From Mobula hypostoma (taxonomy: Eukaryota): a stretch of 64,000 nucleotides of DNA. The notes below the pieces were generated by a model. That model saw nothing but the letters and a program-made list of their open reading frames with translations. It ran no database searches and was not told where the DNA came from. Positions 1 through 64,000 of the stretch are shown one piece after another (positions within the stretch are counted from its first letter, which is position 1; the number at the start of each line of letters is the position of its first letter). The position numbers were made by a program, and so were the translations under genes. The stretch lies in contig NC_086097.1 of NCBI RefSeq assembly GCF_963921235.1, positions 160,830,001-160,894,000 of the forward strand, read 5' to 3'.

Positions 1-219
1 TTAAGGACTCTTTATCTTATTATTTCATGCTCATTATTTATTGCAATTTATTTATATTTGCATTTGCACATTTTGTTGTTCATTGATCCGGTTTACAGTT
101 ATTGTTCTATAGATTTGCTAAGTATGACTGCAGGAAATTAAACCACAGGGTTGTATGATGTGACATATATGCACACGGTTAACAGGTTTTTTACTTTTAC
201 TTTTATTACTTCCACTTGA

Positions 220-2900
220 AAGTGAGTCCATTGTTTGTAGGAACATTTCAATGATGGGACAAGTGAAGTTGAATGAAGTTATCCACTTTGGTTCAAGAGC
301 CAGATGGTTGAGAGGTAATAACTGTTCCTGAACCTGGTGGTGTCAATCCTGAGGCTCCTGTACCTTCTTCCTGATGGTAACCGTGAGAAGACCACATGTC
401 TTGCGTGTTGGTGAGTCCCTGATAATGGACGCTGCTTTCCTGCAACAGCACTTCATATAGATGTGCTCTGGTGAAGAGGTCTTTACTCATGATGCATTGG
501 GCCATATCCACTACTTATAGTAGGATTTTTCATTCAAGGCCAATGGTGTCTCCACACAAAGCTCTGATGCAACCAGTCAATATACACTCCACTACACTTC
601 TATAGGAGTTTGTCAAAGTTTCAGACGTCACGCTGAATCTCTGCGAACTCCTAAGGAAGTAGAGGCACTGCTGTGCTTTCTTCATAATTACATTTACGTG
701 CTGGGCCCAGGGAAAGTCCTCCAAAATAATAACACCAAGGATTTTAAAGTTGCTGACCCTCTCTATCTCTGATCCTCCGATGGGGACTGCCACATAGACC
801 TTTGCTGACATTGAGTGAGAGGTTGTTATAGTGGCACCATTCAGCCAGATTTTCAATCTCCCTCCGAAATGCTGTTTTGTCTTCACCTTTGGTTCAATCC
901 ACAACAGTGGTGTCATCAGCAAACTAGAATATGGTATTGGAGCTGTGCTCAGCCACACAGTCTTAAGTGTAAAGCGAGTAGAGCAGGGGGCTAAGCACAC
1001 AGCCCTGTGGTGCACCTGTGCTGACGGGCAACATGGAGGAGATGTTGTTGCCAATCTGAACTGACTGGGTCTGCAAGTGAAGAAATCGAAGGTCCAATTG
1101 CCCAAAGAGGTACTGAAGCCAAGATCTTGAAGCTTATTGATTAGTTTTGAGGGATGATAGTATTGAATGCAGAGCTGTAGTTGATAAAGGGCATCCTGAT
1201 GTATGTATGTATCTTTGCTGCCTAGATGTTCCAGGGTTCAGTGAAGAGCCTGTGAGTTGGCATCTACTGTTGACCTGGTGCACTGAAAAACAAATTGGAG
1301 TGAATCCAAATCGCTTCTCAGGCAGGAGTGGATATGTTTCATCACCAACCTCTCAAAGCACTTATCATTGTGGATGTAAGTGCTGATGGACGATAGTCAT
1401 TGAGCCAGGTTACCACGGTCTTCTTAGCACGCTTGAAGCAGGTGGGAACGTCAGACTGCCAAACCGAGAGGTAGGCATCTCAGTGAAGACTCCAGCCAGT
1501 TGATTAGCACAGTTTTTAGTACTTGGCCAGATATCCCACCTGGGCTGGATGTATTTTGTGGGTTCACCCTTCTGAAGGCCCACTCACATGTCAGCCTCAG
1601 AGACTGAAATCACAGGATCATTGTGGGTGGTGGGTGTTCGTGATGTTTCTTCCATGTCTTGATGGTCAAAGTGACATCAAAGACATTGGGCTCAACTGGA
1701 AACAAAGCCCTGGTGTTGCCAAAGGTGCTTGATTTAACTTTATAAGAAGTAATAGTATACAAGCCTTGCCGCAACTGTCGAGTATCCTTCATTGATTCAT
1801 GTTTAGCCCAGAGCTGTCACTTTGCCCATGAGATGGCTTTCTAGAGATCGTACCTGGACCTCTTGTAATTTTCTTGGTCACCAGACTTGAATGCCTCTGA
1901 TCTAGCCCTCAGCAGATTGCAGCTCTTATGGTCATTCTGGGCTTCTCATTGCAGAAGATTGAATGATTTTGTGGAGACACTCTCATCTACAACTATATTA
2001 ATAAAAGCCTGTGACAAACATGGTGTATTCATTCAGATCCACTGATGAGTCCTTAAACACAGCCCAGTCCACTGACTCAAAATAATCCTGTAGCGACTCC
2101 TCTACCTCCCATGACTGTCTCTTTGTTGTCCTAACCTCTGGAGCTTTACTCTATCATGTGCTTGTATGCGGGTAGGAGGACAGCCAATTGATCCGATTTT
2201 ACTGAAATGTGGTCTGGGCATGGAATGGTAGACATTCCTTATTTTAGTGTAATAGTGGTCTCATGTGTTGGGACCTCTGGTGCTACAGGTTATATGCTGA
2301 TGGTAATTAGGCAGGGATTTCTTCAAACAAGCTTAGTTGAAGACCCTGACAATGATTTGAAGTACATCAGCATGAACTGTTTCTTGTTTGAAGGTGGCAT
2401 CATACAGTATTTCAAGTGCTTGGTTATAGTTGGCTATAGTTATATTATGTAAACTGCAATCAGGATGATGTACCCCCTAGGTAAATAGAATGCACTGCAT
2501 TTGACCATTTGGTGTTCAAGTTCAGAAGATCATGAGTTTGACAAAACCACCACGTTGGAGCACCACTGAGAGTTTATCATAAAAACACACCCCTCCACCT
2601 TTTGCCTTTTCCAAATCAACAGTTCTATCCATTCTGTAAACTGAGAAAACTTACGGTCTGATCACTGGATCTGGCGTGCAGGGAGAAAGCCAAATCTTGC
2701 TCAGACATGAAATACAACAATCTTCCATTTCCCCCTGATACAGCAATCTTGCCCTCAGGTCTCAATTTGCTCTCCAGCGACAGCACATTTGCCAATGAGA
2801 TGTTGGCTAGAGGGGGCCTCATCCTTTGACATTTCAGTCTGGCTTGGAGTTCACCCCCCCCCCCTTCCCCCTGGCTTCTAGCCATGGCAATGAACTTTCG
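220..2900 (-). mobile_element. Decayed, near full-length Rex1/Babar-type LINE
   Basis: Minus-strand ORF fragments include an APE N-terminus-like 'RPPLANISLANVLSLESK' (~2800) and a Rex1-type C-terminus 'IERVSNFKILGVII.ED..W..H...KKAQQCLYFLR...YRSVVECILTGCI' (530-800). Many stops and frameshifts; boundaries approximate. Confidence 0.75.
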
Positions 2901-4554
2901 TTCACATAAAGGTGCACCAAGTCCTTCAGATGATCATGAAATCTGTAGATCATTAAGTTGATTTAACAGTACATTGCTTGGAGGGAAATTACATGTGGCA
3001 GATTACACTGAGAGTAATTCATAAGGAGTTTGTTTAAAAGTATTGTATGTAGCCCTCAGAACATCACTGAGTTTCACCAGCTCCCATCTTGATACATAAA
3101 TATCTAAAAAGTATATAACAGTATCCCATTTGAGCTGGTAGACAGAAAAGAAATAGATTAACGATGAAATGATTTAGCTTCTTTCTGTCTCCTCCTTTAG
3201 AATGGTTTCCTTAGAGATGTTGGATTGCACAGCACGGTTAGAGCAGTGGTGATGCCAGGCAGAAAATGGAATGCTTCTCTTGCAGGATGTGGGAAGGCAG
3301 GGAGACCTCCAGTGTCCTTGATATACCTTCAAGCTGATCGTCCAGCAGCTTATTTCAGACCATGTTAAAGAATTAGAGCTGGAGCTGGATGAACTTCAGA
3401 TCATTTGGAAGGCTGAAGGGTTGATTGACAGGAAATATAGGGTGGTAGTTAAACACAAGGTGCAGGACGCAGATAACTCGATAACCATCAGGAGCATGAA
3501 AGGGGATAGGCTGCTAGTGAAGAGTACCCCTATGGCTGTTCCCGTTAATATACCACTTCAGATACTGTTGGTGGGAGAGAGCATGACCTATCAGAAGAAA
3601 GCCACAGTGGTGGTCAGGTCTCAGACACTGAGTCCAGCTGTGTAGCTCAGAATGGGAGAGGAGAGAAGAGGTGAACAGTAGTGATAGCAGAGTCATTGGT
3701 TAGGGGAACAGACAGGAGGTTCAATGGACAAGAACTAAATTCACGGGTGGTATGCTGCCTCCTGGGTGCTAGGGTCAGGGACATCTTGAATCAAGTCCAC
3801 AGCATTCCTAAGTGGGAGGGTGAGCAGCCAGAGGTCATGGTCTATATCAGTACCAATGACATGGGTAGGAAGGGTGACGAGGTCCAGCAAGGAGATTTCA
3901 TGGAGTTTGGTGCTAAGTTAAAGAACAAGACCTCCAGGGCTGTCATCTTATGATTGCTACCCGTGCCACATGCTAGTGAGACCAGAAATAGGGAGATCAT
4001 GTACTTCAACATGTGGCTAAGGAGTTGGTGTGGGAGTGGGGGTGGGGGGGCTTCAGGTTTCCAGATTATTGGGCTCTCTTCCGGGAAAGGTGAGACCTAT
4101 ACAGACAGAGCAGTTTTCACCTGAACTGGAGGGGGAGCTAATATTCTTGCGTAAAGATGTGTTAGTGCTGCATGGTCGGGGAGGGGAACGTTGGGGTTTC
4201 ACCTAGAGCTTCAGGAGGGTGGAAACCAGAGTGCCAGAGCAGATGGAGGAGTGGTTGTGGGGAACTTTGATGTTAAGCCTACATACAAAGTCAGGAATCA
4301 AAATGCTGAGCGTGGTGGGACGAATGTTCTGAGTTGTGTATTCAAATCAAGGCGTATTGTAGGAAAGGCAAATAAGCTCAGGGCATAAATCAAGACATGG
4401 AATTATGATATTGAGCCATTAGTGATATGGTTGCAGGAGGGGCAGGTTCTGTTGTTTTAGATGCGATAGAGTGGGAGGGATTAAAGTGGGAGGGGTGGCA
4501 TACTGGTCAGGGGAAATGTCACAGCTGTGCTCAGACAGGACGAACTGGAGAGCT

Positions 4555-4680
4555 CCTACACCCACACCTCCTCCCTCACTACCATTCAGGGTCCTTTCAC
4601 GTGACGCGACACTTCACCTGTAAGTCTGTCGGGGTCATATACTGTGCTCGGTGCTCTCGGTGTGGTCTCCTGTATCTCCT
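4555..4680 (+). mobile_element. Short internal Penelope fragment (GIY-YIG region) within the CR1
   Basis: Encodes 'FHVTRHFTCKSVGVIYCARCSRCGLL', near-identical to the Penelope segment at 62530-62600. Confidence 0.8.
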
Positions 4681-5765
4681 ATTAGTGAAGGAGACAAGGG
4701 AGGTGACAGAAGTCTGTGTAGGGGAACACTTTGCATTTAGTGATCATAATACCATTAATTATGGAGAAAGGTAGGTCTTGTCCTCTGGTTGAGATTCTAA
4801 ATTGGAGAAAGGCCAGTTTAGTTGGTATCTGAAAGGCTCTGGCAAGTGTAGACTGAGAAGGTTGTTTTCTGACAAAGGTGTTATTGGTCAGTATGAGGCC
4901 ATCAAAAGTGAAATTTTGAGAGCATGAGTGTATGTTCGGTATAAAGGCAAGGATGACAGGTTTTGGAAACCTTGCTTTTTGAGGGATTAGGAGGCTCTGC
5001 TTAAGAAAAAGAAGGAGGTATATAGCAGGTATAGGCAGGAAGGAGCAAATGAGGTACTTGAGTATAAGAAATACAAGAGAACACTTAAGAAGGAAATAAG
5101 TAGGGCTAAAAGAAGGCATGAGGTTATACTAGCAGGCAAGCTGAAGGAGAATCCCAAGGGCTTATACAATATATTAAGAGCAAAATGATAACGAGGGACA
5201 GGATTGGTCTCTGGCAGATCAGAATGGCCATCCATGCATGGAGCCAAAAGAGATGGGAGAGATCTTAAATGGATTTTTCGCTCTTGTATTTACATGGGAG
5301 ATGGACACAGAGTCTATAGAATTGAGGCAAAACAGAAGTGAGATCATGAACTGCATGCATATTACAGAGGAGGAGGCGTCTGCTGCCTGAGGCAAATAAG
5401 GTATACTTTGGGCCCTGTGGGAGGCTAGTGCAGAAATTGCAGGGGCCCTGGCTGAGCTGTTTAAAATGTCCTTAGCCAGTGAAGTGTGAAGCATTGGAGG
5501 ATAGCTAATGTACCATTGTTTAAGAAAGGCTTTAAGAATAAGAAATTATAGGTCAATGAGCCTGACATCAATTGTGGGTAAGTTATTGGAGGATATTCTA
5601 AGGGACTGGATAGACAAGTATTTCACTAAACAGGGACTGATTAGGGATAGTCAACATGACTTTGTGCATGGTAGGTCATGTCTAACCAATCTTATAAAGT
5701 TTTGTGAGGAAGTTACTCTGAAAGTTGATGAAGACAAGGTAATGGATGTTGTCTACATGGACTTT

Positions 5766-6146
5766 TATGAACATAGAATTCTCCAACTTCCAGTAATTCC
5801 CTCCCCCTCCCTTCACTCTGTCACTCTGCCCCCTCCCCCAGCTGCCTACCACTTCCCTCTTGGTTCTGCCTCCTTCTACTACCCATTGTGTTTTCCCCTA
5901 TTCTTTCTTCACCTTTCCTGCCTATCACCTCCCTGCCTCCCCTCCCCTACCCCTTTATCTTTCCCCTTACTGGTTTTTCACCTGGAACCTACCAGCCTTC
6001 TCCTTCCCACCATCCCCCCACCTTCTTTATAAGGCCTCTGCCCCTTCCCCCTACAGTCCTGACGAAGGGTTCTAGCCCAAAACGTCGACCGATCTTTTCC
6101 ACTGATGCTGCCCTACCTGCTGAGTTCCTCCAGTGTGTTGTGAGTG
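5766..6146 (+). mobile_element. Penelope-like 3' end (pLTR) inserted in the CR1 RT
   Basis: 13-bp direct repeat CTACATGGACTTT at 5753-5765 and 6147-6159. Starts with the 'MNIEFSNF*' ORF end and carries a degenerate hammerhead (CTGACGA...cccAAAAcgtc). Confidence 0.85.
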
Positions 6147-6736
6147 CTACATGGACTTTAGCAAGGCCTTTGACAAGGTCCCACTTGGGAAGTAGGTCAA
6201 GAAGGTTCAGTCACTTGGCTTTCAAAATGAGGTAGTAAGTTAGATTAGAAAAGATTTGCTTCGTGGGAGAAGCCAGAGATTGTTGCCTTTCTGACTGGAG
6301 TAGTGAGTAGGGGAATGGTGCTGTATCTATTGGTGTTTATCAATTGTATCAATGATCTCGATGATAATGTAGTAAACTGATTCAGAAAATTTGCAGAAGA
6401 CACCAACATTGGGGATGTAGTGGACAGCGAGGAAGACTATCACAGACTGCAGTGGGATCTGGGCCAGCTGGAAAAATGATCTGAAAAAATGGCAGGCAGA
6501 ATTTAATGCAGACAAGAGTGAGGTGTTGTACTTTGTGAAGACAAAGTTCGGACATGTACAGAGAGCGGTACAGCACTGAGGTGTGTGGTAGAACAAATGG
6601 ATCTGGGAATAAAGATCCATAATTTATTGAAAGTGGCATCACATATGTATAGGGTCATAAAGAAAACCTTTGTCACATTGGCCTTCATAAATCTAAGTAT
6701 TGACTACAGGAGTTGTGATGTTATGTCGAAGTTGTA

Positions 6737-6803
6737 CAGTACTGCACGAAAGTCTTTGGCTCACATATGTAGCTAAGGTGCCTCAGACTTTTGCATAGTA
6801 CTA
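6737..6803. mobile_element. Tiny Tc1/mariner-type MITE (hairpin)
   Basis: Imperfect inverted repeat cagtactgcacgaaagtctttggctc / gtgcctcagacttttgcatagtacta, preceded by TA, with a CAGT-type terminus. Confidence 0.6.
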
Positions 6804-9706
6804 TGTATTACACTATACTGCTGCAAAAAAATGACATATGTGAGTAATGTATAAGACATTGGTGAGGCCTAGTTTAGAGTATTGTGTGCAGTTTTGGTCA
6901 CTTACCTACAGGAAAGATGTACAGTAAATAAGATTGAAAGAATGCAGAGAAAATTTACAAGTATGTTGCCAGGACTTGAGGACCTGAGTTATAGGGAAAG
7001 GTTGAATAGGATAGGATTTTATTTCCTAGAGCATAGGAGAATAAAGGGATATTTGACAGAGGTATACAAAGTCATGAGGGGTGTCGACAGAGTAAACGCA
7101 AGCAGACTTTTTCCACTGAGGATGGGTGGGCCTAGAGCTAGAGGTTATGGGTTAAGGGTGAAAGAGAAATGCTTAAAGGGGAGATGAGGGGGAACTTGTT
7201 CACTCTGAGGGTGAATAAGAGTGTGGAATGAATTAGCAACGGTAGTAGTGGATGCAGGTTTAATTTCAACATTTAAGAGAAAATTCTGTGCTATAGTGTT
7301 CTATGACTCTAAGGGTTAAATGGCCTCTCTAACGTTATTAATCAACTGATGATATCTATTTCTCAGTGGAATGGCATTTTCATAATTGTCCTTATTTAAT
7401 TGTAAAACACTAGTTTCAGAAATGAGTTTCACACTCAGAACCTGGAAGTGATATCCCATGCTGCCCCAGATATTCCTTTATAATGGCCATTGACCAAGAG
7501 ACAAGAATTTACCTCCTATCATGACATCCTAATTTAAGTAATTTATTAAATATGGAACAAAAGCTGATCTCACTGACAGTAACCACAACTAGCAGATTGT
7601 TTTAAAAATCCCATTTGATTCGTAAATGTCCTTCAAGAAAAGAATCTGCCGTCTTTATTTGTGAACCAGCATGTGATTTCAAATCCACTCTTAACTGCTA
7701 CTTCATCTTGGAGGAAATTATGGATGGGAAATAAATGCTGGCATTGCTTAATGGAATTCTGTGCATAAATAAAAATGATAATTAATTAATCTTGTCTTAT
7801 TACATTTTTCTAAATTTCTGAAGCCATGATCTTTGTCTCAGAGATTTTTACTTTCTCTAGAATTTCGGCACAGCTTGCTGGACCAGCAGCCGTTCCATGT
7901 CTTTGATTGCTCTTGAGAAGGTTATGGTGAACCAGCTTCTTGAACTGCTGCAATCCTTCTGGTGAAGAAACATACACAGTTCTTTTAGATATGGAGTTCT
8001 TGGACTTGTATCCAGCAACAAAGGGCTGGCAATATATTCCTAAATCAGGGTAGTGTGTAACTTGGGGACGGATCCCATGCAGTGAGTGTATGTCAGTAAT
8101 TATGACTACTGTTGATACAGACACAGGCCAGTGACTGGGGGAGCTGATGGTGATATTTCCATGCAGCCTCTGCCCATTTCTTTTGTAATAGAATATAGAA
8201 GAGAACAGCACAGTATGGGTCCTTCAGCCTATGACGTTGTGCCAACCTTTAAACCTACTCCTCAATCAGCCTGACCCTTCCTACATAGCGCATAATCCTC
8301 CATTTTCTTTTTAATCTGTGTGCCTATTTAAGAGTCTCTTAGATGTCCCTAACGTATCTACCTTTACCACCACACAGTGCCTTCTAGGCTTTTACCACTC
8401 TTTGTGCGAAAATACCTACCTTGACACCTCCTCTAATCTTTCTCCCAATCACCTTAGAGAATATATTCTGACAACAGCCATTGCCACACTGGGCAAAATG
8501 TGCTGGCTTTCCGTTGTGGGTGGCAGACATGCCAACAATGTAGTGAACCAATGTTTATGGTGATGGATAGGGTGGCATTCAAATGGGCCGCTTTGTCCTG
8601 AATGGTGTGGCTTCTTGAGAACTATTGGAGGCATCATACAAGTGGATATTGTTTTATTACTCTACTGACTTGTGCTGGGATGCTGACCAATGTGATGGCA
8701 TGTTAGGAGATGAGTCCAAAACACTGTCCTATTCTCGTATTACAGTATTTGTGTGACTAGCCAGTTGAGATTCACCTCAGCATACTCCCAGGATGTTGAT
8801 GATGGGGGCTCACTGATGGTGGTAGCATTGCAAGTCAGGAGCAGGTGCTAGACTTTTAGATCATAGAACATAGAAATCTACAGCACATTACAGACTCTTC
8901 GGCCCATAATGTTGTGTCGACCATGTAACATACTCCAGAAACTGCCTAGAATTTCCCTACTGCGTAGCCCTCTATTTTTCGAAGTTCCATGTATCCATGT
9001 CTCTTAAAAGACCCTATTGTATCCATCTCCACCACAGCGGCTGGCAGTGCATTCCACGCACCCACCACTGCTACTTTTGTGACATGGTTTTTACTTGTCA
9101 CTCACCAGTCCATGCTTCTTGCTGGAAACCCAAAACAAAATTTCATTCACTGAGAAGTCGCAAATAGGTTTGAATATTACACAATCATCAGTAATCATCT
9201 CACCCTATTGAGGAAGGTAGCTCACTGATAGTTAGGCCTGGGTCATCAACCAGATGAACTTCTGCAACAATGTCCTTGGGCTGGAAAGATTGACCTCAAA
9301 CAACTACAGACACATGTGATCATATAACTCCTGCATTAGAATATTTTCCCCTTGATTTAGATTTAGATTAGATTTAGATTATGAGGACAATAGCTGCCTC
9401 TTGGCTTCAACTTCTTTCAATGTATCTGATGCCACACTAGGTGGATGTTGTCTTGCTGCCAAGAGCAGTCACTCTCACTGTACTCTTGCAGTTCAGCTCC
9501 TTGGTCCAAGGCTTTGATGTGGTCTGGAGCTGAGTGGACCTGGCAAAGCCCAAAACAGGGCAATGCTGAGCAGGTTATAGGTGAGTAGTTAGTGTCTGAT
9601 CACTTTGCTGATGATTGAGAGTAGACTGACTAGGCAGTAATTAGCCACACACATAAAAGTTGCTGGTGAACGCAGCAGGCCAAGCAGCATCTATAGGAAG
9701 AGGCGC

Positions 9707-9742
9707 AGTCGACGTTTCAGGCCGAGACCCTTCGTCAGGACT
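9707..9742 (-). ncRNA. Minimal type-I hammerhead ribozyme in Penelope pLTR
   Basis: Minus strand reads AGTC-CTGACGA-AGG(GTCTCGG)CCT-GAAA-CGTC-GACT: stem I AGTC/GACT, full core, stem II AGG/CCT, palindromic ACGT helix III and a GUC cleavage triplet. Confidence 0.75.
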
Positions 9743-10031
9743 AACTGAAGGAAGAGTGAGTACCAGTTACTCATTTTTATGCACACATTCTTTCTCTCAC
9801 TCTCCTTTTTCTCCCTCTGTCCCTCTAAATATACCTCTTGCCCATCCTCTGGGTCACCCCCCCCTTGTCTTTCTCCCTAGGCCTCCTGTCCCATGATCCT
9901 CTCGTATCCCCTTTTGCCAATCACCTGTCCAGCTCTCGGCTCTATCCCTCCCCCTCCTGTCTTCTCCTATCATTTTGCATCTCCCCCTCCCCCTCCAGCT
10001 TTCAAATCCCTTACTCACTCTTCCTTCAGTT

Positions 10032-10067
10032 AGTTCTGACGAAGGGTCTCGGCCTGAAACGTCGACT
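10032..10067 (+). ncRNA. Minimal type-I hammerhead ribozyme in Penelope pLTR
   Basis: AGTT-CTGACGA-AGG(GTCTCGG)CCT-GAAA-CGTC-GACT. Predicted cleavage after C10063. Confidence 0.72.
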
Positions 10068-10241
10068 GCGCCTCTTCCTATAGATGCTGCTTGGCCTGCT
10101 GCGTTCACCAGCAACTTTGATGTATGTTGCTTGAATTTCCAGCATCTGCAGAATTCCTGTTGTTTGCAGTAATTAGCCAGATTAGATCGAAACTGTTCTT
10201 GTTTTTCTGGGCAGTTTTACACATAGTTAGATAGATGCCAC

Positions 10242-13200
10242 TGTAGGGTAATGTAATGGGTAGAAACATATGCATAATTCACAGCCACTAACATTGAGTT
10301 GGGGATCAGTTTAAGAAGCTATGTCTGACGTGATAGCATAATGACATGAAGGTTTCTACCAAGCTTTACGTTCTGTATTTGGTTGACAAAGTTAGTTGCT
10401 ACTGTTTCCCTTAAGCTTAAAACACCCCTGCCATTTTATTTACGAAAACCTACATTGGTGACACTGATGCTCAAGCACAATTTCAGAGGTATTCAACACG
10501 TCGGCCAACACAGTCTCTTTGAAGGTGCTGGAGTTCTGGAAGCAAAATGTTGTCATTTGGTTTGTACAAGCCGAGGCCTAATTCTCGTTGCGAAAAATAT
10601 CTGTGGATGACACCAGATACTACTATGTAGCTGCGTGCTCAGAAATTCCATGGCAGTGAGAGTGGAGAGTCTGCTTGAACACCCTCCCCTGCACGCTGAA
10701 GACTCGCCTGTTACCATCAGAGTCTGAGAGCGGCAAACAGTTGCTCTCCTTTCCCAGCCTGGGGGATGCTTGGCCTTCGGAGCTAATGGACCACATTCTG
10801 TCTCTCCTGGAAAATCACCATACTTGTTTTATTTGTGCAGCAAATGCCTGATCAAGTTCACACAGCCCTCACTAATACACCCATGAATGACTATAGGGAG
10901 CTTGCTAAAATGGCTGATAGTCTACACTCAGCTAGGCAGAGGTGTACACTTCCTTCTTCTTTCCCTGCCCAGTAAGCCTGGGCAGCAGAGCCTCCAACAC
11001 ATGCACACCCGCGGATGTGAAACAGACAACACCAGGTGAGTACTTTTACCATCATTGCTTTGGTAGGGACGCTAGGAAGTGCAACCATCTTGCAGCTGCG
11101 ACAGTGCCAGTGCATTGGGACATGAGAGGTCTGATGGGACACCATGGGTTCTAGCTGGCAGGATCATCTACCGTTCATCACAAACACCCTTTCAGGGCGA
11201 CGCTTTTTGTGTGACAGGTGGGTGCTTAAGTGAGTGTGCTGCCAGCAGCACCTATTGAACAAAAAGCAAAGAGCAACAAAACCGCAATGGAGGCCGTCAA
11301 CGGCAGTAGGATCCAAACTTACAGGACACGATGTTCTGACATCACACATGAGACTTCACCCTGGCTAAAGTGGCTAGACCTCTGTTTGGCACAGATTTCC
11401 TGTATGACCAAGGACTGTTTGTTGGTCTTAAGAACAGCTGGCTGTGGATGTAAAGGACTTTGGGTTATTGCCCTGCTCCCCCAGTAAGTTCCCCACAGCA
11501 ACTCTGGCAAGTATATGCACCACTGCTTGTGACTTCACTCGACTGCTGGGCAAGTTCCCAAACCTCACCAAGCCCTCATTCTCAACTAGAGTCACGAAAC
11601 ATGGGGGTGAATACAATATTTCCACAACTGACCCACCTGTCCATGCCCACGTGCGTAGACTGAACCCAGAATAGCTGACCACTGCGAATGCTGAGTTTTC
11701 CCACACGGAAAGGCTTGGTATTGTATGCAGGTCAAATAGCCCCTGGTCTTCGCCTTCCACATGGTCTTGAAGCCCAATAGTGATTGCCACCCATGTGGCC
11801 ATTATCAACATCTTAATAAGGTCACCACCCATGATTGTTATCCAATCCCACACATTCAAGTCTTTTCAGCACGTTTCGCCAGAATGTTAAATTTTTCTAA
11901 AGTTGACTTAGTTAGGAGCTACCATCAGGTGCCTGCGTGCTCGGAGGACATTCCCAAAACAGCTGTGATAACCCTGTTTGGCCTCTTTGAGTTTCTGTGC
12001 ATGCCGTTTAGACTGAAAAATGCAATACAGACTGATGGACTCTGTATTAAAAGACTTAGATTTCATTTTTGTTTACCTGGATGACATACTTGTTGCAAGT
12101 GCATCCTAATCTGAACGTGTATCACATCTCCGCACATCTTCTGAGTGCTTAAGCCAATAGGGATTGATTATTAATCCTGCTAAATTCCAGTTTGGATATC
12201 AACCATTGACTTTCTCTGTCATTGCAACTCTGCAGAATGTACACAACCCCTCCCATCAAAAGTTGCCGTTTTATGGATTTCCCAGCACTATACTAAAACT
12301 ACAAGAGTTTTTAGGTATGGTGAATTTTTATCACCATTTCATTCCGCAAGTTGCTGAACTTATGCTCTCCTTGTATAGTGCCCTTAAATACAGTACCCCT
12401 AATTGCGTGCTTGACTGGTCAGCGGACATGACCAGAGTGTTTGATGACACTAAACGAGCTCTTTCCAATGCGACCCTACTGGCACACCCACTCCCCAACG
12501 CACCCATACCCATTATTACTGACACTTCAGACTATGCTGCGGGTGCTGTGCGTGAACAGTTGGTCAGAGGAGTGAGGGTTGAGTGCTAGCAGGCGAAAAT
12601 GACTTGGCATGTTTGGGCACTATTGGCACCTTTTGAGATCCCTGAGCAATGGTTTGACCATATTAATGTGGACCTGGTTAGTCTTCTTCCCCCTCCCCCC
12701 TTGTGGTTTCACACACCTCCTTACCATGGGGGATGATACAACCAGGTGGCTAGATGTTGTCCCTCCAGCATTAATGACGGCCACAGACGTGGCTTGAGTG
12801 TTCAACAGCACCCGCTGATTGCTCGGATTGGCACCCTATCTGATATTTCCTCTGACTTCAGTCCCCAATTCACATCAGACCGCTGATCTGCGATGGCTCG
12901 GAACCTAGGCTTTAGGCTACATCACACCATGGCGTATCACCCAAAGTCCAGTGGCCTATGTGAGCAGTTTCATTGCTCCTTAAAGGCTACTCTGAGGGCT
13001 TCCCTGATGGATGAGTATCAGCATTTTCATCTCCCGAGGGTCCTGCTGTGGCTCTGAATAACACCAGAAGAGGACCTGCAGACATCTATGGCTGAGTTGA
13101 TATATGGGCAGCCATTACCAGTGCCAGGTGATTTTAATCCTGATGCTGCAACTGCCTGATTGGCCTCTCAGCAGCATTCCACCTTCCTCAGTAAACTCAA

Positions 13201-13821
13201 TTCCTTTGCACCTATTCCTATCTCCCATCATGATGTACAGTACTCTCGGGTTCCTGTTGACCTACATTCCACCTTGTTCATTCTTGTCCACCATGATACA
13301 CACCAGCATCCCCTTAGGCTCCCTTACAATGGTCCATTCAGCATTTTGGAATGGAGCGAAAAGTCTTTTTTATAGATTGGAGGGGTAAACTTGAGTGCAT
13401 TTCAGTAGATTGCCTTAAACCAGCCAACTAAGATTTGGAGTATTCTGCGACCATTCCCCTGGCATCAAGGCATGACAATGAGTGTGTCAACAAACCTCTG
13501 AGCGAGCCAGAGGCAACTGCTTTTACTCATCCATGGAACACAGGAAACCAGCTGAGTGGATCTTCTGAGCCCCAGGCAGGATCACAGTGACAATTTTGGT
13601 GAATTCTGGGCTGGCCTGTGTCAGGTAATGTAATGGGTGGAAACATATGCATAATTTATAACCACCGACATTGAGTTGGAGTTCACTTTAAGAGGATGGT
13701 CTGATGTGATGACATAATGACATGAAGGGTTCTACCAAGCTCTCTGTGTTTGGTTGACAATAAAGTGAGTTGCTATGGTTTCCCTTAAACTTAAAATACC
13801 TCTGCCATTTTATCACCTACA
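10242..13821 (+). mobile_element. Decayed Ty3/Gypsy LTR retrotransposon with both LTRs
   Basis: LTRs 10242-10454 and 13619-13821 (TG...CA), 4-bp TSD CCAC (10238-41, 13822-25), PBS-like TTGGTGAC at 10455. RT 'YPIPHI...FSKVDL..SYHQVP...DIPKTAVIT.FGLFEF..MPF.LKNA' plus YLDD (~12073). RNase H start 'TDTSDYAAGAV' is followed almost at once by integrase-like sequence, implying an internal deletion. Domain order RT-RH-IN. Confidence 0.92.
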
Positions 13822-14099
13822 CCACCATTACAACTGCTATTCTAGAGACACAGTTTGTTCTGAAACTTCTACTAGGACGTTGTCTTGTCCCACCAAGTGA
13901 TCTCAGCCATTCCTAGATCTTGTAATGTGAAATGAAATTGGCTGTAGACCAGCTTCAGTGTCAGTGGAATCTCAGGGGACCCCCAAGATGGATCCTCAAC
14001 TCTGCACTTCTGGCTGAACATGCTTATGAAAGCTTATGCATTTTCCTTAGTTAAACTACTGGCTCTGCCTAGGACCACTTAATTCTACTATGGATCAGC

Positions 14100-14760
14100 A
14101 TTGGAAACTAATGAAAGTTGAGTCGGTTGTAAGAAACATTAGCATTCATTTTGAGAAGACTAGGATATAAAAACAAGGATGTAATACTGAAGCTCTATAA
14201 GGCAATGGTCAGACCACATCTGGAGTATTGTGAGCAGTTTAGAGGCCCATATGTAAGAAAGGATGTGTTGGCATTGGAGAGGATCCAGAGGAGATCTGCG
14301 AGATCATCCCAGGAATGAAAGGGTTAATGTATTAAGAGCATTTGATGGCTCTGGGCCTTCACTCACTGGAATTTAGAAGAATTAGTGGGGATCTCATTGA
14401 TGAGTATCAAATATTGAAAGGCCCAGACAGAGTGGACGTGGAAAGAGTGTTTCCAATGGTGGGAGAGTCTAGGACCAGAGAGTACAGCCTCAGAACAGAA
14501 GGACATCTATTAAAACAGATGAGGAGAAATTTCTTAAGAGTTTGGTGAATTTTGGAATTCATTGCTACAGGTAACTGTGAATTTTCTATCTCAGAGGATT
14601 GTGAAGGCTAGCTATATGAGGTATTTAAAGAGAAAACAGGTATTTTATTTTCAAAGGTGAGGAAATTGAAGGTTTATGGGGAACTGACATAGAAGAGGTC
14701 TGGAGCTAATCAACCAGGATCATGTTAAATGCAGGCCAGGCTAGAGGGGCTGAGTGGCCT
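14100..14760 (+). mobile_element. CR1 LINE 3' fragment
   Basis: 'LGLHSLEFRRISGDLI...LKG.DRVDVERVFPMVGESRTR' followed by CR1-like 3' UTR. Confidence 0.8.
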
Positions 14761-14845
14761 AATAATTATTTCATTGGTAACTGTGGAAGATTTTTTTGGG
14801 GCTCCTTGACAGTGTGCTGCACACCTTGAGCGTGCAATGCAACAC

Positions 14846-15484
14846 TTAGATTAGATTAGATTATGAGGACATGCAGTCCTCTTTTATTGTCATTTAGGAA
14901 TGCATGCATTAAGAAATGATACAATGCTTTTCCAGAATGATATCATGGAAACACATGACAAGCTAACTTAAAAACTAACAAAACCACATAATTATAACAT
15001 ATAGTTACAACAGTGCATAGCAATACCATAATTTGATAAGAACAGACCATGGCACGGTAAAAGTCTCAAAGTCTCTCGAAAGACCCATCATCTCACGCAG
15101 ACGGTGAACCTCCAGCACCGCTAACTTGCCGATGCAGCATACTGGAAGCATCCGACCACAGTCCGACTCCGAGTCCGTCCGAAAACTCCGAGCCTCCAAC
15201 CAGCTCTGCAACACCGAGCACCGAGCACCATCTCTGCTGAGCGTTCCGACCCAGGCCCTGGCAATAGGCAAAGCCGAGGATTTGGGGCCTTCCCCTTCGG
15301 AGATTCTCGATCGCGCAGTAGCAACGGCAGCGAAGCGGGCATTTCAGAAGTTTCTCCAGGTGTTCCTCCGTGCTTCTGACGGCTGTCTCCATCAAATCAG
15401 GATTGTGCACAGCCCCCTAGTTACACATACGATATTCATTCAGAACAGCCGCGCGCGCTACATCACGCTGCCATCTTCTCCTCC
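14846..15484 (-). mobile_element. Non-coding retroposon (SINE-like/non-autonomous) with (TCTAA)n tail
   Basis: Begins (+) with (TTAGA)n-TGAGGAC and ends GCCATCTTCTCCTCC (minus-strand 5' end GGAGGAGAAGATGGC). Shorter copies of the same end lie at ~9352-9389 and ~41850-42080. Confidence 0.65.
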
Positions 15485-18400
15485 CTTTATACTTGGGTTA
15501 GGCTTCCATTTGGCACAATCACTAACTTTGTGTTTTTGTGTTTACAATTATTAATGGTCAAAAACCTATACCATCATCAAAGAGTATGCTGGATCAGGAA
15601 TATCTTCCAAGTTTTCTAATGTGAAGTTCAATACACCAGGTATAGAATATACAAAACCAGTGCTCAGCCTGAAACAGAAAGACAACAAGGGCCAAAACAA
15701 GTTCATTAGAAGTACAAGGAAAGTGATTATAACATGTAATAATTGAAAAAGTAAAATTGGGGCAAACTGATAGTCAATATGGGGATGAAACATTCAAAGA
15801 ACTTTATCACTAAAATATAATAAATCTAAAACAGTGTGAAATGCTCGTTGTGGAACTCCCAGACAAGGAGTTACTCAGGTTGTTGAAAAAGAAATTGGGT
15901 TGACATGGAACAGTTCAGTATGAGAAGGAAGGAATAGAATTAAACCTTCATCAAGGCTTCAAGGAAATGACTTCGACTATTATCCTTGTTAACTATCAAT
16001 TTGTGCTGGATGTAAGGAACTGGATAATCATACAGTATATTCCAAACATATGTGTAACTGGAGTGGATTATTGTTATCACAAACTGAATCTTGAAGAAAA
16101 TCTACAGTGATAGAGTTTTACATCTTCATCCCAATAATCAGAATTGTCTAGGATTCCAGGTGTGCTTTCACCAAATTCCCGTTCAAATGCAGAAAGACAA
16201 TCTTATTGTTTCACTCTAATATTTTGGAATAAATCTTATTCTGTTCCCTCTTCCTTATTGTTTTCCAACATTTTTCTAATAACTAATATTAGGAAGTCAG
16301 CACTTCCAAGTGTTCTTAGTAGTTGTGGTTACTTATTTTCTCTCTCCTTCCTTTACAGAAAAACATCGTAATACTTGCTTCAAATCCATGGGGACCATTC
16401 CAAAAAAATAAGGAATTTTAGAAGATCACAACAAATTTTCATATAAAAGGAGGATTTCTTTTTTAGTTTATATTTTAAATTTCTACTGTAGCTTTCCTTT
16501 ATCTGTATTAATATTAAATCCTCCATCTCGTACAAACTTACTTCCTATGAATTTTACATGTTTTTGTATTTTCTCCTATGAAAATAGCATCATTTTTCTA
16601 CATCGTCTCTCCTGTTTCAACTTGTAAGTACACATGCTTACTTTTGCAATTTGTTTTTACATGGATCTTATCAATCTATTGGGTTTAATATTTCTTGCAG
16701 GCGTATTCTTTTTTATAATCTCCATTTACCATTTCTTCCTTATATTTTACTTATTTGTAAAAGTCTCTTCCTCTTGCTAACATTGTAGAGAAATCATAAA
16801 CTCATTTTAATTCAAATCTACTTTAAGCCTATTTAGTAAGCCACAGGCTGATCCCCTTTGACATGAAGACTTGATTTTTCAATAACAATAGGTTGAGAAT
16901 TATGAATTATTTCATATTAGCAAATTAAATGAACATTCTCAGAAGCATAGCTCAGTCTTTGCACTTAATACTATCTTAGGCTTCGTATATTGAAAGGTAA
17001 GTTAAAGGTTGCCAGACTAAACTGCTTAATCCAGGTTTTACATTCAGTGGTAGAACTCCTGGTAAAAACAATATATCGAGCAAAACAACACAGCAGAGAT
17101 GGAAGTAAATTCAAAATGGAACTAAACTATTTGAGCTTCCAACCTTATATCTGGCCATCATGAAAACTGTTCCCTGCCACACTAACAGTGTCTGAATTAA
17201 AAATAGAAAATGTTGAACGTGCTTAACGAGCTGGACAGTATTTATGAAGTTAAAAAAACAGTTATTAACTATGTTTCAGATTAATGATATTTCATCAGAG
17301 TTGATAAGTTGATAAAGGATTTTCAATATGAAATTTTACATGTATTTCTCTCACCATAGATATCTCCTGGCTTGCTGACTGCACTGTAAGTGCATTCAAA
17401 CATGTTTTATTTTAACCTCCAGATCTGATTATCTGATTTCTTCAGACTAGCTTCTCATCTTCCACCTTTTGTAAATTTTAACTCTTCTACTTCTACTGCT
17501 CATGTCTATCTCACACCATACCTGCTCACTTCTACTCTTGATCCAAACTGGCCAATCAATAATTTGAAAATACATTTTCATATGTTGAAATCACTGCATA
17601 GACCTATCCTTCAGAATGATTAAGTGACTGGGGAAAGATCTGATGACTGGGCAAAGATCTGATGACCGGGGAAAGAAGAGCATGAATCCGACAAAGATCT
17701 TCAACCTGAAACATCAACACTGTTTTCTCTTTCCACAAATGCTGCCTGACCTGCTCAGTGTTTCGAGTAATCTCTACGCTTCATTCAGGTTTTCTGTATC
17801 TGCGGTTTTAAAAAATATTTTTTCATGAAATTATCCATTTAGGCAAGTAAATTAAAGATTCACACTATCTTAATGATGAGAGATTGCAGTGCTCGGAGTG
17901 GAATCAGAGCATGATATGCAAAAGTTTAGTTATAAATGCACCAAGGAAACAAAAATGTTCATAAAAACTTTTGTTCATTGTTAGGGTAATTGGAAAATCA
18001 GAGAGGTTATGCTTCAGTTGTATGAAGCAATGTTGAGACTGGAAGTGAGTACAGTCTACTGTACTGGCCTCCTTTTTAAAGGAAGGATCTAAACAAATGG
18101 TTCACTGGACCAATACCTGGAATATGCAGTAAGAACAGAACACACTGGGAAATACTCAGCAAGTCAGGCAGCATCGGCGGAGAAGAACAGACAGTCAACA
18201 TTTCGGGCTGAGGCCCTTCATCTTGCGGGATTCCATGAACTCATCTTGGAACTGCTGTTGGGGTCCCTAATGATTGAGCCTGAGATTCTGTAGAGGTTGC
18301 AGGACCATTTTCCAGCCCATCCTATGATCAATTAAGACCCAGAATCAACAGTTCATTTCTACATTCCCCCCACCAGAGATGCTACCTGTCCTGCCGAGTT

Positions 18401-18799
18401 CTTCCAGCATTTTGTTTTTTTTTGCTTCAGGTTTCTGCATCTGAGTCTCTTATGTCTTGTGTCTCTATAGTTTACCCTGTCATTTTCACCTCCTCTAGCT
18501 GAGTGATATCTATACTTTATTTGCTAAAATAAAAGAATTTTATTTTCCTTTTGTAACGTTTACATAGAACACTACGTTTAAAATACCATTCAACACTCTC
18601 TCCATCAAATTTACTGAAAAAGTATTTCTGTTTTCAAAATAAAACATGTCATTAAAAGTGTCTCCGAAAATTCTGCAGTGTTTGAGGCTTATAATGGAAT
18701 ATAATGTCTCTATTAAATGGTAAACTTTGAGTGAAACTTTTAGATTAAAAAAAGTTGTCAGATTGAATTCTCAAATGAACTGGTATTTTTTTTTAAAAT

Positions 18800-19540
18800 C
18801 TCGGGAGGGATCGAAACAGACTGCGAATTTTCCGGAGGCTCGGGGGAGAAAAGCAGCCTTAATGTCTAAGCTGAATCCAAGGTAACGGGACCAAGGCGGA
18901 GTTAGCAACGTTAAACGAGAGCACACTGAGGGTCCGGATTGGTGCCAATCGGAAAAAAAAATTGCCATCAGCGCCATCTACCTGGGCACACAGTGGCACA
19001 AACCCAGGCTGAGAGAAAGGGGAGCAATTCTAAAGTGGAGTTCTGGACTGGAGGAGCAGCTCAGATGGGAAAATGTCCGAGACGAGTTCTACCAGCTCTG
19101 GGTCTACTGCGGGTTCAGGCAGTCGTGTTTTACAGCTGGCGAGCAGAGGAGAATGGACAGCCCTGGAACAAGCTTTGAAAAGCATTGACAAGGGAGACCA
19201 GGACATCTCTCACACGGACGAAGTGAGCGACTTTTCTTCCCTCCCCACTTTTCACTCGTTCTAGGCATTGTTGCGGGTGCTTCGCTTACAGGCAACCAAT
19301 AATTCCCCAGTGGTATTCCAGTTCAAAGTCATATTTGTGTTTCGGCGGGAGGGTGAATTTTAACAAAAAGAGCAAATCGTATTTCAGCCGCTAGAATTGG
19401 AAGGTGCATGCTCCCAAGAACAACTGACTGACAAATACCATAGATACAGGTCGTACAATGACTTCATTAGAAGCGCAGCCGGCCTGTTAAAGGAAACTAA
19501 TTTGTTCTTAATGCAAGGTTGCAGTCACCAAGGTAACAAG
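18800..19540 (+). promoter_or_regulatory. Putative promoter/first-exon regulatory region of trpn1
   Basis: Visibly CpG/GC-richer than its AT-rich flanks and free of repeats. Inverted CCAAT pair at 18933-18953. X-box-like GAATCCAAGGTAAC (18873-18886) and GTCACCAAGGTAAC (19524-19537). Confidence 0.55.
19073..19222 (+). CDS. trpn1: Coding exon 1 of NOMPC/TRPN1-like ankyrin-repeat TRP channel (MSETSSTSSGSTAGSGSRVLQLASRGEWTALEQALKSIDKGDQDISHTDE)
   Basis: ATG at 19073 with A at -3 and an in-frame TAA upstream at 19031. 50 codons, then donor GAA|GTGAGC at 19223 (phase 0). The segment 'VLQLASRGEWTALEQALK' resembles the NOMPC pre-ankyrin segment as I recall it (VLxLAxKxEWTxIExxLK). Confidence 0.85.
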
Positions 19541-21000
19541 CCCATCAGGAACTTCTCGTTCTCAAAGGTCACTTAAAATGGATTGATTATTTTTTTCTGG
19601 AATTCTTTTGAACAAACTAATAATAAATTCAACAGAAAGGGGACACCTATATATCCTGCCATTTGTTCTGGTGTATTGGTCAAATGTGTGTAAGTAGGAC
19701 AGGTCTTGTAATGGGCATAATTTTGTAAGATGTAAGAACAGGAACCAAAGAGACTAGAAGAGAATGTAACGTTGGGAAAGTGGCCTTTAGTGACTTTGAA
19801 AGAGCTGTGAAAATCCAATTTGATATTGTAAAACAAAGGGACTAAGATTATAGGCTTTGATTAAATGTTTGTTTTTGCATATGGTAATCCTTTCTTGGCT
19901 TTTGAAACTAATTCTAATGTCATAGTAGACCTATTCCCCATGTGAAATGATGTCTTCTTCCTGACATACTCTCCAGTCTACTTTTGAATCAGCCATGAAA
20001 CCAAATCACTTTTTTCTGAAGTGGAATAATTCTATAGTGATTTGGTAATGGAGTTATCCATGTGTTCTGGCACATGGTTGCTTTACAAAATATAATTTGG
20101 TCAAATCTTGGTTGCAAAACTACCTATACCTTCAGTGACTACACGACATGGGTATATCATTAGTTGGAAAGAACATTGGGCTATCTCAAGATTGTTAAAG
20201 GCACAATATGGATGCGTCTTCCATCTGATGAGCTCACCACATCCTCTCCCTCCCCAGCTCTGGAAAGAGAGTGCACTTCACTCAAGAAAAGGATCTCTTA
20301 ATACTGTGATTAATAATGTTATTTTCTGCACAATGGAAATAAAGTCAGCTTTATTCGTTTAGAATATATTAAGTGGTTTTAAAAGCTGTATTTTCTAGGA
20401 GACCTATTATCTATTTTGTTATTTTTAATATAAATTATAAATGTCCATGGCATAAGCACTTTTCATGCTAAAATCTGAAAAGTTTCCCTAATAACAGTTC
20501 CCTCATAGCAGTTGCTTGATGAGCATGCATGAGAGTTAAGTTAATTAAAATTAAAATTTTAACCATATAGTTGTGTGTTTGCCATTGGAGAAGTGAGGCT
20601 ATTTGGACATGCATAGGAACTGATGTATACTGTTTAACTTTTTTTTCCTGTAACTTATTTCTGGTTCCACCTTCACATTAATTTATCCCATTCCTCTATC
20701 CTTATTTTGTCAGTAACTAATTGTGAGATTTTCCATTGACTTAGCTTTAACAAAGAGTCTCAATTTAATTCTTAACTATTTCTTACAAAAGTGACATAGG
20801 CCTTTGCATAACCTCACTGCTAAAATTATGCTCCCTTGGCCTCGACATAACCGTGTCAGAAATTTTTTCTCTATTTTAATCCATTCAGCTCCTGTATTTA
20901 TTTTAAACACCTCAATACAGATTTCTAGAATATAAAACAAGGATATAGTGAGGTAGTTATAAGGTATTTATCAGAATGTATTTGGGGTACAGTGTTGTGA

Positions 21001-22550
21001 ACCTGATGGTCTGCATCTCAGGGTACTTAAGGAGGTGGCTTTAGAAATCGTGGACGCATTGGTAATCATTTTCCAATGTTCTATAGATTCAGGATCAGTT
21101 CCTGTGGATTGGAGGGTGGCTAATGTTGTTCCTCTCTTCAAGGAGGGAGGAAGAGAGAAAACAGGGAATTATAGACCGGTTAGCCTGACGTTGGTGGTGG
21201 GAAAGATGTTGGAGTCAATTATAAAAGATGAAATTACGACACATCTGGATAGTAGTAACAGGATTGGTCCGAGTCAGCATGGATTTATGAAGGGGAAATC
21301 GTGCTCGACTAATCTTCTGGAACTTTTTGAGGATGTAACTATGAAAATGGACAAGGGAGAGCCAGTGGATGTAGTGTACCTGGACTTTCAGAAAGCCTTT
21401 GATAAGTCCCACATAGGAGATTAGTGGGCAAAATTAGGGCACATGGTATTGGGGGCAGAGTATTGACATGGATTGAAAATTGGCTGGTTGACAGAAAACA
21501 AAGAGTAGCAATTAACGGGTTCCTTTTGGAATGGCAGGCGGTGACCAGTGGGGTACCGCAGAGATCAGTGCTGGGACCGCAGCTGTTTACAATATATATT
21601 AATGATTTAGATGAGGGAATTAAAAGTAACATTAACAAATTTGCCGATGACACAAAGCTGGGTGGCAGTGTGAAATGTGAGGAGGATGTTATGAGAATGC
21701 AGGGTGACTTGGACAGGCTGGCTGAGTGGGCAGATGCATGGCAGATGCAGTTTAATGTGGATAAATGTGAGGTTATCCACTTTGGTGGTAAGAACGGGAA
21801 GGCAGATTATTATCTAAATGGAGTCAAGTTAGGAAAAGGGGAAGCACAACGAGATCTAGGTGTTCTTGTGCATTAGTCACTGAAAGCAAGCATGCAGGTA
21901 CAGCAGGCAGTGAAGAAAGCTAATGGCATGCTGGCCTTCATAACAAGGGGAATTGAGTATAAGAGCAAAGAGGTCCTTCTGCAGCTGTACAGGGCCCTGA
22001 TGATACCACACCTGGAGTACTGTGTGCAGTTTTGGTCTCCAAATTTGAGGAAGGACATTCTTGCTATTGAGGGAGTGCAGCGTAGGTTCACAAGGTTAAT
22101 TCCCGGGATGGCGTGACTGTCATATGTCGAAAGATTGGAGAGACTGGGCTTGTATACTCTGGAATTTAGAAGGCTGAGAGAGGATCTTATTGAAACATAT
22201 AAGATTATTAAGCATGTTCGTGCTAATGGGTGAGTCCAGAACCAGGGGCCACAGTTTAAGAATAAGGGGTAGGCCATTTAGAACGGAGTTGAGGAAAAAC
22301 TTTTTCACCCAGAGAGTGGTGGATATATGGAATGCTCTGCCCCAGAAGGCTGTGGAGGCCAAGTCTCTGGATGTTTTCAAGAAAGAGATGGATAGAGCAC
22401 TTAAAGATAGCGGAATCAAAGGTTATGGGGATAAGGCAGGTACTGGATATTGATTGTGGATGATCAGCCATGATCACAGTGAATGGCGGTGCTGGCTCGA
22501 AGGGCCGAATGGCCTACTCCTGCACCTATTGTCTATTGTCTATTGTCTAT
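21001..22550 (+). mobile_element. Young 5'-truncated CR1 LINE nested in an older CR1 fragment (intron 1)
   Basis: Well-preserved RT 'GNYRPVSLT', 'QHGFMKGKSC.TNLLE', 'DVVYLDFQKAFDK', 'SGVPQ.SVLGP', 'KFADDTKL', with few lesions. 3' tail (TATTGTC)n at ~22527-22550. Older CR1 sequence at ~20920-21000 resumes at 22551-23060. Confidence 0.92.
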
Positions 22551-23404
22551 TATATGTACAGAAGGTTGTGCTGGCATTGGAGAAGGTCCAGAAGAGGTGT
22601 GCAAGAATGATACCAGGGAAGAAAAGTGTTCCCATATGAATAGCATTTGATGGCACTCGGCCTGTATTCACTACAGTTTAGGAGAATGAGGAGGGATCTC
22701 ATTGAAGCCTACCGAATATTGAAAGGGAAAATGGAATGGATGTGGAGAGGATGTTTCCCAATAGCGTGAGAGTCTAGGACTAAAGAACACAACCTCAGAA
22801 TAGAATGATATCCATTTAGAGAACAGAGATGAGGAGAAATTTCTTTAGCCAGTTGTGAAACTCTGGAATTCATTGCCACAGACAACGGTAGAGGCCAAGT
22901 CATTGAGTATATTAGAAGCAGGGGTTGATTGGTGAAGGGCATTAAAGGTTACATGAGAAGGCAGGAGAATGGGTTTGAGACAGAAATTAAATCAGCTATG
23001 ATGGACTGGTGGAGCAAACTCGATCAGCTGAATGGCTGAACACTGTTCCTATGTCTTATGTTCCTTATTGCCTTTACCCAAGTGCTCATTCAATCCTCGT
23101 GTGTAAGTAGGAACAATGAGTGCCAGCAGAAATATCATGGAGGAACACAAAGCTCTCTGAACCTACTTTCAGCATCGGTTCCATGACAACCAGAGTTGGG
23201 AGTGCTGATTGCTTGAGCTTTCCTAATCCTGCAACACTGATGATAGTTGTGGAATTCTTAGTAGGATTCTAGCTGATGGACTATCTACCTCTGGAAAGAA
23301 CAGTGATTGAAATTGTGACTTGAACTTGATGACACTAACTTTCATGAAATTACATATCAAATAAACTGGCTTTTATAGATATTTTATTGTATTTTGATTT
23401 GTAG

Positions 23405-23506
23405 GAATCTGGTCTAACCCCACTTTTGATTGCTGTTCGGGAAAATAAATTGGCAATTGTGGAAAAACTACTTGAGTTAGGAGCCAATCAGATTGATCGG
23501 TCAAAG
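23405..23506 (+). CDS. trpn1: Coding exon 2 of TRPN1-like gene, one ankyrin repeat (ESGLTPLLIAVRENKLAIVEKLLELGANQIDRSK)
   Basis: T-rich acceptor ...ttttgatttgtag|GAA and donor AAG|GTCAGT. 102 nt, phase 0-0, canonical ankyrin GxTPL...V..LL..GA. Not in the ORF track because it is short and lacks an ATG. Confidence 0.9.
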
Positions 23507-23732
23507 GTCAGTTTCATAATACTTACATGAACCAATCTACTATAGTGAGTGTGTATATATGAAAAATATAGTATTAAAATTACAAACTGGTTTAATCTAT
23601 AGCTGATATCAACAAGGATAATTGAGTGTAATATGCCTGCTAATTAATGTGATATTGGACTATGTTATCACTGGAAAAGGTATTCTAGCCTCTCACAGAA
23701 GTAAAAAAAACATACTCTCAAATCATAGAAAT

Positions 23733-25461
23733 AGTTGTGTATTTAATATTTCAGTTATCTTTGAGTAATATTGTAAATATATTGTTTGATTAAGCATTCT
23801 TGTTTATTTAAGTAATTCATTATAGGTTATATGTAAAAGTATGTGAATGGTATAGATCATCATACCACCAGGAGATAAGTGTGCATCTCACTAAAAGTAA
23901 AAATGAAACTAATGTACAGAAGCCATCCTGGCTTTGTACAGAATTTATAGAAGTGGACACTCCTCTGGACATATTCTCCCTAATGCAAATCAAAGGTCTC
24001 CCTATTTTGGCAGAGATGATTCAAAGGGTAAACAGAAAAGGCCCCACACTGTCTCAGATCTACACGACAACCAAAATGGCTGGAATGCGTAACAGAAACC
24101 CCAGTTCCCTCATTTTTACCAGTATTGGGATGAACTTGCTCCTTGACCAAGATTCCCTTGTGTGGGGATTGAGAGTTGTTTTACCATCCAAGCTATGTGT
24201 TGGAGGAGCTACATGCTGATCATCTAGGATGGACAAAATAAAAGTGTTGGTTCCAAGTTTTGTCTGGTGGCCTGGGACAGATCAAGAGATCGAGCAGCTT
24301 GCCAATATGCCCAGAAGATGCCAAGAGCAGTGCCTCTTCATCCCTGAGAATGGCCTGCATTGCCCTGGCGAAGGATTCATGTGGATTTTGCTGGACCGTT
24401 CACGGCACAAATTTCTTGGTAGTAGTGGACACAACTACAAAGTGGCCAGGAGTGTTCCCAATAGCTTTCACTACAGCCATGCACACTGTTGATGCATTGA
24501 GAAGCCTCTTCTCAGGGACTAGTGTTCCAGAACAGTTAGTCAATGATAATGGACCCCAGTTTTTTGTTTAGCAGTTTCAATCATTCCTGAAAATGAATGG
24601 AATAAATCATATTACATCTACACATCGAGCTACAAATGGCTTAGTGAGATGGTTTACCATAGTCTAAAGAGCACACTGAGATCAATGTCAGCAGAACACA
24701 AAATACTGACACTGAATCAGAAGCTCACTGCTGTCCTCCTTGCACGCCACAATGTAGCACACTGCACAACCAACAACTCATCAGCTATGCTGTTCCTGGG
24801 TCATCCCTTGTGTTTTCACTTGTATCTCCTTAAACCCAGTCTCAGGAGTATGCAGGACAAACAGCAGAGACAAATTGATGGCTCCTCAAAAAAGGAGGTT
24901 TGATGTTGCACTCCTGGACTACAGAGGTGATCAAAAGCGGGTACTTGGAAAGATTAAGGTCAGAAATAGACCACTGTCCTACACAGTGGATATTGCGTCT
25001 GATATTGTCTGGAGATGACACATGGCTGTCAGTTGGGGACAGCAGAGTCAATTGTTAGAGAAGGAAGGTGATCAGGGCCATCAGAAAGAAGCACTTCCTA
25101 CAGTCCCAGAGTCAACTCCTACAATCAACATGGAGGAGGCCCCTTAACCTACGATTGTTTTTCAGAGATTGAAATTCTGTCCATAAGTTTATAGTTCAGC
25201 AGGAAGAAGTGGTGCCTATTTTATATTTCAGTAATATTTGAGTAATATTGTAAATATATTGTTTGATTAAGCATTCTTTTTTATTTAAATAATTCATTAC
25301 AAGTTATATGTAAAAGTACGTGAATAGCATACATAATCATGCCACCACTTCATACGTGTGCGTCCGCTATGAGTGAAAATGAAGCTAACATGCACAAGAT
25401 AGCCTGGCTTCATGTTTTTGCTTTCATTTAGTTTGATGTTTTTGAGTTACAAAACATAACA
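23733..25461 (+). mobile_element. Internally deleted Gypsy-type LTR element (integrase only)
   Basis: Direct repeats ~23733-23935 and ~25210-25461, ending CATAACA. 5-bp TSD GAAAT (23728-32, 25462-66). Purine tract AGGAAGAAG at 25201. Integrase motifs 'H.DHLG..KIK....FVWWPG.D', 'W.RIHVDFAGP', 'FLVVVD..TKWP', 'DNGPQF'. Confidence 0.85.
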
Positions 25462-27719
25462 GAAATGTGTTCAGATGATGATTTAACCAGGAGACAGATC
25501 AACATATGATATCGATACATGCATTATTTCTGTGTATTTCCATTAGTTCATGGGAAGGGGGTAATTAGCCCAGAAGAATTTGTTGGCTAATAATTGATCC
25601 CTGCATCTCATAACAAGGTTAAGTAAGGGCATGGAAATTTCAACTTTTGACCAAAGTAGCAATAATATCATGTTACAATTGCCGCACCAGGTTAACACAA
25701 TGGATGTGTTAGCACAGGCTGCTAGTCTCTCCTCTCCTTTTTATATTTTGTGTTTTTAAGTGTAATTGTTCCTTCAATTGTCTAGTATGATTCTGATGTA
25801 TGTGAGCACAAAGCAAATTCAGATCAAGATAATTTATCAGATTCTTCAAACCTCATTTTCAATTTAACAAGATCACAACTGATCAGATTCTAAACCCAGT
25901 TTCACATTCCAACCTACCTCCAGTAACTTTTCGAACCCTCACTTGTGCCAACTTTTGCATAATATTTTCAAATATTCTTCTGCTGCTATTCTTTGAGGAA
26001 GAGAGTTTGGGAATTGGAATTGGAACTGGAATGTTTTTATTATTGTCTCATGTACCAAGGTACAGTGTAAAACTTGTCTGTGTACTGTTCGTATAAATCA
26101 ATTCATTACATAATACTAGAACATGTACGTTTCTGAAATTCCTCAAGCCCTTTTTTATTGAGGCAAGCTGAAATCATAGTACATTTGTAAGAGGTACTCT
26201 TCAGGTAATGGAAGAAGGGAACTTTTGGATCCCAGAGATGGAAAGGTTTCTCAATATAGTTATGAACCATCCAAATATGCTTGGAATACACTTATTCCAG
26301 GGAGCTTATTTTTTTTATATGATCATCTCAGTGGACAGTGAGGATTTCTGTAATCAACTCGTATTTTGGGACGTTGTAGCCCTGCCTAAGCAGATGGTCA
26401 TAGTTGCAGGAAGAGCATGGCTAATTTTACATTCAATAACATGGACAGGAAGCTGTACAGTAAAGGCTGGTTGTGGTCCATGTACCTAGACTTAACTACA
26501 GTTTAATTTCCTCGAATGGCCAGAGAGGACCTAAAAAGCTTGATTAAATGGAAAATATACAGGGTGGGACTAATGGGCATCAACTTAGATAACCTCCTCT
26601 TTGCTCCTGTGCTTTTGCCCTTTCCGTCTGAGCCCCTGGGTTTTTGATTACCCACAAAATCGATGGAATTCACAAGGCCCTCTCAGGCTCAACGTGTCTG
26701 GATTCATTCCAAAACTCTTTGGAAGTGCAAAGTGGTCAGATAGCTGTTGAGGTAAAATCAATTAAAACAGCACTTCAGTGTGCAACGGAACACAGAATAA
26801 CTTCAGGTGAAACTTCACTGCAAGTCATTAGGACTGGCTTGTTACAGAATGATAATTTACTATTGCAGTAGCAAATTTAATTCAGGCTCTGATAATAAGC
26901 AAAGAAAATAAAGACAGAGCATCCAAGGAAGGAGAGGAGGTGTTGGAGAGTCGTGGAATTAACATCTTACCCCTGTATTGTCCGTTAAGATTTGTGTTTT
27001 GTTTCATTTGAAGGCTAAACCATTGGAACTGTACTGCTCCATTGTTACAGCATTCCTAATCCTCCAACCCCAAAAGGTAACTCCATTGTGACCATGTAAT
27101 GTTAAGATTGTATCAAAAGGCTAACATAGTCTCAGAAAGACTGTACTTATGGTGGAACGTGTTGAAGTCCTCCTAGCTCAGGTAATGGTGGGGCAGAGCA
27201 AAATTTATTGTAGGATCAAAGCAGAAGTTCTAATCACAAGTGATCATGGCTAGAGTAAAATAAAGAAAACACCTCAGCCGAGGATATTGCCTTCAGGACC
27301 AGTGACTTACTCTGTCCAGAAACCTTACCTGGGAGGATAGTCAGTCTGAGGTGGTCATGAGTGCATGAAGATTAGCTGACAGCATAGAGGACAGAGAAAA
27401 CATCAAAGAGTTCAGGAGCCACACAGCACAGAAACAGCCCTTCCTCCTAACAGTGTCCATGCTGAGTATCGAATCCTGTTTACCTGCATTTGATCCCTAG
27501 CCTTCAATGCCTTAGCAATTTAGCTGCATAGCTAGATGTTCCTTAAAACTTGTGAGAGTATCTCCATCCACAGCCTCTTTGTGCCGCACATTCAGGATTC
27601 CAAGCATTCTCTGTGTGTAAAAATTCTTTCTCGGATCCCATCTAACACCCCTTCCCTATCACCTTGTACTTGTTCATGTACGCCAGAGAACATCAGTGTG
27701 TCAGTCGCCATATTCAAGA

Positions 27720-28495
27720 GGACGAGAAGATAAAAGCAAGGATATAATGCTGAGGGTTTAAAGGGTGTTAGTCAGACCACATGTGGAGTATTGCAAGTCA
27801 TTTTAGGGCTCCATATCAAGGAAAGGATTTGCTGGCATTGGAAAGAATCCAGAGGAGGTGTATGAGAATGATCCCAGGAATGAAAGGATTGACATTTGAG
27901 GACTCCTGTACTCACAGAAGTTTAGAAGAATGAAGGGTAGTGGTGGTGGTGGGAGGGTGTGAGTGCAAGGATGTCCCTTTAGTACAGAGATGAGAAGGAA
28001 TGTCTTTAGCCAGAGAGTGTTGAATCTGTGGAATTCATTACCACAGATAGTAGTGGGCACTGAGTCCTGACGGAATGGTAGAGTAAGCTCAGTGGGCTGA
28101 ATGACCCAGCTCTGCTCCTGTGTCCAATGGTCTTATGCTCTAGGATAAGACTGGATATTCTAGGAGATGGTGACTAGTCACAATTGACATTAAATGGTGG
28201 AATCCATAGAATTATTAATGTACCGATGTACTAAGAGGTGCAAATCCACAGCTCCCTGAAAATGTCGCACAAGGAGAGAGAGTTGTAGATAGGCTGGTAA
28301 AGGAGGCACATGGCATGCTTGCCTTCATCAGTCAGGGCAGTGAGTATAAAAGTAAGGAAGTCAAGCTGTAGGTGAGCAAAATCTTGGTTATTGTGTGCAG
28401 TTCTGGTTACCACATTATAGGATGGATGTAGAGCCTTTTGAGAGAGTGCAGAGGAAGTTCACTGGAATGCAGCCTGGTTTGGAGAGTATTAACAC
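27720..28495 (+). mobile_element. Old CR1 3' fragments
   Basis: Degenerate copies of the CR1 C-terminal/3' UTR sequence also seen at 14100-14760 and 55700-56450. Confidence 0.6.
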
Positions 28496-29007
28496 TCACA
28501 ACATAAGATTATTTTTGTTCCTTAAACTGCTCACTGTCTGGTAGAAATCTGAGTAACTTTAGTGTAGGATCATTTGAATGCAAATTCAGTATTGGGCAGA
28601 AATAAGATCCTAATTTATACATTCAGGGAAAACAAAATGTTGAAACAACCAGGATATCTACAAGTTTCCCGTGTTAAAGCGGCATCTGTTTTGGCACCAA
28701 GTAAAATTTATTGTTTGGTTGTGGATTTTATGTAGTAAGCACAGGTAATTGTGAGTTGAATCTCACAAAATTCATTTTCTACACACCCATGGATTTTATG
28801 ACAGAAGTCTTAATGGATCCAGATTAACTTTCACTACAAGATGTTGGTAATCTTTCAGGAATAGCATATATTTAGAGTCAATTAGTTATACAGCAGAGAA
28901 ACAGTTCCTTCAGCCCATTGAGACTGCACTTGTTGATACTACTATCCCATTTTATTCATCCTATATTTTCATCAAGTCTCCCTAATCACCGGATTTTCGC
29001 GACACTG

Positions 29008-29175
29008 CCGTCACCTACACAGTAGGGATATCCCCTTCACCTACACACTCGGTAACCCCCTTCACCTACACCCTCGGGAACCCCCTTCACCTACACACTC
29101 GGGAACCCCCTTCACCTACACACTCGGGGAACACCCCCGTCACTGACACACGAGAATAATCTACACACTTGGGGC
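29008..29175. repeat. 25-bp minisatellite (ccccttcacctacacactcgggaac, about 4 good copies plus degenerate ones)
   Basis: 'ctacac' recurs at 29041, 29066, 29091 and 29116. Confidence 0.85.
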
Positions 29176-29550
29176 AATTCACAGGAGGACAATTTACTGT
29201 TCTCCCTGTGATCACATAAGTTTTGTCTGGTGCTCCTGTTCGCCCTAACACACCAAGCACATGCAGGTTAGAATGTAAATCAGCAACTGCAAGCTAGAAA
29301 CTGGAGAGATTTAATGGGAATGTGGGAAGTACAGGTTACAGGGAAAATTATTGATAGAGTGGGATTGCTCTATGAATCAGAACAGATGATGGCCTTTTTT
29401 GATGTAAGGGAATATAGAAAATAAATTTTTATTTTGAGGCGATATGCAATATGTTAGTAACAAAAAAGTCATCTATGCAAATCTAAAAAGTAAGAATCAA
29501 ATCGAGTTAAAGAAACTCATACCGGGAGCACAAATATGTAAATAATTAAA

Positions 29551-30340
29551 GCAACACACATCAAAGTTGCTGGTGAACGCAGCAGGCCAGGCAGCATCTC
29601 TAGGAAGAGGTACAGTCGACATTTCAGGCCGAGACCCTTTGTCCGGACTAACTGAAGGAAAAGCTAGTAAGAGATTTGAAAGTGGGAGGGGGAGGGGGAG
29701 ATCCAAAATGATAGGAGAAGACAGGAGGGGGAGGGATGGAGCCAAGAGCTGGACAGGTGATTGGCAAAGGGGATACGAGAGGATCATGGGACAGGACGTC
29801 CGGGAAGAAAGACGGGGGGGCGGGGGACCCAGAGGATGGGCAAGGGGAATAGTCAGCGGGACAGAGGGAGAAAAAGGAGAGTGAGAGAAAGAAAGTGTGT
29901 ACAAAAATAAATAACAGATGGGGTACGAGGGGAAGGTGGGGCATTAGCGGAAGTTAGAGAAGTCGATGTTCATGCCATCAGGTTGGAGGCTACCCAGACG
30001 GAATATAAGGTGTTGTTCCTCCAACCTGAGTGTGGCTTCATCTTTACAGTAGAGGAGGCCGTGGATAGACATGTCAGTATGGGAATGGGCTGTGGAATTA
30101 AAATGTGTGGCCACTGGGAGATCCTGCTTTCTCTGACGGAGAGAGCGTAGATGTTCAGCAAAGCGGTCTCCCAGTCTGCGTCGGGTCTTGCCAATATATA
30201 GAAGGCCACATCGGGAGCACCGAACTCAGTATATCACCCCAGCTGACTCACAGGTGAAGTGTCGCCTCACCTGGAAGGACTGTCTGGGGCCCTGAATGGT
30301 GGTAAGGGAGGAAGTGTAAGGGCATGTGTAGCACTTGTTC
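29551..30340 (-). mobile_element. 5'-truncated Penelope-like element (GIY-YIG end + pLTR)
   Basis: Highly similar to the reverse complement of 62470-63250. 15-bp TSD ATGTAAATAATTAAA (29536-29550, 30348-30362). Confidence 0.9.
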
Positions 30341-33189
30341 ATAATTAATGTAAATAATTAAATGTTATCTGGAGAGCCTCAAATCATTTTCTAAGGGATA
30401 TTAACCAAGGCACAAAAAAAAACCCACAGAGAAAGAATCCACTTACAGATTCTTTACAATAAAGTCGACTATGCAAGTATAGAATGTAAGAAGCAAGGAG
30501 AGATCAGAAAAACTGAGGTTATCACTCCAAACGGTAAGACATATATGACTGTGTTATTCTGGTTGGATCATGATTTAAGTCTGTAGTTTAACTTTAGAAA
30601 CAAATGTACGTAAAAATTTTTAAACACAGCTTAAAAGGATTCAAATAAATAGATAAAAGATATAAATTAGGTGAAGTGAGATGCAACTGTGGGTGATGTT
30701 ATTTTTCTTGAATTTATAGTGTACAATGAGTTTATATTCCTTGTTTATTTTCAGGGACAAGCTATGCCACCAACCTGATTGCTCTTCATCTTTCCTTTCC
30801 TTTCTTTAACGTGACATAAATTAAAATAAGCTTCTTCGCAGCAAAGAGAATGAATCCGTGAAAGGTCATTGGGATGACAGAGTTGCAATAAAACAGCTTG
30901 GATTTAGAGCTGACCTTTAAATAAATGCACTTGTCCCATATATTCTGCTTCGAGTTGGTCCCTTATGCTAGCAACATTGCACAAGGAGGTTGAAGAGGAA
31001 GGGAGAGAGATAGAAGTCATTAAGTTGGAATTAATTCTCAGGAAAATGGTACCTTTTCTTAATTAAAATTCTGAGAAATATTTTTCAGTGGAAAGTCTTT
31101 CATTTTTTTGTACATTGTAGAAAGATTAGAAGTAGTGAGGCAGTATTTTACTTTGCTCTGAGGTTTATCGGCTGCGGAAGCCTAATGACTGAAAGATTGG
31201 TCTGTTTGTCCATACTTGGAGCAGAATGTGAAGGAAGCAGAAATGTTTTTTTGATTGTTTACTTTAAATTAGTTCAGACTTTCCCTCAGTAAAGTAAGAT
31301 GTATTTTATGAAGGGCAAAACACAAGGTGCACTCAGAATCAAGGAATAACTCATAAATTTATCACGTAGCTGATAGCCTGATTCAGGAATTGATATATAA
31401 ATGTATGTATATGTATAAACACTGCTCAAGATTTCCTTAATGGAGTATGATTTTAAAAGTTCGCTAGACACAAAAAGGAATTCAAATCTGGCTTTTTGCC
31501 ATTTTGATTGGAAAGCAAAAAAGTATTAATATTCACCATCACTGGGAGCCTGAGGTTGAAAATGCATTAGTACAACTTGAAAAACTTACACTTGAAAACC
31601 AAGTAAACATTGAGTATTTTTTCCACATTTATGTGTGCCTTAAATAAAAATACAAAATGATGGGAACAATCAGCAAGTCAGGCAGCATATGGGACAGAGG
31701 AATTGAGTTAATGTTTTAGATTAGTGCGAGCTGCAACCAACTAGGTTTGCTTCACTGAAGCATGAAACAGGGAAACCTTGCAACACTCTCCTGTGAATCT
31801 TGGGACTGAAGCTCTTGTCTCTCTCTCCACAGCTTTTACATTCTTCACATCAAAGAGACAGCATGGAGCCCCAGATCTTAGTCTTTGTACTCGCATAGTG
31901 TACATGGGCTTTAACCTTGTTGGGCATTTGTTAAATAAGTGATATTGAGGAATGCATAGTGTGTGCATGTCTTCTTTCTCATTCTGTATGGATTGTTTCT
32001 TGGCTATTGTGTCGCTCTACCAGTGGTCTACAAGAGCTGTATAAGAAAGCAAATCAAGGCAGTTAGAACAAATTCTATTAAATGCTTCTCCATCAACTCA
32101 TCCATGTTCCCCAAGATGCCCACCTAAGCTCATCCCATCTGCCTGCATCTGTGATATATCCCTCTAAACCATTGCTATCCATGCACCTGTTCAAATGCCA
32201 CCACACTCAGCAATACTACCAATTATTGAAGTATTCATTCTGCTTACAGATTCTCTGCCTAAAGAGAGATTGGTTGCCCCCCACCAGTACCACTCTCTCA
32301 CTCAAGCCCCAGAATCCTCCTCCTTGAATGACAAAGTTTACTTGGATGAATTCAAAACAGCTTGAAATATTAAGACATTTTAACATCAGTTATTTAATCT
32401 CTTCTAATCCATGCCCAATCTCGGAACTTATCACTCTTTCCCTTTGAATGTCTTTATAAGGGCCTTGTATTTGAGATTTCAAATAATTGCTTTCACAACA
32501 AGACTGGAAGATACCGGAGATGAAGAAATGCAGAACAGAATTGGAGAAGAGATGGTGGGAAGATCTATGATATGGTGGAGGCTAGGAGTCATTAAACAGT
32601 TAACTGGAACTTGGGTAGCATGTGTTATTTATTGCTAACATTGCTCACAATGATTTTTTTATTGGTGACGTTCTATTGCCAAAGTAAGAACATAAGAAAT
32701 AGGAGCAGGAGCAGGCCATCTGGTCCATTAAGCCTGCTTCGCCATTCAGTAAGATCCCCAATGAAACTGATATTTGAATCCCATTAAAATTTTCTATAGT
32801 CAGTGTATTCAAATTATACACTTGATGAATTTATTGTTTCTTTCTGTAGGTTTCTACTAGTTGAAATAATTATTTTAATTATGTGAGCGAGTTACAGATG
32901 GGGGGGGGAGTTGATCTTTTTTGATTGTTTGGCTGAGCTATTATTAAGTGACGGATGGTTACAGTTCATAAGCAATATGTCTTTTTAAGTCCTAAGTAGA
33001 TACAATAAAACTGATATGGCTAGTGGAGTCTAGCTTTGTTTAACCTCCCAGGAAGAATACTTCAGGCTGAGAGAGATGCTAAGATAATTAACCATAGCGT
33101 CCACAGATTGCGTGAAGAAAGGGGATAGTCAGTTAGCATTTTCTGAATTATATTGCAGGCCAATATAAGATGTCAAATACAAGCAGCTG

Positions 33190-33940
33190 GAGGCTAGAGC
33201 AGAAATTGTGGAAGCCCTTGTGGAAGTATTTGCTTCATTGTTAACCAATAGTAAAATTGCTAAAGACCTGAAGGTACCTAATGTTGTTCCGTTGTTTAGC
33301 AAGGTCAGCCTGACATCAGTAGTCTGGAAGTTTCTGGAGAGAATCCTAAAGGAAAGGACCTACCAGCATTTGGATAGACGTGGTCTGATTTGGAGGAGTC
33401 ATTGTGGCATTGTGTATGGGAAGTGGTGCCTTATGGAAATCTTAGTTTTTTGTAGAGATAATCGACAAGGTAAATAAGGGTAGGGTGGTGGTTGTCCATT
33501 TGGATTTTAGCAAGGCCTTTGGAAGGTTAGGTCCCATAGCATCTAGGATGCAATAGTTAGGTGGATTTAAATTATGTCAGAGATAGGAAGCAGATGATTG
33601 CGGTTGAAGTTTGTTTCTCAGAATGGAGGCTGATGACTAGAGGTGTGCCACAATTGTCAGCGTTGGGACCCTTGTTATTCGTTATTTATACAGAAGATTT
33701 GAATGTGAATGCACAGGTCCTGATCAATTATGGAAGTGGGCTGAAGAGTGGCCAATTTTCCAGCTGGTCCAGATCCTATTGCAAGCTTTGACAGCTTTCC
33801 TCACCATCCACTGCTCCTCCAATCTTGGTGTATTCTGTAAATTCGTTGATCCAGTTTACCATATTATCATCCAAATCATTAATATAAATGACAAACAGCA
33901 ATAGACCCATCACCAATCCCTACAGCACAGCACTAGTCAC
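33190..33940. mobile_element. Old CR1 RT fragments with orientation switch near 33750
   Basis: Plus-strand 'PNVVPLF..VSLTSVV.KFLE' and 'RGVPQLSALGPLLFVIY', followed by reverse-complement RT sequence. Confidence 0.6.
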
Positions 33941-34199
33941 TTTTGGTTCTTTTGCCACTCAACTTCATTCTATGTCTGCCAGTTCTCTTAACTTTTTGGC
34001 AAACGGGAATAATTTATCTCCATTTATTCCGTCTATAATCTTCATGATTCTAAATACATCCTCACAAACTGCTCATCTTCCAAGGAGAAAAAAAACTACA
34101 TCTACAACAGTCTGCAAAAAATAACTGATATTGTTTTGTTGAATCTCTTCAGCACCCTCTCCAAGGTATTCACATTTTTCCGCAAGTGTAGCACTAGTA

Positions 34200-34921
34200 A
34201 GCTGGTGACCTTCATCTTATCTTTGATGTCATAATTATTGAACTTGACCTGAAGTACACAACTCCGAAATTCTTCTTCTCTAGATAGCCAAGAAACCAAG
34301 AAAGAAAGGAAAGGCAGCATTATTTTCAATCTCCCCAAATCCCTCCTCCTGCACAAAAAAAATGAACAAAAATAGTGCAGGCACATCAACCCCCAAATCC
34401 GTCTCTTCTGAACACAAAAAAACGCGAAAGATTGGGCAAAACACAGAATGCAAAAAGACCATAAGAATAAAAAGAAGTGCCCAGTCCAAACCTACATCCA
34501 AAACACAGAAAACCTAGGCGATATTCTCCCTCTCCGTAGCAGAGTGACCTCACCAGCGATTTAAAAATACAGTTTCCCCTTTCTATAGCAAAGTGATCTC
34601 ACCAGCATTTCAATCTCCCTTGTCACTTTAATCGGTGAACAATGGAAGGTTAAATTGGCAAAATGGAGTCAAATATCAGCTCACAGCCTTCACGCCACAG
34701 TTCCCACACACGGCTTCTGCCTGCCGAAATCCCCTCCAAGACTGTAGAACATTAAAACACCCAAAAGATCCCCAACCTGCAAATCACAGGCTCCAACGGT
34801 ACCAGAATCACATTCAAGGTGAAAACAAATGTAAAAGACATAAATGGAGGGAAGTATATGGTTTCATGATCTATCCAGAAGATGGCGACTGGAGGAGCAT
34901 TGTTTGCAGGTGCCATCTTGA
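34200..34921 (-). mobile_element. Non-coding dispersed retroposon
   Basis: Ends GCCATCTTG, like the 14846-15484 element. Its left end resembles 42885-43130 (…tcttct..agatagcca.gaaac.aag). Confidence 0.45.
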
Positions 34922-35048
34922 CTTGTCTGTTTGCTGCGAGGTTTGTGAAACACCTTCCCCTCTTACCTGTGTCAGTTTATTAGTCAATTGACCATTCAGG
35001 GGATTGTCACCTTATTTGATGTTCTGACCATCATCTTGATGGGAAATA

Positions 35049-36905
35049 CTGTGGCATGCAAAAGCCTGGGCACCCCTGGTCAAAATTTCTGTTACTGTGA
35101 ATAGCTAAACGAGTAAACGATGAACTGATTTCCAAAAGGCATAAAGTTAAAGGTGACACATTTCTTTAATATTTTTAGCAAGAAAACTTTTTTATTTCCA
35201 TCTTTTACAGTTTCAAAATAACAAAAAAGGAAAAGGGCCCAACACAAAAGTTTGGGCATCCTGCATGACAATACTTAGTAACACCCCCTTTGGCAAGTAT
35301 CACAGCTTGTAAATAGTTTTTGTAGTCAGCTAAGTCTTTCAATTCTTGTTTGGGGGATTTTCACCCATTCTTCCTTGCAAAAGGCTCCTAGTTCTGTGAG
35401 ATTCTTGGACCATCTTGCATGCACTGCTCTTTTGAGGTCTATCCACAGATTCTCGATGATGTTTAGATCAGGGGACTGAGAGGGCCATGGCAAAACCTTC
35501 AGCTTGCACCTCTTGAGGTAGTCCATTGTGGATTTTGAGGTGTGTTTAGGTTCATTATCCTGTTGTAGAAGCCATCCTCTTTTCATCTTCAGCTTTTTTA
35601 CAGATGGTGTGATGTTTACTTCCAGAATTTGCTAGTATTTAATTGAATTCATTCTTCCCTCTACCAGTAAATATTCCCCGTGCCACTGGTTGCAACACAA
35701 GCCCAAAGCATGATTGATCCACCCCTGTGTTTAACAATTGGAGAGGGTTCCTTTTCATGAAATTCTGCACCCTTTTTTCACCTTTGCTCATTGCGGCCAA
35801 AAGGTTCTATTTTAATTTCATCAGTCCACAGGACTTGTTTCCAAAATGCATCAGGTGTGTTTAGATGTTCCTTTGAACCTTTTGAATAGAACTTTTTGGC
35901 CACAATGAGTGATGCACTATCAATTACTCCAAAAGACTGGAAGTAGAGTAAATACTGAAAGGCTTTTATTAACAGTAAATGGTCCAACGTCCATGCTGAG
36001 TATCTGCCCCGGACAGAGGGAGGAGCAGTGGCACAATCGCCCTTATTCAGGGGTCTGTGGGAGGAGCCACAGGAGCAGTCAGCAGTGGGGCGTGTCCAGG
36101 CATGTCCAGACAGGTAACCCAATTACAACATATATATATATGGTTTACCACAATGAACAAAGGTATGCTTGGAGAAAAAAGGGTGCAGAATTTCATGAAA
36201 AGCACCCCTCTCCAACTGTTAAGCACGGGGGCGGATCGATCATGTTTTGGGCTTGTGTTGCAGCCAGTGGCACGGGAAACATTTACTGGTAGAGGGAAGA
36301 ATGAATTCAATTAAATACTAGCAAATTCTGGAAGTAAACATCACACTGTCTGTAAAAAAGCTGAAGATGAAAAGAGGATGGCTTCTACAACAGCATAATG
36401 ATCCTAAACACACTTCAAAATCCAGAATGGACTATCTCAAGAGGCACAAGCTGAAGGTTTTGCCATGGCCCTCACAGTCCCCTGACCTAAGCATCATCAA
36501 GAATCTGTGGATAGACCTCAAAAGAGCAGTGCATGCAAGACAGTCCAAGAATCTCACAGAACTAGAAGCCTTTTGCAAGGAAGAATGGGCGGAAATCCCC
36601 CAAACAAGAATTGAAAGACTCTTAGCTGGCTACAGAAAGTGTTTACAAGCTGTGATACTTGCCAAAGGGGGTGTTACTAAGTACTGCCATGAAGGGTGCC
36701 CAAACTTTTGCTTCGGTCCCTTTTCCTTTTTTGTTATTTTGAAACTGTAAAAGATGGAAATAAAAACGTTTTCCTGCCTAAAATATTAAAGAAATGTGTC
36801 ATCTTTAACTTTATGCCTTTTGGAAATCAGTTTGTCTTTTACTCGCTTAGCTGTTCACAATAACAGAAATTTTGACTGGGGTGCCCAAACTTTTGTAGAC
36901 TTTTG
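35049..36905. mobile_element. Fold-back Tc1 (DD34E) derivative: two inverted 3' halves
   Basis: Left arm (-) encodes 'LWTDE...QQDNEPKH...WPSQSPDLNIIENLW' with 34 residues between D and E. The right arm (+, ~35885-36905) encodes the same region. Termini CTGTGGCATGCAAAAG...GGCACCCC / GGGGTGCCCAAACTTTTG, flanked by TA. Confidence 0.9.
35910..36152 (-). mobile_element. Solo LTR (243 bp) inserted in the Tc1
   Basis: TG...CA ends, 5-bp TSD ATGAG/ATGAA (35905-09, 36153-57), TATA-like and AATAAA signals on the minus strand. Removing it restores Tc1 'ggccacaatgagcaaagg', matching the other arm. Confidence 0.85.
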
Positions 36906-38479
36906 TATCTGTGTTTATCAGTGTTCTGAAGTACTGAGGAATGGGTTTCTCTCTGGCAATGATATTAGCATGAACATTTCCAAAGCCTTCAATTTTCTGT
37001 TTCTATGTTTGTTGGTCTGTATACATCTTGTTGAAGTCTGTCATTTTCTTCCTCACTGTTTGTGTCATCTGGAAAAATGAAAATTGTGCTCTCCACCACC
37101 CAGTCCAGATTGTGAACATACATACTGAGAAAAGCAATGAGCCCAGTGCTGTCTCTGGGGAGCCTTCCTCCAGTCTTGGAAAAAAAAACCTCAGATCATA
37201 AGTAGTCTCCGTTAAACTATTGTGACAGATAAAATGAAGTAATGTCTAACACAGATGCAATAAAAATGTGAAAGTTGGGATGGGAATTGGGGGATTAAAG
37301 AGAATGTAGAATACCACAGACTTCAATAGTGAGATTGTATAAATATGCTATCAATCGCTTTAGATTAACACAGGAAGAAAGGAAGGCTTCATTCCTCAGG
37401 AAGGGATCCTGCTTCCTTTCCAGTCCTGAAGAAGGGTCTCAGCGCGTAATGTCGATTGTTTATTCTTTTCCACAGATGCTGCCTGGCCTGCTGATTCCTC
37501 CAGCATTTCGTGTGTGTACTCTGGATCTCCAGCATCTGCAGATTTTCTTGTGTTTATGGTTCTCTAAGTCTGTTCAGTCTTTGAGAGGGAGGAAAGGAGG
37601 GAGAAAGGAGAGATGATGAGCAGTGAAAAAAGGAATGTGATAATTAAGTCAATCAAAATCAAAGAGGATAAAATCTCTTGACAAATGAACCTCTACATCC
37701 ATGCATCTTAAAATAATAATTTGGAGAGGTATGGCATCTGAAGAACTTGGGATAGCAATTGTAATATTTATATTCAAGATTTTCCTGGGAAATACAGACT
37801 AGTCAACTTAACAATGGAGGCAAGAGAAATTTCTCCCACTTAAGGAGAATATCTAATGATAAAAATATAACAGTGACTAAGATTTCAAAAGGGAAAATAT
37901 GTGATTTCTTGAGGAAGTAACAGGGAACAAACAATGGTAATATGCTAAAATTCATCTAGATTTTCAACAAGTCTCTGAAGCATGATTGCAACTGGACTAG
38001 GGTTTTTATTCTCTGAGTTTAATTAATTTATTTGATATATCAGTTTTCTATTCTGTTTGAAATGCACTTATTTCACTACTTGTCTCAACATCCAATATCA
38101 TGTCCTCCTGTCCTGCCTCTCAAGTATATGCTGGACAATGAAATAACGATTTAATAGTTTGGTTTTGTCTAGAGAAAATGAATACTATGACCACTCATGA
38201 ACTGTGCTTCTTGTGTGACTCCAGTTCTGGGATGGGAATGTACTCTCTGTGGGAGGGGCTGAACTCTCCTGGGGGGGGCAGAAATTATATCCTGGGAGAA
38301 TTACACTAGCTGGGGGGGGGGATGATTGTACTCTGGGAGCATCTGTATTCTGTTGGGGTGGTACTGTACACTCTTCACATTCTTTATGCCCCCTGACACC
38401 TGGAACTTAATGCTAGAGTCTTCCATAGTGAAGACTAACTCAAAATATTTATTCAGTGCCTCTGTAATTCCCTTCACTC

Positions 38480-39300
38480 CACTTTAGTACTGATACAGTA
38501 TTATTTGACTTCAGCTTCTCCTTCTCATGTTTCAGGGTGAATTTGATCATATTATGATCACTTACCCCTGGGGTTCTTTTACTTTAAGCTCTTGAATCAA
38601 TCCTGTTTCATTGCACAATATCCAATCCAGAATAGCTGATCCCCTAGTGGGCTCAACCACAAGCTGCTCTAAAAAGCCATCTCGTAGCTACTCTATAAAA
38701 TCCCCCTTCTAGAATCCAGTATCAACCCAATTTCCCCAATCTACCTGCATTTTGAAGTCCCCCTTGACTATTGTAACAGTGTCCTTTTGCCATGCATTTT
38801 CTATTCCCATTGTACTTTGTAGGCCACATCCTCACTGCTGTATGGGGTTCTGCATATAACTCCCATCAGGGTCTTTTTACCATTGCAGTTCCTTAGCTCT
38901 ATCCACAGTGATTCAACACCTTCTGAGCCTATGTCACTTCTTTCTGATGACTTCATTTCATTTTTACCAGCAGAACAATGCTGCTCCCTCTGCCTTTCTA
39001 CCCGTCCTTTTGATACAATGTGTAGCCTGGGACATTATGCTCCCAGCTATAATCTTCTTTCAGCCATGTTTCAGTGATGCCTACAACATCATACTTGCCA
39101 ATCTGCAACTGTGCTGCAAGTTCATCTACCTTATTCCATATACTGCACATATTCAAATACAACACATTCAGTCCTGTATTCACCTTTTTCAATTTTGTTC
39201 CTCCTTTTATGTTTCAACTCATCCTGTTGGCTACAATTTTACTCTATCAAAAGCCTTTCCTCTCTACACGATCCCTCTGTTTGTAAACCAGCTACCTCAT
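38480..39300 (-). mobile_element. CR1 ORF2 APE endonuclease fragment
   Basis: 'LNVLYLNMCSIWNKVDELAAQLQIGKYDVVGITETWL' (38998-39192). Confidence 0.8.
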
Positions 39301-39899
39301 CTTTAGCACTATTATCTACATTTCCTACGATAATTCTTGCACTGAAATATGTGCAGCTCAGGACATTAGTCCACACTCAACCTTTTGATTCGTAACTTTG
39401 TCTGAGGTCTTACCAACATCTGCCCCCACAACCTGTCCACTAACTGTTCTGGCGCTCTGGTTCCCATCCTCCTGCTCTGGTGGGAGTGACTGTACTTGCT
39501 GTGGGGGATTGTGCTTTTTGTGAGGGGGGCTGTGGACAACTGTACTCTTTGAGCTGTCTGTGGTCTCTGATGGTTCAGTGGCTGTACTGTGGCCATATGG
39601 GATAATCTTGAATATCCTTTTCACCAACTATAACACAAACATATTTTGTAAGCTATTGTCTCAACCTACAGCCTTCTCTATCACAAAAGTAAGCCAATCT
39701 TAAGAATCAATCCAGCTTCTTTCCAGGAAGTACTCTCACCTTATGACAGATCCACGAATCTCCTGGATGTGACAGTAGACTTATTACACCCTAGGGTATT
39801 GAGATTCTGGGATGTAAATGTTGTTCAGGAGTGAAGTGTTGATGGGGGAAGAGAGTTGGAGTACAGTAAATAGTATAACAATGCAACAAAATCATACTA

Positions 39900-40440
39900 C
39901 CACGACAAAACCATAATCAGGTTGGAGGAATAACCCCTCATTCCATCTGGGTAGCCTCCAACCTGATGCCATTAAAATCGATTTCTCTAACCTGATAAAT
40001 TCTCCTCCTTATGTTCTTCTCCCTTTTTCCAGTCCTCATTCTGGTACTGCTCATCTCCTCACCTGCCCATCAACTCCCCCTGGTGCACGCCCTTTCCTTT
40101 TTTCCAAGGTCCACTGTCCTCTCCTATCACATTCCTTCTTCAGACCTTTACCTCTTCCACCTATCATCTCCCAGCTTCAGATTTCAACCCACTCTTCCAT
40201 CCACCCACCTTCCCTCCTCACCTATCACCTGCCAGATTGCATTTCTGCTGCTCCTCCTACCCCCATCCTGTTCTTTAGGCTTCTGTCCTCTTCCTTTCCA
40301 AGGCTGCTTTTCTGAGGGTCTCAACCTTAAAGTCAACTGTTGATTCCCCTCAATAGACGCTGCCTGGCGTGTTGAATTCCTCCAGCATTTTGTGTGTGTT
40401 GTTCTTGATTGCCAGCACCAGTAGAAACTTTTGTGCTTCC
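39900..40440 (+). mobile_element. Old Penelope 3' end
   Basis: 'caggttggaggaa...ctgggtagcctccaacctgatg' plus pLTR-like tail, homologous to 62780-63250. Confidence 0.75.
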
Positions 40441-42180
40441 AATAATGTCCCCGTGTTTTGTGTAGTTCACCTATTTGTTCAATACCTTAGCCTTTGGTAT
40501 GAAAGAGCAGCGTTGTTCCAACATAAACTGTAATATAGTTGTGTTTAAGATAGTGAGAACTGCATGTACCTTTTCAACACTATTGCACAAAATGCCTCAG
40601 CCCACTCCACTGGACACACATGCAGCTGGTCTTTGGCGAGGCATCATTCATTGAGGAACCATGAGAAACATGTCATATCACATCAGCATTTATTTTGTGT
40701 GCCTGTTTATATATTAGATTTATTTGTTTACTAACTTGGATTATCTGTGCTCATTGGCAGGGTTATGCTAAAATAAACCCCCTTGCTCGTGTTCTAAGCA
40801 TTTGTTCTGGAAGGGATTGAGAACAGAACATAGAAGATTACCGTACAATACAGGCCCTTCAGCTCACGATGTTATCCCCACCTTTTAACCTACTCTAAGA
40901 TCAATCTAATGCTTCCTTCCTACATACCCCTCCACCTTTATTTCCTCCCTATACCTGTCTGTCTCTTAAAATCACCCTAATGTATCTGCCTCTACCATGA
41001 TCTTTCACAACACATTCCATGCATCCACCACTCGCAGTGTCAAAAAAAACTCTCTCTGACATCCCCACTCACACGTTCCTCCAATCACTTTAAAATTATT
41101 TCCTCTCGTATTTATGCACTGCGAAAAAGTCTCTGGCTAGCCACTTGTATGCCTCTGTCAAGTTACCTTTCATCCTCTTTTGCCCACAAAGAGGAAAGCC
41201 CTACCTCACTCATCCCATCCTCATAAGACATGGTAATCCAGGTAGCGACCTGGTAAACCTCCTCTGCAGCTTCCACATCCTTCCTATAATGAGGCAGCAA
41301 GAGCTGAACACTGCCAGGCAAATGCAGCGTATGTCATCCCGTTCTTGATTCAGTTATTGTTGCTGGAAATGCTTTGGATGTCAGAAGCTGAGTCACTCAC
41401 CACAAGACACAGCCTGGAGTTCACAGCCTCTGCTTTGCTCTTGTATTTATGTAATCACTCAATGACCATAAACAATGCTATGGCGTGCGGTGTTTTGTGG
41501 TGGTGATCTCAGGTCAAGGGTCAGTAGTTAGGTTCTCTCTTGTTGAACCAGCTCATTGACAAACATTTTTGTGAAGTGAATATTACAGAAGACTAGGCCT
41601 AAATGGTGTCTAGATTTTGCAGCACACCTGAGTGCACTGCCTCATTTGTTGAGCAGTTGCAAACAGATCTGGACAATGTGCAATCATTAAAAAAACAACC
41701 TAATTGTCCACGTATGATTGCACAATTTTCAATCCAATTTGCAAAGCTGGCCTTACAATCGAAGGAAAGTCATTGATGAAGTAGTTGAGATATCTGGTCC
41801 TAGAACAGTACCAGGAGAAACTCCTGAAGTGATATCCTGGATCTAGGATGATTTAGATTAGATTAGATTAGATTAGATTATGAGGTCACGCAGTCCTCTT
41901 TTATTGTCATTTAGTAATGCATGCATTAAGAAATGATACAATGTTCCTCCAGAATGATATCACAGAAACACAAGACAAATCAAGACTGAAAATCTGACAA
42001 AAAACACATAATTATAACATATAGTTACAACGGTGCAAAGCATTACCATAATTTAATAAAGAATAGACCATGGGCATGGTATTTACCATCAACAATCACA
42101 GCCACCTTCCTTTGTACAACCATTGAAACATTTTCCCCTTAATACTAATCAATTTAAGTTTATCAAAGTTCTTTGAGGCT

Positions 42181-42577
42181 GTGTACATACATCTATTGAT
42201 GTTTCTGGACACATCTTCAGTGATGTTCCTGGAATCATCGGGTGTTTCGGGTCTTTCAACATCATACAACCTCCTCCAGGTGACCCCGCCGGGGCTGATC
42301 AGACCCCAGCTTGTGTCCAGATGGCTAGCTACTTATGACTCCATGACTCCATGGCTCCCCTCTTTTGAGCCACAGCCATCTTGAGTCCCTCTCTGCCGCA
42401 TCGGTGGTACTGCGGATGGCTCTCCTCTTCCTCTCTCCCTCAATACCCAAAATGCTGAAGGCTCTAACTAAAGAATGGGCTACGAATCCCCTACAACCAA
42501 CCTCCACTGGGAGACACCTCGCTCTCCATCCAGCCCGCTGACAGATGCTGACCAGTCCTGCGTACTTGGAGAGCTTT
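42181..42577 (-). mobile_element. 3' fragment of an RLE-type (HERO/R2-Hero-like) non-LTR retrotransposon
   Basis: Minus strand encodes 'KLSKYAGLVSICQRAGWRARCLPVEVGCRGFVAHSL...AERDSRWLWLKR', the restriction-like-endonuclease C-terminus I associate with HERO elements, followed by a structured 3' UTR. Confidence 0.75.
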
Positions 42578-45173
42578 AAACTCGGTGAAATGCTGCCTTG
42601 ACATGAAGGACAGCCACTGGCAATTCTGTGATGATGTCTGGAGACAAGTGGTTCCAGTGAAAGCCAAAATAGGCAATGCTGAGCAGGTGTTTGATGAACA
42701 TGTGGTCAACGACACCCTCCATTACTGTGCTGATGATTGGCTGGGAGGTAATGCACTGAATTGGTAATTAATTGGCTTGGATTTATTCCACTTTTTATAA
42801 ACAGGATATAACTAGATAATTTTTGAATTATCAATTAGATACCTGTATTGTAATTGTACTAGTAAAGCTTGGCCAGACTTTAAAGGTTCAAAAGTTCACT
42901 TATTATCAAAGTATGTATGCAGTATGCAACTCTGAAAATCATCTTCTCCAGATAGCCATGAAACAAAGAAAATAATGGAAGTCAGTTCAAAGAGAAACAA
43001 CAAACCCACCCACATGCCAGCACAAAAAAAAGAATGGCAACATGATCATCAACCACCCCTCCAAACCCTCCCTCCCCTGCACAAAACACAACAAGAACAT
43101 CCAGCCCCAAATCCCCTTCCACCCTCCAGAGCTTAGCTAGCTCTGAAGTGCAGGTCTTCTGCTAGAATATTGTCTGCTTCCATAGCCTTTTCTGTAGACA
43201 GTGTTCTGAGTAATGTCCTGAAATCACAAATTACATGTTGTTTTGCTTGACTTCACATGTAGAATCTGATTTATAACTTCCCACAATCTCCAATAGCGCT
43301 AGTCTTCTTTTCTATGTCTTAATTACGTTTGTAAATAAGAGGCAAATCATAGGTCTTCTCAACATTGACAGAAGTACTTGGCTCTATATATTTACATTCC
43401 CATATGGTGTCATTCTGAGTATTTTCACACTCTCCCTCAATTTTAATGATTGTATTCACCCTAAAAGACATCGCTGTCTATTTGATGTAAAAATTGAGGG
43501 GTTTTGGCACTTTGTTGTAAATACTACAATTTCCACTTTGGTACTGGCCTTTCATTTGCTATTGCTTCCCACATTAATCATTATTTGGCCTGCCCTTTTA
43601 GACACAAGAAGATGCTGCTTTTGTCTTACGCGCAAGTCTGCACAAGTCTGAACTGATTAATTGTGAGCTTCACAGTCTAACAGTTTCTTGCTATGTGCAA
43701 TAACGTTGTAACTGTTTCCTACCCATACCACCAGTGTGAGGTATGTGTTTACCATAGATTCTTCACTTTTAATCAAGATCACTGCTGAGTGTAGAAACTG
43801 ATATGTGTAAGACACAAAGAATTCAAAGATGTGTATGGCTTATTCGAGGCTTCTATACTGATCATCTCCAGAAATTATTCAGAGCCTACTAAGGTATTTC
43901 TCAGCAAAGTATAGGCCTCCACTGATAAAACCACCATGCGATGCATCAGTGGGATAATAGCTTCGTGGGTGTGAAATATTTTTTAACGGTTTGTAGCTTC
44001 CCTGGTCATAGACTCATAGACATAGAGCCATACAGCACTATCTGACCCATGCCAATCAAGTTGCCTAAGTAACATGGTCCCATTTACCTGCATTAGCACA
44101 TAACTCTTTAAATAATTCAATGTACCTGTCCAAATTTCTTAATTGTACCTGCCTCTCCCATTTCCTCTGGCAGCTTGTTCCAAATACTCACCATTCTCTG
44201 TTTGGAAAACATCGCCCATCAGCTCCATTTTAAGTCTTTGCCCTCTCACTTTGAATGTGTGCCCTATGGCTTTGGACTCCCCTACCCTCAGGAAACATTG
44301 GCCTTTCATCTTATCTATTGCTCTCGCGATTTTGTAAACCTCTATAAGGATATCATCGTCAAACGTATTTAAAACTGTTCTTCGAGATATAAGTGGTTGC
44401 AAACATAATAATGTTTACATTTAAATTTCCAAGAATGTAATATTATTTTCTTACTTTTAATGTCATAACCTGGGCAGTACCTCCCTTAATTGTACAATTG
44501 CATATGTTAGGTTAGTTTTGAGATTATTAGATCTGGGAGTACATTTCATTCAGTGCACCATTAGTTTGCAGGTGTCATGAGTTTTCTTCAGGAGCATGGT
44601 AGACTAACTCTCAGACCTGTTGAACTCAAGACAGGAAGAGTCTCTATCTCTGACCACTTTATTTGTTGCTGCTGGCATAAAAGCCAAGGGATTCGCTAAC
44701 ATTACCAGTCATATCAATTTGCAATGATAGCTGCAATTTTTTTTAACCTTCATAGCCTTGTTACAAGCAGGCATCTGCAACTATAAGAGTTACCTTTTCA
44801 TCTCCTATTCAACATTTTTTCCAAAGTGATTTCTGGAACTAATCCAAATGATATAACTATTTTCTCCATCAACTTAATTGGGTAAATGCCGAAAATAGAT
44901 TTTTTTAAAAAATCATATGAAAATTTATCCAAAATGTTACCAAGTTATCCAATCACAAGCAAGAGAAAATCCAAGCACCACACACAAAATGCTGGAGGAA
45001 CTCAGCAGGCCAGGCAGCATCTATGGAAAAAAGTAGTCAATATTTTGAGCCGAGACCCTTCATCAGAACTGGAGAAAAAAGATGAGAATTCAGAGTAAGA
45101 AGGTCGGGGGGAGGGAAGGAAAATACAAGGTATAGATGATGGGTGAAACTGGAAGCACAGGAGGGTTGATGTA

Positions 45174-48100
45174 CGGGGCCGGTTTTAGTGGGGCCGGGGC
45201 CCCTGGGCTGGAGGCCCTGATGGGCCCCTGCTGACACCATAAAATGCTGCTGTACCAAGCAAACAAAGGCATGAACAAGACAAAGGTCATACTGGTCTAA
45301 CTATCAAAGCTGTGGACCAAGACACTGGTTTAGTACAATATGTAGGCTATAAGCTTACAGGCCTTAAGAGGGAGGACAGAAAGTAATGAAGATTCTTAGT
45401 TTGAAGGACAGCATCTAAAGCACTCAAAAATTGACCTAGGCTTAGTTGGCTTAGTAAAGTTATGAGGGAGATGAAGTATGATGTACCCAATCTTAAATCT
45501 TTATTTAGCTATTGCTGCACATACCATAGGTCTTGTTTCTCAAACAATGCCAAAGCATTTTTATCTGGTATTTTTCTCAACCATGCGTTCTGAGAAAGTG
45601 AAATGGAAATGAGAGACAAAAAGGCCAAGAGAGATGGCACTATGGCAAACTAGGAAATTTAACAATACTCCAACAATCTTTTTGAAAAATGAGATCTAGC
45701 ACGTACTATCCCATTGCTGTGCTGTGTGGCTTGCAGAGTAAAGACCACTTATCGCTTACTAGATTTGTAAACAGTTAACTATTAGCCTATTGCCACAAAA
45801 ACAGGAACAGCACTGACACACAAGCCTAGATATTTACAAAGTCAGATGCTTGCTTTTCAAAATTAAAGCCCAGTTCTTCTGGATTTCTTCGCAGCAAAGT
45901 CCTTGATCAGATGACTAAAATCCAGTTTCTGAACAAGATCATTTTCAAGTGACATCGGAGTAAGATGATTCAGCCTGTCCTGTCCCATCGTGGATCTGAG
46001 CCTATTCTTCACTAGCTTGAGCTTGGAGAAAGATCGCTCACCACTTGCATTTGTGACAGGGAGAGTCAGGTAAAGCCTCAAAGCAATGCTTACATTTGGG
46101 AAGATGACCTGCAAGTTTTTTTCTCTGAGGAAGCATAAAAGCTCTGTTGCGGATGAAATATCTTTGCCACTTACAAATTCCCTGCAATGGACAATCTCCT
46201 CCAGGTCAGCTGAATATCTGCTTTGGAGATCAGATGCTCTCTTGCGCAGATCTTGTACAGAGAAAGAAGGGATATTGTTTAGGATGCCAAATGTATTGTT
46301 AAGTTCATTATATGATGCAAATCTACAATCAATTTCTGCAAATAATTTATCCATCACGACCAAATAAACAGTAGCTGAGAATTTTTCTCTGGCTGACAAG
46401 CCAACATCAGATGTTGTGGATTCACCCAGAAAGGCTTTACATTTTCTTTGTCATTGGGTGTCTTCTTTGTACACTTGTGAGACTGATGGAGACATAGTTT
46501 TAGCTTGGGTCTCAAAAGTATCAAATTGATCACGCAAGCTTGCTATGTATCCCCGTAGTGATCTCACCAAATCCACAGCATTACACAGGTCTAGATTTAC
46601 AGCTTGCAATGCAACGCTTGAACTTTCGAAGCACTGAAGAATGCAATGCCATAATTTGCTCAGAGGTCAGTACTGTTTTCCTGTGGTGTTCACTATTTTC
46701 ATGCTCTCCTACACCTTCAGCGGCATGTTTCCAGTTGCTAAAGCCAGTTTCGAAGATGAACTGACGGTTACCATCACTGAAGATGCGGCATGAAATAAAA
46801 TCACACAGCCGGTGGAAGGGGAATATAAGAGCCACTGCCTTGATATGTTCTTACAATTTATGAGCTTGCGCTTGAAGTGAAATTGGGAGAAAAAACGTCT
46901 TTGCTGTTTGTATACTCGTTCCGAAGCTTTGATATCCACATCCTTATTCTGGCAGGACTCCGGCCCTTTCTTAGCCCAGTATGCTCGGACTGAATCATCT
47001 AACGTTTCCTTTCCCCAGCGAGCAGGATCAGTGCTGTAAGGATCCTCAGTAGTGGTAACGTTAACATTAATGGTGGCCTGACTTGGTTGTTCGGAGGCCC
47101 CTGTGGTCGGGAATCCCAAAGTCATGCTCTCTGCCTCTTCAACGTTAGCTGCTGACTGTGGCAAGGATGGTGGTCCTGTGCTAATGCTAGTGCTAGCGCT
47201 AGCTGTTGAACAAGTCTCCATTTGTCCACCGGTCTCAGACTGTGACAAGAGCGATGGTACTGCTGCATCATCAAGAACAGGTTTAAAAAATTCTCTCAAT
47301 TTCAATGTCTTTTTTAATGCTTCTTTCTCACAGTCCTCTTTTTCTTCAAAGTTGCTGGTGAATACAGCAGGTCAGGCAACATCTCTAGGAAGAGGTGCAG
47401 TCGACGTTTCAGGCCTAGACCGTTCGTCAGGACTAACTGAAGGAAGAGCTAGTAAGAGATTTGAAAGTGGGTGGGGGAGGGGGAGATCCAAAATGAAAGG
47501 AGAAGACAGGAGAGGGAGGGATGGAGCCAAGAGCTGGACAGGTGATTGGCAAAAGGGATATGAGAGGATCATGGGACTGGAGGCCCAGGGAGATGGAAAG
47601 GGGGGGGAACCAGAGGATGGGTATAGTCAGAGGGATAGAGGGACAGAGGGAGAAAAAGGAGAGAGAGAGAGAAAGAATGTGTGTATATAAATAAATAACG
47701 GATGGGGTACGAGGGGGAGGTGGGGCATTAGCAGAAGTTAGAGAAGTCAATGTTCATGCCATCAGGTTGGAGGCTACCCAAACGGAATATAAGGTGTTGT
47801 TCCTCCAACCTGAGTGTGGCTTCATCTTGACAATAGAGGAAGCCGTGGATAGACATGTCAGAATGGGAATGGCATATGGAATTAAAATGTGTGGCCACTG
47901 GGAGATTCTGCTTTCTCTGGCGCACAGAGCGTAGGTGTTCAGCAAAATGATGTCCCAGTCTGCGTCGGGTTTCGCCAATATATAGAAGGCCACATCGGGA
48001 GCACCGGACGCAGTATGTCACACCACCGACTCACAGGTGAAGTGTCGCCTCACCTGGAAGGACTGTCTGGGGCCCTGAATGGTGGTAAGGGAGGAAGTGT

Positions 48101-49270
48101 AAGGGCATGTGTAGCCCTTGTTCCGCTTACAAAGATAAGTGCCAGGAGGAAGATCAGTGGGGAGGGATGGCGGGGGACGAATGGACAAGGGAGTCGCGTA
48201 GGGAGCGATCCTTGCGGAAAGCGGGGGGGGGAGGGAAAGATCTGCTTAGTGGTGGGATCTCGTTAGAGATGGCAGAAGTTACGGAGAATAATATGTTGGA
48301 TCTGGAGGCTGGTGGGGTGGTAGGTGAGGACCAGGGGAACCCTATTCCTAGTGGGGTGGCGGGAGGATGGAGTGAGAGCAGATATGCGTGAAATGGGGGA
48401 GATGCGTTTGAGAGCAGAGTTGATAGTGGAGGAAGAGAAGCCCCTTTCTTTAAAAAAGGAGGAAATCTCCCTCGTCCTGGAATGAAAAGCCTCATGCTGA
48501 GAGCAGATGTGGCAGAGACGGAGGAATTGCGAGAAGGGGATGGTATTTTTGCAAGAGACAGGGTGAGAAGAGGAATAGTCCAGATAGCTGTGAGAGTCAG
48601 TAGGCTTATAGTAGACATCAGTAGATAAGCTGTCTCCAGAGATAGAGACAGAAAGATCTAGAAAGGGGAGGGAGGTGCTAATGCCCCACCTCCCCCTCGT
48701 ACCCCATCCGTTATTTATTTATATACACGCATTCTTTCTCTCTCTCTCTCCTTTTTCTCCCTCTGTCCCTCTGACTATACCCCTTGGCCAGCCTCTGGGT
48801 TTTTTTCCCCCCTCCCCCCTTTCCTTCTCCCTGGGCCTCCTGTCCCATGATCCTCTCATATCCCTTTTGCCAATCACCTGTCCAGCTCTTGGCTCCATCC
48901 CTCCCCCTCCTGTCTTCTCCTGTCATTTTGGATCTCCCCCTCCCCCTCCCACTTTCAAATCTCTTACTAGCTCTTCCTTCAGTTAGTCCTGATGAAGGGT
49001 CTCGGCCCGAAACATCGAATGTACCTCTTCCTAGAGATGCCGCCTGACCTGCTGCGTTCACCAGCAACTTTGATGTGTGTTGCTTGAATATCCAGCATCT
49101 GCAGAATTCCTCGTGTTTACCTCTTTTTCTTGTTTCTTTTTTTCTTTTCTGTGCTCCACTCTCATATTTTTCTTTTGTCCGCCAGGATGATAGCTACCTA
49201 TTTTAGGCTCCTCTGTAGCTCTGGCCCCTGGGCTGCAGCCCAGCCTAGCCTTGCCTAAAGTCCAGCCCTG
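45174..49270 (-). mobile_element. hAT DNA transposon (ZMYM1/TTF-finger, Tip100-like transposase), internally deleted
   Basis: TIRs CGGGGCCGGTTTTAG / CTAAAGTCCAGCCCTG, 8-bp TSD TTGATGTA/GTGATGTA (45166-73, 49271-78). hATC dimerisation motif 'FPNVSIALRLYLTLPVTNASGERSFSKLKLVKNRLRSTMGQDRLNHL', TTF-like 'RQWLLYS...GFSNWKHA...HENSEHH', and N-terminal 'KRKYESGAQKRK' at ~49140-49180. Confidence 0.92.
47347..49119 (-). mobile_element. Young Penelope-like element with inverted pLTRs, inside the hAT transposase
   Basis: 12-bp TSD CCTCTTTTTCTT (47335-46, 49120-31). Minus-strand GIY-YIG 'YCVRCSRCGLLYIGETRRRLG.HFAEH...LQPDGMNIDFSNF'. About 390-bp inverted arms 47347-47730 / 48677-49071. Confidence 0.93.
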
Positions 49271-52200
49271 GTGATGTAAAGAGCTGGAAAATTGATTGTT
49301 GAAAGAGATACAGGGCTGGAGGATGGGGAATCTGATAGGAGAGCATGGAAGGCTACGGAAGAAGGAAAAGGGGAAGGAGGACCAGAAGGAGGTGAGGGGC
49401 AGGTAAGGAGAGAGGGAAAGGGGGATGGGAAATGGTGAGAGGGGGCATCCATTACCAGAAGTTTGAGAAATTGATGTTCCTACCATCAGGTTGGAGGCTA
49501 CCTAGACGGAATAAAAGGTGTTGTTCCTCCAACCTGAGTGTGGCTTCATCATGACAGTAGAGGAGGCCATGGACTGACATGTCAGAATGTGACTGGGAAG
49601 TGGAATTAAAATAGCTGGCCACTGGGACATCCTGCTTTTTCTGGCGAATGGAGCATAAGTGCTCTGTGAAGTGGTCTGCCAATCTACATTGGGTCTTCCC
49701 GATATACAAGAGGCCACACTGGGAGCACTGGATACAGTAGATGACTGCAGCAGACTCACAGATGAAGTATCACCTCATTTGGAAGGACTGACTGGGGCCC
49801 TGAATGGTAGTGAGGGAGGATGTGTAGGGGCAGCTGTAGCACTTGTGCCACTTGCAAGTGTCAGAAGGGAGATCAGTGAGGAGAGACGAATGGACAAGGG
49901 AGTCGCATAGGGACCAATCCCTGTGGAAAGCAGAAAGTAGGGGGAGAGCAAAAGATGTGCTTAGTGGAGGGATCCTGTTGGAGTTAGCGGAAGTTCTGGA
50001 GAATTATGTGCTGGATGCAGAATGCTGGTGGGGTGGTAGGTGAGAACAAGAAGAACCCTATCCCTGGTGGGGTGGCGGGAGGATGGCGTGAGGCAGACGT
50101 GTACGAAATGGAAAAGGTGCGGTTGAGAACGGTGTTGATGGTGGAGGAAGGGAAGCCCCTTTCTTTGAAGAAGGAGGACATCTTCTTTGTTCTGGAATGA
50201 AAAGCCTCATCCTGAGAGCAGATGCGGCTCAGGTGGAGGAATTGAGAGAAGGGGATGGGTTTTTTACAAGTAACAGGGTGGGAAGAGGTATAGTCCAGGT
50301 AGTTGTGAAAGTCGGTGTGTTTTATAATAGACATCAGTGGATAAGCTGCCTCCAGAGACAGAGACAGAGAGATTGAAAAGGGGAGGGAGGTGTCGGATTT
50401 GGACCAGGTAAGTCTGAGGGCAGCGTGGAAGTTGGAGGCAAAGTTGATGAAGTTGACGAGCTTCGCATTGGTGCAGGAAGCAGCACTAATGCAGTCATCG
50501 ATGTAGGGAAAATTTGGGAGTGACACCAGTGTAGGCTTGGAATATAGACTGTTCCACGTAGCCAGCAAAAAGGCAGGCATAGCTGGGACCCATGCAAGTG
50601 CCCATGGCTACCTCTTTTGTTTGAAGGAAGTGGGAGGAGCCAAAGGAGAAATTATTAAGAGTGAGGATGTTCCACTAGGTGGAGGAGAGTGATGGTGGAG
50701 GGGAACTGGTTGGGTCTGGTGTCCAGAAAGAAACGGAGAGCTTTGAGGCCTTCCTGGTAGGGGATGGAGGTATATAAGGATTGGACATCCATAGTAAAAA
50801 CAAGATGCTCAGGGCCAGGGAACTTGAAATCATTGAAAAGATCAAGAGTGTGTGAAGCATGATGGATGTAGGTAGGAAGGGACTGAACCCAGACGGGATA
50901 AAACTGAGTCGATATGTACAGATGGAAGTTCAGTGGGGCAGGAATGAGCAGAAGCAATGGGTCTAGCTGGACGGGCAGGTTTGTGGATCTTGAGTAAGAG
51001 GTAGAAGTGGAAGGTGATTGGTGCGGGATCTATGAAGTAGGTGCCGGTGGATGGGAGATCCCCAGTTAGGTTGATGGCAGAGGACGGGAGATAAGGTCAG
51101 TGATGGCATGGGAGACAATGGCCTGGTATTACTTAGTGGAATCCTGTTCGAGGGGGAAGTAAGAGGAGGTGTCTGACAGTTGTCGCCAGACCTCAGCAAG
51201 GTAGCGGTCAGTCGCCAGACTACTACAGCACCTCCCTTATCTACGGGTTTGATAGTGAGTTTAGGATTTTAGTGCAGAGGGAGTGGAGAGCAGCACGTTC
51301 GGAAGGGGTGAGGTTAGTATTGGAGAGAGGAGTGGTAAAATCAAGATGGTTGATGTCTCATAGGCAGTTAACAATGAAAAGATCCAGAGCAGGCAGAAGA
51401 CGAAAGTGGGATGTCCAGAGGGTTGAAGACCGGAGAGAGGGACATCAGTCCGGGCTGGAGAGTCCTTGTCAAAGAAATAGGCCTGAAGACGGAGGCAGCG
51501 GAAGAAGACTTCAGAGTCATGGTGGGCGAAGAACATACTGAGGTGTGGGCACAGGGAGACAAAGGTGAGCCCCCCCCCCTTTCTTCCATGGCCTTCTGTC
51601 CTCTCCTTTCAGATTCCACCTTCTCCAGCCCTGTGTCTCTTTCACCAATCAATTTCTCAGCTCTTTACTTCACCCTCCCCCTCACAGTTTTACCAATCAT
51701 CTACCACCCTGTATTTCTTGCTATCTCCCCCCACCTTGTTACTCAGATTTCTTATCTTTTTTCTCAGTTCTGATGAAGGGCCTCAGCCTGAAACATCCAC
51801 TGTTTACTCTGAGTTCTGTGATGGTTGATTCTGTATGTTACCTTTCCCAGCTAAGTAAATGGTTAAATGGTTAAGCAATAAGTAAGCATGTAATTTTATC
51901 TTACAAGAGAGTTTCAGGAACTCAGCTTTTCCACTTCCAACATTTTTGAGCTTTTGGAGAGTTGACCTTGGCTTTCATTTTTCATGATTTATCTTCTTCA
52001 CTTTGCAGTCTTCCAGTTACCGTGAACCTTGCTTATTCCCCTTGGTTCCTCTATTTCTGTCCATTCCATGAAAGTATTTAGGACATTTCCCTTGGGAAAT
52101 AACCAGGAATCTCTTGAGAACACTTCCGCCCCCCCCGCCCCCAGCAAGCCACAGCTTTGGCAGAAATACAAAAGTGAAAAGCGTGGGGTTTCCACCATCC

Positions 52201-55200
52201 TTTCTCATTCCCTTCTGAACAGCCGACAGCTCGGTAAAGCATTTCAAAGGTTAAAACATTATTTGTCATGTCTGACATTCAGCAATCAACTTGCCCATTG
52301 CTCGTGGAATAATTGTCAACAAACTGCTTCAGTAATGCTATTTGAGGTATAAATATTTGCCAAGATGACAGAGACAGCTCCCTCGCACTTCTGGGAAATC
52401 ATGTCATAGAAGGCACAGTGTAGCAATCCATCAATCATGTAGTGCCCATCAACATTTTTGCGTTCATGTGTCTAGAAAGGGAATAGATTAGTAGTTTTCA
52501 ACTCAGAGGTGAGAACACCACCAACTAATTGATGCTAAATGAAGAGCCCATTCAACACAGTTTCCCAAACCTACAGTTACAAGATGGCAAGTGCTCAAAA
52601 GAAATTTCTGACTCTAAAATTCCATATTGACATCTAGCACTGGTGGAAAGACAAATTCTCTGATGAGCAAAATGATGTTTATTATTATTTTTACTATTAT
52701 GAAGTACTCTGGCACAAATTGAATCTCACCCTTGTTCTTTAACCCACTGTAGAACAGTGGTGGTTTGTACTTGTAGCACCTGTGCCTCACTCTATCACTA
52801 TAAACACTTAGTTAGATCATTAACTTGATCTGTATGTTCTGTACAATGTAAAGTGAGCACTGCAGGGTAAGGGCAATGTTCTGCTCAGCAATTTAAAGTA
52901 CCTAAGGCAGGACAAAGAGCATGATATCAAATGTGGAAAAATAAACAATATGTTAAGTAATTTCACTCTGCAATGATTTGCAAGTGATTGCTTTATTTGC
53001 AAGCAATTCATCTGTAGTTAAACCACACTGTTTCATGAGCATCTTGTGCACTACAAACTCATTTTGCATTTCAACAACATTGATGTAAAAGTCTGAAGAA
53101 GGAGGACCATCCTTTGTTACAGTTGGGTAGAGGTATTTTTGGTCAATGTTACTGTAATAAATGGTGGTGATAACACAAATAGATGAAGCCTCTACTAAAA
53201 TAGTGAAGGATAGAATTACTCCCAGTCAGTAACAACACGTCACACATGCTTAATGAGGAGAAATGTTTATTTAATTATTCAACCAGTAGCTGGAGCACCG
53301 GCCTTAATATCCAATGGCTAATCAAATAACTTGTGATCTGTTGTAGAGCAATTGACGATTTAGATTGATAAACAGTTTTATTTTGTCAGAAGGAGCTTGA
53401 GAGGTAACTACTGAAACACAGTATTGCAATAAGTTTCAAATTTAATCAATATGGTCTAAAATCTGTTTTATTAAATTATGAGATGCAAGAAATTGTAAAC
53501 TTTGTCCTTATAAAGTTATCACAGTTTTAACATCCGTTCCACTATTAAGGACTCCTGGCAGCAGCAAATTTAAGAGTCTTTCAGTAACCCTTGATGCGCT
53601 TTGATAGAGCTGCTATTAAAAGGGGGAATCTACTCAATTGAAGCAGGAGTGTTCTAGGATTCCTTTTCTGCCATTAACCCCTAACAACATCAAACATACA
53701 AGAGTATCTCCTGTGTTATGGCCTTTGAAACTGTTCACAACCCTAGTCCAAAGGAGGATTCTGCTCGCACAGTGGGAAAAATCTTTCTTTATATATAAAT
53801 GATCAAATAACTTCTTATCATGCAAGAAGTGCTTCCTGAAATATAAAATATTACTATAGTAATCAATTTTTATTGTTCTTTGCCATATTCTTGCGAACTT
53901 AACTGTTACCACACAATAGTTTCTAACATCCCATTCAGAGTGGCATGGGTCAAAGCCTGCAAGGCTCCTAGTTGGGGAGGGTATGCACTTTTGGAACAGG
54001 ACTGTCAAAACATCAAATTGTAAAAACTTCTCTCCTCAATCTTTTCTGACCTTGTTGTTCCATAGAGAGAAAATTCACAACCAGTTTCTGCTCAGACTGG
54101 CAAGTAAAAATTGCACTTGGATCTGAATAAAAATCTATGCCAGTTTTTGGTCGTCCCAGTGCAAATAGGTCATTTAAGTCATGGTTTTCAGCAAGTGAAG
54201 TGTCATTGTTCAGAAAGGTTAAGGGAAGATAGAAAGATGACCCAGAGAATGTCATTGTTATTTTGAGGTCCCTGAGTGAAGGGCAAACTGATGAATCTGT
54301 GATCAACCATTGGAATCTATGAACTCAAAGAAAAGTGTTATTTCACCACCGTGTCATTATCGTGACTACAAGACATTGCATTTTGGAGTGAATGTGGACC
54401 ACTTTCTGTGTCTGTTACTGAAGACATTTACACTCTGGATTGCTTTTGAATGCAAGTCCATAGGCAGTCAGCAAATTTGCAATAGCCCTAATTGTAAAAC
54501 ATTGCCCGGAATGCAAGCTGAAGTCTTTTCTTTTTACTCAGTTGCTATATCCATTTATGCTTTCATATCTTCTCCAATCTTCAAGAAGTCCTAAAGCATC
54601 ATGGTAGCAAGCCAACTTACGGAATGAAAGATAGACTGGCAACATCAAAAAAACAAATAAATGTGCAATTTGTACATCTTGTACTAGACAGCTTTCTGAG
54701 GTGAAATGATGAAATGAAAATCGCAATTTTGTAAATTAAGTGCTCTGTTGATGATTTCCAACGAACTATTCAGTTCTGCTTGGTTCAATTCACTTCAGCC
54801 AAACGAACAGCTACAATCTCTGAACTATTGCTGAAAGAAGTTTAATGAACTGCCCAGTATTTATGTCTTTGCCAACTATATTTACAGACAACTGAGTAAA
54901 TTTATTTGCTTGAGTTTGGCCTAACTTCTCCCTCCAGTATTTCAGTTAGACGCCAGAACAAGTTGTCCTTTCAGCCTCAGTGTAGTGTTGGGCTGGCTGT
55001 GTAATTTTTAGCAACGGTTGGCTTTAAAATCTCATAGGAGTAATTTCTCATGAATTATTTGTGGTAAGTTCACATAAGGTATCTGAATAGTGTACTCACC
55101 TCCTAAAATTTGGTGCCATTGAGTACCAAGTGACAACTGCTATTCTCACATACTGTATGTTTTAGCATTCATGACCAAAGATAAACTTCACATCCTTACT

Positions 55201-55699
55201 CAGCTGTCTTATAACTGAGCTCAAATCCCATTAGATTTAAAAAGATAATAATTAGGAGACACAAGGGATTGTACCCTGCTCTGCTTTTCCTAACTCCTAC
55301 CCAATATCCACAACCCTCAGTTTCCCATTAGCCCCATTGTTTCTTCCTGATCCTGGCCCACCGAGCTGGAGTCCATATGCCTCAACTCCATTTTGTTCTC
55401 CCTTGGTTCATGGTTCGCACAAAATATTGCAGATGCTCAAATCTGGAGCGAAAAATAAACTGCTGAAGGGTCTTCACAGGTTAAGCAGCATCTGTGAAGG
55501 TAAAGGAATGTTATATTTTTCAAATCAGGGCTAAATGTATAGAGGGAAGGAAGCCACGTGGTGAGAGGTAGGAGTGAGATGGAGCTGGTAAGTGAGAGGT
55601 GGGACTGGGTCAGGGGGTTTGGAATGGTGGGCAAGATGGAGCCATAGAAGCATATGGGAGAGCGTATTGGAAAGGAAGGTGAAGGATGAAACAGGGAGA

Positions 55700-56450
55700 A
55701 AATCCAGGAATCTGAGATGCAGAGGGACTTGGGGAGTCCTTGTTCAGAACACCCTGAAGGTTAACCTGCAGGTTGAGTCAGTGGTGAGGAAGTCAAATGC
55801 CATGTTAGCTTCATTTCAAGAGTCTAGAATGCAAGAGCAAGGATGTGATGCTGAAGCATTATAAGGCACTAGTGAGTCCTCACCTTGAGTATTGTGAACA
55901 GTTTTGGGCCTCTCATCTTAGAAAAGATATGCTGGCATTGGAGAGGCTCCAGAGGAGGTTCACAAGGATGATTCCAGGAATCAAATGGTTATCATACGAG
56001 GAACGTTTGATGGCTCTGGGTCTGTACTCGCTGGAATTCAGAAGGATGAGGGGGGATCTCATTGAAGCCTTTCAAATGTTGAAAGGCCTGGACAGAGTAA
56101 ATGTGGAAAGGATGCTTCCCATGGTGGGAGAGCCTAGGACAAGAGGGCACAGCCTCAGGATAGAGGGGCGCCCTTTCAAAACAGAGTTGTGAGAAATTTC
56201 TTTCGCCAAAGGTTGGTGAATTTGTGCAATCTGTTGCCACATGCAGCTGTGAAGGCCAGGTCATTGGGCGTATTTAAGGCAGAGATTGATAGGTTCTTGA
56301 TTGGACATGGCATCGAAGCTTATGTGGAGAAGGCTGGAAACTGGTGTTGAGGAGGAGACAGGAAAGAAGGATCAGCCATGATTGAATGGCGGAAGAGGCT
56401 CAATGGGCCAGGTGGCCTAATTCTGCTCCTATGTCTTATGGTCTTATGAA
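55700..56450 (+). mobile_element. CR1 LINE 3' end
   Basis: 'YKALVSPHLEYCEQFW...LALERLQRRFTRMIPG...LGLYSLEFRRMRGDLIE', 3' UTR and tail ATGTCTTATGGTCTTATG. Confidence 0.88.
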
Positions 56451-58079
56451 GACACACAGGTGAATAGTTTTGTGGGAAATTCACTCAACCTATTAAAAAG
56501 CTACTTGGATTAAAATTCTGTCCTGTAAATAACGTCGACGCACAGAATTTCTATTTTGCTTTCAGGATTCGACACATGCTCTTAAGATATATGCATCATC
56601 TACCCACTCTGTAGCAGTAAATGATAAAATAGTATCAATGAGATGTAGGATTACGTGAAAGAAAATGAAGACATTGATGAAGAAGTAAGGGAACGCCTGA
56701 ACTAGACTGTAAATGCAACATCCAAATAGAAGCATGAACTGTAATGCCTTTGGACCACCTGTAACCCAAACATGGAAAGTCAACCTTGAATGTGTTACTT
56801 CTGAATTAGTTTAGCTAATTTTTGTTTTTATTGTGAGGCTGAGTCTGAGATATCAAATGCCAATTTGCACACAGATGGCCTGAGTTGGTAGGCGCAAACT
56901 CACAACTTGCATTCTCTGTTGCCCCAGACTTACCAGGTTAAGGTCCACATGTTGGAACCTGTTAGCCGAAGCATTCCTGGAGCAAAACAGTGTCACTTGT
57001 GGTGCATTTGTCATGAGAGACTTAATCAGTGGACAGAAGTAAGCCAGAAGAAGCTCCACCCCTGGTTTTGTCTGTTGTCATTGTTTTTAAAGCTGACACC
57101 TCTTTAATTGCATCTACAATTCTGTTTTTCTGTATAGCTTTGCACAAAAGTTGAATTTAATAGTTACTAAATTAATTTAAATCCTTTGATGAAAATTTCC
57201 TAGCCGTCTGTAAAGACAAATCAGTGGATGGACACAATTAATGTTATTTCATTAAATTTGATTCGGATCTTGCATAACAATACTTCTTGTTATCTGGGCC
57301 CATATTATGTTTCTAGAATATCAATGAAATGAATAGTGCTCCCTGCCATTTCGCTCTAATTTCATGCTGCATATGGATAACATTGCTGCATGTGGATGAA
57401 TCAGTTCTGAACCTTTTCAAACGGTGCTCTTCCATGTTGCTCCATGCAAACAGGATCTTGTTGTTGGCTTACCACTGAATTACGTTGATTGCCATGGTTA
57501 ACTGGGTGTTAGAAACAGATCAAGCCTCCTTGTGTTTGCAAACTTAAACCTGCATGATAATTATTAATCAGAGGCAATTCAGCTCATTGGCAATGAAAAT
57601 TAACCACTGCACCTTCACCATTGTTAAAAGTAAGAAAGACTTCTTTTTCCAGCATGCCATTCAGGATTTCAAGTTGACCAAAAGTGGTTTGAAGGGAACG
57701 AACTGAAGCCTGTTATCTATTCATGGATATTTTGACCTTTACATGTCGCTGTCGAGCTTCCCTATATGCTACGTATTGAACGTAATGTGACGGAGCATTC
57801 TGGGTAGATGAGTTACAAGTAAAATAAACAGCAGCACATTTGTTCCTCACCTCTCCATCTCTCCTGTGTATTATTCACGGCCACCCGGCTTCCCAGTATC
57901 ACAAACACAACCACTATCAACAAAGTGACAGGTCCTCACACAATATTTATTGTTTTGTTCCCTTCAGCAAGAAATTACTGTGTGCAATGCTAGTGGTATG
58001 TGCTGTGTCATGTAGGTGAGTGAAAAGATGTCATGTAAAAAAGTGCCACAGTAAACGTGTTGGTTTCAATCATGGCTCC

Positions 58080-58350
58080 AGATGCTTTCCGCATGGAGTT
58101 TGCATGTTCTCCCTGTGAACATATTTGTTTATTCCAGGTGATCTGTTCACTTCCCACTTCCCAAAGACATGCAGGTTAACTAGCCACTATAAATTGTTCC
58201 TAGTGTGCCAGTGAATGGTAGAACAAGGGGGGAGCTGATAAAAGATGAGAATAGATGTGGGGAGAATTAAAGAAAAGTTTAAAGTAGGATTCAAGTAAAT
58301 AGGTTAGCATGGACTAGGTGGGCTGAAGGTCTCTTTCTATGCTGTAACTC
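58080..58350 (+). mobile_element. Old SINE fragment (V-SINE/CORE-like)
   Basis: Contains 'gcatggagtttgcatgttctccctgtga...ttcccaaagacatgcaggtta', a motif I recognise from fish SINE central domains. Confidence 0.55.
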
Positions 58351-59161
58351 CTTGTGAATCTATGACACTATCCTTTGTAATGGTGCAGTTGGATATTCTG
58401 TGCCAGTTTGAGATACTCTTTTTATTTCCTCTATTGTATTATAGTCATTCTTTTGCTAATTGGTTTAATGATGTCACATGTACCGAGACGTACAGAATAA
58501 TTTTGTTTTGCATGCCATCCATGCTGATCATTGAAAAATACTAGTATGACGAGGTAGTGTAAAGGGAAAGGTAAGAACAGGACAGAATGAGGTGTTACAA
58601 TGACAGTGGAAGTATAGTGCAGGCAGGTAATAAGGTGTAATGGCCAAGACGAGGCAGACTATGAAGTCAAGTTCATCTTTATTGTACAGGAGTTCCATTC
58701 AAGACCTCTTTATATCTCTTTTTCTTTATTTCTATAAGACATAGGAGCAGAATTAGGCATTTTGGCCTATCATGTCTTCCCCACCATTCGATCATGACTG
58801 ATTTATTTTGCCTCTCAATCCCATTCTCCTGCCTTCTCCCTGTAATCTTTAATGTCCTTACTGGTAAAGAGCCTACGTACCTCTGCTTTAAGTGACTTGG
58901 TCTTCTCAGCTGTCTGATTCAATTCACCACTCTTTGGCTGAAGAAATTCCTCTTCATCTCTGTGCTGTATCTTTCATCTTTTTTTTCATTTAATACATGA
59001 TATTCAATTTATTCACTTAAGTCAACACTTCTTCTCAGTTTTTAAGCTAGTAATTTCTTGGTTCTTCAGTCTGATTGTTTGAGGAAGATGCACTGTGGCT
59101 TGTCCTGTTCCTTCACGTCCCAGATACCGTGTGTAACATTGCTCTCTTACCAACTTTTTAG

Positions 59162-59260
59162 GGTGGAAGGACCGCACTGCACGTCGCTGCAGCACATTCA
59201 AAGGAAGAGATTGTTCGGCTGCTTCTGGCAAAGAGATGGGACCCTAATCTCACTGGAGGG
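59162..59260 (+). CDS. trpn1: Coding exon 3 of TRPN1-like gene, one ankyrin repeat (GGRTALHVAAAHSKEEIVRLLLAKRWDPNLTGG)
   Basis: Acceptor ctctcttaccaactttttag|GGT and donor GGG|GTATGG. 99 nt, phase 0-0. The pattern LHxAAxxSxE.VxLLL.KR..DP..TGG follows NOMPC directly after the exon-2 repeat. Confidence 0.88.
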
Positions 59261-61284
59261 GTATGGATGCAGCTACTGGTAGTGTTTTTTTTACCTGAAG
59301 TTACTCAACACCTTTTGAGAAAAATGTGAAACTATAGGGTTGTGTACTCCTGTGAAGAGTTGTGCCAATGAGGCAAGTGATCCCTGGTTAGAGCTGGGAA
59401 AGGAAAAACATCCTTAAATTGTGTCCACTGTGCAAGGTGTGATCCAGGCTGACTTGGCTAATTACTAGTAAAGTATATTGGTGGAAGAGGGGGATTCTGG
59501 TCTGTACTGTATGCTGCTTATGAAAAGAAGTCCCTCATTTCCTGAGTGGTCAGTGCAGTGGTCCCCTTTTCTGCTCTGCTGTGAGCTGAGGTATTGCTGT
59601 TCTACTGGTCTTCCTCATCCTCTTGCTGATCTTCAACCTGCAGTGCTTCATGCTCTGAGTTTGCATTCTTTTCTTTCTCAGGTACTTCAGAGATTCTGAG
59701 GCCATGTAGCATACAGAGATGATAATGATACTGACAAAATCTCCACCTGTAGGACCTATACGATAACCCAGGTTGATATGGGCACTAGAATCTCACTTTC
59801 ATAAGATCTGTGTTATTCAACAATAATTTTCTTTGTTTTTTTTATTATTCATTACTTTTTCAAGATTTGGCCATAGATCATATCTGATTGCCCTTGAGAA
59901 TGTGACGAGGAGACATATAGTAATCTGACTGGCTGAGGTATTCCAGCTGTTGGGAAGGAATTTGCAGGTTTTAGAGCCAGCTATGATGAAGGAACTGAGA
60001 TATGTTTCCAGATTTGAAAAGTGTGCAGTTTGGAGGAACCAGTCGATGATGGTGATCTCATGGACCTTCTGACGTCATTGACTTGGTTGTGCTGTCACAG
60101 TTGTCTGGGCAAGTAACTATATTGGGCACTGCAGTCACTGTTCGCTGGCAGTGAAGGGAATGAGTATTTAGGATCTTATGTTGGCGGTGCTAGGACTGCA
60201 AGCTGGTTTCAAGAACCTAGGAAGAAGAGACCTCATGGGCAATGGCTGTCAGTGGCTGTCTGCCCTCGTGGAAAGCCAGGAATGCAGGAAAATCCTGCTG
60301 CTAAAACTGCCGCCTGCTCCTCACTGAAATAGTCATAGTCATACTTTATTGATCCCGGGGGAAATCAAAGTATATGTGGTCCTCTTCTCTGTGCTATCAA
60401 CAGGGAGGAGGGACAGAAGACTGAGGACCCTTGTTCAATGATTTAGAAACAGCTTCTTCCACTCTGCCTTCAGATTTCTGTATGGTTTGTGAACCCCTGA
60501 ACAGTACCCCCTTCTTTACATTTGTTACACAATTTATTTATTTTTGTAGTTTATAGATCTTTATGCCTTTGCACTGTATTACTGTTGCAGAATAACAAAT
60601 TACATGTCATACATTAATGATAATAAGTCTGATTCTGAAGACAGTGCTGGATAACCTCTTTCTGGTAGCAAACCAAAAATTTGGCAGAGATCTTCTGCAC
60701 TGTTTGGAATGATCCTGTGACAAGAAAGCTGGAAGATTATGACCCTGACTTCCTCAGAAAAAGAAGTACGGGTAAAAAAATGACTGAAGGTCTTCCCACA
60801 TCATTCTTCACACCTCAAGAACAGCCTTGATAAACCAAACTGTATTGGAGAGGTTTGGATAAGATATAATGTATCTGGAAATGCTGTGGAAATACGCTAT
60901 TCACAGATGGGTATGTCTTTGCCTTGTGTTCCTAATTCACCTTTTTTGGACAATTGTTGCCTCAGCAAAGACTCTGGTAAAGGAATTCTTCCAATGGTCT
61001 CACCACTGAGCTACTCACAAATATCAGCAGCTGAATGTTGGGGAAAATGCTCACTCTTCTTTCACACCATGTACGGTACAATTCAGAAGGTGTCTGAGCT
61101 CACTATGGTGAGTGCAGGCAAGTCTTCCACGTTAGCAAAATGTTGCTTAAATAACAACAAATGCCACAAAGTAGTACAATACAACTGCTGTTGGCAGAAT
61201 TTCAAATGGTGCTGAGAGGGCATTCAGGAGCAAGATGTATCAACTCGTTGAGTGTTGTCAAAGCAACAACCTTGCACTAAATGT

Positions 61285-63420
61285 CAGTTAGACCAAAGAA
61301 CTGATTGTGGACTTCAGAAGGGGTAAAACGAGGGAACACACACCAATCCTCATAGAGGGATCAGAAGTGGAAAGAGTGAGCAACTTCAAGTTCCCAGGCG
61401 TCAAGGTGTCTGAGGATCTATCCTGAGCCCAACATACTGATGCAGCTACAAAGAAGGCATGATAGTGGGTATACTTCATTTGGAGTTTGAGGAGATTTGG
61501 TATGTCACCAAAGATACTCACAAACTTCTGCAGATGTACAGTGGAGAGCATTCTAACTGCCTGCATCACTGTCTGGTATGGGGGTGAGGGAGGGCTACTG
61601 CACAGGATGGAAAGAAGCTGCAGAAAGTTGTGAACTTAGTCAGCTCCACCATGAGCACCAACCACTGTCGTATCTACGAGGTCTTCAAGGAGCGATGACT
61701 CATTAAGGATCCCCATTACCCAGGACATTCCCTCTTCTCATTGCTACCATCAGGGAGGAGGTACAGGTGCCTGAAGGCACACACTCAACAATTCAGGAAC
61801 AGCTTTTTCCCCTCTGCCATTTGATTTCTGATTGGACTCTGAACCCATGAACACCACTTTGCCTCCAACTTTCACCCTGCCCTCAAGTTTACCTGGTCCA
61901 TTTCTGACACCTCCCTCCCCTTTCTAGATCTTTCTGTCTCTGTCTCTGGAGACAGCTTATCCACTGATGTCTACTATAAGCCTACTGACTCTCACAGCTA
62001 TCTGGACTATTCCTCTTCTCACCCTGCCTCTTGCAAAAACGCCATCCCCTTATCGCAATTCCTCCATCTCCACCGCATCTGCTCTCAGGATGAGGCTTTT
62101 CATTCCAGGATGAGGGAAATGTCCTCCTTTTTTAAAGAAAGGGGCTTCCCTTCCTCCACTATCAGCTCTGCTCTTAAACGCATCTCCCCCATTTCACGTA
62201 CATCTGCTCTCACTCCATCCTCCCGCCACCCCACTAGGAATAGGGTTCCCCTGGTCCTCACCTACCACCCCACCAGCCTCCGGGTCCAACATATTATTCT
62301 CCGTAACTTCTGCCACCTCCAACGGGATCCCACCACTAAGCACATCTTTCTCTCCCCCACTTCTCTGCTTTCCGCAGGGATCACTCCCTACGCGACTCCC
62401 TTGTCCATTTGTCCCCCCCCATCCCTCCCCATTGATCTCCCTCCTGGCACTTATCCGTGTAAGCGGAACAAGTGCTACACATGCCCTTACACTTCCTCCC
62501 TTACCACCATTCAGGGCCCCAAACACTCCTTCCAGGTGAGACGACACTTCACCTGTGAGTCGGCTGGGGTGATATACTGCGCCCGGTGCTCCCGATGTGA
62601 CCTTTTATATACTGGCGAGACCCGACGCAGACTGGGAGACCGCTTTGCTGAACACCTACGCTCTGTCCGCCAGAGAAAGCAGGATCTCCCTGTGACCACA
62701 CATTTTAATTCCACATCCCATTCCCATTCTGACATGTCTATCCACGGCCTCCTCTACTGTAAAGATGAAGCCACACTCAGGTTGGAGGAACAACACCTTA
62801 TATTCCGTCTGGGTAGCCTCCAACCTGATGGCATGAACATCGACTTCTCTAACTTCCGCTAATGCCCCACCTCCCCCTCGTACCCCATCTGTTACTTATT
62901 TTTATACACACATTCTTTCTCTCACTCTCCTTTTTCTCCCTCTGTCCCTCTGACTATACCTCTTGCCCATCCTCTGGGTTCCCCCCCCCCCGTCTTTCTT
63001 CCCGGACCTCCTGTCCCATGATCCTCTCATATCCCTTTTGCCAATCACCTGTCCAGCTCTTGGCTCCATCCCTCCCTCTCCTGTCTTCTCCTATCATTTT
63101 GGATCTCCCCCTCCTCCTCCCACTTTCAAATCTCTTCCTAACTCTTCCTTCAGTTAGTCCTGACAAAGGGTCCCTGAAACGTTGACTGTACCTCTTCCTA
63201 GAGATGCTGCCTGGCCTGCTGTGTTCACCAGCAACTTTGATGTGTGTTGCCTCACTACTATTTATTTTGATTTTGCACTCTTTGTTTAACTACTTAATAT
63301 ATGTACAGGTATACTTACTGTAATACATGTTTTTCTTCTCTATTATTATGTACTGCATCGTGTGTTTGCAGCAAAGGCAGCAAATTTCAACTGTTGGTGA
63401 TATTAAACCTGATTCTGAGT
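61285..63420 (+). mobile_element. Rex1-type LINE 3' fragment interrupted by a Penelope element
   Basis: 61285-61857 encodes 'TKELIVDFR...EVERVSNFKF.GV..SEDLS...FCRCTVESILTACITVWYG'. Its 3' UTR resumes at ~63250 and ends '...gatattaaacctgattctga'. Confidence 0.75.
61858..63250 (+). mobile_element. 5'-truncated Penelope-like element, RT C-terminus + GIY-YIG endonuclease + pLTR
   Basis: Reading frame runs from 61858 ('FASNFHPALKFTWSISDTSLPFLD') to the stop at 62862, including 'GVIYCARCSRCDLLYTGETRRRLGDRFAEH...LEEQHLIFRLGSLQPDGMNIDFSNFR'. The pLTR hammerhead is mutated (CTGACAA). Confidence 0.93.
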
Positions 63421-64000
63421 AAACAGTGATTTCATATGCAGTTGATCGTACCTGGACAAGGGATTACAAGAGATCGTACTGTGACTTCATATGTTGCAGC
63501 TGACTATAGTGTAACTTTCTATGTTGGAAATGGAATTGGAATTGATCCATTATTGTTCACATGCGTCAAGATATACTGAACAGCTTGTCTTGCATACCAT
63601 TTTATAGACATCAAATCATTATACAATTCATTTAGGTAAAACAAGTTAAAGTGATAACAATGCAGAATAAAGTGTAACAACTACAGAGAAATTGTGGGCA
63701 CATAAACAATAAGATGCAAGATTGTAACAAGGTCAGGAGTCCATTATATGACACTGTATTGCAGTTCATACCTCATATTATGGTGAAGAATATGGAACTA
63801 GTCATTGAGCAAGAAGTGAAATCATTTGGGAAGAATATTAACCATGCTAATGTGAGTGTACATGAAGGGAGACACTAACTTCCCAAAGGCTACCACAGGC
63901 AATTAAAATAGCAATATTATTCTGCGTTAAATGATTTATGTGCTACATGATCCATTTTTCAGACATGTTTGCCCTGTTGCCGGTCACCTAGTTACCTAAT

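What the first reader, a model, noticed from the sequence alone, without database searches (positions are those of the whole stretch)
19073..59260. 5' end of a NOMPC/TRPN1 mechanotransduction channel gene hidden among TEs
Seen: three GT-AG, phase-0 exons splice into a 117-aa open frame, two of them absent from the ORF track. Knowledge: the peptide is collinear with the NOMPC N-terminus (pre-ankyrin 'EWT' segment, then GxTPL and LHxAAxxSxE...DP..TGG repeats). TRPN1 occurs in invertebrates, fish and amphibians and is lost in amniotes. Inference: a chondrichthyan ortholog, relevant to hair-cell, lateral-line or electrosensory biology. Automated pipelines may label it a generic ankyrin-repeat protein.
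Basis: partly seen in the sequence, partly recalled or inferred. Interest (0 to 1): 0.75.

Follow-up and report, generated by a model that had tools for sequence, protein, structure and literature searches.

The report
First exons of ray TRPN1 gene
This is the start of a ray's ordinary single-copy gene for TRPN1 (NOMPC), a force-sensing ion channel; public annotation already names this gene correctly, so it is a real but known gene.

Summary
Three GT-AG, phase-0 exons give an open 117-aa frame. It matches RefSeq XP_062896725.1 (Mobula hypostoma TRPN1) at 117/117 and other ray and shark TRPN1 at 98-114/117. The exons map in order to fly NOMPC 74-105, 126-152 and 163-192. The gene is already named in RefSeq, and catshark Trpn is in print (PMC11979771). 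(2) The RefSeq model carries a fourth, 63-nt exon (27014-27076), seen in 1 of 201 proteins fetched, probably minor or mispredicted. (3) The 'pre-ankyrin' segment is predicted to be a capping repeat. (4) An electrosensory role is unsupported. Two guessed-RNA contigs end exactly at the exon-1 donor. Likely mechanism, inferred from fly: a microtubule-tethered tetrameric channel in cilia. The scan's earlier notes hold no TRPN1 finding. Ordinary; low interest.

The parts
19073..19222 (+). trpn1 coding exon 1 (aa 1-50): Ser-rich flexible tail, then a helix-turn-helix predicted to be the N-cap of the ankyrin stack
   Evidence: ATG and GT donor; 50/50 to P0016; matches fly NOMPC 74-105 (weak alone, E 0.3); AF2 helices 18-25 and 28-36 on the catshark relative P0188; two guessed-RNA contigs end at 19222
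19223..23404 (+). intron 1 (4,182 nt), holds a decayed LINE reverse transcriptase at about 20963-21873
   Evidence: Pfam RVT_1
23405..23506 (+). coding exon 2 (aa 51-84) = ankyrin repeat 1
   Evidence: AG/GT; Pfam Ank E 1e-5; fly NOMPC 126-152; 34/34 to P0016
23507..59161 (+). intron 2 (35,655 nt) with decayed integrase, Tc1-type DDE, hAT and GIY-YIG transposon pieces
27014..27076 (+). 63-nt phase-0 cassette exon present in RefSeq XP_062896725.1; adds 21 aa between repeats 1 and 2; probably minor or mispredicted
   Evidence: 22/22 tblastn match to P0016; AG..GT, donor 8/9 consensus; found in 1 of 201 proteins fetched
59162..59260 (+). coding exon 3 (aa 85-117) = ankyrin repeat 2
   Evidence: AG/GT; Pfam Ank E 5e-8; fly NOMPC 163-192; 33/33 to P0016
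59261..59278 (+). alternative exon-3 donor, +18 nt (6 aa), used in Hypanus RefSeq isoforms; use in this species not shown
   Evidence: P0013 matches 38/38 through 59278; 8 of the 11 Hypanus isoforms fetched carry it; GT at 59279, donor 5/9
18800..19072 (+). CpG-enriched upstream region, probable promoter and 5' UTR; out-of-frame upstream ATG at 19065
   Evidence: CpG o/e 0.87 in 18800-18999 vs 0.27 for the window; guessed-RNA contig of run X9 covers 18875-19140 with 0 differences

Best explanation
The three exons are the first 117 codons of the ray's single trpn1 (NOMPC) gene; the other 1,520 or so codons lie beyond the window. SHOWN: exon structure and identity to a named full-length RefSeq TRPN1 model. 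PREDICTED: exon 1 gives a flexible tail plus a capping helix pair; exons 2 and 3 each give one ankyrin repeat (AR1, AR2). INFERRED from fly NOMPC and frog/zebrafish TRPN1, not tested in any ray: four subunits form a cation channel whose about 29-repeat ankyrin springs are tied at this N-terminal end to microtubules. Load on the spring is passed through linker helices to the TRP box and opens the pore. In vertebrates it probably works in microtubule-based cilia (hair-cell kinocilia, ciliated epithelia) as an accessory force sensor, not as the main stereociliary transducer. Odds: identity about 0.98; three-exon form is the main 5' isoform about 0.85; tethered gating conserved about 0.75; ciliary or kinociliary site about 0.6.
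For: 117/117 to P0016, 114/117 to P0006, 112/117 to P0002 and P0015, 98/117 to P0019, all named TRPN1. Ray P0002 aligns to fly NOMPC 5VKQ in one stretch, 11-1616 vs 75-1694, 1626 bits; next best is ankyrin-1 at 419 and TRPA1 at about 162. Residues 1-117 of P0006 as query: 736 hits among 2007 candidates; the top 30 rows are TRPN-type and the first unrelated ankyrin protein is row 31 at 34% identity. Trees of 41 and 20 homologs follow the species tree with rays inside chondrichthyans. The TRP-N motif quoted in PMC4494053 is present in 19 of 19 proteins checked, at 1487 in P0016. Database isoforms that lack exactly residues 52-85 or 85-117 show that other species share these boundaries. Contigs of 918 nt (run X10, 0 differences) and 529 nt (run X18, another organism, 4 differences) stop at 19222 and go on elsewhere, and the depth of the exon-2 bin (2.91, 7.46) equals 103 letters at those contigs' depths (2.90, 7.47). 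Mechanism: passages of PMC13041742 and PMC9108448; ciliary location as reviewed in PMC13734937.
Against: No genome is held, so the downstream exons of this assembly were not seen; the pore is inferred from the identical RefSeq model. The 19222-23405 joint was not among the 15 joint rows shown (163 hidden), so splicing is inferred from contig ends and depth; the runs are only guessed to be RNA, tissue unknown. The junction into 59162 was not tested. The RefSeq model of the matching species includes the extra exon. Neither tree held a non-TRPN outgroup, and one search is the quick tree without bootstrap. Pfam Ion_trans on P0002 scored 21.3 bits, under its cut-off of 25. No functional study of chondrichthyan TRPN1 turned up. 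A 2025 paper title places the gating spring in the channel hinge, not the repeats (seen only in a reference list).
Confidence: 0.9

Rival explanations
1. Same gene, but the main transcript has four 5' exons, including 27014-27076, so this species carries a 21-aa insert between repeats 1 and 2.
For: The only RefSeq protein fetched for the matching species (P0016) has it. It is in frame, stop-free, AG..GT, with an 8/9 donor; only 2 loose-rule in-frame pseudo-exons were found in the 35.7-kb intron and one uses this same donor.
Against: Found in 1 of 201 proteins fetched; next best local score 32 vs 106. The sister species' model P0006 (98.7% identical overall) lacks it. Its acceptor tract scored 0.71, lower than exon 3 (0.82) though above exon 2 (0.65).
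Confidence: 0.15
2. Ray TRPN1 is the main hair-cell transducer or an electroreceptor (ampulla) channel.
For: Zebrafish knockdown abolished hair-cell responses, as reviewed in PMC13734937 (original paper not read).
Against: The same review says TRP channels are not the pore of the hair-cell transducer and places Xenopus TRPN1 in kinocilia. Catshark Trpn is absent from the table of TRP genes enriched in ampullae, eye or brain/olfactory tissue (PMC11979771 Table 3); the heat-map in its supplement could not be read, and I could not confirm whether ear or lateral line were sampled.
Confidence: 0.08
3. A split, truncated or dead copy: only the 5' end survives in this assembly.
For: Only 117 of about 1,640 residues are in the window, and no later exon was found in the last 4.7 kb. 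The thorny skate gene appears as two models, 206 and 1402 aa, on contigs of the same length.
Against: All four window exons are 100% identical to a complete 1662-aa model with an intact TRP motif; intact splice sites; introns here are 4-36 kb, so a next exon beyond 4.7 kb is expected.
Confidence: 0.03
4. Another ankyrin-repeat family (ankyrin-1/2/3, PP6 regulatory subunits, ASB18, TRPA1).
For: Exons 2 and 3 alone score higher in total against ankyrins and designed repeat proteins because scores add over many repeats; many homologs bear such automatic names.
Against: Exon 1 finds only chondrichthyan TRPN1-type proteins (5 of 107 candidates); whole-protein score 1626 vs 419 bits; the oddly named homologs carry the TRP-N pore motif and group by species inside the TRPN tree.
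Confidence: 0.01

Closest known systems
RefSeq XP_062896725.1, TRPN1 of Mobula hypostoma (P0016)
   Same: 117/117 over the three exons and 22/22 over the cassette segment; very probably this gene itself or that of a near-identical relative.
TRPN1 of other rays, sharks and chimaera (Mobula birostris, Hemitrygon akajei, Hypanus, Heterodontus, Chiloscyllium, Scyliorhinus, Callorhinchus)
   Same: Same start, same exon boundaries; 74-97% identity over residues 1-117 among those aligned; catshark Trpn reported in PMC11979771.
   Different: None has the 21-aa insert; Hypanus isoforms use the +18-nt donor; several database isoforms skip whole repeats.
Drosophila NOMPC (PDB 5VKQ)
   Same: Collinear over the whole ray protein; exons match 74-105, 126-152, 163-192; the L, E and W of the cap motif are invariant in 21 homologs.
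   Different: About 47% identity; the fly has a much longer N-tail and 10 more residues between cap and AR1; its residues 1-123 are treated as disordered in PMC13041742, whereas the conserved part is predicted here to fold as a cap.
Zebrafish and Xenopus TRPN1
   Same: Orthologs, 57% and 62% identical to ray over residues 1-117; the only vertebrate members with functional or localisation data that I saw (via review).
   Different: No functional data for rays were found; zebrafish is a long branch.

Membership tests
TRPN (NOMPC) | Best match is TRPN, not another ankyrin or TRP family | tested here: met
TRPN (NOMPC) | About 28-29 N-terminal ankyrin repeats | tested here: met
   Tested on the relative P0002 (112/117 to the window), collinear with fly NOMPC in one stretch; P0016 is collinear with it. 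Repeats were not counted one by one; the window holds only cap, AR1 and AR2.
TRPN (NOMPC) | Six-helix TRP pore domain with the conserved S6/TRP-N motif | tested here: met
   Motif from PMC4494053 found in P0016 at 1487 and in 19 of 19 proteins; tested on the identical RefSeq model, not on this assembly's DNA.
TRPN (NOMPC) | Downstream exons present and intact in this assembly | not testable with these tools
   No genome held; none in the last 4.7 kb of the window.
TRPN (NOMPC) | Orthology: falls in the TRPN1 tree in species order | tested here: met
   FastTree 41 rows; IQ-TREE quick 20 rows, chondrichthyan group support 99-100; no non-TRPN outgroup included.
TRPN (NOMPC) | Single copy per bilaterian genome | not testable with these tools
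   No genome held.
TRPN (NOMPC) | Spliced transcript exists | tested here: inconclusive
TRPN (NOMPC) | Force-gated cation current that depends on microtubules; ciliary location | not testable with these tools
   Needs expression, patch clamp and immunostaining.
Ankyrin-1/2/3, PP6 regulatory ankyrin subunits, ASB18, TRPA1 | Best whole-protein match to that family | tested here: not met
   419 bits (ankyrin-1) and about 162 (TRPA1) vs 1626 (NOMPC) in PDB; PP6 subunits and ASB18 proper were not compared directly, but homologs so named carry the TRP-N motif.

The most novel reading that the evidence does not exclude
Because vertebrate trpn1 encodes its spring largely one repeat per phase-0 exon, rays and other vertebrates may tune channel stiffness by regulated skipping of single repeats, including exons 2 and 3 here, and this devil ray may add a private 21-aa loop near the microtubule-facing end. 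Clean repeat-sized deletions occur in 44 of 156 homolog models, and some recur across lineages: exon 3 in Hypanus, tortoise, painted turtle and alligator; residues 938-1003 in Hypanus, Heterodontus and a sea turtle (rows are not independent, many are isoforms of one gene). This would cut against the view that the repeat number is fixed (PMC4494053 section 20). More likely these are splicing noise in frame-preserving exons or prediction artefacts: they are spread over 24 position-length classes.
Probability: 0.1. Interest if true: 0.6.

Novelty: already known. Interest (0 to 1): 0.15.

Why it matters
Little that is new: the gene is named in RefSeq and a shark ortholog is in print. Its use is as a clean 5' model for cloning a slowly evolving vertebrate NOMPC, whose role in vertebrate hair cells is still unsettled. 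Two side points are worth passing on. The often repeated statement that TRPN is absent from amniotes is wrong for turtles and crocodylians, whose intact copies mostly hide under unrelated automatic names; they could show what TRPN1 does on land. And the conserved exon-1 segment probably folds as a cap, which bears on where the channel grips microtubules.

Tried and rejected
Whole-genome search: no genome held. Sequencing runs: no RNA holder listed on record; four guessed-RNA runs were laid instead (4 of 24 listed). The exon-3 junction lay outside the 13.5 kb laid. Rfam: 0 matches in the window. Tandem repeats: 6 short arrays, none relevant. Exon 1 alone: no Pfam family and only E 0.3 to NOMPC in PDB. 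Literature: 'TRPN1' + 'cartilaginous fish' gave 0 papers; 'TRPN1 NompC shark' gave 1 unrelated; the isoform search listed 20 of 38 papers, none by title on vertebrate TRPN1 splice forms (listing only); 'TRPN crocodil turtle' gave 4. PMC4494053 does not mention sharks. The catshark supplement could not be read; the one tuatara supplement file held had no 'TRPN'; the 2025 hinge paper is not held. The careful tree did not finish; the quick tree was used. Earlier scan notes: none near, one unrelated Painless-type note. The fold search did not list 5VKQ among its top 50, which is uninformative for repeat folds. The insert was not folded. I rejected 'TRPN1 in amniotes is a new discovery' because PMC10776941 says TRPN is missing only in some sauropsids and PMC7116210 reports all 7 TRP subfamilies in tuatara.
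Full report
Observation. Seven distant homologs hit only these exons at E<=0.01, far beyond shuffled controls. Introns are 4,182 and 35,655 nt and hold decayed LINE, integrase, Tc1-type, hAT and GIY-YIG pieces: 10 of 24 ORFs scanned had Pfam hits.

Identity. Each exon separately lands on fly NOMPC (5VKQ) in order: 74-105, 126-152, 163-192. Exon 1 as query found 5 proteins among 107 candidates, all chondrichthyan TRPN1-type. Their clusters hold RefSeq TRPN1 of Hemitrygon, Hypanus, two Mobula species and Heterodontus. The spliced frame is 117/117 identical to XP_062896725.1 of Mobula hypostoma, 114/117 to M. birostris, 112/117 to the stingrays and 98/117 to Heterodontus. The window is therefore most likely from that devil ray or a very close relative (inference). 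The stingray protein aligns to NOMPC over 11-1616 at 1626 bits, against 419 for ankyrin-1 and about 162 for TRPA1. A search with residues 1-117 of the M. birostris protein gave 736 hits among 2007 candidates; 120 were listed, 110 of them with the Pfam accession PF23317 that the TRPN rows share, and the first unrelated protein is row 31. Trees of 41 and 20 homologs follow the species tree; neither had a non-TRPN outgroup, and some species labels were completed from truncated names. The TRP-N motif quoted by PMC4494053 is in 19 of 19 proteins checked.

The RefSeq model of the matching species has a fourth exon, 27014-27076, adding 21 aa between repeats 1 and 2. It has a good donor (8/9) and a middling acceptor, but occurs in 1 of 201 proteins fetched and not in the sister species; I read it as a minor or mispredicted exon (about 0.15 that it is the main form). 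An alternative exon-3 donor at 59278 adds 6 aa in 8 of 11 Hypanus isoforms and is present in this DNA.

Transcript evidence. No run on record as RNA holds the stretch; four guessed-RNA contig sets were laid on 14500-28000. Exon 1 was covered in 3 of 4. A 918-nt contig (X10, 0 differences) and a 529-nt contig (X18, another organism) end exactly at 19222 and continue elsewhere; the exon-2 bin depths equal 103 letters at those contigs' depths. This fits splicing of exon 1 to exon 2, but the joint row itself was not among the 15 shown, the RNA label is a guess, tissue is unknown and exon 3 was not tested. A contig of X9 reaches 18875, in a CpG-rich stretch.

Anatomy. AlphaFold2 of the 133-aa catshark N-terminal fragment P0188 (76% identical to ray, 52-row alignment) gives low confidence for 1-15 and confident helices at 18-25 and 28-36, then two ankyrin repeats. 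Model residues 14-110 align in register with residues 13-105 of a designed ankyrin protein (5lw1_G, Z 14.4, rmsd 2.1, 92 aligned); that this stretch is the DARPin N-cap is my own knowledge. So the 'pre-ankyrin' segment is probably a capping repeat. It is a prediction on a relative; PMC13041742 treats fly residues 1-123 as likely disordered and as the presumed microtubule-binding part.

How it works (inferred). From fly work: a homotetramer whose ankyrin domain links the pore to microtubules, with compression or twist passed to the TRP domain (passages of PMC13041742 and PMC9108448; PMC6400526 and PMC8186909 seen as listing only). Where the spring lies is debated (a 2025 title in a reference list). 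In vertebrates the review PMC13734937 reports kinociliary and ciliary location in zebrafish and Xenopus and an accessory, not pore-forming, role in hair-cell transduction (passages; originals not read). I give 0.75 for conserved tethered gating in the ray and 0.6 for a ciliary site. Nothing functional was found for cartilaginous fishes.

Comparison with print. PMC11979771 (abstract, first parts of sections 7 and 16, passages with Table 3; supplement unreadable) recovered catshark Trpn and does not list it among TRP genes enriched in ampullae, eye or brain/olfactory tissue; its supplementary figures 24 and 26 may bear on expression. PMC4494053 (abstract, sections 5, 20, 21, passages) states one copy in all bilaterians except amniotes and a fixed repeat number. 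The amniote claim fails here: 17 of 120 rows are turtle or alligator proteins; the 10 aligned are full length with 71-75% identity in the membrane region, and turtles and crocodylians form one clade within tetrapods (support 100). This is in print in passing: PMC10776941 (passages) says TRPN is missing in some sauropsids and all snakes studied; PMC7116210 (passages; one supplement file searched) reports all 7 TRP subfamilies in tuatara. No bird, mammal or squamate row was among the 120 listed, which does not prove loss.

Most novel reading. Repeat-sized deletions appear in 44 of 156 homolog models (1300 aa or more, 58% or more identity), in 24 position-length classes, some shared between rays, sharks, turtles and alligator. 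Regulated tuning of spring length is possible (0.1), but frame-preserving exons make stable noise isoforms and the rows are not independent.

Verdict. Real, correctly identified, already annotated. Novelty: already known. Interest 0.15. The scan's earlier notes held no TRPN1 finding.

Noticed in passing
P0029, P0032, P0034, P0088, P0097, P0099, P0137-P0142: Full-length TRPN1 with an intact pore motif in many turtles and in crocodylians, mostly under unrelated names (PP6 regulatory ankyrin subunit, ankyrin-1, protein tyrosine phosphatase IVA3, uncharacterized). Contradicts 'absent from amniotes'; noted only in passing in two genome papers that I read.
   Followed up: partly
P0003 (206 aa) and P0193 (1402 aa), Amblyraja radiata: The thorny skate trpn1 appears split into an 'ankyrin repeat and SOCS box protein 18-like' model that lacks exon 2 and an 'ankyrin-1-like' model, on contigs of the same length.
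   Followed up: partly
homolog models: 44 of 156 database models lack one to three whole ankyrin repeats; skips of exon 2, exon 3, residues 224-257, about 545-583 and 938-1003 recur in more than one species.
   Followed up: partly
window 19524-19537 (+): A match to an RFX X-box-like consensus (recalled, not from a call) 300 nt into intron 1; 54 of 2000 simulated 2-kb sequences had one or more; 3 sites in the window (19524, 44060, 63976). Looked for after the fact; would fit a ciliary gene but is weak.
   Followed up: partly
window 19065-19175 (+): An out-of-frame ATG 8 nt upstream of the start opens a 37-codon frame overlapping exon 1; could dampen translation by leaky scanning.
   Followed up: no
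window 59261-59278 and P0188: The first six intronic codons after exon 3 read 5/6 alike in a catshark read-through model and in the ray, suggesting conserved sequence at this donor.
   Followed up: no
window 26990-27076 (+): A second possible acceptor at 26990 shares the cassette donor and would give an 87-nt in-frame exon.
   Followed up: no
window 61843-62862 (+), 47728-50607, 9638-10439, 29543-30340: Several related repeat copies; a 339-aa open frame with a weak GIY-YIG hit (Penelope-like by my own knowledge) is the best preserved.
   Followed up: no
window 35059-36895 and 45863-47371: A Tc1-type DDE element with an internal repeat (35059-35782 vs 36171-36895) and a hAT transposase remnant inside intron 2.
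   Followed up: no
window 14900-15500: GC- and CpG-rich repeat (o/e 0.93) 3.6 kb upstream, very deeply covered by diverged contigs in all four runs laid; no Pfam or Rfam match; not identified.
   Followed up: no
window 533-1237 (-): Pfam ALKBH8_N hit (E 2e-6) at the end of a broken reverse-transcriptase-like frame; probably a LINE tail, not an ALKBH8 gene (my inference).
   Followed up: no
window 29011-29137: Five copies of a 25-nt tandem repeat in intron 2.
   Followed up: no
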